From Eledone cirrhosa (lineage: Eukaryota), in assembly GCA_964016885.1 (NCBI GenBank), contig OZ024742.1:158844001-158908000 (forward strand): a DNA stretch of 64,000 nucleotides, given 5' to 3'. The notes under the pieces were generated by a model. That model was not told the origin of the DNA. It worked only from the letters and a program-made list of their open reading frames with translations, and made no database searches. Each line of letters opens with the position of its first letter. Positions within the stretch are counted from its first letter, which is position 1. The position numbers were made by a program, and so were the translations under genes. Positions 1 through 64,000 of this stretch are shown here, piece after piece.

Positions 1-32
1 ATGTGTGTGTGTGTCTATCTATCTATCTATTA

Positions 33-89
<57 letters not shown>

Positions 90-191
90 CTGTGTGTGTC
101 TATCTATCTATCTATTATATCTCTGTCTATATATATATATATATATATTATATGTGTGTGTGTCTATCTATCTATCTATTATCTCTCTCTC

Positions 192-239
<48 letters not shown>

Positions 240-330
240 TATCTATTGATTTATCTACCTATCTATCTATCTGTCTATCTCCTTCTATCAATATATCTGT
301 CTCTCACTCTCTCTCTCTCTCGCTCTTATT
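1..330. repeat. Compound microsatellite block (GT)n-(CTAT)n-(CT)n-(AT)n, repeated about 3-4 times as a higher-order unit
   Basis: Directly visible; the ORFs here are low-complexity artefacts. Confidence 0.95.
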
Positions 331-446
331 CTCTCTTCCTCCGGAAATCTCTCTCCTTCTTCTCCCTCTATCTCCCCCTATTTAATTACAAACCAATGAT
401 TCACATGAAGAAGAAAATAGAAGACAAAGAAGAAGTAATTGTGATG

Positions 447-783
447 GCAGTGGTGGTGGTAGTGGGGACGGTGATTGTGCTGGTGCTGGTGGTGGTGGTG
501 CTGGTGGTGGTAGTGGGGACGGTGGTTGTGGTCTTGCTGTTGGTGGTGGTGCTGGTGGTGGTGGTGGTGCTGGTGGTGCTGGTGGTGGTGGTGGTGCTGG
601 TGGTGCTGGTGGTGCTGGTGGTGGTGGTGGTGCTGGTGGTGGTGCTGGTGGTGCTGGTGGTGGTGGTGGTGGTGGTGCTGGTGGTGCTGGTGGGGCTGGT
701 GGTGGTGGTGGTGCTTGTGGGGGTGCTGGTGGTGGTGGTGGTGGTGGTGCTGGTGGTGCTGGTGGTGGTGGTGGTGGTGGTGC

Positions 784-814
<31 letters not shown>

Positions 815-1101
815 GGTGCTGGTGGTGGGGCTGGTGGTGGTGGTGGTGCTTGTGGGGGTGCTGGTGGTGGTGGTGGTGGTGGTGCTGGTGGTGGTGGTGG
901 TGGTGGTGGTACTGGTGGTGGTGCTGGTGGTGGTGCTGGTGGTGGTGCTGGTGGTGGTGGTGCTGGTGGTGGTGGTGCTGGTGGTGGTGGTGGTGGTGGT
1001 GCTGGTGGTGGTGGTGGTGGTGGTGGTGGTGCTGCTGCTGCTGGTGGTGGTGGTGGTGGTGGTGCTGGTGGTGGTGGTGGTGGTGGTGGTGGTGCTGCTG
1101 C

Positions 1102-1132
<31 letters not shown>

Positions 1133-1335
1133 GGTGGTGGTGGTGGTGGTGCTGCTGCTGCTGGTGGTGGTGGTGGTGGTGGTGGTGGTGCTGCTGCTGC
1201 TGGTGGTGGTGGTGGTGGTGGTGCTGGTGCTGGTGGTGATGGTGGTGGTGGTGGTGGTGGTGCTGGTGGTGGTGGTGGTGCTGGTGGTGCTGGTGGTGCT
1301 GGTGGTGGTGGTGGTGGTGGTGGTGGTGCTGCTGC

Positions 1336-1366
<31 letters not shown>

Positions 1367-1482
1367 GGTGGTGGTGGTGGTGGTGCTGCTGCTGCTGGTG
1401 GTGGTGGTGGTGGTGGTGGTGGTGCTGCTGCTGCTGGTGGTGGTGGTGGTGGTGGTGCTGGTGCTGGTGGTGGTGGTGGTGG

Positions 1483-1513
<31 letters not shown>

Positions 1514-1782
1514 GGTGGTACTGGTGGTAGTGGTGGTGGTGGTGGTGGTGCTGGTGCTGGTGGTGGTACTGGTGGTAGTGGTGCTGGTGGTGGTGCTGGT
1601 GGTGGTGGTGCTGGTGGTGGTGGTGGTGCTGCTGGTGGTGGTGCTGGTGGTGGTGGTGGTGGTGCTGGTGGTGGTGGTGCTGGTGGTGGTGGTGCTGGTG
1701 GTGGTGGTGGTGGTGGTGGTGGTAGTGGTGCTGGTGGTGCTGGTGGTGCTGCTGGTGGTGGTGGTGGTGCTGGTGGTGGTGC

Positions 1783-1813
<31 letters not shown>

Positions 1814-1882
1814 GCTGGTGCTGGTGGTGGTTGCTGCTGGTAGTGGTGCTGGTGGTGGTGCTGGTGGTGGTGGTGGTGGTGC

Positions 1883-1913
<31 letters not shown>

Positions 1914-1930
1914 GGTGGTGGTGGTGGTGC

Positions 1931-1961
<31 letters not shown>

Positions 1962-1969
1962 GGTGGTGC

Positions 1970-2000
<31 letters not shown>

Positions 2001-2397
2001 GGTGGTGGTGGTGGTTGTGGTGGTGGTGGTGGTGCTGCTGGTGGTGGTGGTGGTGGTGGTGGTGGTGCTGGCGGTGCTGGTGCTGGTGGTGCTGGTGGTG
2101 CTGGGCCTGGTGCTGGTTGTGGTGGTTGTGGGGGTGCTGGTGGTGCTGGTGCTGGTGGTGGTGGTGGTGGTGGTGGTGGTGGTGTTGCTGGTGGTGCTGG
2201 TGGTAGTGCTAGTGGTGGTGGTGCTGGTGGTGCTGGTGGTGCTGGTGGTGGTGCTGGTGGTGGTGCTGGTGGTGCTGGTGGTGGTGCTGGTGCTGGTGGT
2301 GGTGGTGCTGGTGCTGGTGCTGGTGCTGGTGGTGGTACTGGTGGTAGTGGTGGTGGTGCTGGTGCTGGTGGTGGTGGTGGTGGTGCTGGTGGTGGAG
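447..2397. repeat. ~1.95 kb imperfect (GGT)n trinucleotide array with GCT interruptions
   Basis: Continuous GGT/GCT triplets, a phase shift near 1831, and internal higher-order duplications (e.g. ggggctggt...gcttgtgggg at ~692 and ~827). Confidence 0.95.
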
Positions 2398-2856
2398 ATG
2401 ATGAAATACTGTTCGGTTTCTATTTCTTAAGTGATTAAGTTGACAATATAAGCGATGCTTGTTTTTCTAGTTTAATCTTGTCCATTCTTCTCCTACTAGG
2501 TTGTATTTATTAATTATTTACTTCACTTTTGTCCATCCTTACTTATTGAAGATTGCTTCCAATCGACGTTGCCAATTTATCATGTTTTCTGCCTTGCATC
2601 CTCATCCCTTCCTCATCATATCCAGTAGCTGTTAATAGTGTGTTTTGTTGTTATTGTTGTTGTTGTTTTCTACTTCTGGCTAATTGTCTATCTATCTCTT
2701 TCTCTTGTCTAAGCATCATAAGACACATATCATCTCATTCTCTCTCTCTCTATTTCTCTCTCTCTCTCACTCTCTCTCCCTCTCTCTCTCACTCTCTTCT
2801 TTCTTATATATGTGTGTGTGTGAAAGTGTATGTATATATATGTATGCTTACATTCA

Positions 2857-2951
<95 letters not shown>

Positions 2952-3435
2952 AACTGCGTCTGACACACTACATACGGAACTATTAGATTCATATTTCATT
3001 ACTCTTCTGTTGTGTTCTACTGTGTTTTCTGCTACTAGAATAGATTTCGCTGTGTTGATACTCTGAACCTCTTTCGAATTCTCTTAAACCTCTTTCGAAC
3101 CTTTGCCTTTCGAATTCTCGCCTTGTCATTGCTGTTCCTTAAACTCTCTCCATACTTGTCGTACTTAACTCACTTCCCAAATCCTCGCTTCCCAAGATAT
3201 GAAAATCATATTTCTTTCAATACCCCTCTCTATATTTATGCGTGGCACCAACTTCATCCAGTTTTGCCATCCAATGAAGAGAAAGATTCGGTAAAATAGT
3301 TCTTCGGCCTATAAAGTGTTCCTTGCACTGATTTTTTAAAGTCTATTTGGAATAATGAATGTAAGTGTTTCGACTTCCTGAGATTTTCACGGATCCCATT
3401 GGTAGAATCAGCCAAGTGTGTTTGTAAACTTATGT

Positions 3436-3466
<31 letters not shown>

Positions 3467-3650
3467 CAGTGAAATTCCGTTATAACGAAAATTCACTGGG
3501 TATTAAAAAATTCGTTGTAACGAAAAATTCTTTATAACGAGATCAAGCGAAACAAATCGAGCGTGTGTTTATTATTACCTCGAGGATTGAAAAAAATTCG
3601 TTATACTGAAAAATTCGTTATAATGGTGTTCGTTATAACAATTTTACCTG
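3467..3650. mobile_element. Tc1/mariner(pogo)-type MITE
   Basis: Imperfect TIRs CAGTGAAATTCCGTTATAACGAA ... TTCGTTATAACAATTTTACCTG, internal TTCGTTATAAC repeats, flanked by TA within (TA)n. Confidence 0.75.
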
Positions 3651-5110
3651 TATATATATATATATATTCATCTATAATTCTATACATTTACACACACGCA
3701 CTTAAACACAATTAGTTTTCTGTCTCAATCAGGTTACTACCATAAGAAATTTGCTTTCTAGTTACAAGGTCCTGTGTTATAACCCTGCATTTGCTTTATA
3801 AATAGTTATTTCTCCAAAGTTACTCATACATTTAATCATGTATGTAATATGTACATATATACTGAATATTTATGTAATTATATCCTAGAAAATAAATTAT
3901 TAAATTATCATTATCTTTATTCACTTCCCCATGTTCGTAATCAACATAAACCTTAGGTTTTCTCTTGTCCAATCATTCATTTATCATAACTCAAAGAGAT
4001 AGATCCAATGAAACCGGAATAAGTGCCGGTCTCATGAGCCTCTTGACTTGGGGCAGCCTTAAGTTTAATCTTGCAAAGCAAATTCAGTAATTATGTGTAT
4101 GTGCACCAGCATCTGGGCGTGTGTGTGTGTGTGTGTGAGATTTTATACGATTCGTCTGTGTTTGTGTGTGCGTGTGGCTGTGTTTGTGGGTGAGTGTATT
4201 TGTGTGTGTGTATTTGTATCAGCATTTGTATGTGTACGTGTGACATTATAAAGTACTAGACTATCTGTTGTGTGGTGAATGTATTTACATTTATTTTGAG
4301 AGTAATAAAAATTTAGTTTTAAGGGTAATTTGGCTGCTATTTCTAACAAATCAAACAACCACTAAAGGATATTATCTGCCCTCAAATGACCTGTATTTAG
4401 ACATTTGTATATGGAGTGGTAATGAATGATGGGATATTCGTCATTTTGAAACTGTCTTGTAATCATAGTAAGAAATTTCGCTCGGATTTTTCATTCGTAA
4501 CAGCGTTGTGATAAATAAGACATTATGGTCATTTTATTCAACGGCTGGCAAAACACATTTAGATTATGACCATTATCTTCTGTGATTTGTTTCATGTCTT
4601 GTTGGCATATATTGCTTCAATGGAAAAGAAAATCAATGACGCTATACAAATAGGATGCATAAAATTGTAGATACAAAATAGACCTTGTCCATGCGAACAT
4701 TTAGATCTGAAATTTGATTAAATCTTATTCTAAGCAAGACAGATAAAACATAGAAAGGTTCAGTGACTTTCTCTCGAATTATTGCAAACAAAGATTTGTG
4801 CTTACTTTTTAAAAGAAAAAATAGTGGTTGTATCTAATGTGAAATACTTTCATTGTGGGAAAACATCAAATTATTGGATTGTATGTACTTCAGTATATAG
4901 TTATTGGTAACTGTATGTGTGTGTGTTTATGGGTATGTGTACGTATGTTAGTGTATGCATCTGCGTAAATGTGTGTGTATGTGTGTTTATATGGACATGT
5001 ATAAGTGTGTTTACATGCATGTATATATATATGTGTATAGTTATAAATATATATATTATATATGGGTGTGTGTGAATGAATATATGTATGTATATATGTA
5101 TATATATATG

Positions 5111-5150
<40 letters not shown>

Positions 5151-5163
5151 CGTGTGTGTGTAT

Positions 5164-5194
<31 letters not shown>

Positions 5195-5198
<4 letters not shown>

Positions 5199-5640
5199 TG
5201 CTACTGGTAACATGTAACCCAGTACAACCATCTCATGGTTGGATCGTCGGCGACTAAACCGGCAACCCCTACCAACATTGCTTGGTGAGGAGAGTGTTAT
5301 TTGGACACCCTGCTGGATGAAATACAAGACCCGGCGAAGGGCAGAGGACTCAGCAGAGTCAACGGCCATCCAAATAGTACTTTTTTCTTTTTTTTTATCT
5401 TGGATTGAAAGGCCCCCAGTTGTTGTCAAAACACCTTTCTAGGAGAGAGAAACTCTGAAAAAACCTGCGGCTTCGGAAACATCCGATGATGTTGACCAGT
5501 TCTCCTTTTCGGGTAGTTTTTTCGATGCTCAGAGAGTGGGATTGGTCGAGTGCAAGGCCTTTCCCCACTTTAAAAACCTTCAAAGCACAGACATTGCTTG
5601 TTCAGGATAACAGGTTCGTGTGGCTGGCCTGAAAGTGCGT
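5195..5640 (+). mobile_element. RTE-like 5'UTR / non-autonomous RTE-derived element
   Basis: Shares blocks with 19245-19592 (ttctaggaga..aaacctgc..ccgatgatgtt..ttttcggg..gctcagagagtgggattgg..cactttaaaaac..cagacattgc). The RTE assignment is from general resemblance only. Confidence 0.45.
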
Positions 5641-5821
5641 CATTTTCTGTAATCTGACAAGCAATTGAAATACTCTTAGCAGAGTTTGCAGCCACCATGT
5701 ATCTATGTATGTATCTGGATGTCCATGTATTATATATGGACATACAGATACATACATAGATACATGATGGCTGCAAACTTTGCTAAGAGTATTGCAATTG
5801 CTTGTCAGATTACAGAAAATG
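5641..5821. repeat. Long near-perfect inverted repeat (~86 bp arms, 9 nt loop)
   Basis: cattttctgtaatctgacaagcaattg...gatgtccat / atggacat...caattgcttgtcagattacagaaaatg. Confidence 0.9.
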
Positions 5822-6520
5822 GTTGAGAAACGACATAGTAGAGAAATGTCAAGATTCTAAAGCTTAATGTACGAACCGCAAATATTTCGGCGACATTTAT
5901 TCAATGTGTACTCCATGGGGTAAAAATCCAAAAATTGTACGACTATAAAACCAGAGACAATGAATAATAAATAACAATACTACCAAGTATTTAGAGAGAA
6001 TTATAGTCTTTTGTTTATTTTACGTACGTTTGACCAATTGTAAACAATAAATAGGGATTATTTTATCTTTTTAGTAAGATGTGAGTATATGGAAAGTAAA
6101 TCTATATACATGTAACGTTTCACAAGCACAAAAAGGAAAATAAACATGAAAAAAAATACAAATATCTTTACGCATGTTAAACAACTGGATCTTCAGAACC
6201 TTTCACTGTAAGAACCGTTAAATCAACGGGACACCAGAATTTAAATAGCTTCAGAGAAATAATTTTACGTTATTATGACAGCAAAGTTGAAGTGATGAGA
6301 AAGAGAGGGGGGGGGGTTAAAAAACAAGAGAGGGGGAGCAAGAAACAAATTCAAAACAGCAAAAACTGATAGAAGGTAAACACCGAAGAAGAAAAGGGAA
6401 AAATCATCCTCATATATGTTAAGTGTGCAAAATATAGGAAACTATTAAGAAAGACAGACAACGTATCAACAATACGAGATATGCTCATTCATTAAAAATA
6501 CATAAGAATTTGCTTCTAAA

Positions 6521-6710
6521 AATAATTGTTTCTACTTTTGGCACAAGGCCAGCAATTAACACTGTGTATTACTGGTACTTTATTTTATCGACCCTGTAAG
6601 GATGAAAGGCAAAGTTAACCTCGGCGGGATTTGAACTCAGACCATAAAAGGCCGTAACTCTTTGCTGCAAAGCATGGCGTCCGACCCTCTACCGATACTG
6701 CCAATCCACC
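6521..6710 (-). mobile_element. tRNA-derived SINE with Meta/MESC-like core (family S1), full length
   Basis: Minus strand: A box TGGCAGTATCGG, B box GAGTTCAAATCC, core GCCTTTCATCCTTAC.GGGTCGATAAAATAAAGTACCAG, tail GGCCTTGTGCCAAAAGTAGAAACAATTAT. TSD ctaaaaataat at 6516-6526 and 6710-6720. Confidence 0.9.
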
Positions 6711-6886
6711 TAAAAATAATGAGAATATTAGTGTACACATACGTATATAAACACATTTACAATTTCAAATGCATATATTCAGTGTATTTAAACACATATA
6801 CGTATCTTCTTATATATAAAAACATATACGTATAGATATCATTATGATAATTAAATATTAATAACTACAAGGAGAGGGCGAAATCA

Positions 6887-6970
<84 letters not shown>

Positions 6971-7125
6971 TAAAATACATGGTTATAGAAGTTTAAGGCA
7001 AAAAACATGGCATGGTGACAAAATATTAAACAGACAGCCTAATTGCAGTTATGTATATGCAGAGGTAAAGGAGAATACGAAAAATGATAAATAAGAAAAT
7101 AAAAAGTCGAATAAGACGATATACA

Positions 7126-7282
7126 AATAATTGTTTCTACTTTTGGCACCAGGCCAGCAATTATCCAGTGTATTACTGGTACTTTATTTTATCGACCCCG
7201 TAAGGATGAAAGGCAAAGTTAACCTCAGCGGGATTTGAACTCAAAGCATGGTGTCCGACTCTCTACCGATACTGCCAATCCA
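7126..7282 (-). mobile_element. SINE S1 with internal deletion in the tRNA head
   Basis: Same sequence as the 6521 copy; TSD atacaaataat at 7121-7131 and 7282-7292. Confidence 0.9.
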
Positions 7283-7447
7283 TACAAATAATGATCTGTG
7301 AAGGTTTATATATATCAAATACATTCTATTACTACGGACTTCAGTAATACTAAAAGGATATCCTATAATATAACCAAACAAAAGAAATACTATTGGAAAA
7401 CTGATAGTAGTATTATTAGAAAATATTTCTGAGATTGGTAAAAGATG

Positions 7448-7635
7448 AATAATTGTTTCTACTTTAGGCACAAGGCCAGCAATTACCCAGTGCATTACTG
7501 GTACTTTATTTTATCGACCCCGTAAGGATGAAAGGCAAAGTCAACCTCGGCGGGATTTGAACTCAGATTGTAAAGGGACGTAACTATGCTGTAAAGCATG
7601 GCGTCCGACCCTCTACCGATACTGCCAATCCACCG
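7448..7635 (-). mobile_element. SINE S1, full length
   Basis: A/B boxes, core and tail present; short TSD gaataat. Confidence 0.9.
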
Positions 7636-7699
7636 GAATAATGTGGAGTGGTAACTAAGAGTTAGTTGAGTGTAGAATTAATCAAGGAAACAAAAATTA

Positions 7700-8535
7700 A
7701 AAGGAAGAAAGCGTAATTTATGTGGTGTCGAAAACCTTGTAAAAGGAAGAATAAAGCATTCTATGATTACATGAATGGATTTCACACGTTTGTTAAATAC
7801 TTTAAATCCAGAGGTAGTGATTCCATAGGCTTCAACTAAACATAAATTGCATTGTACTCTACTAGCCCTATGTATTTTAGCAGAGTTAATAATCGACCAC
7901 ATTAGAGAGAATCCAAAATTGGATTTATTTGAATTCTAACTGAAGTGTGCGAGTGAAGTTGGATTTTTTTTTAAATAAATGTAACTGCGAAATATATTAC
8001 CTCTTAAACAGGTTAGAAGTGGCTCCAATATAGCGATCAAAGCTATTACGTGTGGTTATCGAAGGGTTATATACTACTAAGTACCGTTAAACTAGTTCTT
8101 AGTTGGTACTCTACAATTATATTCTGGTTTGACTCTATTATTATTGTGAGACATATTAGAATCACTATCAAGGTGAGGAATCTATTCAACATTATCAATA
8201 AACCTATCAACTGGAGTAATGTTATTGTGGTTGATATTCTACCTATTATTACTATTAATATTGAATTTATACTAATTGTTTAAGGTGGCTATATTCTTAA
8301 AAGGATGTCCTGAATCTTTATAAATATTTTTTTTTTATATCCTGATCTAGCTAATACTTCTGTATACTAATCAGCATTTTAGTTTTAAAATCTTTTCATT
8401 GGCTGACAAGCAAGAATTGCTTCTGGATACATTGTTAACTATGGATTTAATAATAGACCTTAAACCCTTGGTTGTATTTCCAAGAGATGAATGGGCCTGT
8501 TATTTTTATCTAAAGACATTTTTTCTAATTCCACC
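7700..8535 (-). mobile_element. Degenerate Penelope-like element (RT thumb to GIY-YIG C-terminus)
   Basis: Minus-strand peptides WSIINSAKIHRASRVQCNLCLVE (PLE GIY-YIG tail) and IKSIVNNVSR..LSANEKI. Confidence 0.65.
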
Positions 8536-8572
8536 CCACCCGTCCGTTCAATCTATCTTATTTCTCATTCTT

Positions 8573-8608
8573 TCTTCTGATGAGGGACTAGCGTCCGAAA
8601 CGTTGAGA
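8573..8608 (+). ncRNA. Minimal type I hammerhead ribozyme motif in an inverted PLE pLTR
   Basis: TCTT-CTGATGA-G-GGAC(TAGC)GTCC-GAAAC-GTT-GAGA; stem III is the palindrome AACGTT. Confidence 0.75.
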
Positions 8609-8692
8609 CCTTCTTCCTGCTATTTCAAGCGTTAACCTAATATATTCTTTCCATATACTGTACCGATTGTGTTGTTACTTCTGTTTACCTTT

Positions 8693-8741
<49 letters not shown>

Positions 8742-9058
8742 TCGTATATTTTATTAACCCGTGTCTGTTTATATGCCCCGTACACTAGCAGTTCAACAAA
8801 ATGAGATTGATATAATAAGTGCCGGGCATCAAAGTTATATACAATGGGATCGATGTAGATAACCAGAATCAAAAGCGGCGCCCAGCATGGCTGCTGCCAA
8901 ATGATTGAGACCAATATGTTTTTGTTAAATGAATGAGATTTGGTAGAGAGAAGCTGTTAGTTTACGAAGTATTAAGAAATTTTAAATTACCATTCAGTCT
9001 TATGTTCAGATATTGGGAAATCATGTATCTAGTCATACATTAACCAATGCAGTATTAG

Positions 9059-9470
9059 ATAATTGTTTCTACTTTTGGGCACAAGGCAAGCAATTATCCC
9101 AGTACATTACTGGAACTTTATTTTATCGACCCCGTAAGGATGAAAGGCACAGTTAATGAAGCATAGTCAGTTCCCTTTCCAGTTCCTGAATCACCACTCT
9201 ACTGCCCTATGTCAAATACCAGCCAGATAGGGCATAGTGTATCTAGCTAATAACCTGCAACATCCTACTACTGTCATGTTGTGCCTACTGTAAATTATGG
9301 GTGCACAAGAGATGCAACAGGATCTGAAGTAGACTGATAGAGAAGAAAATCTTCATGTGTAGCAGATAAGTAGATCTTAGCAATAATGAGGTATGGTAGA
9401 AGGCCTTAACTCTTGCTGGAGTTGTAAGTGTGCGGGATTTGAACTCAGACTATAAGGGGCGTAACTCTGA
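9059..9470 (-). mobile_element. 5'-truncated SINE S1 interrupted by ~275 bp of unrelated sequence
   Basis: 3' part at 9059-9157, B-box part at 9432-9467; 16-bp TSD TGCAGTATTAGATAAT at 9048-9063 and 9480-9495. Confidence 0.85.
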
Positions 9471-9729
9471 GGTTCCCATTGCAGTATTAGATAATAGTGT
9501 GGGTTTTTTCTGATGGCATAGTTTGATTTAAAGAAGATATGGCTGTTATTCCTAGCAAGTCGAGTGACCACGTTGAAACTCCCACGTGTTAACCCTACAA
9601 TAATCTTGTACTCTCAGTTGATTAAAATCGAAGAAACCAGGATAAGTACCTGTCTGATGAGCCTCCACGCTTAAAACATATTTAATTGTTTATATTTCGT
9701 GTTTTTCTTAATTCATTTTGAACATCAGT

Positions 9730-9860
9730 TGACGGCTTAAGACGTCTTTTGAGTATTTGGTTACGATAATGTACGTTCTGAGTTCAAATCGCATCGAAGT
9801 CATCCGTGCTTTTTCATTCTTTGAAGGTCGATAAAATATTATAACAGTCTAGTACTTGGG
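9730..9860 (+). mobile_element. Old diverged Meta-core SINE
   Basis: gttctgagttcaaatc...ttttcattctttgaaggtcgataaaat. Confidence 0.6.
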
Positions 9861-9997
9861 TATATTTAATTGCCTATAGCCATTCTACACCCACCATCAC
9901 CCCATAAACACATTTGTGTTTGTGTGACTCTTAGAAATCAACACGTCCCCTTCATTTGACGTTCCAGACGATTTGGCGATTTTGATTTACATTTATA

Positions 9998-10016
9998 CGT
10001 GTGTATATGTATATAG

Positions 10017-10075
<59 letters not shown>

Positions 10076-10110
10076 CATAAATATATACATATATACATAT
10101 ACACACATAT

Positions 10111-10153
<43 letters not shown>

Positions 10154-10180
10154 TATATATATATACATATATATATATAC

Positions 10181-10212
<32 letters not shown>

Positions 10213-10315
10213 CTTATATATACATACATAAATACATACATATATATATACATATATATATTGTATATATCGTTGTATATATACATACACACACACACAC
10301 ACATATATATATATA

Positions 10316-10374
<59 letters not shown>

Positions 10375-10760
10375 GTATTTTATCACATTTGCTGCTGTAA
10401 AAGCCTCCATTTCATCAACATTTATTGTCTTGAGAACATTTATTTCTATTGTGTTTGTGTTAACGTTGTTGTTGTTGTTGTTGTTTATCTTGTTATTGTT
10501 GTCGTTGTTGTTGTTGTTGTTGTTTGTCTTGTTATTGTTGTCGTTACTGCCGTCGCCGTCCTCGTAGTTCAAATCGCCGCAGTTAAAAACGACAAAGAAA
10601 ATTGCGTATTTATTAGTTCTGCTTTTTCTCTTTCTACTTCTTATTCATATTCTTCTTCTTCTTCTTCTTCATCTCTTTCTTCTCTTTCTACTTCTTATTC
10701 ATATTCTTCTTCTTCTTCTTCTTCTTCTTCATCTCTTTCTTCTCTTTCTTCTTATTCTTT
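9998..10760. repeat. (TG)n/(TA)n/(GTT)n/(TCT)n microsatellite tract
   Basis: Directly visible. Confidence 0.9.
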
Positions 10761-11574
10761 ATTGCGATATTTTCATTTTCGTTTCCATGTAGATTTGCGT
10801 CTGTGCCATTGAATTCCGGTGCCAAAAGTCAGCATCAATATATGTAAAATCTTTGACTTCACAGTTTCAATCATGGCGCTACATAATATATCAAAATATT
10901 CTGTTACAGGCTATATATCCTATTGTTTCAATTGCAGTTGCATAACATTGCTTTTTTTTTATTATTTACGTTTCCACTGATATCGTTATTGAAGTGATAG
11001 AGTTGGTGATGGTAGTGGCTATTTCAGCTGTTGCTGCTGTCACGTTTAATGTTGTTGTTGTTGTTGTTGTTATTGTTGCTAGCTATTGTTATTAATGCTG
11101 CTATTGTTGTTGTTACTGTTGTTGGTATCACTGCTACTGCTACTGCTGTTGTTCTTGTCGGTGATGTTGTTATAGCTCGCGGTGATTGTTCAGCACTGCA
11201 GCCATATTTAAATGGAACAGGGAGAAAACGAATACAAGAGAAAGAGCAAGTGAGAGAGAAATAGGAAGAAAGAAAGAAAAAGAAAGAAAGCAAGAAAGAA
11301 AGGGAGAAAATATTGCTAAAAGCTAGAATTATATTGATCACGAACAAAATATAAGTCGGAATTCTTTGGAACTGCCTTATTTTTCGAAATTAGCCAAGAA
11401 CCCGATGATATATGATTAACAAACATTTTCTACTGGCTTAAATCATGAATTGGTAGCAGCCAAACTGGCAGATAGCTTCTATATTCAGCAAATATGCCAT
11501 TCATATGAAGTATAAAGACACGAGTATAGCAAGGGTTAGCGGAAGCTGTGTACATGTATATATTTATAGTGAGG

Positions 11575-11870
11575 GTGCGTGACTTAGAGGTTAAGGTGTT
11601 TAATTTACGATCGTAACGTAGTGAGTTCGATTCCTGGATTGAATTGCCAGTTGTGACCTTTTAGCAAGACGCTTTATTCCGCGTTGCTCCACTCCACTAG
11701 GCTGACAAAAATGAGTTGTATCTGTAATTGAAAGAACCAATCTTCTTATATATTGATTCTCCCTGAAAGTTATGTTAATGGTGCACGTGTATGTGGAAGG
11801 TTCAGCCACTTTAATTTCATGAGGGTGCAAGAGAGTGAAATTAAACATTAAGCAAAATAAGCACATACTT
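11575..11870 (+). mobile_element. Second tRNA-derived SINE family (S2), diverged
   Basis: A-box-like tgacttagaggtt, B box gagttcgattcc, body gcaagacgctttattc..ctccactccact..aaaaatgagt; homologous to 19605-19880. Confidence 0.6.
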
Positions 11871-12049
11871 ATGGCAAAGAGGGAAGAAGGGTATCAGTAT
11901 ATTTGTCATTCCAAAAGAGACTTTTTGGCAGATTTTATATATGGGGACACTATAATTTAATATATATGGGACACTATAATTTAAGCGCTTGGGTCCTCAA
12001 AAGGGCTTAATCATAGGTGTTAATTAGAGTGTTCAGACAGTTGTTGGTA

Positions 12050-13835
12050 TAGTGCTACTTTTTCAGAATGTTTCACATTTCGTCTATACACAAATTGCAA
12101 TACTTCGTTCCATTTGTATAGGGTGTAGATCTTTCCAGAATCCTCCGTTTAATGAAGAAGTCTGTGCCGCTATCATTGTTGGCTCACAAGAGGCTTACAA
12201 GTTTAGGAGAAGATCTTTTTTCCGGATGCTTAATGGTTGTCTCGCGGTTAAGGAAACGATTGTTAAAACGATCCTCCGACATTCCCCCATATGTCCTGGC
12301 TTCCTGTTGCTGATACGTTTGGGTCGAGTTGACCTCAGCTTCATATACCACAATGCGTATGTTGCACTCTTAGTCGAGAGGAAAGAGACTGACTTCTACT
12401 GGAACACTATGGAGTGAATGAGCTCCTGGATTTGTTGGTGATGTGGGATTTTACACTTTTACGTCGGTTTTAATGGTATGCCGGTTGAATATGTATCTAT
12501 ACTTATGACCTACAGGGAAATGTTTATCTATGTGGATTAAACCTTTCTTTCCTGTGTTGTTCTTTACATTAAGAGAGAGGGAGTGTAATCCATACAATTT
12601 GTCTACCTCTATTTTTCTTATTGATAGTTTAGAGTAGTAGGACGTTTTCTCCGTAAAGCCGCTGTTCGCTATGGCGGTGTTATAATGGAGGCTGCTATAT
12701 CGAAAATAGCTTTGCTAAATAGACAGTTAGATATCTTCTTACCAATGTTATTTACTAGGCTTTTAAAGACTAATTTTTCGTTCGAATTGTGACGTGGTTT
12801 ATATGTGCACAAATCTAAGTTGCCATTTGGATATTAATGCTAAAGAAGTTGATGAATAAGGTTAGTTTTAAGACAGGGCTAGTGAAGATGGCTTTTAAGC
12901 TTTTTCTAAAAGCATCGAGGTCATGACCGTTCTTACGGGTAAATAGGACCAGACCATCGTCACGATAGAGACAAGTATGGAAGTCTAGGAATTTGGTTCT
13001 TAACAAGTACAAAATAAATATAACCACACCAAATTGCATATGTCCGCGTAATCGAATGATCCAATGGATATATCGAATAAATCAGTAATAGCTGACTTTT
13101 AACCCTCGCAACTCCGTTATTAATGAGAAGGGATATAACTTGGCGGCCGATATCGTATACATTAGTGTAGCTGGTATCAAAGTTTAAGACTCTCTCTCTA
13201 TTAGCATCTTAGAAATCGGTCGGTAAAAATCTATTATGCCAAAATGAGTTTATCTTGCTATGTTACTAGTGTTAAAGTTGTTGAACCAATTTATTGTTTG
13301 ACTATATTCTCACTGGTTAAGGCTGGTTTGTTTCCCTGTGGACGTGATTAGATTTCTAATTATGGTCTTGCTAACTAGACCTATTTCGGTTCCAACAGAC
13401 TTGATAAGCCTACAAGTGAGATTATTTGTGAAATCCTGTTTGTGGTCTTTTAGAATGATGAAGGTTAAATATCCTGGTTTATTGTTTCTGTTGAGGGGGC
13501 TGGCTAAGGATGTTACCTCAGTGTTGATGTCATTATATGCTGTTGAGGCTGCTTTTTTTATATTTGAAAGTTATGGCTTTATGTGCAAGATAATTATATG
13601 TAGTTTGATCTAGTTTGAATAGGATGTTCATTCTATCAGATTATATGAAGGATTTATTAGAGGATTTAAAGATTTGATATCTCTGCTTATTTTGATGGAG
13701 TTGGAGTGCTTACGGAAAGAAATATTGATGACTGTCAGTAAGATTAGCCTCGAAAGGAACGAGGTCGTAACGTTAGGTGGATAAATCCAAATATTAGGTT
13801 GAAAAGATCGGCTGTTCCTGTGAATTTGTGTTAAA
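12050..13835 (-). mobile_element. Degenerate 5'-truncated Penelope-like element (YRDDG-type RT plus GIY-YIG region)
   Basis: Minus-strand LYRDDGLVLF and SLNVKNNTG..FP..IFNRHTIK motifs; many stops and frameshifts. Confidence 0.75.
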
Positions 13836-13915
13836 ATGTAAGTGTATACAACAACTCATCCCTCGAATTGAGTGCTTTAATAGTTTTCCACATTCATTAC
13901 AAAATTATGATACAT

Positions 13916-14078
13916 TGGACTGGCAATATCGGTAGAGGGTCGGGAACCATGCTTTGCAGCGAGTTCAAATCCCGCCGAGGTTAACTTTACCTTTCATCCT
14001 TATGGGGTCGATAAAATAAAGCACCAGTAATGCACTGGGATAATTGCTGGCCTTGTGCCAAAAGTAGAAACAATTATA
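13916..14078 (+). mobile_element. SINE S1 with internal deletion
   Basis: A box, B box, core and tail TGGCCTTGTGCCAAAAGTAGAAACAATTAT. Confidence 0.9.
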
Positions 14079-14089
14079 TATATAGTAGT

Positions 14090-16128
14090 AAGGAAATCTC
14101 AGGAGAGCTGGACAGCAGAAAGTCATCAGAGAAGAAACCTCCCTCAAGCGAGTGTTTCGCGTTGAACATCTTAAACTCTAAGAGGGCTGCGCCTCGTCCA
14201 GGTCATGACTTCTGGGTGCCCTTTAACTGACATTTAACCATTCAGAAATCGGAGAGTTTCTGTTTATAATATGCTGCCGCCAATACTACAAACTACGAGT
14301 GACTCATAGTTACATGCGTTAAAATCAAAACACGATGCCTCGCACATGCTATGGGAGTCGCTTTCGTTCGTCCTCGACCAGATCTAACTGGAACTCCTTT
14401 CCGCTGCCTTTGATATTGCCTTAAAGGCTATGGTCCTTGTCTTCTCAGTGACTGGGAGCTGTTTCATTAGATTGTAGGTAGACATGCCCACAAAGCCTCT
14501 GGCTCCAACTTCTATGGCGAGAACTTTGACCCGAAAGTTGGCTTTCTTTAAGCTGCCGACCAAACTGGCGTATTTGTTTTATCTTAAATACCTGTGCTTC
14601 TTCTAATCTACTTTCAAATGGCATGGTAAGTTCAACCAAAATGAACTGTTTTGAAGAACTGTACAATATCCGGCCTCAAACCATTCTTTCTGATTGTTTA
14701 TGGTTCGATTGCCGTGCCCTATATGGCATAGCTGCTCCTTTCTATGATTTGCTGTTTCCTATCGTATAAAATGTTGTTGGAGATTCTCGTTCTACGGGTT
14801 TTATTTTTACCGTGTTTATCACATGTAAGATCTCCTTCAACACTTGATTGTGTCTCCACGTATTTCTCCCCTGGGTTAGTGCTACTCTGCATGAGCTCAA
14901 AATGTGTTTCATTGTCTATCTACCCTGGCATAATAAACACTCGGGGTTTATCTGATTTGCCCCACTTGACTAAATTCGTATTCAAGGACAGGAGATCATA
15001 GACAGATCTGAGGAGACATCTGATTCTGAGAATTCTGAGAGGCACCATATGCCACAAGTTATTCTAACTGAGACATCTCTGGAGTACACCTTCCCACGTC
15101 GTCCACTGGCCCAGTTAGCTCTACTGAACTGCGTTCCGGAGATTTCTGGAATCCTCTTCCTTCTTCTTCTCCTGTAAAATCATATCTCTCATCATCTTTC
15201 CCTGGCCTCAGTCCACCGTTCCATTTTTGCTACGCCCAGTCCTTGCCTATTAGACTTACTGCGTCCTATTATATCTTTAATCTTAAGGCTTCATTTTTCT
15301 GTATCTACCGCCTCCTTGACCTTCCATTTTCTGCTTGTCTTAAGCTTGTGTCGGATCAACCTCATAACCTTGTCTTCCGAGTTCTCAAGCGATAAGATTG
15401 AGAGGTAGCATCAGCTTGACCTAACGGTAGTAGAGTGCAACATCAGTGTGATCTTGTGCAACACCAAGCCACTTCCTTGTGTATTTATTGATTTTGGCCT
15501 CCATAACCTTCACTGTTCTAGAGCTGATATCATATATTAGTAGAGGCCAGAGAAGCTTAGGGATCAACATGAACTACAACCACCACACCTAATATTTGCC
15601 AGAGAGGCCCCATTGGTATATGGCCTGCAGACCTTTTTAAGCCACGTGCTTGGTTTCGCCCCACCTTTTCATATCTTTCAGAGTGTCGTCATGCCATCTT
15701 CCGAGACTTTTGACTGGTTCCTCAGCCACTGTTTGGATCTTTTGGTTGACTACTGTGAATACCACCGATCCCGCTACTTTCCCCTTCCGCCGAAAGAGGC
15801 TCCTAGATTTCTTTGGTTGAACCTCATTCTGGAAGATGCAACTTCTTTATCCAACTGCTCCAGTAGCCTATGTGTTTCATCTTTCTTTGTGTGAAATCCC
15901 TCTCCGAGCACTGTTGGATGCCAGCCCATTGCCGCCTTCAGAAGCGAACTGTAGCCATTTGCCAGATCAAGACACACCACATCAAGATCTCTCTTTTAAG
16001 CTTTAGCTCTTTGGATTGCTACCTAAATCATTGAAACAAGTTCTACCCAACCAGACATTTCAGGGATGACTCCCTTCTGGACTAACATATTCAGGTATTC
16101 ATTCTCTGTGAGGTATCTAATTAGCTTA
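14090..16128 (-). mobile_element. Hero/NeSL-clade RLE non-LTR retrotransposon, truncated and internally deleted
   Basis: Minus-strand VCLDLANGYSS (RT) and SSKQFILVELTMPFESRLEEA (PD-D/E-xK restriction-like endonuclease region). Confidence 0.75.
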
Positions 16129-16212
16129 AATAAGTGTATACCACAACTCGTCCCTCGAATTGAGTGCTCTACCAGCTTTCGATATTCATTATGAAATTAG
16201 GATGCATTATAT

Positions 16213-16399
16213 GGTGGGTTGGCAGTATCGGTAGAGGGTCGGACGCCATGCTTTCCAGCATAGTTACGTCCCTTTACATTCTGAGTTCAAATCCCGCCGG
16301 GGTTAACTTTGCCTTTCATCCTTACGGAGACGGTAAAATAAAGTACCAGTAATGCACTGGGATAATTGCTGGCCTTGTGCCAAAAGTAGAAACAATTAT
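16213..16399 (+). mobile_element. SINE S1, full length
   Basis: A/B boxes, core, tail; flanking direct repeat attatat. Confidence 0.9.
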
Positions 16400-16413
16400 A
16401 TATATATATTTAA

Positions 16414-16593
16414 TGTAGAAAGGCTTCTACAGGACTAGAACTCTTTCATTCCGGAGAAATCATCAGGAAGCCCTGATGATTTCTCCGGAATGAAACAATT
16501 CTAGTCTGTAGAAGCCTTTCTACAATAAATATTTATACTCTGCTTTGTATTGAGTACCTTACTGTGGATATCCCCGATTGAACCCGGGATAAA

Positions 16594-16595
<2 letters not shown>
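16414..16595 (+). mobile_element. Solo PLE pLTR fragment with fold-back palindrome and hammerhead cores on both strands
   Basis: Palindrome 16414-16524; CTGATGA 16473-16479, GAAAC 16492-16496, GTC 16504-16506, then AATAAA; ends in (TA)n. Confidence 0.65.
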
Positions 16596-16646
<51 letters not shown>

Positions 16647-16651
<5 letters not shown>

Positions 16652-16710
16652 GGGAAATGCAGAGAGTGATATATACATATATATATATCACTCTCTGCAT
16701 TTCCCTGCAT
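16647..16710. repeat. Short palindrome centred on (TA)n
   Basis: atgcagggaaatgcagagagtgatatata / tatatatcactctctgcatttccctgcat. Confidence 0.9.
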
Positions 16711-16789
16711 CCTGTCTTCCTGCTTCCTACTCTGCCTCTCATACTCCCTCTATCTCTCACTCTCTATCTCCTAATCTCTCTATATATCT

Positions 16790-17720
16790 GCTCACAGCCC
16801 TCTACCAAGCGGAAATGGCAATCAGCGGAGACTCCACTTCGACATTCTAGAGGGGATTAGTGGAGGATAAGTGCGACGTCGTTCTCGGGGAAACTCTAGG
16901 CATCGAGGAGGACGAACTGACCAGTCTGTTCGGGAGGACTTTCCTTCCAGGGCCTATGGATAACTTCCAGAGGTCTCTGGCCTGGCAGTGTTACCGAGGA
17001 GCTCTACCAGTTCGAGACAAAATCTACAATGTCGGATGCCCTAGCAGAGATCCTGCCAAAAGGACCTGTCCAAGATGCGAGCAGGACATCGAAACCGTTC
17101 TGCACGCAATTGTTCAGTACCCTGGGGTGACCGACCTGTGGAATTATGTCGAATAGCTGCTGTCACGTGTGGGACGCATCCAGTTGTCAGCCGAGTCCAT
17201 CGTGAGAATCACCTCGCCGCCTTCATTTAAGAACGAAGGAGAGGCGGTTTTCCTCTGTCCGGTGGCTATGGCGAAAGAGGTAATATGGTGGACGAGGTTA
17301 AAAGGACTGAGGGCAAACACCTTTCTCTCCGGACAACAATTTATCCCCTTCTTTAAGTATCACTTCAGAAGGAAGGTGAGAGTGGAGAGAGAGGTGGTAC
17401 ACCCCAGTAAATTCGCTGAAAGGTGGGTGAATGTGGCAAAAATGGGCCTTCTCTGTATATAAACCTGTAGGTTGAGGAAGATGAACAAAGGGAAGACAGG
17501 AACACCTACAAAACGTGTTCCTGGTGTTGAGGGTTGTTCTATCCACGGGGTGTAAAACAACCCTGCAGTAACGTTCCCCCTATTGGGGATTTCAATTGTT
17601 ATTTTATTATATATAGTTTATTGTTATTTATTAATGTTAAAGTTATTTTTATGTAAAACCCCCGCCGTCACGTCTTGTAATGTCCCACTTTTGTACGCCC
17701 CTGTGGCAAATAAAGAAAGA
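16790..17720 (+). mobile_element. 5'-truncated Tx1 LINE (copy C): ORF2 C-terminus and 3'UTR
   Basis: LAWQCYRGALPVRDK..CPRC...ETVLHA zinc-finger region, homologous to copies A and B; ends GCCCCTGTGGCAAATAAAGAAAG followed by (TATC)n. Confidence 0.9.
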
Positions 17721-18149
17721 TATCTATCTATCTATCTCTCTCACTCAATCTCTCTCTTTCTCTCTTTAACACGTACTTAAGCAGTGGCTTGCCAGACATA
17801 ATCTCCACCATGACACTTTTAACTTGATAACATAATATTTAACCTTTCTATTTTTGATTTGATTTCTATTTTTATTTTATATATATGAATACTTTATTTG
17901 GAGAAAATCACAAATGTTAAAAATAAAAAAATAATGGTAAATGAATGAAACAGTCTGTACTAATGAATATCTAATAGTTGTCAAGCCTGATAAAGTACTT
18001 AAACTACTATGAAAAATGTCTCTTTTTTTAATACAAAACAAAAAGCAAGGAGTGTTTCTGGAGATTTTAGATAATAAAACTTGATTTTCGCAGATACAAT
18101 CTGGATATGTGTCCGACGTGCATTTTCTTGCAATGGTTTTTTAAGTGCA

Positions 18150-18300
18150 AGCATGGCTATGTGGTTATGACGTTTGCTTTACAACTACCTGATATCCGGT
18201 TCAATCGCCCTATGCAATACCTTGGGTAAATGCTATCTGTCATATTATCGGAGTGACTAAAGATTTGTGAATGAAATTTTGTAGACAGAAAATATGTGAA
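18150..18300 (+). mobile_element. Third tRNA-derived SINE family (S3), diverged
   Basis: gcatggctatgtggtta..ccggttcaatc..accttgggtaa..gtagacagaaa; homologous to 24686-24845. Confidence 0.5.
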
Positions 18301-18825
18301 ATCCTTTCAGACAGCAAGGAAAGAAGAGTACCTTTTTCTCCATATTAAATGTATTTATCATTCTAAAAATCATTTTAGGACAGATTTTATATATGGAGGC
18401 ACCATAATCTTTTAATGGTTTGCGGCCTCAAAAGCACTTAATTCAGCCCTGCTCGATCTGACCTTTGGGTATCTTTAATGGATCCCATCATGTTGCAAGT
18501 ATTTGGAACAAGATACTGGTTTTAGGATACCTTAATTTATTCTTTCTACCTGTCCTGGAGATACTGTCCTCTCTAACTAAAAAGTAAAGAATTTACATCT
18601 TTTCCGTATCTGTAGGTGTGCCTGTCTATGTGTGTATGTTTGTACAGTTATTTATACGTGTGTGCTTGTTTGTATATGCGGGCATACTAGTACATTCATA
18701 GGCTTATTTGTATATTTGATGGCATGCGTTCGTGTATGGCATGTATGCATTATGCGTGTGTATGTATGTATGTATGCATTTGTGTATCTATGTATGTGTG
18801 TATGTATATATGTATGTATGTACGA

Positions 18826-19178
18826 GTGGCGAAATCTGATTGTTACCAGTGTTAAGGAATTTGAAAAGAAACAGAAAGCCTATGTTGAAATGAAGCGAGC
18901 AGCTAAATATATGGACGGTGTTAGGCCGCTCCCAGACCAGAGTTCGAAAGAGACTCTTACCTGTGAGGGATGCGGACGTGTATGTCAAAGGCTGGGCATT
19001 AAGCCATAGCAGACGTCTAACTCATGAAAATAACACCTTTCAGTTCCCCATACGCCTTAATTTTGCTTATGGTATCTGTTCAAAAACGTGTCACCCTGCA
19101 CATAGGCTAAGATGGCACCACAAAGCATCCCACGCCAATCAAGATATGGCCGTACTAGGACATGAGATGACATCCACT
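18826..19178 (+). mobile_element. RTE LINE 3' end
   Basis: WRNLIVTSVKEFEKK...LTCEGCGRVC C-terminal zinc finger, ending in (TATG)n. Confidence 0.65.
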
Positions 19179-19244
19179 ATATATGTATGCATGTATGTAT
19201 ATATGTGTATATGTATATGCACGTATACATATGTGTATATATGC

Positions 19245-19592
19245 GCGGGGACATAGAAATAATCGGGTTGGATACCCGATCGCGCGGTTAAACCACTGGG
19301 AGTGAAGGACCCTAGCCTTTGTCAGGGCATTCTTCTAGGAGAAGGCAACTCAAGAAACTGGGATAACTCCGACATAAAACCTGCTGCTCAGTAGTTACCG
19401 ATGATGTTAGTCTTTTCTTCTTTTCGGGTTATAGCTACTGTAGCTCAGAGAGTGGGATTGGCTCAGTGCACAGTCTTTCTTCACTTTAAAAACATTCTTC
19501 ACGCTCAGACATTGCATGATAGCTTAATTGATAATTATTAATAATGTTATATCGTGCAATGGCCATACTCGATAACGAGGTGGCAACCATCA
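19245..19592 (+). mobile_element. RTE-derived non-autonomous element (related to 5195-5640)
   Basis: Shared blocks with 5400-5600. Its 3' end (tggccatactcgataacgaggtggcaaccatc+tgta) resembles the RTE 3' end at 19147-19178. Confidence 0.5.
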
Positions 19593-19604
19593 TGTATGTG
19601 TAAA

Positions 19605-19880
19605 GGTCCCTGGATTAGTGGGTAGAGTATTCAGCTCACGATCGTAAAGTTGTTAGTTCGATTCTCGAGGTCACGTTGTGTCTTTGAACAAGACACAATA
19701 TTTCAGTTTACTCCATTTCATTCAGCTGATAAAAATTATTTGCGCCTCTCTGACACGCTAAATCTCCCTGAGAACTATTTTAAGGAACCCATAGGTGTGG
19801 AAAGTTCAGCCACGTTACTTCACGAGCAGGGTATTCCGTTTGAACAACTTGAACCTACCTTATTGGAAACTATGGAGCTT
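19605..19880 (+). mobile_element. SINE S2, diverged
   Basis: tggattagtgggtag..agttcgattc..ttgaacaagacac; homologous to 11575-11870. Confidence 0.6.
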
Positions 19881-21419
19881 CGATGAATATAAGTTTGTAT
19901 ATATGTGTATGTATTATTTATGTATGTATATGTGAATGCATGTATGTGTGTAGGAATGTATGTGTGTATGCATTTATTTATATACGTTTGAATGTACATG
20001 AGTGTATGTATGTATCTGCGTATGAGTATGTATGTATATATGTATGTGTATGTGTATGTATATATGTATGTATGGATGGATGCATATATGTACGTGTGTG
20101 TATTTATGTCTGCATGTGTGTGTATTTTTGTATGTATGTATAACTGTATATATATATATATGTGTGTGTATCTGTATCTACATGTGTATTTATGTATGTA
20201 TGTTCTTCTGGTTTTATAATTTCACAAATATTTGCCAATAGAGAGGGAGTCGGTTTCTAACATAGATACAAAACTCTCTCATTGGAATTTACACAACATC
20301 AACTAGGTAGATATGTATGTCTGTATGTCTGTATGTATGTATGTCTTTCTGTATGTATGTATGTGCCTGAACATGTCAGCACGTACGTTATATGAGTAGG
20401 TGATAACGATTTGATACCGGTGCTTCATTTCTAAAGATATTAAGACAAAAAGGTGTGTAGGACGTCAGATTGAATCTTCTACGATTGTGTTATGTTGAGG
20501 GACGAGTGAGTGAATGAACGATTAAGAAGAAATTGGAGAGGAAGTAGAGAGTGAGGGGTCATTAGTGAAGAATGGCGGTCAGAGAAGTATGTCAGGAAAG
20601 TGTGAGGAATTGATTGATTAGCTTGGGGGTGGTCATATCTCGAATTACACTGCTTGGCTCAGAAAAAAAATAGATACATTTACAACGCCAACAGATATTA
20701 CCGTTCGATTCGTATGTGTGTGTGTGTTGTATGTATTTGTTTGTATGTATGCTTGTGTATCTATGTGTGTTTTCCTTTCTGTTATGTTTGCTTTTGTATT
20801 AGATAATCGATTGTTTTTTCACCTCTGTAAAAGAAAGGGTGACAATTAGTGGTCCCTATGTTTTTATTGGTTACAAATTCTCAAGACTTCTAAAATAAAA
20901 TTTACAAAGTAGAAAATAAAAATATGAAAAAAACTCCTATTTTCCAAACAGTAGGCTTTATTGCTAGTTATAAAATAAGCATAGTTGTTCTGTTACTTTG
21001 AGCGTCCATCACAATAAACAGCAGTGACATATGTTATGTCGCTCGTAAAAATAGCCAAACTCTTTACAACGACCGAGTCTGAGAGAGAGGGCGTGGGAAG
21101 GATGGCGGAAGAGGAGGCTATAAGATTCGGAAAATCTCCCCGCTTTACAAACATATCTGCTATTGATTAAGCCACATAAAGTACGTCTGAAGTTTGATTT
21201 ACTTAAAGCGATTCTCTTTGGAGTAGATTTCTATAGAGTCTCGCGATGGAAAAGATAAGAGAGAGAGGAGTGGTGGTAAACAGAACTCTGCGTAACTCAA
21301 TGAAGCAAGTCTGAATTACCTATAGTTAGATTTCAACAGATATATATAAAAGAGCGTATGTGTGGGTGTATGATTGTATAGGTCGGTGTATGTTTGTATA
21401 AGTGTGATGCAGGAGAGGA

Positions 21420-21580
21420 TGAGGTGGAGTGTTTTGGTGATAGCGGTGATGGTGGTGGTAGTGGTGGTGGTTCTGGTAGTGGTGGTGGTGCTGGTGCTGT
21501 GCTGGTGCTGGTGGTGGTGGTGCCGGTGGTGGCGGCGGTGGTAGTGGTGGTGGTGGCAGTGGTGGTGGTGGTGGTGATGA
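21420..21580. repeat. Short (GGT)n-rich tract
   Basis: Same motif as 447-2397. Confidence 0.8.
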
Positions 21581-22127
21581 TTTTTAGTATGACTGATAAT
21601 ATCTGATTAATGGCATTCCTGCCAAGGTCGTACATCTTTCATTATATAAGACAGTAGGATGTTATTTAATGATGATTTGGTTGTTCTTTCTAACAGGTCA
21701 AGTTATCTTGTAGATGTTATATCATTTAGTTCCTCCATTTTATTTGGTTCGTCCGAATTAGACCGCTAAGTCGTATAGGCTCTCCGTTGGCTGGAAATGA
21801 TTAGATAAGATCCTGTGACATAAATAAATCAAATATGGCAGAACTTCACAAACCACTCGTATTAAATATGCAATTCTCTAAGTATACACTAGAACAGAGC
21901 TGCGCCCATTTTCACACGTAAACTAAATCCAAACTGAACATGCACACACACATCAAATACACTAATAGTGCATGTGCACTTAACTTCATTCTTCTTTAAA
22001 TGTATCCATTTTCCAGTATATTCGGTCGATATAATGGTTTAATGAGTATTTAGGGGTGTAGAATGTGTAGTGTTGTACGTATTGTAGAATGTATAGTAGT
22101 AATATATGTATAGTAGCGTGTTTAGTA

Positions 22128-22166
<39 letters not shown>

Positions 22167-22169
<3 letters not shown>

Positions 22170-22244
22170 GGTGTCCCCCAAAAATGTATACATAATTCAA
22201 CAACATTCTGATAAATAGTGTATACATTTTTGAGGGACACTCTG
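22167..22244. mobile_element. 78-bp Tc1/mariner MITE
   Basis: TIRs CAGGGTGTCCCCCAAAAATGTATACA / TGTATACATTTTTGAGGGACACTCTG within (TA)n/(TG)n. Confidence 0.8.
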
Positions 22245-22248
22245 TGTG

Positions 22249-22283
<35 letters not shown>

Positions 22284-22909
22284 ATGTGTATTCTCATTGC
22301 TCAGTGTGTCTAATCTAATACTTTTAGGGAGATTTCGTCTCTATTTCTAGCAGGTCGATCGCTATTTTCTTGTATTGGTGCGCGTATTTGATGTAGGTAG
22401 TGTAGTGATGTATGTGTACAGATGTGTAGTGATGCTTGCGTAGTTTTGAATGCGTAGATCTGTATGTGTAAGAGTGTGTAGTGGTGTAAGAATGTATAGT
22501 TGTCTGTGTACTGGTCTATGTATAGTATTGTGTGTAGTGTAGTGGTGTATGAGCAATTGTGTATGGAGTTGTGTATGCATAGATGTATAAGTAAGGGTGT
22601 ATGTGTAACTGAATGTAGTTGTGTATGTGTAGTTGTTTGGGCGTGTATGTGTATGTAGTACTGATGTATATGTAGCACTGTGTGTGTAGTTATATGGGTG
22701 TAGTTGTGTAAGAATAGTTGTGTATATATAGCGATGTGTGTGTGTGTGCGTTTGTGTGTGCTGTTATGGCGCATGTGTCGTACTGTATATGCAGTTGTGT
22801 GTATAGTATGAATGTTTAATAGGTGATGTAGGTGTGTGTATGTGTGTGTGTGTGCTTGCCTATGTTATGGTGTATGTAGAGTGGTAAATATGATGCTAAG
22901 ATGGCTGCC

Positions 22910-23240
22910 TTGCCCGCTTATTGGGTACATGCCTGTTTTAAACAAGTTGCCAACCAAGGTGAAGTTCTATCATCTTTACTATAAACATATCTGAAATACT
23001 CGTCGTTAGATTTTAACTGTTGTTGAGATACTTGAGAAAAGCACAGATTGATACTTTGCTTAAACTCTGACGTCAAAACTTGTTTCTTGTAGTGAAGAGA
23101 CGACATTAAGATTTCTTAAACGATGCCATTTCTCTCCTAGATATGTTTACCGCCTCCTCTACAAACCACTTCACCGTTCCTTTAACCTATCTACAGAGCA
23201 TTTATTGTTCTCCAACAACTAAATAATAAGGTAAATAAAA
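22910..23240 (-). pseudogene. Possible decayed thioester-containing protein (alpha-2-macroglobulin/CD109/TEP) fragment
   Basis: By-eye reading across frameshifts: LPY..CGEQ*ML ... LQET/LTSEFKQSINLCFSQVSQQQLK...SPWLATCLKQACTQ versus A2M MPYGCGEQNM...LNETQQLTPEIK...GYQRQL...TWLTAFVLKTFAQ. Confidence 0.35.
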
Positions 23241-24294
23241 TTATGCTGCTTTTATTGCCAAAGTATAGTGATAATACTTAGCTGTGTTAACAAGCCCTCA
23301 AGAACTTTCTGATTGATTCTTAAAATTGTGTATAGGACTACAGCTAATTGGCAATTTCACGAACAAATTCTATCATTACTGAACTGAAAAATCTTCTCGA
23401 GTTTCATGTAACGTTTGAAATACAGAAATTCTGCTCCTCTTTTCTTCTTGCTCATCTTCATTTTTTTCTTTTGTAGATGCATCTATATTTCTCCCATAAA
23501 GTATATGTTAGCTTGTTTGCGATATCCTTCATAATAGACAAGGAGGAAGACTCAATTTCCTTAAACATTAACTTAGGTGTAACGATCGATTTAAGTCATA
23601 TTCAATTGTGTTGAAGCCTGATAACAATGATACATGTGCATTAGTCATGAAGAAAGATCAGGCTGTCTACTAGTATACACAATTGCTACTAGTAAAGGGA
23701 AGATTTCTTATAGACATTCCTCATTTGTTTACCTTTCTTCGAAAAGTAACTGATCTTTAACTATAATGTAGAGTCCAGAGATACAATATAATTGAATATC
23801 AATATATCAAATTTTCTATATATTAGCTTAAAGAAAGCTGCTTCAAAGAATAAGTTGGGCATATGAGCACATAGAGGGTGGTGTATGACAATGCTGTAAC
23901 ATTTTACTCTCTAATTCTTAATTTGTTTAACTTAGCTCAGATATCTCGAACTTTCATAAATTCTAGATATTTATTTTGAGCTTTATATTCCCTATGACGA
24001 AATTTGTCAAAGGCTGGATTGATTGTATATCGGTAACTCAATTTCTGTCACTAGCAATGTTTAGACATTACAAGATACTTCACTTTCGACAAAACGAACC
24101 TGTAGGTCAAGAAATAGATGGAGCTATAGGGTGGAGTTGTAAGGGCATCATAGTGTCATGAGGTGGGACAGTTTAAATTTTGGAAGAATCCATCCATGTC
24201 CAGGTCTGAACAGAACCGATTTCTTCCAGAGAGAGATGTGAGCAGAGGAAGTGTAAAAGAAGAGATATAGAGAGGAATTCCCCCACTGTTGGAC

Positions 24295-24430
24295 TGGACT
24301 GAATTTTTTATCGACCTCGAAAGAATGAAAGGCAAAGTTGACATCGGTGGGATTTGAATTCAGAGTACAGAGACCAGAACGAATATCGCAAAGTTTACTA
24401 TTCGAGATTCTCATCACTGCCGATTGGCCA
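24295..24430 (-). mobile_element. Old diverged Meta-core SINE
   Basis: ttttatcgacctcgaaagaatgaaaggcaaagttgac..gggatttgaa. Confidence 0.65.
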
Positions 24431-24521
24431 ACTTAGGAGGGAATACAGAATACATCACTGGTGAAAGCAGCCTTCAGAGATATCTTTACTACCAAGTGTA
24501 TTATAGAGCGTCTTTATAGAT

Positions 24522-24677
24522 AATAATTGTTTCTACATTTGGCACAAGGCCAGCAATTATCCCAGTGTAATACTGGTGCTTTATTTTATCGACCCTGTAA
24601 GGATGAAAGTCAAGGTTAACCTCTCATCCTTACGGGGTCGATAAAATAAAGCACCAGTAATACACTGGGGATAATTA
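24522..24677. mobile_element. SINE S1 3' fragment with fold-back inversion
   Basis: Minus-strand 3' part at 24522-24622 followed directly by a plus-strand copy of the core at 24623-24677. Confidence 0.85.
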
Positions 24678-24685
24678 TGTGAATG

Positions 24686-24845
24686 CATCATGGCTGAATA
24701 GGTTAAGGAATTCGCTTCACCATCATTATGTCGTGGCGTCAATGCCAGTACGTGGTATTGTAGACAAATGTCATTTAGCATAGCCTCGGATAGACCCAAG
24801 CCTTGTCAGAGAAAATTGGTAAATGGAAACTGTTTGGAAGCCCAT
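24686..24845 (+). mobile_element. SINE S3, diverged
   Basis: catggctgaataggttaagg..tagcctcgg..aagccttgt..ttggtaaatggaaactg..gaagccc. Confidence 0.5.
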
Positions 24846-25176
24846 GGAATAGACTGTATCCGTAATTAAAAGTATCAATCATATCATATACTGTGTCACG
24901 GTGAATCCTCGTGTGAATTACGTTAAGCGTACGTTTAATTACAGAGCGTGTGTGAGTTTATACAAAGAATATCAGATCTACCTTGTCGATTCATATCAAC
25001 TTCAAATCAATCAAGTTCAAGTACCTTCTGATCAGGTCTGGACAGTTTATACTCATTAATTACCGCCATCTACTTTCCTACGATCTTACTTTTTTTTTTA
25101 GTATATATATTAAGTGAATGAGCACTCGATACTCGGTACTCGATACTCGGGTTGGGTAGAGTGTAAAATATTATAT

Positions 25177-25224
<48 letters not shown>

Positions 25225-25336
25225 GTATATGTATATATATATATATATATATATTATATGCATATATGGGAGTAAATATATATATATATAAATATATATA
25301 TATATGTATATATATATATATGCATATATGTGTGTA

Positions 25337-25365
<29 letters not shown>

Positions 25366-25372
<7 letters not shown>

Positions 25373-25558
25373 TGTTTCTACTTTTAGGCACAAGGCCAGC
25401 AATTACCCTGTACATTACTGGTACTTTATTTTATCGACCCCGTAAGGATGAAAGGCAAAGTTAACCACGGCGGGATTTGAACTCAGATTGTAAAGGGACG
25501 TAACTATGCTAGAAAGCATGGCGTCCAACCCTCTACCGATACTGCCAATTCACCGCCC

Positions 25559-25560
<2 letters not shown>
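25366..25560 (-). mobile_element. SINE S1, full length, embedded in (AAT)n
   Basis: A/B boxes, core, tail; (AAT)n on both sides. Confidence 0.9.
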
Positions 25561-25607
<47 letters not shown>

Positions 25608-25880
25608 TTTCATTTATTGGCCACAAGGGCCGACATATAGGGGACAATACAAAAGACTGGGACAGTGGGGTTTTACAGAAAAATCGAGTAAACAATATGA
25701 ATAAACAAAGTAACAATAACAAAGTCACAATAAAGTAACAATAAAATTACAACAAGAAAAAATTCCCCAATAGGGGGGATGACCACCTAGGGTTCGTTCA
25801 GGTACCCCACCAGTCCTGAACGACCCGACGCTTTGAGAGCACCCTGGAAGGGCACCCCTCTCCTCTTCAAATGTACCTAC

Positions 25881-28800
25881 CTACAGCCGCATGACCAGAG
25901 TAGGCCCACTCACACGGGCCATTCTCGCCACATTCACCCACCTTTCAGCAAATGTACTCTGGGGCAGCACTTCTCTCTCCACCCTCACCTTCCTTTCCAA
26001 GTGAAACTTGAAAAAGTTGATGAGGGATTGACCGAAGAGAAAAGTGTCTGTCTTCAGTCCTTTCAACCTCGTCCACCATACAACCTCTTTCGCTACTGCC
26101 ACCAGACAGAGGAAAGTTGCCTGCCCTTCCTGTCCAAAAGAAGGCGGCGGGTCGATCTTCACTATGGACTCGGCCGATAGCCGGATCCGTTCTACACGCG
26201 ACACAGCTGTTCAACATAACTCCACAAGTCAGTAATGCACGGACACTGGACGAATGCGTGCAGAACGGTTTCGTCGCTCTGCGCGCATCTCGGGCAGGTC
26301 CGTCTGACAGCACTTCCGTGCCTGTAGAGTTTATCTCGAACCGGCAGTGCCCCCCGGTAGCACTGCCAAGCGAGGGATTTTTGGAAATTATCCATCGTCC
26401 CCGGCTCGAAAGTCTTCCGGTACAGACTGGTTAGTTCGACTTCGTTGACTCCCAGAGCCTCTCCGAGTGCGTCGTCGCACTTGCCCACCACTAATCCTCT
26501 ATAGAACTCGAGAGTGGAAGTTCCACTGACCGCATTGCCCGCTTGGTAGAGGGCAGTGAGTGCCTGGCAACATTCCAGATGCCAGTCACCCAGTCTCGGT
26601 CTCTTCTTGACCCAAGACTGCAACTCAGTCAAAGAAACGAGCTGCGGAAAGGCCCGTCTGACAAACGGCGACCACACCTGTTCACCGTTTAGGCAGAATA
26701 TCTGGAGGTGCCGCAGCCTCAGCGCGTGCCTGCGCATCATTAGCCACGGCATGCCCAGCCCTCCACGTAGAGGGTGCTGGCAGCAGATGGACCGCCTCAC
26801 CAGCGGAACCTGACCCCTCCACAAGAATTTGAAGAGGAGTGCTCCAAGATGGCGAGGCGCGAACGGGGACAAGGGACGACAGTCAGACGGTAGTAGATGA
26901 CGGACGCGATGTACGCGTTCGCCACCTCCGCCCGACCTTTCAGTGATAGCTTCATCCCAGCCCATTTCTGGGTGAGACTGACTACCCTGCCCGTCACCTC
27001 GTCCCAATTCTTATCCACCTGGAACCAAACCCCTAGCAACTTTACCGGTTCGTCCGTCCAGCGCCTAACGACGCTGTTGGACGGCATAGACTTGCCTCTC
27101 CAGGTGCCGAGTTGCAAGCCTACTGACTCTTCCGGGTTAAGTTTTGCTCCTGTCAACCTTTCATATTCCTCCAATAAGTTGCCGACCACCTCGATTTCTA
27201 AGGTGTCCGACACCATCACGGTGATGTCGTCCACATAAGCCGACACAGCCTTTCTGCGTCCCGGTTCGAGCGGGATGCCCTGCAACAGCTCCAGCTTCCG
27301 CAGTAAAGACTCGAGAGTCAATACGTACAGAAGGGAGGAGAGAGGGCACCCTTGACGGACCGATCGGGAGACCTGAAACGGTTCCGAGAGGTGGCCATTA
27401 ATTTTGATCATCGAGCAGGTGCCGCTGTGCATTGCAGCGATCTAGCTTCTGAAGACGGGGCCGAAGCCAGCCGCCTTGAGGACAGCCTCCAGGTACCGAT
27501 GGTCGACCCTATCGAATGCTTTCGATTGATCTAAATTGATCAGAGCCCCACCGAAGCCAGGTTTACACCCTACCATCTCTATGATGTATCGCATTAGGTG
27601 GAGGTTGTCGGGTATGGACCTGGTTGGGATTGCGCAAGTTTGCGCCTCCCCAACCAAATCCCCGACGACAAGCGCCAACCTCTTCGCTAACACCCTGGCC
27701 AAAATATTAAACTCTGTGTTGAGCAGAGTTATGGGCCTGAAATTGTCTAATGTGTCCCTCTTGTTCTCGTCTTTCCTTATCAGCGTCACTACTCCCCGGC
27801 TCACAGAACTGGGAATATTCCCGTTTTGCTCCAGTTGCAGTAGAGGGCTTCGAGGAGATTGGAGAACAAGTCTGGCATATTTACGTAAAGCTCGTAGGGC
27901 AGACCATCCAAACCGGGTGACTTGCGCCTCATGCAGCCTACAAGTGCATCCTGAATCTTGGCTCAAGTAATTGGCCTTTCGCAGCGCCCAGCATCAGCCG
28001 TCGAGAGTTGCGGCAAGCCATCGAGGTAGAGACTGAAGTCCGCCACCATCTCTGACCCGCCACTTCTCCCGAACAACCGAGCAAAATGTTGGCGAAAGGC
28101 CTCACACATCCTCTTGGAATCGCTCAGCTCGTGCCCGTCTCGGTCCGTCAAAGAGCGAATCGTGGTTTTATTACCACGCTGCGCCTCTGCCACGCGGGCC
28201 CATCGAACAGCTTTGGTTCCCTCGTTTCTCAGAGCACGCGCCTTAGCTCTGACAATGCAACCTTCGTGTTTCGCATTGAAGAAATGGTCTAATGCCATTC
28301 TCGCCACTAGCACATCAGTTGCAATGCCACTACCAATAGCCTCGTCTAACTTATCTACCAACTCCCCCTCCTTTCTATTTTTCTCTAATGCTACTTCTTT
28401 GCTAAACTCTATCGACATTACTCTAATCTCTCTTTTGAGAGCCCCCCACCATCTATTGTTGATGACTCCCCCTATCAACTTTTTCTTAACTAAATTGTTG
28501 ACCTGGTCCCTGTAAGCCTTACGTGCCGGAAATGACATGTTTAGCTTCCAGTAACCAGGTCCTAACCTACGCGTCTTATCTAGGTCGACCATACAGATCA
28601 CAAACTTGTGATCTGAATAGGCGACCGTTTCAAAACGTGGACAGCTTACACTATTTCTGTCTATTTTCTTAATGAATATCCTGTCTATATACGATCTAGT
28701 TGACCCTATGCGGTTAGCCCAGGTCTATAGTGGCGAATTAGAGAAATCTAGTCGGTATACCTGTCAGACAGTTGGAACTGGCTGATCAGGTTCTTGAGGC

Positions 28801-29292
28801 TTTTGCACCCCCCGCTCCTATCGGATACTCCCACACAGTCCCAGCGTGCGTCTAAGATGCCGTTCCAGTCACCCGCTAACAGTAAAGGGCGAGACGTACC
28901 CAGAAAGGCTTCCAGGCGTCTAAAGAAGTCCGGCCGTCCTGCCCCGGTAGGAGCATAGACGGCCACCAGTCTAAAGGCACCACCTTCATTATTGTTCATG
29001 TCCAGGACAACCAACTTCCCGTCCGGGTCCCGGAAGATCGACCTTACCTCGAGATCCAGGCCTTTCCTAAACAGCACTTCCACCCCGCCTCCCATTCCCG
29101 GCCGGCTAACAGATGCAAAGATCTGATAGTCGTCGAAAATGGGGGCTAGTGCGCGGGTGTCGGAAATCCTGGTCTCGCTGACTGCAATTACATCCATTTC
29201 TATAGACCTGAGGTCGTTGAGCAGGTGACCCTGCTTCCAGGACTATCCCAGGCCTCGAACATTTAAACATCCTACTCTTAATACGGCAATGA
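25881..29292 (-). pseudogene. Tx1-A ORF2 (APE endonuclease, RT, zinc finger), frameshifted
   Basis: LNVRGL, VSET, VYAP, GDWN, GPGYWKLN, FRPITLLN, DQSKAFDRVDH, VRQGCPLS, AYVDD, CPRC..ETVLH. Confidence 0.9.
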
Positions 29293-29321
29293 TGGCAGGT
29301 TAAAGAGAGAGAGAGGAAGAT

Positions 29322-31323
29322 TTACTTACCTTCCGGGCTCTTGTGAAGGTCGGGTTGTTTGACCTCCATAGTTAGTGGGGTTTCTTTTGGGAACCCCTTT
29401 AAAAGTCTTGAAGGGTGTTTTACGTTCGGGGTTCCCACGTCCCGAGGAAAGCTGTCTCGTATTTCTTTGAATATGTCGAGCGACATTCGCACCAGAACCA
29501 AATCTTCCGGCACGCGAAATGTGCTCGATTTAAAAATGTCCCCCTCTTTTTGTATATTTTCACTTCGTGCTACGAGGGCCATCAGTTCCTTGTTGGCCCT
29601 CCTGACGAGCACGAAGTTTTGTATGTTTTGTTGGTGTGATTTTATTTGTTTGCGTGGCTGTGGTGGTGATGGTTTGGGTGGTGTTGTTTCGGTTGTATCT
29701 GTGTTTGTTGTGAGTGCGGTGTCTGTGGTTTCAGATGTTTGTGTGTATATTTGTTCTTGCGTGTTTCGGATGTTTGCGTTTGGGGGATTCTGGTGATGGT
29801 GATGGTGGTGTTGATGTTGGTGTTATTGGAGAGATGTTTGCGTGGGTGTTGTCTGCGTTTTTTATTGTGGGTGCTTTTGTGTTTTGTTGAGTTTTTTTTT
29901 TTTTCTTTTTGTGTTTCCTTTTTTGTATTTTGGGGGATTTGGGATTTCTCTCATTTTCACTACTGGTAGATGAGGGGTCTGTGTCTGTAAGTGTGTCTGT
30001 ATGTATGTTTAAGGTTTTATTGGTGTGTGTATTTTGGGGGGAGGGGGAATAAGACAGCTTTCCTCGTTTCTCCCCTGGGTGGTCAATGTTGGTGGTGGTC
30101 TTTCTATTGGTGTTGTTGTTGGTGGTTCTGCCGGTGCAGGTGTTGGTTGTGGTCCTCGCCCCGGCGTCGGCAGCAGTGGATCCTTTCGACCCCTTGCCTC
30201 TTTCAGCAGTTGAGGGCAGAAGGCTCGCAAATGGGTTTTTTCCCCACAAACAAAACACTGCGGCCTTTTGCCTTCGGTCATAATGTGAATGACCGTCCCA
30301 TTCTGAAGGCGGATGTGGTCTGGGATTGTCTTCACATTCTCGGGCCTGATCTGGAGAAGGATCTCCAGGTCAACCCCGGACCAGTCCTCTCTGGCCGTTC
30401 TGGTCACTTCTATAGGGACTGTATCCGTCCCCTCCACAATCACACATCCCAGAAGCCACCACATGTCAAGTCCTGGTGGGATTCTGGGAATGCGGAGACG
30501 GGCCGTTTTTTTTACCATGTGGGAGGGGTACATTATGACCTTGCTGGTTTTGCAAGGAGCCATAACGTGTTTCATCGCGAGGGCTTCTGACTTGAACAAC
30601 ACTGAAATGGTGCCGTACTGTCTGCCCCTCTCTATGTACTGGGTGTCTTCTCTGATGCACCTCAGCGCGACTTCGACATCTTCTTGTGGGATTAACGCTG
30701 CCCTTTTGAAACCAAAAGGGCAGTGAGATGCATCTATAATGCACCGTTTTGCGCTCCACTGCCTCAATAGCTTCTACCGGGACAGTTAAGTTGGCCCAAG
30801 TTTTCTCTTGCTTAATGAGCTTCCATGCCTGGGCCAACTTTTCATCTTTGTTTGAGAGGTCCATCTTGAAGCATGGCCTCTTTTTTGCTGCTGCCGCAGC
30901 GAAAGTGGTCTTGTTTTCGTTGGGGGTGTTGTTGGTGTTGTTGTTAGCACTGTCGCTGTTATCATTGTTGTCTTTGTTGCCACCGTTGTTCTCGGTGCAG
31001 TTGGTATTGTTGCTGTTGGTGTTGTCGCTATTTGTTTTCATGTTAGTGGTGTTGATATTGTTGTTGTATTTGTTATTTTTTTTTTTTTTGTTATCTGTAT
31101 TTTCGTTGTCGCTGTTACTGTCATTTTTTTCAAAATTAGAGTTCTTATTGGTATCATTGGTGTATTTGTTTACCTTGTTTGTGGTGGTGTTTGTGTTATC
31201 AATGTGTGTTAATTTTGCTGTAGCGCTCCTCTCAACTTCTACGTCGCTGTCGCACGACAGCCGACATATCGCTGGGGGGCGTGGCTCAACCATGTTTTTT
31301 TTTCTTCGTAAATTTTTTAACAT
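29322..31323 (-). pseudogene. Tx1-A ORF1 (gag-like, CFVCGEKTHLRAFC), frameshifted
   Basis: ORF pieces 30466-31323, 30009-30767, 29731-30258, 29322-29612; Asn-rich N-terminus. Confidence 0.8.
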
Positions 31324-31745
31324 GTAAAAAAAAGTTCAAATATTTGGGCCAAAAGGCCCAAATATTATACTTTGCCCTTCACGGGGCAAAGTCTAAGGGC
31401 TTATATCCCTTACACAACAAGAAATATTTAACAACAAATAATTTAAACAGGCAAATAAAGCGACTTACTGTGAGCGAGCAAAATACGTCCATAATAATAA
31501 TGATTTCTTTATTAACCACAAGGGTTTACATAAAGTAGACATTAAGGACAGTGCAGGACAATACAAGACGGTACAAATGGGCATTTCTGCGTGTAAAAAC
31601 AGAGGATGTAACAAAAAAATAACAATGAAAAATTCCCCAAAAGGGGGGAGACTTCGGAGGGACATTTATGGAGAAAGCCCATTAAAAGGCCACAGTGACC
31701 TTGACGACCAGGGCAAGTGCCCTCTCCCAGTTTTCCACCTGTAAT

Positions 31746-34700
31746 TTACAGGCACATACTCAGAGTAGGCCCATTCACTCGGGCCATTCTTGCTTCTCTC
31801 ACCCATCTTTCAACAAAATGCTGGGAAGAGAGCACTTCCCTCTCTACGCTGATTTTCCTTTTCAAATGAAATTTGAAAAAGTCAATCAGGACATCACCGA
31901 AGAGGTAAGTGCTCGTCTTCAGCCCTTTCAAACGTGTCCACCATACTATCTCTTTCGCCATGGCCACCAGACAGATAAAAACTGCCTGCCCTTCCCGGCT
32001 AAAAGAAGAGGGCGGGGGCAATCCTCACGATGGACTCAGCTGATAGCTGGATCCGTCCTACACGCAACAGCAGGTGTTCGACATAAACCCACAAGTCAGC
32101 AATTTTCGGACACTGGACGAGTGCGTGCAGGACGGTTTCGTCGCCCTGCGCGCATCTCGGACATGCCCGGCTGACGGCACCTCCATGCCTGTAGAGTTTA
32201 TCCCGAACTGGCAAAGCTCCTCGGTAGCACTGCCAGGCCAGGGATTTCTGGAAGTTGTCCATAGGCCCTGGCCCGAAAGTTCTTCCGAAGAGATTGGCTA
32301 GTTGATTTTCGTCGACGCCTAGAGTTTCCCCAAGTACGTCGTCGCTCTTCCCCTCCACTAATCCTCTCTAGAACGCCAAGGTGGTGTTTCCACCGATCAC
32401 ATTGCCCGTTTGGTCGAGGGCTGTGAGCGCCTGAAGACATTCCAGTCTCCAAGCGCTCCATCTCGGTCTTCGCTTGACCCAGGACTGCAGCTCCGTTAAG
32501 GAAACGAGCTGGGGAAAGACACGTCTAGCAAACGGCGACCACACCTGAGGAAGAGGTGGAGATGTCGTAGCCTTAGCGCGTGTCTGCGCATCATCAGTCA
32601 CGGCATGCCCAGCCTTCCACGTAGCGAGTGTTGACAACAGATGGACCGCCTGACCATCGGAGAGCGTCCCTTCCACAAAAATCGAAAGAGCAAACGCTCC
32701 AGCGCAGTCAGGCGGGGCTTAGGACAAGGTACGACGGTCAGGTGGTAGCAGATGACAGACACGATGTACGTGTTAGCCACCTCCCCTCCAACCTTTCAGG
32801 GATAGCTTCCTCTCCGCCCATTTCTGGGTGAGAGAAGCCACCCTGCTCATCACCTTGTCCCAGTTTTTGTCCGTCTGGAGGTCTGGACCGAACCAGACCC
32901 CTAGCAATTTAACCGGTCCGTCCGTCCAGAGCCCGACGACGCTGTTGGACGGCATGGACCTGCCTCTCCAGGTGCCGAGCTGCAGGCCCACTGACTTTTC
33001 CTGGTTGATCATTGCTCCTGTCACCGCTTCGTATTCTCTTAGTGTAGTGCCGATCGCCTCGATGTGTTTGGCGTTCGACACCACTACGGTGACATCATCC
33101 GCATATGCTGACACGGATCTTCCGCATCCTAGTTCGCGCGGGACGCCCCTCAACGTCTCCAGTTTGTGCAGTAATGGCTCGAGAGTCAATACGTACAAGA
33201 GGGACGAGAGGGGACATCCTTGGCGGACCGAGCGCATGATGTTGAACGGTTCCAAAAGGTGACTGTTCACTCTCAGCACAGAGCAGATGTCGCTGTGCAT
33301 GGCAGCGATCCAGCCTCTGAAGACGGGGCCAAAGCCAGCCGCCCTCAGGACTGCCGCTAGGTAACGATGGTCGACCCTATCGAAAGCTTTCGACTGATCT
33401 AAATTGATCAAGGACCCACCCGTGCCAGGTTCCCTAGCTACCCTCTCTACGATGTGTCGCATGAGGTGGAGGTTGTCGTGGATGGATCTGTCGGGAATCG
33501 CGCATGTCTGCGCCTCTCCCACAAGACCACCAACGACAAGTGCCAACCTCTTTGGTAGCACGTTGGCCAAAATCTTGAACTCTGTGTTTAGCAGAGTTAT
33601 GTGCCTGAAATTATCTATGTTATCCCCCTTGTTCGGATCATTTCTTAGCAGTGCCACCGCTCTTCGGCTCACAGAGCTGGGAATTCTCCTGTTCTGTTGC
33701 CAGTTGCAGTAGACGTCCGCCAAGAGGCCTCCGAATAAGTCTGGCATTTGTACGTAAAGTTCATAGGGCAGACCATCCAAACCAGGCGATTTACCCCCTG
33801 TGCAGCCAGTCATTGCCTCCCGTACTTCAGCGTCTGTTATCGGCTTTTCGCAACACTCCGCCTCAGTGGCCGAGAGCCGCGGCAGTCCGTCGAGGTAGAC
33901 ACTAAAGTCCATCCCTCGATCCGGCCCGCCGCTGCCCCCGAACAGTTGAGCGAAGTGTCGCTGAAAAGCTTCACACATTTTCCCGGGATCGAGTAGGATG
34001 CGCCCGTTGTGGTCCACCAAAGACCGGATCGTGGCTTTGTTTCCCCACGGGCCCATTGAACGGCTTTCGTCCCCTCGTGTCTGAGAGCACGCACCCTAGC
34101 TCTGACAACGCAGCCTTAGTTCTTTGCATTGAAGAATTGGTCAAGGGCCAGTTTCGCCGCAAGTACGTCGGTCGCGATGCCTTTGCTAAGCGCCTCGTCT
34201 AATTTTCTAACTAGTTCTCCCTCTGCTCTATTTTTCTCTATAGCTAAAGCCTTACTAAACCTAATGGACTCTATTCTAATCGCTCTTTTCAGAGCAAACC
34301 ACCACTTGTTGTTGACGATGGCCCCCGTCAACGCTCGCTTAACTAGTTCGCTAATCCGGTCTCTGTAGGCCTTGCGCGCTGGTAAGGACGCGTTTAGCTT
34401 CCAATAGCCGGGTCCTTGTCTATGAAGCCTATCTAAGTCAAGCACACAGATCACGAATTTGTGGTCCGTATAGCTGACTATCTTGAATTGTGGACAGCTT
34501 ATGCTAGACCTATCTATTTCCCTACAAAATACTCCATCTAGATATGATCTGGATGACCCTATGCGATTTGTCCACATTGGCACATTTGGGAAATCCAATC
34601 GGTACCTGTCAGACAGTTCAAAATGCCTGAGCAGGTTGGTGAGGCTCTTGTACCCTCCTCCCCTATCCACTAATCCCACACAGTCCCAGCGTGCATCTAA

Positions 34701-34913
34701 GATCCCGTTCCAGTCGCCCACTAACACTAGAAAGGTCTCCAGACGCCGGAAGTAATCAGGCTGCCCTGCTCCTGTCGGGGCATAGACGGCCACTAGCCTG
34801 AAAGCTTGCCCTTCTTCGCTGGTCATGTCCAGCACCACCAACTTACCTTCTGGGTCCAGGAAGATGGACCCCAAGCCACGCGTATTTATGCTGCCTATTC
34901 TGAGTGAGGTCAT
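31746..34913 (-). pseudogene. Tx1-B ORF2 with an internal deletion in the APE N-terminus
   Basis: INTRGLGS jumps to IFLDPEGK (the SET motif region present in A is missing); KSPGLDGLP, KAFDRVDH, VRQGCPLS, AYADD. Confidence 0.9.
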
Positions 34914-34947
34914 GTTGAAATGGAGTGGAAAAGATGGGAAAGACCAC

Positions 34948-37062
34948 TTAACGTACTTTTCGTAGAGGAAGGATAGTTTCTCCATCCCTTTTCACTTGAT
35001 CGTCTGGTGAAGGGACCGGTGAATCGCCCCTTCGGCTGCTCGTCGGCTCTTCTGTGAGTATATCCGAATATACCCTCCGGTTGAGTGTCCCTCCTAGGTC
35101 TCTGAAATCACCAACTGCGTTGGGGAATATCGTTTTAATATTTGTGTATTGTTTCTGTGCTATTTTTACCAGCCTTATGTTCGTTGGTGTTTTGATTGGT
35201 GCTGGTATTATGCAGTCGTGCTGTGAAATGTCTGTGTTCAATTATGTTATTAGTTTCTTGTGTGTATTTATTGCTGTGCATTTGTTTTTCTGAGGGTGGG
35301 TGTGGTTCTGCTATTTTCTTGTCGTTGTTGCTGGGTGCGTGTGTTTTGTTGTTGTGTTTGTGATGTTGGTGCTTGTGGTGGTGGTGTTGAAGGTGTTGTT
35401 GTTGTTTGCGGTGGGGTTGCCGCCGGTGGTGATGGTGGTGCTAGTGTGGGTGGTGATGGTGTTGTGTAGTGTTGATGTTGTAAGTCTCTTTCCAGTAACC
35501 TTTACCCTTTTTTCATTTCTTTCCTCCCTTTTCGAAGGCGACGATGCGCTGCTTCAGCGTTTGTGCCTTCTTGCGACCTTTTGCCATCCCTCTCCCACCT
35601 CACACTCCATGTCCGATTCTGTGAGGTCGGGGAGGGGTACCAGCTCCACTCTTTCACTTGTTGTTGTTGGTGATGTTTGCAGTGGAGTCTCTGTTGGAGC
35701 TGCAGTTGGTATTACTCTTGTTGTTGTTAATACTTCCACTGCTGCTGCTGTTCTTGATTTCCGTGGCGTGGGTATGGGTTCCACGGACCTATCCTTCCTG
35801 GTTGCCGCCTGTCCTGTTGCTGGTAGCAGTGGAGCCGGAGGGGGGGTTTCTCCTTTCTCGGGGTCTTCTCGTTGCAGAAGGCCCTGAGGTGAGTCTTCGA
35901 TCCACAGCGAAAGCATTTCGGGCGTTTGCCCTCAACACTTATGGGCAGTTGAGTGCCGTTATCGAAGTCTATCACATCCGGGATAGCTTCGATGCACTCC
36001 TGGTTGGTTTGGATTAACATCTCAATGGAGGTTCCGACCCAATCTTCTCGTACTTTGTCTGTACTTGCAGTACAGTTGTTTTGTCCTCAATTCCGACGAG
36101 GACAGACGCGGCCAGCCAAGAAGGGGCCATCCCGGGGGTGGGGGGACGTGGGTCAGTTTGACCCTCATAATTTTTTGCCCGCAGTAGGAGGGCACCAACA
36201 CCATTTCCTCGCTCCTTATGGTCACTAAGGATTGAGCCTTTGCCTCCTGGGGTGTGGCAAAAAGCACGTCCACGGTGGCATATTTCTTTGCTCGGGTGAT
36301 ATGCGTTTTCCGCTGCCACACAGACCCTAAGGCTTTTTGTATTTGAGCCTCTGTGGCTCTTTCAACTCTACGGGATTTTGTGCTTACTGTACGGTACGTG
36401 ACCGTACAGTGCTGTTGGGTTTCGAAAAATTTTTCGGCTGCCTTGCAGATTGCTCGGTGTCCGGTTTTCGTCACCATCTTCTTTGCTTCCTGTAATTCCT
36501 CATTTGTTATGAGGATGGTTTCCAGGTTCTTTGCGATACCTGCAAACGAGATTGGTTTTTCTTTGCTGCTGTTGTTGTTGTTGTTGTTGTCAGAGCTGCT
36601 GTTACTTTTGTTGTTGCTGCAGGTACTACGACTACTGCCGCCGCCGCTGTTGCTGTGGTTGTTGTTGTTGTTGCTGCTGATGCTGTTGTTGTTGCTGTTG
36701 CTGCTAATGCTGTTGTTGTTTATGCTGCTGCTGTTGTTTTCCTTGTCACCGTTGCTTCTGCTGCTGTTATTACGGCTGCTACTGCTATTATTCATGACGT
36801 CAGACGAATGAAATGGGTTTTCGTATTTACCGCACACCTTTTTCGTCGTTGTCGTCGTCGTGGAGAAATGTTCCATGCTTTGCACGTGATTTTGGAAACT
36901 ATTTTTCTTTACTGGCGTCGATTGCGAAAGAGAAAGGAGGGAGAGAGACACATTTAGAAAAGGGAGAGAGAGAGACAATCTTCTCTCTGCTGTAGTGACG
37001 ATTGAGGAAGAAGAAGACGGAATGAGTGGGAGTGACTTGTGAAAATTCTTTTTCGTAGTCAT
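34948..37062 (-). pseudogene. Tx1-B ORF1 (CFRCGSKTHLRAFC), frameshifted
   Basis: ORF pieces 36022-37095, 36014-36319, 35727-36020, 35554-35916, 34948-35241; Ser/Asn-rich N-terminus. Confidence 0.8.
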
Positions 37063-37296
37063 GTTTTTTTGGTTTAAAATAAATATTGGGCACAAAACCC
37101 CAATAAGCGGTTATTTAACCCCGAAGGGCCAAATAACGGGCAGAAAGACCCCTCTCACGAGGAGGAGGGTGTTTTTGTCTACAATTTGGTTAAAGTTTTA
37201 AACAATTTACAATTGTTATAGCGGTCAAAATTTACAATACCTTACAGAGCCGAGCCTCCGTCAACCATGGCATTCAATAATAATAATAATAATAAT

Positions 37297-37810
37297 AGAA
37301 AACGCACATGGTGGATATATAACGTTATGGAATCGCTCCCGTAAGTTTTTGATTTTTACTTCTTTAAAACAACTGTGATAGAATAATTCTTATTACAAAT
37401 GAACAATAAGATTACAGTTTTCACGTTCAGCATCACTTTACGGCATAGGGCCCCAATATTTAATAATTTTGGATCAGAAATGTTATAGTCGAAAAGGAGG
37501 AAAATGGCAAAATGGCTAAATAGCTAAATGGCTAAGTGGACAGACAGAAAAATAATTTCACCACCAACACCACGACCACTACCACGCTAAAAACTCTAGT
37601 CAAGATACCTCAACTTCTATTTCTACTTCAACTTCAACACCATCACTACAGTACTACGATAACATCACCACCACCACTGCCTCATTATCGCTACCGCCGC
37701 TATTCTCTCCCACTACCTCCTGCTAAGACATGCATCGTAGTGTCCCCACTAAAAGAGGAAGGCATCAAAAGATATAAATAGACTGATTTGATGACCCGGT
37801 CAAAAAATCC
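37297..37810. repeat. Unassigned repeat unit X, copy 1
   Basis: acgcacatggtggata..aatcgctcccgtaagtttttgattttta and aaaagatataaataga..tgacccgg are shared with 41911-42670. Confidence 0.7.
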
Positions 37811-38014
37811 AAAAACCAAAAATCAAAATCAAAGCAGCACAGCAACAACGAGAAACGTAAAGAAAAGAAAAATGAAAAGAAAAACAAACAGACAGACAGA
37901 GAAGGGAAGGGAAAAACTAAGTCAGACATTCAAACATGACATTACAATGAAACTTATGCTTATTCTTTTTGTTTTGTTTTTTGTTTTTTACCTATTTGTT
38001 TGTTTGTTTATTTA

Positions 38015-41000
38015 TGTTCGTCTACAGCGTGATAGTGCCACACAAAAATCAACGGGAGTGATGAAATCACCGGTGGTTATGTAACCATACATTCACCAAT
38101 CCTCGATAAGAGTGTTTAAATGTCGAACCTAAACAGTTCGAATAACGGTGAAGTGGAGACTGGAATGTCATGTAACAGACTCTCACCCAGAAGGTGCTCC
38201 CTGGCTCAGCAGCAGGGACCTGGCTGTCAACCAAATACTGCTTGTGTCGGAAGAAGAAGAAGAAGAAGAAGAAGAAGAAGAAGAAGAAGAAGAAGAAGAA
38301 GAAGAAGAAGAAGAAGAAGAAGAAGAACCAACTGGACGAAAGAATTGAATAGAACTCTTATGCAATGTTACGTGAAGAGTAACCCCAAGGAGAAAGGCTA
38401 TAGGAAACGGATGCATAACATCTGGAACGAGATTGGTCTATTTAAATTAGATGAACAAATGGCTGGATAAGCGAGCTAGAACTGGAGGAACTGAGCAGAG
38501 AGATTAGGTTGGAAATGGTGAGTGGAGTATGCCAGGCAAACGAGCCAGTGGGAAATGAAGGTGAAGAGGTTGAGAGAACGGAGGAACCATCCGAAGCAGA
38601 CAATGATCTGAATCCTGAAATAAATAATACCTGGAACAAAGACACGGCCGTTGAGGAGATGAATGCTGACGGGCTAGGACAAGATTTGGTTGATATCCTA
38701 AATTTAGTGGTAGATGAATTGAACAATGATAGTGGGAAACCTATGAACCTAAGATTTGTAGACAGGAAAAAGTTAAAAGAAACAACAGCTAAGGTAAACA
38801 AAGTCATCCCATACCTTGAGGCGAGGAGCCTTCACCAGTGCAACAATATCCTCAAAGCAACAGCAAATGCGGTGAGGAAATTACTTGGTATAAAAGCGAG
38901 AGGAAACAACAAACAAGAAAGATCAGAGCCTTGGTGGAAGAAACGACTGAATGGTCAAATCAGGGAAATGAGAAATGACATTGGAAAGCTTGAGTCCCTA
39001 CTGAATGGGACACTAAAAAACATAGACATTAAAAATAGACTGGAAATAAAGTACAAAACTAGGAGGAAAAAGCTAAATATTATCATAGAGGAACTGAAGC
39101 AACGCATTGTAGCAAAGAGTGCAAAAATTAGGCGATACGAGAGCAGAGTCAGTCAGTAAAGACAGAACCGCATGTTTGACAACAGCCAGAAGATGCTGTT
39201 TGGACAGATTGAAGGGAAAGAAAGAGGCAACGACTTGATCCCTGAGGCGGAACAAACTAAGACATTCTGGAGAGGAATATGGGAGCAGGATGTTAAACAT
39301 AATGACCAGGCAGTGTGGATTGAGACAGTACAAAAGGAGATTAGTGAGCAGGCACACCAACAAACTGATTTGAGTATCACAGTTGAAACTCTTAAGGGGG
39401 CAGGCCAAAAAACTAACCAACTGGAAATCACCAGGCCCAGATGGTGTGCAGGGGTATTGGATTAAAAATATAACATCCCTCCACCCGAAACTGACAACCA
39501 TGTTCAATGACTGCTTGATGTCAGGTGAGGTACCAGAGTGGTTGACAAAAGGTACCACAGTTCTGGTAATGAAAGACCGAATCAAGGGTAATGATGTTAC
39601 CAACTATAGACCTATCACATGTCTGTCCGTAATGTGGAAACTGTTGACAAGCATTATGTCTGAGGAAATCTACCATCACCTCCACACAAACAACTTGTTA
39701 CCGGACGAACAGAAAGGATGCCGAAAGAAGTCCCGTGGTACAAAGGACCAGTTACTTATTGATAAGATGGTAATGGGGAATTGCAAGAGGAGACACACTG
39801 GTCTTGCCATGGGATGGATAGACTACAAAAAGGCATTTGACATGGTGCCTCATTCTTGGATCACCAAAAGCCTAGAGATCTTCAAGGTGGCAGATAACAA
39901 CAGACAGTTGTTGGGCAAAAGTATGAAGTCCTGGAAAACAGAGTTAACATCAGCTGGAGAATCCTTGGGAGGCGTGAAGATCAAGAGAGGTATCTTCCAG
40001 GAAGATAGTCTGTCCCCTCTGTTGTTTGTCCTTGCCCTGATGCCCCTGACCATTATACTGCGAAAAGTGAGAGCAGGATACAAGTTGGGAAAGAGAGAGC
40101 TTACCATTATGCACCTCCTCTTCTTGGACGATCTTAAGCTCTTCGGGAAGAGTGAGAAGGAGTTGCATGTGCTTGTTGACACTGTCCGTATTTTCAGCAA
40201 TGATATATGTATACAATTTGGTATTAGTAAGTGTGGAGTCCTTGTGATGAAGAGGGGTAAATTGAGCAGAAGCAACGGAATCCAAGTACCGACAGGTGAG
40301 ATGATAAAGGAAATTGACACTGAAGAAGGATACAAGTATTTGGGTGTTCTGGAAGCTGATGACATCAAGAACAAAAAAATGAAAGAATTGATAAGATCTG
40401 AATACATTCGGAGAGTAAGGGGCGTATTAAAGTCACATCTGAACAGTAGGAATGCCATAAGTGCAGTAAATTCCCGAGCTGTGTCTATTATTAGGTACAG
40501 TGCGGGAATTCTGAGATGGAATGTTGCTGAACAAAAAGAAATGGATGGGAAGACTAGAAAGCTATTGACTATCTATAACATGTTCCACAAGAGGAGTGAT
40601 GTCGATAGACTCTACTTAAGGAGATATAAAGGTGGAAGAGGTCTTATCAGCATAGAGAACTGTGTTCAGATAGGAGAAAAACAACCTACACAAATACGTG
40701 ACTGATAGTAAGGAGCAAATGCTCAGAACTGTACTAAAGGAGAGGACAATAGACCAGGGGATATCCAAGGAGGAAATAACAACGAGGAGAAAGAGCAGCC
40801 TTCATGAAAAATCCTTTCATAGTACCTTCTTTGAGAAAACTGAATTCAGAGATCCACAGACATGGAACTGGTTGAAAAGAGGAGACCTTAAAAAGGCTAC
40901 AGAAGGAATGTTAATGGCTGCGCAAGAGCAGGCCCTCAAAACGAAGTGGTTGAAACACCATACTTACAAGGAGGAGGCTAGCCCACTGTGCAGGATCTGT

Positions 41001-41633
41001 GGAGAGAGAGAGGAGACTGTGGCTCACAGTGTATCCGAGTGTAAACACCTAGCCCAGACTCACTATAAAGGCTGGAGACATGATGGGCAGGGTGATCCAC
41101 TGGCACCTATGCAAAGTAAACAATTTACCACATTCTGAGAAGTGGTATGAGCATAAGCCAGAGTCGCTGATAGAAAACGATCAGGTGAAGGTGTTGTGGG
41201 ATTTTAGGATACAGACGGACAAGAAACTGGAACACAATAGACCAGACCTGGTGGTTTTGGACAAAGAAAAAAGGTTGTGCCTGATTGTAGATGTAGCCTG
41301 CCCATTCGACACGAGAGTGCAAGAGAAGGAGAGGGAGAAAATTAACCGATACTAGGACTTAAAGTGGGAGGTAAAAAGGATTTGGAACTGCCATGAAGTC
41401 AAAGTGGTCCCGATTGTCATAGTCGCATTTGGTACTATCTCAAAAAGTTTCCAGGGATGGTTAAAGAAAATTGGCCCCGCCACGCTTTTTGGAACGCTTC
41501 AAAAGGCATGCTTGCTGGGAACAGCAAGAACCCTCCGATACGTCCTGAATATCTGAGGCTGCAGGTAGTGGCTTGATATTCATTTCAACAAACTTTCCAG
41601 TTAACTAACATCAATGACTAAGACTCAAAGAAC
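38015..41633 (+). mobile_element. Dong/R4-clade RLE LINE, copy A, near full length, inactivated
   Basis: NWKSPGPDG, YRPITCL, QKGC, WIDYKKAFDMVPH, GIFQEDSLSP, FLDDLKL, CRICG..ET..H..C, RPD..VD..CP endonuclease; (TAA)n tail. 5' boundary approximate. Confidence 0.9.
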
Positions 41634-41642
41634 AATAATAAT

Positions 41643-41740
41643 AATAATTGTTTCTACGTTAGGCACAAGGCCAGAAATTACCCAGTGTGTTACTGGTACT
41701 TTATTTTATCGACCCCGTAAGGATGAAAGACAAAGTTAAC
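41643..41740 (-). mobile_element. SINE S1 3' fragment in the Dong-A (TAA)n tail
   Basis: Tail and core present, truncated at aaagttaac. Confidence 0.9.
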
Positions 41741-41754
41741 AATAATAATAATAA

Positions 41755-41785
<31 letters not shown>

Positions 41786-41910
41786 AAGAAGAAGAAGAAG
41801 AAGAAGAAGAAGAAGAAGAAGAAGAAGAAGAAGAAGAAGAAGAAGAAGAAGAAGAAGAAGAAGAAGAAGAAGAAGAAGAAGAAGAAGAAGAAGAAGAAGA
41901 AGAAGAAGAA
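41741..41910. repeat. (AAT)n-(GAA)n microsatellite
   Basis: About 51 perfect GAA units. Confidence 0.95.
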
Positions 41911-42670
41911 GACGCACATGGTGGATAGAAGGTCGTGAAATCGCTCCCGTAAGTTTTTGATTTTTAACATATTTAAATCAATTGTGAAATAACAATTCTT
42001 AGTACAAATGATACATAAAGCATCCGACTTAAATCTCAGAAAAATTCGGATCCATAATATATTGTCATATCGCTCAAATATTCAATTTTGTATTATACAT
42101 TTTATATTCAAAAAAGAAAATGGTTATAAATGGAAGAAAACCCCTCTGTCTATACTATATAGAACAGCCAAATAACAGCAATTTCACCAACACCAGAAAC
42201 TAGATACACCACCTACCCCATCACCCCCTCTGTGTACACTAAATACAACAGCCAGATAACGGCAATTTCACCACCACCACCACCAATCTCAGCATAATAA
42301 TAATAATTACTATTATTATTGTCTCAAGTTTTAACAAAATGTTTAATTCCAATATTAAGAAAATATGTCAACACATATATTAAACATACGCGACAAACGC
42401 ATAGATACACAGATCAAACAAAACTAGTCTATTCAACAACACTCAGTAACGACAACGCCATCACTATAGTCACCGCCGCCACCACTCCATCCATCATTGC
42501 CACCACTATCCCATCACCGCCGCCACCACTCCTTCATTGCTACCACCACTATTCCCCCATTACCTTCTGTTAACTTAAGAAAGGGGAAGGTGGCGGTATC
42601 ACTAGACAAGGGACAGGCTAGCAAAAGATATAAATAGATTGACTTAGTGACCCGGCCACCGGCCAAACGT
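41911..42670. repeat. Unassigned repeat unit X, copy 2
   Basis: Diverged homologue of 37297-37810. Confidence 0.7.
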
Positions 42671-42799
42671 CAACGACTATGGCACTGCTGGCTCCCCCCT
42701 TCCCCAGCAACAATAGAAAAAGCCCCAGCACCACCACCGACATAGCCAACAACAATAACAGGCAACTTCAGCAAAAAGTATATTATATTATTAATAATT

Positions 42800-45700
42800 T
42801 CATTCTTAAGCCACGCAATGCTCACATTAAGGAACCACTCATGATAATAACAATTTAAAAAACAACAAAAAAGAAAACCCCGTGACCAAGAAATACCGGG
42901 ATGGCGGCCGGCGGGGAATAGCCGTGTCTCTAGGGGAGGACGACCACTCTAGTCTTGGTTGACACTCGTCCTAGAAGTGGTAACACGAAATGATTACCCC
43001 TTGGCGGATAAGGATAAAACGCGACAAAATAAAGTAAATGTCTAATGATAAAATCTCATACCGGATCGGCCGTCACCCGGGTCAAAAAGGGCCGCGTCCC
43101 TCAGAGAGGAACCAGACTGGGGTCGAAAAATCAGTTAATGGTTCAAACCTTCCCATCACTTCGGAGCTGGAGACCTCCCATAACCGGAATACTCCTACTG
43201 TTGGCCCTCCATGCTCACCACCAAGAAATCCAAAGAAAAAGAGAGAAAAATGGTCAAGGGAAGATAATAAAGAAGTCCTTGAGGATTTCTACACTGCCAT
43301 GTACTACCCATCAAATACATCGAATACAGAACAGACATATATCAACTGGAAAAAGAAACATCCCGAAAACAGAGGCTATATTGACAGTAACAAACTAGCC
43401 AATATACGAAGAAATATTGTAAAAAAAAAGTTACTAACTGATATAGAAATTGATCAGATGAAGCTATTAGCACAAAGTCAGCGAAGGGAAAATGAAACAT
43501 GTGTCAGTGAAAATGAGGTAAATTGTAACACTTCGAATCCCAGGGTTGGGGCGGAATCACTGACAACAGAACAAATTAAAGAAAGGATCGAAAAAGTGGA
43601 GGGAGTGCATGCTCAAGATGAAACTCCAAATGAAAATAATGAGATCGTAAATGATAAAGAAATGAATGAGAATGAACTTGCCAACTTGAAGGATGAAATT
43701 ATGATCGAATGGATGAAAATGAAAGAATCTGACATGGGGGAACGAGACACCCTCCCTAAGATCCAGAACTCCAAACAGAACCAAAAGATAATACACAAGA
43801 CTAACATAATTCTCAAAAACATTATCATCAGAAACAAACTAAACATTACTGACTTAAATCATCTCTATTATGCAGCGGCTAAAGTCACCACTCACTTATG
43901 TGGGGTGAAGATGAAAAAACAAAGGAATTCCCACAAAAAATCTACTTGGCAAGAGAACATCAATCGCCAAATAAACTTTCTCCGATCTGACATAGAAATT
44001 TTAACAAACTATAAAGTAGGTGAACATGTTAAACAAACTAAACTTAGAAAATTGAAAAGAAAGTACAGTATAAAATCAACAAGTGACATAGACATGCTGA
44101 TAGAAATAATCAAGCAAAAAGTGTCGGCCCAAGCTGCTCGTATAAGGCGATTTGAAAAACGATCTAGATTCTATAAGGACAATAATATGTTCAAAAACAA
44201 CCAAAGAAACTTCTACAGAAAAATTGGTAAGTCAACAATAACTGCTAAATCAATACCACCCAAGGAGGAAGTGCAAGAATTCTGGGAAAAGATCTGGGCC
44301 GAAGAAAAAATTCATAATATACATGCCCCATGGATAGACAGACAAATGAAAGATACAGCTCACCTTGAGGAACAAATATGGGAAAATATAACAGTTGAAC
44401 AGTTGCGTTTGGCTCTAAGAAAAACCAGCAAATGGAAATCCCCAGGAAAAGACAAAATACAAATTGTTTGGATAAATGCCTTCACAGAGTCTCATGCGCT
44501 GTTAGGCAACTTTACAATGAAATAGTTAAGGAGCCAGAAAAGATACCATCATGGCTAGTTAACGGCATTACATTCCTGCTTCTGAAGAATGATGAGACAA
44601 ACAATCCCAAAAATTACAGACCGATAACTTGCTTGACCACAATGTATAACATTTTGACATCAGTCCTAACTGAATATACATATGACCACCTGATAACAAA
44701 TGACCTATTTCCCATTGAGCAGAAAGGGTGTAAACGAGGCTCATATGGCTGCAAGGATCAGCTTTTTGTTAACAAAATGATACTGGAAGATTGTCATAAT
44801 AGACACAAAAATCTATCAATTGCTTGGATAGATTACAAAAAAAGCATTCGATAGTTTGCCACACAGTTGGATTGAAAAATGTTTAGAGATTTTCAAAATA
44901 TCTCCCGTTGTCAGGAGGTTTTTATCATTCAGTATGAAGACATGGAAAACGACACTCCTTTTGAATAGTGAAACAAAATCACTGGAAGCTGGAGAAGTTA
45001 ATATTAATTGTGGAATTTTTCAGGGTGACTCTTTATCACCGCTTTTATTCTGCATCGCACTTATACCATTAAGTAAAATGCTCAATGAAACAAAACATGG
45101 ATATAAAGTCTATGACAAAACCATTAATCACTTGTTCTACATGGATGGCCTGAAACTATTTGCAAAAAATGATGAACAATTGCAAGGGCTATTATCCACT
45201 GTGGAGCAGTTCAGTGATGACATTAAAATGGAGTTTGGACTAGATAAATGCGCCAAAGCAACGTTCACCAGAGGAAAGCTGCTGAAGAGTTCAGACATTA
45301 ATCTTGATCGGGGGAACGTGATAAGAGAACTTGATCAAGAAAAAACTTACAAATATCTAGGTGTTTGTGAAGGAGACGTAATCAAGCACTCGACAATGAG
45401 GGAAAGGATAAGGAAGGAATGTTATCGCAGAGTAAGAGCAATCTTAAGAACGGAATTGAATGCAAGGAATAGGATCGATGCCATAAACACGCTTGCCATA
45501 CCAGTAGTAACCTACAGTTACAATGTCATCAACTGGTCAAGCACAGAGATCCGTAGGCTCGATACAAAAATTCGAAAATTCTTAACCATGCACAGAATGC
45601 ATCACCCTAAGGCAGATATAGATAGAATATATCTCCCTAGGAAAGAAGGAGGACGTGGGTTAATCCAGTTAGACATTGCGTTGAAAACTGCAACAATTGG

Positions 45701-46832
45701 ATTATCTACATACTTAAGGGAATCACATGATTGGATGATGAAACTCGTTTTGAAACACAAAAGTATCAAAAGAGCATACTCCATTACAAAAGATGCACAA
45801 AGATACAGTAATGGACTACAAATTTCAGAAGTCCCACTTACTGCTGAAATGGAAAACACAGAAAAAGCAAAGCAGGTAAAAGTAACTGCAAAGAAAGAAC
45901 TGCTACAGAAACTGGCTAAGAAATGGCAAGAAAAGCCTCTGTATGGAAAATACCCAGAACGAGCTAACAATCCTGATGTTGACAAAACTTTAACCCATCA
46001 GTGGTTGGCATCCTCTGGACTGAAATTGGAGACTGAAGGACTGATTATATCAGCACAAGATCAGTGTCTGCCAACAAAAAATTACGAAGCCAACATAATA
46101 AAAAATGGATGCAGCCCATTATGCCATGTATGTAAAACACAACCAGAGACCATTGACCATATAATTTCAATGTGCAGTCCTATAGCTCCAACAGAATATC
46201 TAAACAGGCATGACAGAGCTGCACAATACATACATTGGATAATGTGTAAGCATTTTGACCTGCCCCATCAAAATAATTGGTGGGAGCATCAACCACCTCC
46301 CATACTTGAAAAAGATCACATCGCAATCTTGTGGAACTTTAGCATCCAAACAGACTGAAAAATAGATGCAAATAGACCTGATATAATATTGAAGGACTTT
46401 AAAAAGAGGGTATGCTTGCTAATTGATATGTCCGTTCCAATAGACAAGAATGTATCTACAAAAACATTTGAAAAATTGAGCAAGTATAAGGACCTGGAGA
46501 TAGAAATTGGAAAAATGTGGAAATTGAGAACTAAAACAATACCAGTGGTTGTAGGCGCTCTAGGAATGATACCTAAGGGGTCTAATGATTACTTATCGCA
46601 AATCCCAGGAAACCCGCGTATAGGAGAAATACAAAAGATAGTTCTAATGGGAACTGCCCATATACTAAGGAAGATTCTGTCAATATAAGTACATCACAAG
46701 TCTAAACACCTAAAGATGCATGTGTGAGTATGTATGTTCTTTCTTGAACATGGCGGACCTTGTTGTCTCTTGAGGTCACTGGTTGTGACTTGGTGACAAC
46801 TCGTATGAACATAAAGCAAGATAAATGCAGCT

Positions 46833-46833
<1 letters not shown>
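42800..46833 (+). mobile_element. Dong/R4-clade LINE, copy B (different family), near full length
   Basis: ORF 43038-46688 broken by frameshifts and a stop: KWSREDN, KWKSPGKD, YRPITCL, GIFQGDSLSP, YMDG (catalytic D lost), CHVC..ETIDH..C, RPD..IDMSVP; (TAA)n tail from 46834. Confidence 0.92.
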
Positions 46834-46907
<74 letters not shown>

Positions 46908-46912
<5 letters not shown>

Positions 46913-47081
46913 TGTTTCTACTTTTGGTACAAGGCCAGCAATTATCCCAGTTACTTTTACTTTATTTTATCTATAATAATAATAATAATTGTTTCTACGT
47001 TAGGCACAAGGCCAGCAAATACCCAGTGTATTACTGGTACTTTATTTTATCGACCCCGTAAGGATTAAAGGCAAAGTTAAC
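46908..47081 (-). mobile_element. Two tandem SINE S1 3' fragments in the Dong-B tail
   Basis: 46908-46972 and 46985-47081, separated and flanked by (AAT)n. Confidence 0.9.
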
Positions 47082-47139
<58 letters not shown>

Positions 47140-47143
<4 letters not shown>

Positions 47144-47402
47144 CTAAGGGGTCTAATGATTACTTATCGCAAATCCCAGGAAACCGCGTATAGGAGAAAT
47201 ACAAAAGATAGTACTAATGGGAACTGCCCATATACTAAGGAAGATTCTGTCAATATAAGTACATCACAAGTCTAAACACTAAAGATGCATGTGTGAGTAT
47301 GTATGTTCTTTCTTGAACATGGCGGACCTTGTTGTCTCTTGAGGTCACTGGTTGTGACTTGGTGATAACTCGTATGAACATAAAGCAAGATAAATGCAAC
47401 TG
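47140..47402 (+). mobile_element. Dong-B family 3' fragment
   Basis: Near-identical to 46569-46833; flanked by (TAA)n. Confidence 0.92.
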
Positions 47403-47424
47403 TAATAATAATAATAATAATAAT

Positions 47425-47872
47425 GTGAAGGTGCTGTGGGATTTTAGGATACAGACGGACAAGAAACTGGAACACAATAGACCTGACCTGGTGGTTGTGG
47501 ACAAAGAAAAAAGATCGTGCCTGATTGTGGATGTGGCCTGCCCATTCGACACGAGAGTGCAAGAGAAGGAGAGGGAGAAAATTAACCGATACCAGGACTT
47601 AAAGTGGGAGGTAAAAAGGATTCGGAACTGCCATGAAGTCAAAGTGATCCCGATTGTCATAGGCGCACTAGGGACTATCTCAAAAAGTTTCCAGGGATGG
47701 TTAAAGAAAATTGTCCCCTTCACGCTTTTTGGAACGCTTCAAAAGGCATGCTTGCTGGGAACAGCAAGAACCATCCGATACGTCCTGAATATCTGAGGCT
47801 GCTGGTAGTGGCTTGATATTCATTTCAACAAACTTTCCAGTTAACTAACATCAATGACTGAGACTCAAAGAG
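47425..47872 (+). mobile_element. Dong-A family 3' fragment
   Basis: Homologous to 41185-41633 with an open RLE frame; flanked by (TAA)n. Confidence 0.92.
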
Positions 47873-47904
47873 TAATAACAATAATATAATAATAATAATA
47901 ATAA

Positions 47905-47972
47905 TAATAATTGTTTCTACTTTTGGTACAAGGCCAGCAATTATCCCAGTTACTGGTACTTTATTTTATCTA
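47905..47972 (-). mobile_element. SINE S1 3' fragment
   Basis: ttgtttctacttttggtacaaggccagc; same variant as the 46908 fragment. Confidence 0.85.
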
Positions 47973-47981
47973 CGGACAAGG

Positions 47982-53850
<5,869 letters not shown>

Positions 53851-55042
53851 ATATATATATATATACATATATATATATGTGTGTATTATATGTGTGTATT
53901 ATTCCTGAAAATGGGAAAACTCGGCGTATGGACGCTGTTAGAAAACAGCAAAATGCCGTTGAAGCGTCGTTGGGTAAAATATTACCTCGAAGGATAGAAA
54001 TCAGCGGTTCGATGTGAGTTGACTCGAAGGAAGGAAGAGAAGATAGGATGGAGGAAAACAAACAGGTCACATCCATTCTTTTTTCCTCCATTCTATCTTC
54101 TCTTCCTTAAGTCACTACTTTAAAACTCATTGAGAATGGTCTTCTAATTTTTTTTAATTAAATATACATTACATACATTCATATATATATATATATGTGG
54201 AGGGGGGGTTGTATGTGTGCGTGTGTATTGTGTGTAAGCATCAATCGTCACTCATGTTCATCTTTTGAAGCTTTTACTCTAGAATATTCTTACAACAAAT
54301 ATATATTATTTCTTATAATGCAGAATTATAAGATAGTTAGTCCATCGCTCTGCCTTTTCCAATAAAGATAGGCTAGAAATAATATTAAACTTTACTTGAA
54401 CATTTGCTCCTATTTCATCAAGCGTATAAAAACAACGTCATTCAAGGTTGTCTTTCAGATAATATTTTTATTGTCGTTGTTGCTGTTGTTGATTTTTCTG
54501 TTTTACTTCTTTAGCATTTAGAAAACTTTATTAATATTTGGAGTAATTCAATAGAATTAAACAAAGATTTTAAAGCCAGGAAACGTCAGTCATTTTTAAC
54601 TCAATAATCCTATCATATTTATGTCTGACTTCAGCAAAAAACAAAACAAATATTCTCATGAGTTGGTTACTAAATCAGTTGAAAAAAATCAGTAAAACTC
54701 ACGTGACATTTTCTTCTTTGATATTACTGGAGAATATTGCTCCAGGAAGCGGAACTTATATTGAGCTGCATTGATATTGATTCTGGTATAATGTAATTGT
54801 TCTTTATAAATATCTCATTTATTTTCATGCTATATTTTCTGCGTAATGTCTATTGAAAATAATTATTTCAACAAGTAGTGTTTCACGTATGTTTCACGTA
54901 TGTAGTAGAGTGAATTACAAAAGTTCGATTTATAAATTATCTTTGCAAATGGAAAGCAAAATGTCCCTCGAGTGTGTTTGAAATTTTAATAAGTATAATA
55001 CGAATAATATCAAGCTAATAGAAATTTCTGAAAAATATATAC

Positions 55043-55095
<53 letters not shown>

Positions 55096-55096
<1 letters not shown>

Positions 55097-55646
55097 GTTT
55101 TGCGAGGTTTTTTATATGAAATCGTGTGTCGAAACAAATATTGTTATACTTGGGGAGGGTCATATTTGTGTAATATTGTCAGAATTAATAACAGAACACA
55201 CTCACTGTTTGGTTGGTTTTTCGCTTTTCGCTTCTGTGTCTTTTATATCGGTAATCTAAATTATTCGGTCCTCAATGTTGCCATTGACTGACCAACAGTC
55301 AAAAATACAGATACAATATAGACACAAACACATATATATAGTTTACCAAAGTTCTTTCGTTGAACATCTGTAACATCGTCAGTGGTGCTATTGTTTCCTC
55401 CCGTTACATTGTATGTCTACGCCATCTTTATTTAGTATGTTTATATATTTATTTATTTGTTTGTTTGTTTATTTTATTTTGTCTTCTTTGCGCATGCGTT
55501 TGCGTGTGTGTATAGTGTTGTGTTTGATGTGTGTTCGTGATTGGGTGACTGTGTATCGGTTAATGTATTCTATCTTTACTAGTGTGTGTTTGTATGTGTT
55601 TGTTGTTATTGTGCTTGTGTATGTATTTATTTATTTATTTATCTAT

Positions 55647-55677
<31 letters not shown>

Positions 55678-57146
55678 TACTTCTCTTAGGTCAGTGTTGT
55701 TTGTTTGGGTGTTGTTGTTATTCCATTCATTCGTTCTGTTTAGTCTTGGCCTTCTAAGTTCTATTTCACTGGCCTCTCCGATTTGCCTATCTGCTGGGTC
55801 ATTTCTATGTTTAGATATTATTCTAATTTCTATGTTGTCTATGTTACCGTCGTGTTGTTGTCTGGCATGTTCGTATAGTACTGACCCGTTTTTTCGTCCT
55901 TTTAGTTCCCCCAGTGTTGGTCTATCCTTTCACCTATGCTACAAGCTGTCTCGCCTATATATGTTGTTGTCATGTTTCTGCAAGTACCCTCTGTACATCT
56001 TATTCTATAGACTACGTTTCTAGTTTTACAGTTTATCCGGGAGTTTACCTTACATATGATACATTTCTTATTAGTACAGTAGGTTTTCTTAAAAGGGTAG
56101 GTTTTGCTGATCAGGGATTTTATGGTGGTTCCTGGCTTTTCTACCACCTTAATCTTTAAGTGGGTCTTTCTCAGGGCCTTTCTACACTGGTTAGCTAATT
56201 TCCCTCCAGGGGTAGCGTCCACAAACATGACACTCTGGTATCTCTGGTTGTCGTACCATGAGGTGGCTTTCCCTATCTTATGTCTAGTCCTATCTAAGCT
56301 ATTCCATGATTTGCTCCTGTATAATGGGCAAATTCCTTTCATGTCCAGTTCTATGAGTATGAGGGTCTTATACTTCTCCATGGCTCCTTCGTATACTCTG
56401 ACTCTGTCTCTTTGGTTGTAACCAGAGAACTGCATGCGGTTGATGAAGTGTTGGATGTGTCTTTCCATTTCTGTTGGGTCGCACATGCGGGACACATTCT
56501 TCATCACTCGTACCAAATCTGCGATCAGAATATTAAACTTAGCACTACTGGACATTGCTGAGTTTTTGAGTATCAGGTATTTGGAGGCCATGGGTTTAGC
56601 ATAGTGTGAGTGGAGAATTTGGGCTCTCTCGTCTATAGTGTTAATCCAGAGTTCCGTGTCTAATACAGGTAGTCTATTGTTAGGGTGTTTGGAAGGGTAG
56701 TCGATAGTTACAGTTATACTCTGGTGTATGGAATTAGCTATCTGCTGGATGCTTTCCATTGTGCTACGTTCTAAATCAAACTTGTTAGTGCTCTCTAGTG
56801 GGGATGTTCTTATAACTATATTGATATCGTCTACGTAACGAGAGTACATGATGAGGTCTATGGAGCTCTCATTAAGGAGATCTTTAAGTCTCCTTTCCCA
56901 ACATACCATAAAAAGGTTGGCAACATCACCAGCTATGCTGACGCCAATGGCTGCTCCCTCATTTTGGGTGTAGATCTTCTCGTTGAACTTGAATATGTGG
57001 CCCTTTAGGGTAGTTTTGATACTAGCCCCTATTGTATGTGCGACCATTTTTCTTACCTGATCATTGTTTTGGGGGGTCCGTATAGCTTTGGTCCACCCAA
57101 TCCACCTTCCCATGGGAGTCTTTTGGCAAAAAAGACTCTCATGGGA
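55096..57146 (-). mobile_element. 5'-truncated Penelope-like element with 3' pLTR
   Basis: ORF 55902-57113: GAAIG..ANLFM, SRYVDDI, LPVLD, NVVYRIRC..YIGET; ends in (TA)n. Confidence 0.9.
55345..55386 (-). ncRNA. Minimal hammerhead ribozyme motif in the PLE 3' pLTR
   Basis: ACCA-CTGACGA-T-GTT..AAC-GAAA-GAAC-TT-TGGT. Confidence 0.7.
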
Positions 57147-57194
57147 GTGGGCCGAAATGCGAATCTCGATAATTTATGTTTGTATATATATATA

Positions 57195-60100
57195 TAAAAT
57201 ACGTAGTTAAGAAAGCCACGACAATGCAGAGGGAAATCTCGAGGTAGGAAGTGAATGATAGATAGGAGAAACAGGAGAAAGTGAAAATTGAGAGAGACAA
57301 AGATGAAAACAAAACAAAGGTAGAAGGGTTACCGTAGTGGAGATTTAATCCCAATATTTCGGGCTCACGCCCATCAACGGGGAAAAGTTCCAAAAGGGGG
57401 GGAACAGGCCAAGCGGAGAAAGTTGTGATGTCGTTAAGACAGGAATGCCGTTATGGGGAGAAAATTATTTAAAATTTAAACGAGGGAAAGAATGCGCGTG
57501 CGCGTGATAGGCTGTGGCAAAAGCTACTGACCAAATGGGTTAAATCAAGAGGGTGCGCTAGCGTGTGAAAGCCGTAAAATATGTGTGTGTAAATATATAT
57601 GTGTGTGTAACTGTGTGTGTAACTGTGTGTGTATAAGTGTAAGTGTGTATATGTGTGAGTGTGTGTGTGTGTGAAAGATAGTGGGCTGTAGAAGCTGGAA
57701 ATCAAAGGGTGTGAAAGGTGGTAGGTTGTAAAACATGTGTGCGTGTATAAATATAGATGTGTGTGTGTAAGCGTATGGGTATACATGTGTGTGTAACTGT
57801 GTGTGTATATGTGTGAGTGCGTGTGTGTGTGAAAGATAGTGGGCTGTAGAAGCTGGAAATCAAAGGGTGTGAAAGGTGGTAGGTTGTAAAAACATGTGTG
57901 CGTGTATAAATATAGATGTGTGTGTGTGTATGCGTATGGGTATGCATATACGTGCGTGTGTGTGAAGATAGCAGGCCGTAGGCTGTGAATGGTCACTATG
58001 GTTAAGTTAGCCATGTCAGCTCATTTCTCTCAGCCCGGTTGTTAAGTGGGGGTCTGAGGTTCTTAATAACAAGTGCTTCCTTTATCCTTAAGGATCCGAT
58101 GCTGCGTTCAGTCGCTAGGACTGTGACCAAGGGTCTACCCTGTGGGTTTCCGCATTTAAGGATGTGTTTACGGAAGGAAGATGCGTTGGTGTTGATATGT
58201 TCCTTGATACGAACATGTAGGGGTCGGATGGTGCTACCTATGTAAAACTTGTTACATTTATCGCATTGAATCTTATATACGACATAGGTGCGTAGGCAAT
58301 CTGCCCCCCGTATCGAGCAGTTGCTGAGGGAACACGTCCCATCTGACTCGTCGGGTTTGTTGGAGAGGCATCTTCGCAGCGAAGGTCCTGTGTGGGCCAA
58401 ATGTATGTCAAGTCCCTCCGTCCGTATGGCCCTGCGGATGGCGTTCGTGGTATATTCACTCAGGTGGGGGATTTTAAAGAAGCACCTGCTTTTATTTAAG
58501 TTTCTAGTGGGTGTCTGTCTATTGGGTCTGGGGTCTCTAATTCCGTTAATCAGTCGCTTGGGATAACCATTAGATCTGAGTAGATTACGGAATTGCGTGG
58601 TATTGGTGAGACCACCCATCGGGTCGCTGCATCTGTTAGTGATCCGTGTCAGTTCATTTAGGACATAGCCTCTCTTAGCGTTGTTGGGGAGGGCTGAGTT
58701 GTAATGCACAAATAAGTCCTTGCACGCTGCTTTGCGGTAGAAGGTGGTGTTTATGTCTCCTTCTTCCGAGATGTTGATACGGAAGTCGAGGAGGGCGAGT
58801 GACCCGTCTTCTCCTGGGTGTTCGATGGTGAAATCGACGTGATGGTCAGTATCGTTGAAGATTTGGTGAATTTCATTCGCCATCTCCCGGGAAGAAGTAA
58901 GTATCAGGATGTCATCAACGTATCTGGAGTAGAAGGCGACGGCGTTGGGTTGGCAGGTATTGAGTGCCTTGCGTTCCAGGTGGTCCATGTACGAGATCGC
59001 AAGTATGCCGGACAGACTAGAGCCCATAGGTAGCCCAGAGATTTGTTTGTACGTGTGGCCGAGGAAATTGAAGAGTGCATTATCCACAACGAAGGAGAGG
59101 AGTTGGTGGATGTCCGTGTGTGTGAGTCCGAAGCAGTGTAAGTTAGATGCTCGGACTCGTTCGGTCAACAGGTCGACAGCTGGGGATGCTGGTACGGAGG
59201 TATAAAGGGTGACCACATCAAGACAGACACCCACTAGAAACTTAAATAAAAGCAGGTGCTTCTTTAAAATCCCCCACCTGAGTGAATATACCACGAACGC
59301 CATCCGCAGGGCCATACGGACGGAGGGACTTGACATACATTTGGCCCACACAGGACCTTCGCTGCGAAGATGCCTCTCCAACAAACCCGACGAGTCAGAT
59401 GGGACGTGTTCCCTCAGCAACTGCCCGATACGGGGGGCAGATTGCCTACGCACCTATGTCGTATATAAGATTCAATGCGATAAATGTAACAAGTTTTACA
59501 TAGGTAGCACCATCCGACCCCTACATGTTCGTATCAAGGAACATATCAACACCAACGCATCTTCCTTCCGTAAACACATCCTTAAATGCGGAAACCCACA
59601 GGGTAGACCCTTGGTCACAGTCCTAGCGACTGAACGCAGCATCGGATCCTTAAGGATAAAGGAAGCACTTGTTATTAAGAACCTCAGACCCCCACTTAAC
59701 AACCGGGCTGAGAGAAATGAGCTGACATGGCTAACTTAACCATAGTGACCATTCACAGCCTACGGCCTGCTATCTTCACACACACGCACGTATATGCATA
59801 CCCATACGCATACACACACACACATCTATATTTATACACGCACACATGTTTTTACAACCTACCACCTTTCACACCCTTTGATTTCCAGCTTCTACAGCCC
59901 ACTATCTTTCACACACACACGCACTCACACATATACACACACAGTTACACACACATGTATACCCATACGCTTACACACACACATCTATATTTATACACGC
60001 ACACATGTTTTACAACCTACCACCTTTCACACCCTTTGATTTCCAGCTTCTACAGCCCACTATCTTTCACACACACACACTCACACATATACACACTTAC

Positions 60101-60567
60101 ACTTATACACACACAGTTACACACACATATATATTTACACACACATATTTTACGGCTTTCACACGCTAGCGCACCCTCTTGATTTAACCCATTTGGTCAG
60201 TAGCTTTTGCCACAGCCTATCACGCGCACGCGCATTCTTTCCCTCGTTTAAATTTTAAATAATTTTCTCCCCATAACGGCATTCCTGTCTTAACGACATC
60301 ACAACTTTCTCCGCTTGGCCTGTTCCCCCCCTTTTGGAACTTTCCCCCGTTGATCGGCGTGAGCCCGAAATATTGGGATTAAATCTCCACTACGGTAACC
60401 CTTCTACCTTTGTTTTGTTTTCATCTTTGTCTCTCTCAATTTTCACTTTCTCCTGTTTCTCCTATCTATCATTCACTTCCTACCTCGAGATTTCCCTCTG
60501 CATTGTTGTGGCTTTCTTAACTACGTATTTTACACATTTCACAATGCTTCAAGCAAACTTTAACACC

Positions 60568-60570
<3 letters not shown>
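57195..60570 (-). mobile_element. Young 5'-truncated Penelope-like element with a 1.3-kb inverted terminal repeat
   Basis: Stop-free RT+GIY-YIG from 59220 to 58002 (DVVTLYTSVP, GLPMGS, RYVDD, VVYKIQC..C..FYIGST); arms 57195-58520 and 59221-60532 are nearly identical. Confidence 0.93.
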
Positions 60571-60620
<50 letters not shown>

Positions 60621-60678
60621 ATTGACAATATTATACACCTCAACAACATATGTACTTGTCTATACCATACTAATTCAA

Positions 60679-60733
60679 ACTGCCTGAAGAGGTCACAGCC
60701 AAAGGTGGCTGTCACTGAAATATATATAGCAGT
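60679..60733 (+). ncRNA. Type I hammerhead ribozyme motif in a solo pLTR-like fragment (~60620-60880)
   Basis: ACTGC-CTGAAGA-stem II (ACAGCC/GGCTGT)-GAAA-TATATATA-GCAGT, then AATAAA. Confidence 0.8.
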
Positions 60734-60879
60734 AATAAACGAAGGTAAATTTTAATCATTTGACTTTTATTTAACTTTATTTTACACTACTCCGGAGTAA
60801 CCAAACCAACCTGCGCACTTCGTCGAGTGCTCCAGCCTGCATACTGATGTGTTGGTATACAACCAACACAAACTCAAAA

Positions 60880-64000
<3,121 letters not shown>

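Follow-up and report, generated by a model that had tools for sequence, protein, structure and literature searches.

A (TAA)n insertion hotspot in Eledone cirrhosa, probably filled from opposite strands by Tx1-type and Dong/R4-type LINEs

Thirteen retroelement pieces lie end to end in one (TAA)n repeat over 22.6 kb (the nest) of the window, the whole 64-kb stretch of Eledone cirrhosa DNA that was analysed. The nest is read, with a probability of about 0.65, as a (TAA)n hotspot for insertion that two LINE machineries, each with a target bias and with fixed and opposite polarities, have filled, one of the Tx1 type with an APE, which likely also serves the SINE, and one of the Dong/R4 type with an RLE.

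Results

TAA/TTA runs of at least three units were found 13 times inside the 22.6-kb nest and three times in the other 41.4 kb of the window. Clean (TAA)n of at least three units was present at 11 of the 14 junctions (both outer edges included), among them a (TAA)15 tract between the SINE and Tx1-A (25560..25604) and a (TAA)3 between the Tx1-A 5' end and the Tx1-B 3' end (31491..31501). A decayed TAA remnant only was left at the X2/Dong-B junction, and the X1/Dong-A junction and the right edge of the nest had no TAA. The element order and strands of the original prediction were reproduced when all 13 pieces were placed with coordinates, and (TAA)n junctions were near-universal, as it had said. 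Its statement that no element interrupts another held for the LINE ORFs, none of which is broken by another element, but a (GAA)~26 run lies inside the Dong-A ORF and a TAA/TTA tract lies inside X2 (42294-42319). All four long LINEs (Tx1-A, Tx1-B, Dong-A and Dong-B) bear stops and frameshifts. A Penelope-like element adjoins the right end of the nest.

Tx1-A (25606..31490, minus strand) is a full-length, disabled L1-group LINE of the Tx1 type, with a 5' UTR, ORF1, an APE-RT-zf ORF2 and a 3' UTR containing a hairpin and AATAAA, without poly(A). Tx1-B (31502..37275, minus strand), also Tx1-type, full-length and disabled, has a deletion in the endonuclease region and shared 75% identity with Tx1-A across 3.2 kb of ORF2; the ORF1 frames of the two aligned with each other. 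In Pfam, Tx1-A matched Exo_endo_phos, RVT_1 and zf-RVT, and Tx1-B matched the last two; the endonuclease frame of Tx1-B had no Pfam match yet aligned with APE-bearing homologs. By sequence, both have the architecture of the Tx1 clade (L1 group), that is, two ORFs, the second with an N-terminal APE, an RT and a C-terminal zinc-binding region. The best solved-structure match of the Tx1-B RT was human L1 ORF2 (E 2e-31); a protein named 'transposon TX1 149 kDa' was matched much better (E 2e-67), a comparison by similarity only, with no tree. A 5'-truncated relative outside the nest, Tx1-C (16790..17719, plus strand; 67% amino-acid identity to a shared homolog), served as control. Among these three Tx1 3' ends, both nest copies end in the ATTAT register, at (ATT)n, and Tx1-C ends in (TATC)n, not (ATT)n.

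Four runs, made up of short contigs from other samples cut at repeats, were compared with positions 25590-38240 only. Both Tx1 families were multicopy, with 3'-biased depth, in runs X4 and X2, and in run X4 two contigs joined a Tx1-B-type 3' end to at least five TAA units, more than the Tx1-B copy of the window has. Pattern matches to Tx1 relatives in viral contigs (14) and in metagenome contigs (91) yielded no confirmed case.

A hairpin with a 4-bp stem and a C(U/C)UGU loop, placed 17-19 nt from the end of the RNA and with compensatory changes in the stem, is common to the SINE and the 3' ends of Tx1-A, Tx1-B and Tx1-C; in Tx1-A it lies at 25614..25631 (minus strand, approximate limits) with a CUUGU loop and the form found in the SINE, and Tx1-C has the same form. 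In 128 kb (both strands), all six such hairpins with a stem of at least 4 bp were SINE or Tx1-A/B 3' ends (1.0 expected from shuffles), and with a stem of at least 3 bp 11 of 15 were SINE or Tx1 ends (4.1 expected). Three of the four stem pairs had changed on both sides and the covariation score was reached by 0/500 shuffles, controls that leave relatedness in, for a hairpin defined post hoc from the same sequences. As plain sequence, the SINE tail was aligned with the Tx1-A end over about 30 nt, a match equalled by 0-21 of 2000 shuffles, and two unrelated windows scored as high against the tail as the Tx1-A end. The matches to Tx1-B (16-624/2000) and Tx1-C (166-459/2000) were weak, and there was none to the Dong ends (258-2000 of 2000). 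The SINE and Tx1 have the trait of a stringent SINE/LINE pair, a common 3' sequence with a stem-loop, in a short (~30 nt) form recognised post hoc.

The SINE is likely Tx1's passenger, copied by the Tx1 machinery, which would make two machineries, not three. We lean slightly towards a more specific form of this reading, in which a target-specific Tx1 lineage carries an abundant octopod SINE as its passenger, the Tx1 RT recognising the CUUGU-loop hairpin of both RNAs and inserting them at ATTAT. Neither an ATTAT-targeting Tx1 with a hairpin-sharing SINE nor a partner LINE for an octopus SINE was found in the literature searched (Repbase and Dfam were outside its scope). A different, more abundant LINE of the CR1, L2 or RTE type, also priming at ATAAT in the same hotspot, could have moved the SINE, the likeness to the Tx1 ends then being convergence or an old tail exchange. 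Known SINE/LINE pairs would favour it, as CR1 and RTE tails dominate them and L1-clade tails occur in only three of 58 SINEs (available parts of PMC3472496; PMC3747384 Table 1), as would the great expansion of RTE-BovB in cephalopods (PMC10294476) and the weak plain-sequence match of Tx1-B and Tx1-C. This alternative is nevertheless held to be unlikely, as loop, stem length, distance from the end and insertion register are alike in the SINE and Tx1; the window contains no CR1, L2 or RTE 3' ends for comparison.

The SINE, a candidate for the tRNA-derived octopus OK/OR type, is present in the nest as one full-length copy (~190 bp; 25372..25559, minus strand) with the 3' hairpin and (TAA)n on both sides, and as four 3' fragments. 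ARAGORN and Rfam gave no match for a tRNA-derived head, and the central region was, by eye only, unlike the BivaMeta/BivaMD sequences (66-bp Meta domain; PMC4824008 supplement). The SINE is multicopy, and all five full-length copies outside the nest had target duplications starting with ATTAT, of 5, 7, 7, 11 and 11 bp, the 5-bp one being weak. ATTAT directly followed 12 of 12 SINE tails (background 0.0023 per position), and outside the nest the SINE leaves a target duplication only, with no ATT array. The ATT after the SINE is target, not tail. A specialisation of the SINE for (TAA)n microsatellites was rejected: seven outside tails lie on both strands, none of them in a long (TAA)n tract.

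Dong-A (38031..41633, plus strand, 5' limit approximate) is a disabled single-ORF RT-RLE LINE of the Dong/R4 type. Dong-B (42872..46833, plus strand, start approximate) is a full-length, disabled RT-RLE LINE with a 5' UTR of about 170 nt and was about 46% identical to Dong-A in the RT. Two 3' fragments follow on the plus strand, Dong-B' (47142..47402), with three substitutions and two gaps relative to Dong-B in 263 columns, and Dong-A' (47425..47872), with 20 substitutions and two gaps relative to Dong-A in 446 columns. Pfam gave RVT_1, a weak zf-RVT match and no APE match, and among solved structures Dong-B matched only R2 proteins. An RPD...D...K stretch in the translations, conserved across relatives, is presumably the RLE-type motif. 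The translations point to the Dong/R4 clade architecture of a single long ORF, with an RT followed by a zinc knuckle and RLE and with no APE. Rfam gave no ribozyme matches at the Dong 5' ends or in the X repeat, and folding z-scores there were -1.05 or weaker. The (GAA) run in the Dong-A ORF (~26 units, 38250-38327) was rejected as an insertion; it probably arose by in-frame slippage of Arg codons.

In a set of 80 related loci, which includes repeats of the same element and none that is Dong-A-like, sense-strand (TAA)n of at least three units lay within 400 nt downstream in 50, and (TTA)n came first in none; the other 30, nine of them too short, had no TAA. All four Dong pieces of the window have TAA on the sense strand. 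The predicted fixed polarity of Dong in (TAA)n was thereby borne out, and it is a family trait. The wider prediction of a strand partition stood in part: an APE LINE and an RLE LINE do oppose each other in one (TAA)n tract, by their domains and by the Dong polarity outside the nest, but on the Tx1 side the partition consists of two nest copies only, and the Tx1-like 5' head of X faces the opposite way, towards the plus (TAA) strand. The repeat was also found on the 5' side of Dong relatives, both 5'-truncated copies and the full-length L004 and L016, which start about 170-180 nt before the ORF, directly after (TAA)n.

The original prediction further held that the tail of every insertion restores target for the other family in a self-feeding array. 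The (TAA)/(TTA) runs would then be RNA-templated tails, each making target for the family on the opposite strand. Such cross-feeding would agree with both families ending at the same repeat on opposite strands and with the long 3' tracts, (TAA)26 at Dong-B and (TAA)15 at Tx1-A, and a short repeat tail may pair with the primer. It is nonetheless improbable, and nothing shows it: outside the nest the SINE has no ATT array, and a target duplication puts ATTAT on its 5' flank as well (5/5 copies); TAA stands on the 5' side of Dong relatives too; no Tx1-type match lay beside any of the listed Dong loci of at least 3 kb (other animals); and the nest pieces do not alternate, Tx1-Tx1 and Dong-Dong neighbours being present. 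Since ATTAT occurs at the SINE 5' side and (TAA)n 5' of truncated Dong copies, the target is there before the insertion, and target duplication and slippage renew it.

The four SINE 3' fragments, all on the minus strand, are S95a (41649..41740), S62a (46913..46972), S95b (46990..47081) and S62b (47912..47972), the last of which adjoins the Penelope-like element with no TAA between; S95a is likely a duplicate of S95b, and S62a of S62b. S62a and S62b differ at 2/61 sites and have in common one private substitution, a deletion of 4 bp and a breakpoint, all absent from the other 10 SINE copies. S95a and S95b have a private substitution and a breakpoint in common; they differ at 5/94 sites, no closer than one unrelated SINE pair (4/94), and two SINE copies outside the nest break near the S95 breakpoint. 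A single local duplication probably gave rise to the fragments as two pairs, and the nest holds fewer than 13 independent insertion events. An assembly artefact in part of the array, whether from contigs linked at microsatellites or from tandem placement of two haplotypes of the S95-S62 interval, is very improbable: the duplicated SINE pair at the right end (2/61 and 5/94 sites differing) would fit it, as would the lack of a junction-bridging contig among the pieces listed from the four runs (25590-38240), which proves nothing because the runs consist of short contigs that come from other samples and break at repeats, but the window is without N, a 98.6% inverted repeat is resolved in it, as are long tracts of (GAA) and (TAA), and junctions coincide exactly with element ends, with target-like sequence there.

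X is an unclassified repeat with a Tx1-like 5' head motif; the X and Tx1 heads contain a donor-like motif. The first copy, X1 (37297..38030, plus strand, right limit approximate), has no TAA before Dong-A; the second, X2 (41907..42842, plus strand), has (TAA)5(GAA)~52 before it and the decayed TAA remnant after it. X was multicopy in run X4 only. It was rejected as the Dong-B 5' UTR, given the start sites of L004 and L016, and as a Penelope terminal piece, as there was no significant match to the neighbouring Penelope ends. No match was found between X 3' ends and Dong or Tx1 3' ends (35-423/500 shuffles), nor, beyond simple repeat, between X and the 80 Dong loci.

Discussion

In the hotspot reading, Tx1 and the SINE land immediately 5' of ATTAT, which the target duplications show for the SINE and the same 3' register shows for Tx1-A and Tx1-B; either the endonuclease or pairing of RNA with DNA at the primer may select ATTAT. 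Landing there would entail priming on the A-rich strand, which puts the sense of the insert on the TTA strand. For Dong, priming would be on the T-rich strand and the sense on the TAA strand. The Tx1 RT may recognise the 3' hairpin by its 4-bp stem, its C(U/C)UGU loop and its position 17-19 nt before the RNA end. Each insertion would split the tract and duplicate 5-11 bp of target, with slippage re-lengthening the tract, so that new inserts would come to lie between old ones, not inside them. A local tandem duplication of the [S95...(TAA)n...S62] unit is the probable source of the second copy of two SINE fragments, and a possible source of that of the Dong-B 3' end.

SINEs account for 11.6% of the Octopus vulgaris assembly, and 'Dong-R4' appears in octopus annotations (PMC13282606). 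If the proposed partnership is true, the machinery that moves one octopus SINE would be identified as a Tx1 element with a hairpin signal and a target of five bases, the Tx1 clade would gain a new target, and the landing sites of that SINE and its pile-up with Dong in (TAA)n tracts would be accounted for. Tx1 and the SINE would then form a pair with a common tail, in which an animal L1-group element shows stringent 3' recognition. The pair would also offer an animal case in which to ask whether recognition of their RNA through a specific 3' structure is ancestral in L1-group elements, a matter raised in the available part of PMC3472496.

What the nest itself shows is already known: Dong occupies TAA repeats, Tx1 occupies microsatellites, and a repeat can be occupied from opposite strands. 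As described in the available part of PMC3812793, Dong, DongAg and DongBg target TAA microsatellites, DongBg being the known mollusc case. The present Dong elements are like them in the single ORF with an RT and a C-terminal RLE-type region and in the sense-strand (TAA)n at both ends; there is no essential difference, except that two divergent lineages (~46% RT identity) here occupy one tract. Tx1 families with microsatellite targets are Kibi, in (TC)n, Koshi, in (TTC)n, and a crocodilian (TTCC)n/(TTTC)n group (available part of PMC4494074, where a target-specific Tx1 has over 20% of its copies flanked by one target). Tx1-A, Tx1-B and Tx1-C likewise are Tx1-type APE LINEs next to a simple repeat whose T-rich strand is the sense strand. 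They differ in the mollusc host and in the target, ATTAT/(ATT)n for Tx1-A/B or (TATC)n for Tx1-C, neither unit appearing in the available text of PMC4494074.

For the SINE, the nearest parallel in that text (section 16) is SINEU, inferred from a common target preference to use the machinery of Tx1-Mar, as the present SINE would ride Tx1. SINEU has snRNA-derived heads and its evidence is target and common 5' heads; here the evidence is a 3' hairpin and the insertion register. The short 3' stem-loop with a conserved loop and compensatory stem changes is like the stringent tail pairs, such as ZmSINE2/LINE1-1_ZM (available parts of PMC3472496; PMC3747384 Table 1), although that Table has no Tx1 partner and no mollusc pair, and the present common stretch is only about 30 nt. 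Mollusc LP-SINEs, short elements with a LINE-derived 5' end, are a possible model for X (available part of PMC4758252).

The sharing of one simple repeat by two opposed LINE families has a precedent in TRAS and SART, which are inserted in opposite directions in the Bombyx mori (TTAGG)n repeat; the available part of PMC7265360 attributes the fixed polarity of each to its endonuclease. TRAS and SART are similar in structure to each other and occupy telomeric repeats, whereas the present nest brings together APE and RLE elements in interstitial (TAA)n.

Organization of the nest

The window is microsatellite-rich animal DNA containing no N. All 13 pieces of the retroelement nest (25356..47972) were found in the order and orientation of the original prediction, and TAA or TTA runs of at least three units numbered 13 in its 22.6 kb vs. 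3 in the other 41.4 kb of the window. The nest is a genuine insertion hotspot, of a kind already known. Nearly all junctions had been read as (TAA)n; this held cleanly at 11 of 14, with a decayed remnant between the second copy of element X (X2, 41907-42842) and Dong-B, and none between the first copy (X1, 37297-~38030) and Dong-A or at the right edge. None of the nest junctions was spanned by any listed contig piece of the sequencing runs compared (runs X1-X4, covering 25590-38240 only). Long, perfect (GAA)n runs were located at 38250-38327, in frame and giving poly-Arg in the Dong-A N-terminus, and at 41756-41911, fused to a (TAA)5 junction.

Tx1 and Dong elements

Tx1-A (25606-31490, −) and Tx1-B (31502-37275, −) are full-length, about 5.8 kb each, with two ORFs and 75% identity across ORF2. 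APE, RT and zf-RVT domains were detected with Pfam; the endonuclease frame of Tx1-B gave no Pfam match and carries a deletion. Their RT resembles a protein labelled 'transposon TX1 149 kDa' (E 2e-67) more closely than it does human L1 ORF2 (E 2e-31). Among named relatives, the one closest to the Tx1-B protein comes from Argonauta hians (71% identity), making an octopod host probable. Dong-A (~38030-41633, +) and Dong-B (~42872-46833, +) have one ORF each and share about 46% RT identity; among solved structures, Dong-B matches R2 proteins only. The labels Tx1 and Dong/R4 are based on domain layout, similarity and target. Stops and frameshifts are present in all four elements.

An alignment of the Dong-B-type endonuclease, scanned against metagenomes, matched at least 576 stretches, of which 189 were confirmed and the best 80 analyzed; some of these are repeats of one element and none is Dong-A-like. 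As predicted for Dong, sense-strand (TAA)≥3 lay within 400 nt downstream in 50 of the best 80 of 189, and (TTA) came first in 0; the others had another repeat (5), none (16) or were too short (9). Polarity on TAA is thus a trait of the family. TAA was also found 5′ of two full-length relatives (L004, L016) and of 5′-truncated ones, and Dong therefore inserts into tracts already present. Separately, a motif of ~25 nt immediately 5′ of the Dong-B start codon (43000-43035) is kept in distant relatives (L004:185-215 and L007:30-60) and may act as a signal for translation or RNA structure. Beside Dong relatives in other animals (L032:2600-2698, L013:214-258), (TAA)n and (TTA)n tracts stand back to back, possibly as tail-to-tail insertions.

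Target and probable partner of the SINE

The window holds 12 SINE tails: five belong to the nest, and the remaining seven lie outside it on both strands. ATTAT (background frequency 0.0023 per position) directly follows 12/12. Direct repeats starting ATTAT flank both ends of all five full-length SINEs outside the nest (5, 7, 7, 11 and 11 bp, the 5-bp one weak). Since ATTAT at the 5′ end is not derivable from the RNA tail, the SINE chooses and duplicates ATTAT sites; the ATT originally taken for an insertion tail is target instead.

The 3′ ends of Tx1-A and Tx1-B directly abut ATTAT in the same register as the SINE. A C(U/C)UGU loop with a short closing stem, its pairs varying among elements, lies 17-19 bases before the ends of Tx1-A, Tx1-B, the SINE and Tx1-C, a 5′-truncated Tx1 relative outside the nest (16790-17719, +). 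In 128 kb (both strands), such hairpins of at least 4 bp fell at SINE or Tx1-A/B ends in 6/6 cases (1.0 in shuffled windows), and those of at least 3 bp at SINE or Tx1 ends in 11/15 (4.1 in shuffled windows). In an alignment of eight distinct rows, 92.9% of cells were paired, with both-side changes in three of four pairs; the covariation score was matched by 0/500 shuffles, the structure being derived from the same sequences and relatedness uncontrolled. In plain sequence, five SINE tails matched the Tx1-A end (0-21 of 2000 shuffles), with two unrelated windows equalling its score; the match was weak to Tx1-B (16-624) and Tx1-C (166-459), and none was found to Dong ends. From the common hairpin and register, Tx1 is likely the mobilizer of the SINE, in which case their same facing needs no third system.

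The tract around Tx1-C is (TATC)n/(TC)n, and the element ends at (TATC)n rather than ATTAT, so target varies among Tx1 subfamilies, which suggests target switching inside the lineage. A possible 6-bp target duplication was noted at Tx1-C. In two contigs of run X4, a Tx1-B-type 3′ end runs into five or more TAA units, a longer tract than the copy here has, which gives the Tx1-B/TAA link modest backing from outside the window.

Number of insertion events

The SINE 3′ fragments S62a (46913-46972, −) and S62b (47912-47972, −) differ at 2 of 61 sites and are set apart from the other 10 SINE copies by a common breakpoint, 4-bp deletion and substitution. The last of these disrupts the closing pair of the hairpin, so copying at the DNA level is favored. 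S95a (41649-41740, −) and S95b (46990-47081, −) have one private substitution and a breakpoint in common, a weaker pair because 5/94 sites differ. A single tandem duplication would account for the order S95a...S62a, S95b...S62b. Dong-B′ (47142-47402, +; 3 substitutions and 2 gaps in 263 against Dong-B) could belong to that duplication or represent a recent insertion of its own; for Dong-A′ (47425-47872, +; 20 substitutions and 2 gaps in 446 against Dong-A), a separate event is probable. A plausible minimum is 2 Tx1, 3-4 Dong, 3 SINE and 2 X events.

Element X

Similarity between the two copies of element X is highest over the first ~115 nt. One possibility is that X1 forms an extended 5′ region of the Dong-A family: no TAA separates the two and, unlike the Tx1-B 5′ end, both have high depth in run X4 and almost none in runs X1-X3. 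Alternatively, X may be a LINE-promoter SINE of the kind described in PMC4758252, or what is left of a Tx1-like element lying on the TAA strand; the latter would violate the strand partition. A Dong-B 5′ UTR is ruled out, as relatives begin ~170-180 nt before the ORF. A short motif with a splice-donor-like word at its end, defined post hoc, has exactly four occurrences in the window, against an expectation of 0.86 per shuffled window. One lies in the 5′ head of each Tx1 copy (Tx1-A, 31475, −; Tx1-B, 37250, −) and one at the left end of each X copy (X1, 37335, +; X2, 41943, +), 16-39 nt inside the 5′ ends; the motif is a possible internal promoter module.

Neighboring sequences

A Penelope-like element (47973-53449, −) directly adjoins the nest; its C-terminus is GIY-YIG-type by eye, with no Pfam match. 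Its end recurs as a direct repeat at 52522-52722, beside (TAA)4, and also as an inverted copy; a 78-bp tandem repeat occupies 52796-53193. More Penelope-like copies extend across 55100-64000: an RT (55905-57173, −), an RT with GIY-YIG (58005-59453, −) within a 98.6% inverted repeat (57195-58520 vs. 59221-60532), and a copy at 61205-64000 (+). A hammerhead-like motif was seen by eye close to 60690. Elsewhere were a 1.9-kb (GGT)-based tandem array (450-2395) and short palindromic structures (24515-24676, 16401-16537, 5641-5821), one consisting of two inverted SINE fragments.

Proposed mechanism and comparison with known systems

The analysis shows the domains, the order of the pieces, the tracts at their junctions, the target duplications of the SINE, the polarity of Dong at outside loci and the common hairpin pattern. 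By target-primed reverse transcription, the established mode, priming would take place on the A-rich strand for Tx1 and on the T-rich one for Dong. The choice of ATTAT may stem from the endonuclease or from RNA pairing. Insertion would split a tract and duplicate a few bases, and slippage would regrow it; as element bodies hold few such sites, inserts would line up end to end.

In the available parts of the sources, Dong-R4, L1-Tx1, Penelope and SINE are standard repeats of octopus annotations (PMC13282606; PMC8967140), TAA targeting by Dong is described, snail included (PMC3812793), and the Tx1 targets given are (TC)n, (TTC)n, (TTCC)n, (TTTC)n, U2 genes and transposons (PMC4494074). The SINE/LINE tail-pair table, as far as available, contains no Tx1 partner (PMC3747384), and the accessible text of PMC3472496 has L1-clade tails in only 3/58 SINEs. 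Neither an ATTAT/(ATT)n Tx1 nor an octopus SINE-Tx1 pair was found in the literature searched, mostly open-access papers rather than repeat libraries such as Repbase and Dfam. ATTAT/(ATT)n is probably a new Tx1 target, and the likely SINE-Tx1 partnership, as judged from sequence, is probably new as well. As far as these sources extend, SINEU is an earlier case of a Tx1-mobilized SINE, argued from target and heads (PMC4494074), and TRAS and SART are two LINE families already published as entering one repeat in opposite directions (PMC7265360).

Follow-up and report, generated by a model that had tools for sequence, protein, structure and literature searches.

Results

Elements at the locus

The window, by which we mean the whole 64-kb stretch of Eledone DNA that was analysed, contains copies of three Tx1-type LINE families and a number of SINEs (Table 1). 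By Pfam, ORF2 of the Tx1 elements consists of an APE endonuclease (PF03372), a reverse transcriptase (RT; PF00078) and a C-terminal zinc finger (PF13966), and in a profile search it matches L1 ORF2p at an E value of 4e-119, as against 9e-38 for R2. An ORF1 with a CCHC knuckle is typical of Tx1; we read a CCHC motif in the ORF at 30009-30773, to which Pfam assigned no family. In a quick, midpoint-rooted RT tree that held no L1-proper reference, the elements of this genome group with unnamed proteins in a supported clade; through deep forks of less certain order, this clade sits near a protein named TX1 and an element that adjoins a U2-snRNA-like stretch. No relatives were found in viral contigs, and none of 80 distant metagenome relatives (24-46% identity), many of them lacking the 3' end, carries the terminal hairpin described below at its 3' end.

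Table 1. Elements and structural features of the window; positions are counted from its first nucleotide.
Feature	Position	Strand	Remarks
Tx1-A, near full-length LINE	25606..31490	-	frameshifted ORF2; compared with other full-length copies, starts ~9 nt late
Tx1-A ORF1 fragment	30009-30773	-	CCHC knuckle
Tx1-A endonuclease	28748-29242	-	
Tx1-A RT	27442-27993	-	
Tx1-A zf-RVT	26192-27010	-	
Tx1-A terminal hairpin	25619..25631	-	GGCC-CTTGT-GGCC, then AATAAA, GAAA, target
Tx1-A second conserved 3' UTR hairpin	25765..25776	-	CCCC-TATT-GGGG; missing from the SINE
Tx1-A last hairpin of the 5' UTR	31343..31362	-	ahead of the ORF1 start
Tx1-B, full-length LINE	31502..37275	-	frameshifts
Tx1-B ORF1	36022-37110	-	
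Tx1-B endonuclease	34116-34991	-	
Tx1-B RT	32773-34095	-	
Tx1-B terminal hairpin	31514..31526	-	AACC-CTTGT-GGTT
Tx1-B second 3' UTR hairpin	31635..31646	-	CCCC-TTTT-GGGG
Tx1-B last hairpin of the 5' UTR	37086..37103	-	TTGGG...CCCAA
Tx1-C, 5'-truncated copy	16790..17719	+	(ATCT)n-ending family
Tx1-C terminal hairpin	17697..17707	+	GCC-CCTGT-GGC
Full-length tRNA-derived SINE	25373..25558	-	directly after the Tx1-A tail; A and B boxes, GGCGG/CCGCC acceptor-like stem
Hairpin of this SINE	25387-25397	-	GGC-CTTGT-GCC
(ATT)n array between Tx1-A and this SINE	25559..25605	-	tail and target duplication
SINE copy	13916..14072	+	hairpin TGGC-CTTGT-GCCA at 14048-14060
Second full-length SINE copy	16210..16394	+	
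Remaining SINE tails	6527, 7132, 7454, 9064, 24528, 41649, 46913, 46990, 47912	-	

The SINE has the features of a tRNA-derived SINE; ARAGORN called no tRNA within the 64-kb window. Twelve SINE tails are present there (a thirteenth match, within a Tx1 ORF, is spurious), and the 130 tails found in a 1.2 Mb sample, weighted toward the largest contigs, extrapolate to about 300,000 copies. The SINE had originally been assigned a Meta core, and this assignment is not borne out: two short Meta motifs are missing from all four copies at up to two mismatches, and by eye the SINE does not resemble the bivalve MetaSINE alignments. Two short CORE motifs are likewise missing from 4/4 copies; by eye, the SINE faintly resembles the CORE 3' end of BivaCORE-SINE2. 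A sister SINE has the same head and core and another tail.

A terminal hairpin shared by Tx1 and the SINE

The hairpin motifs of Tx1-A, Tx1-B, Tx1-C and the SINE all lie where the original prediction had placed them, and they are conserved throughout their families, being exact in 26/30, 25/26 and 23/25 of the best-matching genomic copies. For Tx1-C, the predicted hairpin stands but the element ends in (ATCT)n. A window-wide scan for the hairpin plus tail gave 13 matches, namely three Tx1 ends, eight SINE ends and two unrelated sequences. RNAalifold on eight Tx1 3' UTRs returned only the terminal hairpin and one upstream hairpin; the terminal one is predicted at 0.7-0.99 in Tx1 3' UTRs, with a pair probability of 0.91-0.99 in that of Tx1-A. 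For some Tx1 ends the predictions extend the stem downward, but the register of this lower stem varies and shuffles do as well, and it was rejected. No poly(A) follows any of the Tx1 or SINE ends seen, and an Rfam search gave only microsatellite-level matches, all under the gathering score. In the contigs of run X1 no hairpin variants at or above 15% were seen; a known common variant is also absent there, and we give this result no weight.

The tail of the SINE resembles the Tx1 ends beyond chance. Against a profile built from eight Tx1 end copies alone, SINE ends score a median of 12.7 bits, a value reached by 1/20,000 shuffles of one SINE end and by none of 6,054 control sites preceding ATTAT, the scores of the latter being lowered because SINE- and Tx1-like contexts were excluded from the control set. 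In all five 150-nt Tx1 3' ends aligned, the best local alignment with the short SINE lies 1-3 nt from both ends, and the distance from hairpin to element end is the same in SINE and Tx1. The shared stretch is short, with 14-16 of 25 positions matching as read from the sequence, and the SINE lacks both AATAAA and the upstream, second 3' UTR hairpin of Tx1. Its best 3' sequence matches are to the (ATCT)n-targeting families D and F, while its targets match those of A and B.

The structural claims of the original prediction needed revision. Of the proposed 4-bp stem, a core of three pairs is kept in 9/9 sequences; the fourth pair forms in only 3/8 alignment cells. Nor is the loop constant, the Tx1 families showing CTTGT, CCTGT and CTGGT. 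Pairing is indeed maintained through stem changes, C-G having become G-C in the SINE and G-C having become A-U in Tx1-B, but strong covariation is not supported: the core shows only two independent compensatory changes, with none among SINE copies. The covariation score of 0.347 is reached by 0/500 shuffles and slid controls give at most 0.111. A Tx1 family with the swapped stem of the SINE at its 3' end was sought among 47 genome-wide pattern matches and rejected: each of the 30 inspected was a Tx1-like end in decay, a copy of the SINE or an unrelated sequence.

In a different reading, the Tx1 machinery copies the SINE without recognizing the hairpin, specificity coming from the pairing of AUUAU with the nicked target; the motif would then be a relic of how the tail arose, or would act in 3' end formation (near AATAAA), RNA stability or ORF1p binding. 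For full-length SINE RNA, folding gives the hairpin a median probability of 0.02-0.03, or 0.56-0.67 when pairing is limited to 40 nt, and no predicted fold beats its own shuffles; AATAAA is invariant in the eight Tx1 ends of the profile and missing in the SINE; and a priming role is impossible for the similar hairpin of the Tx1 5' UTRs. Furthermore, the crocodilian SINEU and Tx1-Mar have common targets and, according to the passages on them in PMC4494074, no common 3' end. Against this, the hairpin positions are 90-98% majority in short SINE copies, where some neighbouring positions fall to 64-87%, and pairing has been kept through the stem swap. We regard copying without hairpin recognition as unlikely.

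It is less likely still, and in our view hardly probable, that the tail derives from, or mimics, the 5' UTR hairpin of a Tx1-B variant, the X type, with the same protein binding a hairpin at both Tx1 RNA ends. In 4/15 X copies the 5' UTR hairpin agrees with that of the SINE over all of the inner 11 nt, most others having the loop CTTGA, and the alignment scores of 27-31 (0/500 shuffles) compare with at most 29 for 3' ends; X 5' ends are joined to B-type 3' ends in three loci, and the 5' UTRs of A and B have a related last hairpin. However, the 5' UTR hairpins vary in the loop and conserve an outer stem that the SINE does not have; the spacing of the SINE hairpin to GAAA and to the end fits the Tx1 3' end; and each 5' UTR has several hairpins, which makes a single match less surprising. 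Such a reading is compatible with mobilization by Tx1 and changes where the motif came from and what it does.

Target sites and duplications

SINE insertions are flanked by target duplications of 8-22 bp that begin with ATTAT. A duplication was found at 67 of 120 insertions, as against 18% in mismatched controls, and ATTAT directly follows 99/130 SINE ends. The "(ATT)n tail" first ascribed to the SINE is mostly duplicated target DNA; the copy with its hairpin at 14048 is followed by ATTAT and then (AT)n. Tx1 families of the ATT type likewise terminate at these letters, and the truncated Tx1-A copy L024 has a SINE-like duplication, 16 bp of non-repeat sequence beginning with ATTAT. Full-length Tx1-A and Tx1-B copies are found in long (ATT)n arrays, whereas the SINE needs only ATTAT; at least four ATT units precede the full-length Tx1 starts in 45/49 copies, against a background of 76 in 5,617 ATTAT sites, while only 4 of the 67 SINE duplications are pure ATT.

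In an element-blind scan, filtered against satellites, 16 of 21 ATTAT-initiated direct repeats enclose inserts that end in the hairpin and one more is a shifted duplicate; the other four are within the control-motif background. Hairpin-less ATTAT insertions are thus not in excess, which again argues against copying without hairpin recognition. In the sister SINE, the tail of which has no hairpin, ATTAT follows in 0/12 copies.

The remaining candidates are other LINEs (R4/Dong, RTE, CR1 or one unsampled), the likeness to Tx1 then reflecting old shared ancestry or chance. R4/Dong is found in the same microsatellite, adjoining SINE tails; the survey covered the 1.2 Mb sample only and a CR1-like element in it has no usable 3' end; and the targets of the SINE are looser than those of Tx1-A and Tx1-B. 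Yet the sense strand of R4 terminates in (AAT)n, and its copies meet SINE and Tx1 ends tail to tail, so that R4 uses the opposite strand; the RTE ends, (TA)n-like or (GAT)n where seen, lack the hairpin. A better tail match in another LINE was looked for, and no co-terminal alignment with the SINE was obtained for the seven end regions compared from R4, RTE and Penelope, of which those of Penelope and one of RTE were placed approximately. We rejected R4/Dong as a partner for its opposite strand and different ends, and three RTE families and two Penelope end regions for want of a co-terminal match; mobilization by any other LINE appears rather improbable.

The divergences of SINE and Tx1 roughly overlap, as the activity overlap foreseen by the original prediction would have it: short SINE copies are at a median of 5.4% from the majority and Tx1-B sample copies at 3-12%, a rough estimate from n=5. 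No SINE insertions were found within the bodies of Tx1-A, B or F, where they were sought for the order of insertion. Separately, locus L153 is too rearranged for an insertion order to be read.

Discussion

Overall, our analyses indicate that the SINE is, with high probability, mobilized by the Tx1 lineage. The partnership originally predicted is favoured by the co-terminal tail, by ATTAT landing sites with L1-type duplications in SINE and Tx1, albeit with Tx1-A and Tx1-B mostly in long arrays, and by the want of a better rival among the seven R4, RTE and Penelope end regions; the hairpin is poorly predicted in the full SINE RNA, the Meta core was not found and the covariation comes from two changes in a 3-bp core. 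Because the tail hairpin and the ATTAT landing sites match, the SINE likely borrows the Tx1 copying enzyme through mimicry of the Tx1 tail. Recognition of the SINE through the hairpin seems to us the likelier course, if less assured than mobilization itself, and the SINE is probably copied in trans by the Tx1 ORF2 protein gripping the hairpin.

Under this preferred reading, the Pol III transcript of the tRNA-headed SINE would include the tail and run on into the adjacent ATTAT. Tx1 ORF2p would bind the hairpin, a 3-bp stem closed by a C-Y-N-G-U loop, and so fix the start of reverse transcription. The APE endonuclease would nick the strand opposite ATTAT, and the AUUAU of the RNA could then pair with the freed primer. 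Each insertion would bring a new ATTAT, so that SINE and Tx1 copies would stack head to tail, as at 25373-37275, while the longer (AUU)n tail of Tx1 RNA may underlie the preference of Tx1-A and Tx1-B for long arrays. More speculatively, and with clear doubt on our side, this may be an animal L1-group lineage with stringent, structure-based recognition by a minimal 3-bp hairpin at both RNA ends, a hairpin hijacked by a SINE that numbers several hundred thousand copies, in which the 3' repeat of the RNA, and not the endonuclease alone, sets the landing site. If true, such a lineage would stand, as a natural case in animals, midway between LINEs of stringent recognition and the mammalian L1, which recognizes poly(A) only.

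Tail-sharing partnerships are already known for other element groups, and the plant and algal L1 pairs and SINEU/Tx1-Mar are precedents. No Tx1/SINE pair with a common 3' stem-loop appeared in the papers searched. Recognition of poly(A) alone is true of the L1 of mammals but not of the L1 group in maize, sorghum and Chlamydomonas (PMC3472496). Stringent L1-clade pairs described in the sections consulted are ZmSINE2/3 with LINE1-1_ZM in maize and sorghum and SINEX-3_CR with L1-1_CR in Chlamydomonas (PMC3472496, PMC3747384). There, too, a tRNA SINE shares the 3' end of an L1-group LINE, including a hairpin in which the loop is conserved while the stem varies; however, about 50-80 nt are shared and the algal pair ends in poly(A), whereas the Eledone pair is of the animal Tx1 type, shares about 25 nt, lacks poly(A) and targets microsatellites.

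In crocodilians, mobilization of SINEU by Tx1-Mar was similarly inferred from a common target preference and concurrent age, but, in the account of PMC4494074 as far as it is covered here, the SINEU elements have snRNA heads and a Mariner target and no LINE was found with the 3' end of SINEU-1, while the Eledone SINE has a tRNA head and a 3' motif in common with the LINE. The same source describes Tx1 families inserting into simple repeats, Kibi into (TC)n and Koshi into (TTC)n; its passage on them names no partner SINE, and the targets in Eledone are (ATT)n and (ATCT)n (PMC4494074). For the L2 LINEs ZfL2-1, ZfL2-2 and UnaL2, assay and binding established loop-specific, stem-exchangeable recognition of a small 3' stem-loop ahead of a short repeat (PMC4176376); the Eledone pair belongs to another clade, its stem has 3-4 bp and recognition is only inferred. 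Bivalve conserved-domain SINEs are likewise molluscan tRNA SINEs with tails swapped between LINE partners, the partners named in the passages concerned being CR1, CR1-Zenon, L2 and Nimb, with Tx1 not among them (PMC11481361, PMC4824008), and these pairs share 35-61 bp at 72-95% (PMC11481361).

Whether the L1 group began with stringent recognition and loosened it to poly(A) at a later stage has so far, in the part of PMC3472496 that takes up the question, been argued from the plant and algal pairs. An animal Tx1/SINE pair would name the likely driver of a SINE of ~300,000 copies and explain the head-to-tail stacks in ATT microsatellites, and it would offer a compact test system for ancestral L1 stringency, with a 25-nt signal, natural variants of stem and loop and two types of target, (ATT)n and (ATCT)n.

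Terminal hairpins of Tx1 and the SINE

The terminal hairpin reported as common to the Tx1 LINEs and an abundant tRNA-derived SINE is real, and all four examples in the window are present (see the table). In Tx1 it is a family feature: the exact motif occurs in 26/30 ends of 3' end family A, 25/26 of B and 23/25 of C, counts that rest on the best genomic matches and are therefore biased to young copies. When 174 ends were clustered, at least seven types of Tx1 end emerged, which fall into an (ATT)n-ending and an (ATCT)n-ending group, and every clustered type has a 3-bp core stem with a loop of CTTGT, CCTGT or CTGGT. Distant relatives have no such hairpin wherever their ends were visible, so it looks lineage-specific. 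Like the minus-strand elements of the window, the (ATCT)n-ending families (loci L363-L373, L070) form head-to-tail stacks, in their case within a microsatellite of their own.

The SINE carries A and B boxes and folds like a tRNA; the "Meta core" label given to it was not supported. An evenly spaced genome sample of 1.2 Mb held 130 SINE tails, against roughly 25 Tx1 ends (25 out of 28 matches). GGC-CTTGT-GCC is common to the two forms of the SINE: a short one, which is young (96 copies, differing from the majority by a median of 5.4%), and an older, longer one (26 copies, 16.4%). The expected overlap in activity periods was found in rough form, Tx1-B sample copies lying 3-12% from their majority (n=5) beside that short-form median; these Tx1-B copies are 89-95% identical to the window copy.

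The Tx1 ORF2 has APE, RT and zf-RVT domains and is much nearer to L1 ORF2p than to R2; a CCHC knuckle is present in ORF1, and the elements insert at specific targets. The sole informatively named homologue among the 120 matches listed is a TX1 protein, and a quick tree is compatible with Tx1 (44 rows, L1-proper reference absent, two loci without a usable ORF omitted). A Tx1-like metagenome element (L271) has a 3' hairpin of another kind and an A-rich end, followed by what we take to be U2 snRNA (Keno-like).

Features of the window, with positions and strand
Feature	Position	Strand	Remarks
Terminal hairpin, Tx1-A	25619-25631	-	GGCC-CTTGT-GGCC
Terminal hairpin, Tx1-B	31514-31526	-	AACC-CTTGT-GGTT
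Terminal hairpin, Tx1-C	17697-17707	+	GCC-CCTGT-GGC
Terminal hairpin, SINE	14048-14060	+	TGGC-CTTGT-GCCA
Second 3' UTR hairpin	25765-25776, 31635-31646, 17577-17588		conserved in aligned Tx1 families; absent from SINE
Last 5' UTR hairpin	31343-31362, 37086-37103		Tx1 5' UTRs, before ORF1 start
Head-to-tail stack	25373-37275	-	(ATT)n, Tx1-B 37275-31502 (full-length), short ATT run, Tx1-A 31490-25606, (ATT)n, SINE 25558-25373 (full-length)
R4/Dong-like elements	38455-41640, 43038-46840, 47140-47870		two families; (AAT)n ends, tail to tail with SINE copies, common microsatellite
Penelope-like element	57190-60537		RT and GIY-YIG; inverted repeats of 930 nt and 468 nt
Further Penelope-like fragments	48694-52214, 55902-57173, 61763-63717
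Imperfect long (GGT)n-type trinucleotide array	340-2430		source of spurious long ORFs
Two short near-perfect palindromes	16420-16520, 16580-16710		about 100-130 nt; possibly derived from small DNA transposons; flanked by a SINE and the truncated Tx1-C

Strength of the likeness and covariation

With a profile built from Tx1 only (8 end copies, anchored on the target), SINE ends scored a median of 12.7 bits, reached by 0 of 6,054 other ATTAT-preceding sites and 1 of 20,000 shuffles; the shuffle is the cleaner test, because the control sites omitted SINE- and Tx1-like contexts. When the short SINE tail was aligned locally and unanchored with five 150-nt Tx1 3' ends, each best match lay 1-3 nt from both ends, and 0-93 of 500 shuffles matched the five scores, B being the weakest. 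What the two have in common is short: 14-16 positions out of 25, as read from the sequence. Among the rivals, end regions from R4, RTE and Penelope elements (seven in all) gave no co-terminal match by local alignment.

The three inner stem pairs are kept in 9/9 sequences (seven Tx1, two SINE), and the covariation score of 0.347 was equalled by none of 500 shuffles, slid controls giving at most 0.111. The proposed compensatory change holds for C-G to G-C in the SINE and G-C to A-U in Tx1-B, but the events are few, one each; the fourth pair is present in just 3 cells out of 8, and no covariation is seen when the SINE copies are compared with each other. RNAalifold on eight Tx1 3' UTRs gave two hairpins, the terminal one and an upstream CCCC-TATT-GGGG (CCTC-TATT-GAGG in one family). 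The chief weak point of the hairpin model is folding: the predicted probability of the terminal hairpin is 0.7-0.99 in Tx1 UTRs versus 0.02-0.03 in the full-length SINE (51 copies), where it reaches 0.56-0.67 once pairing is restricted to 40 nt.

A related hairpin stands last before ORF1 in the A, B and X 5' UTRs, X being an alternative 5' UTR/ORF1 start. The X version resembles the SINE tail, its inner 11 nt equalling the SINE hairpin in 4/15 copies, and the X region aligns with that tail at a score of 27-31, equal to or above every Tx1 3' end. Since conservation in these UTRs lies in the outer stem and several hairpins occur in each, the likeness may be due to chance, may mark the source from which the SINE tail arose, or may reflect a second site of binding. 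X-type 5' ends are joined to B-type 3' ends at three loci; B-type ends are paired with both B and X starts (X-type 5' UTR: L026, L114, L128, L134, L222, L254, L267, L058), suggesting replacement of the 5' end.

Target sites and controls

ATTAT directly follows 99 of 130 SINE ends (background 0.27% per position), and a target duplication of 8-22 bp flanks 67/120 copies; the rate in mismatched controls is 18%. In some cases the duplication begins GTTAT on both sides, and only 4/67 are pure ATT, so the "(ATT)n tail" ascribed to the SINE in the original prediction consists mostly of target DNA. In the ATT-type Tx1 families the element ends in GAAA and two bases, then ATTAT, a layout identical to that of the SINE. 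The truncated Tx1-A copy at L024 has the same signature, a 16-bp duplication beginning ATTAT, and as this contains part of an earlier SINE copy, Tx1-A was active after that SINE's insertion.

At least four ATT units precede 45/49 full-length Tx1 starts (background 76/5,617); since such runs stand at only 7/130 SINE ends, target choice is more relaxed in the SINE than in Tx1-A/B. Pairing of a longer Tx1 AUU tail with the primer could account for the choosiness of Tx1-A/B. Alternatively, the driver could be another subfamily. By 3' sequence the SINE tail is nearest to families D and F, both of ATCT type, but neither ATATC nor TATCT opens any of the 15 most frequent SINE flank types, which account for 127/130 ends.

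Tail-dependent copying is favoured by two internal controls. A search for direct repeats beginning with ATTAT, made blind to element identity, found 21 pairs, 16 of them flanking hairpin-ended inserts, all SINEs; the other five are one shifted duplicate and four pairs without a hairpin, no excess over the 1-14 non-hairpin pairs given by nine control motifs. A sister SINE, alike in head and core, has a different tail ending in (ATAC)n, and ATTAT follows 0/12 of its tail copies. This sister (L094, L100, L196, L197) is older, its tail unrelated to the hairpin tail. R4/Dong elements share the microsatellite with the SINE and Tx1 but have (AAT)n ends and lie tail to tail relative to theirs. An RTE family (L094, L036, L053, L055, L067) with a long repeated 3' UTR ends in (GAT)n and is a candidate partner for a different SINE.

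Overall, the SINE is probably mobilised by this Tx1 lineage, and we lean, with less assurance, towards recognition through the hairpin.

Comparison with known systems

The window, from a genome of 3.0 Gb in 1,796 contigs, has many microsatellites and Tx1-like, R4/Dong-like and Penelope-like elements, and the genome sample contributes RTE as well as a CR1-like fragment; this mix is similar to that given for Octopus vulgaris (PMC13282606), which suggests an octopus-type animal. No Tx1/SINE pair with a common stem-loop was found in the literature, as far as its accessible text goes; Repbase, Dfam, SINEBase, figures or supplements may contain one. The covered portion of one table of pairs has neither a Tx1-named partner nor a cephalopod SINE, and the same source describes stringent L1-clade pairs from maize, sorghum and Chlamydomonas (PMC3472496). 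Bivalve SINEs differ, their partners being CR1, CR1-Zenon, L2 and Nimb (PMC11481361). SINEU/Tx1-Mar is a Tx1-driven case inferred from targets, a common 3' end not being found for SINEU-1 (PMC4494074), and loop-specific binding has been demonstrated for L2 (PMC4176376).
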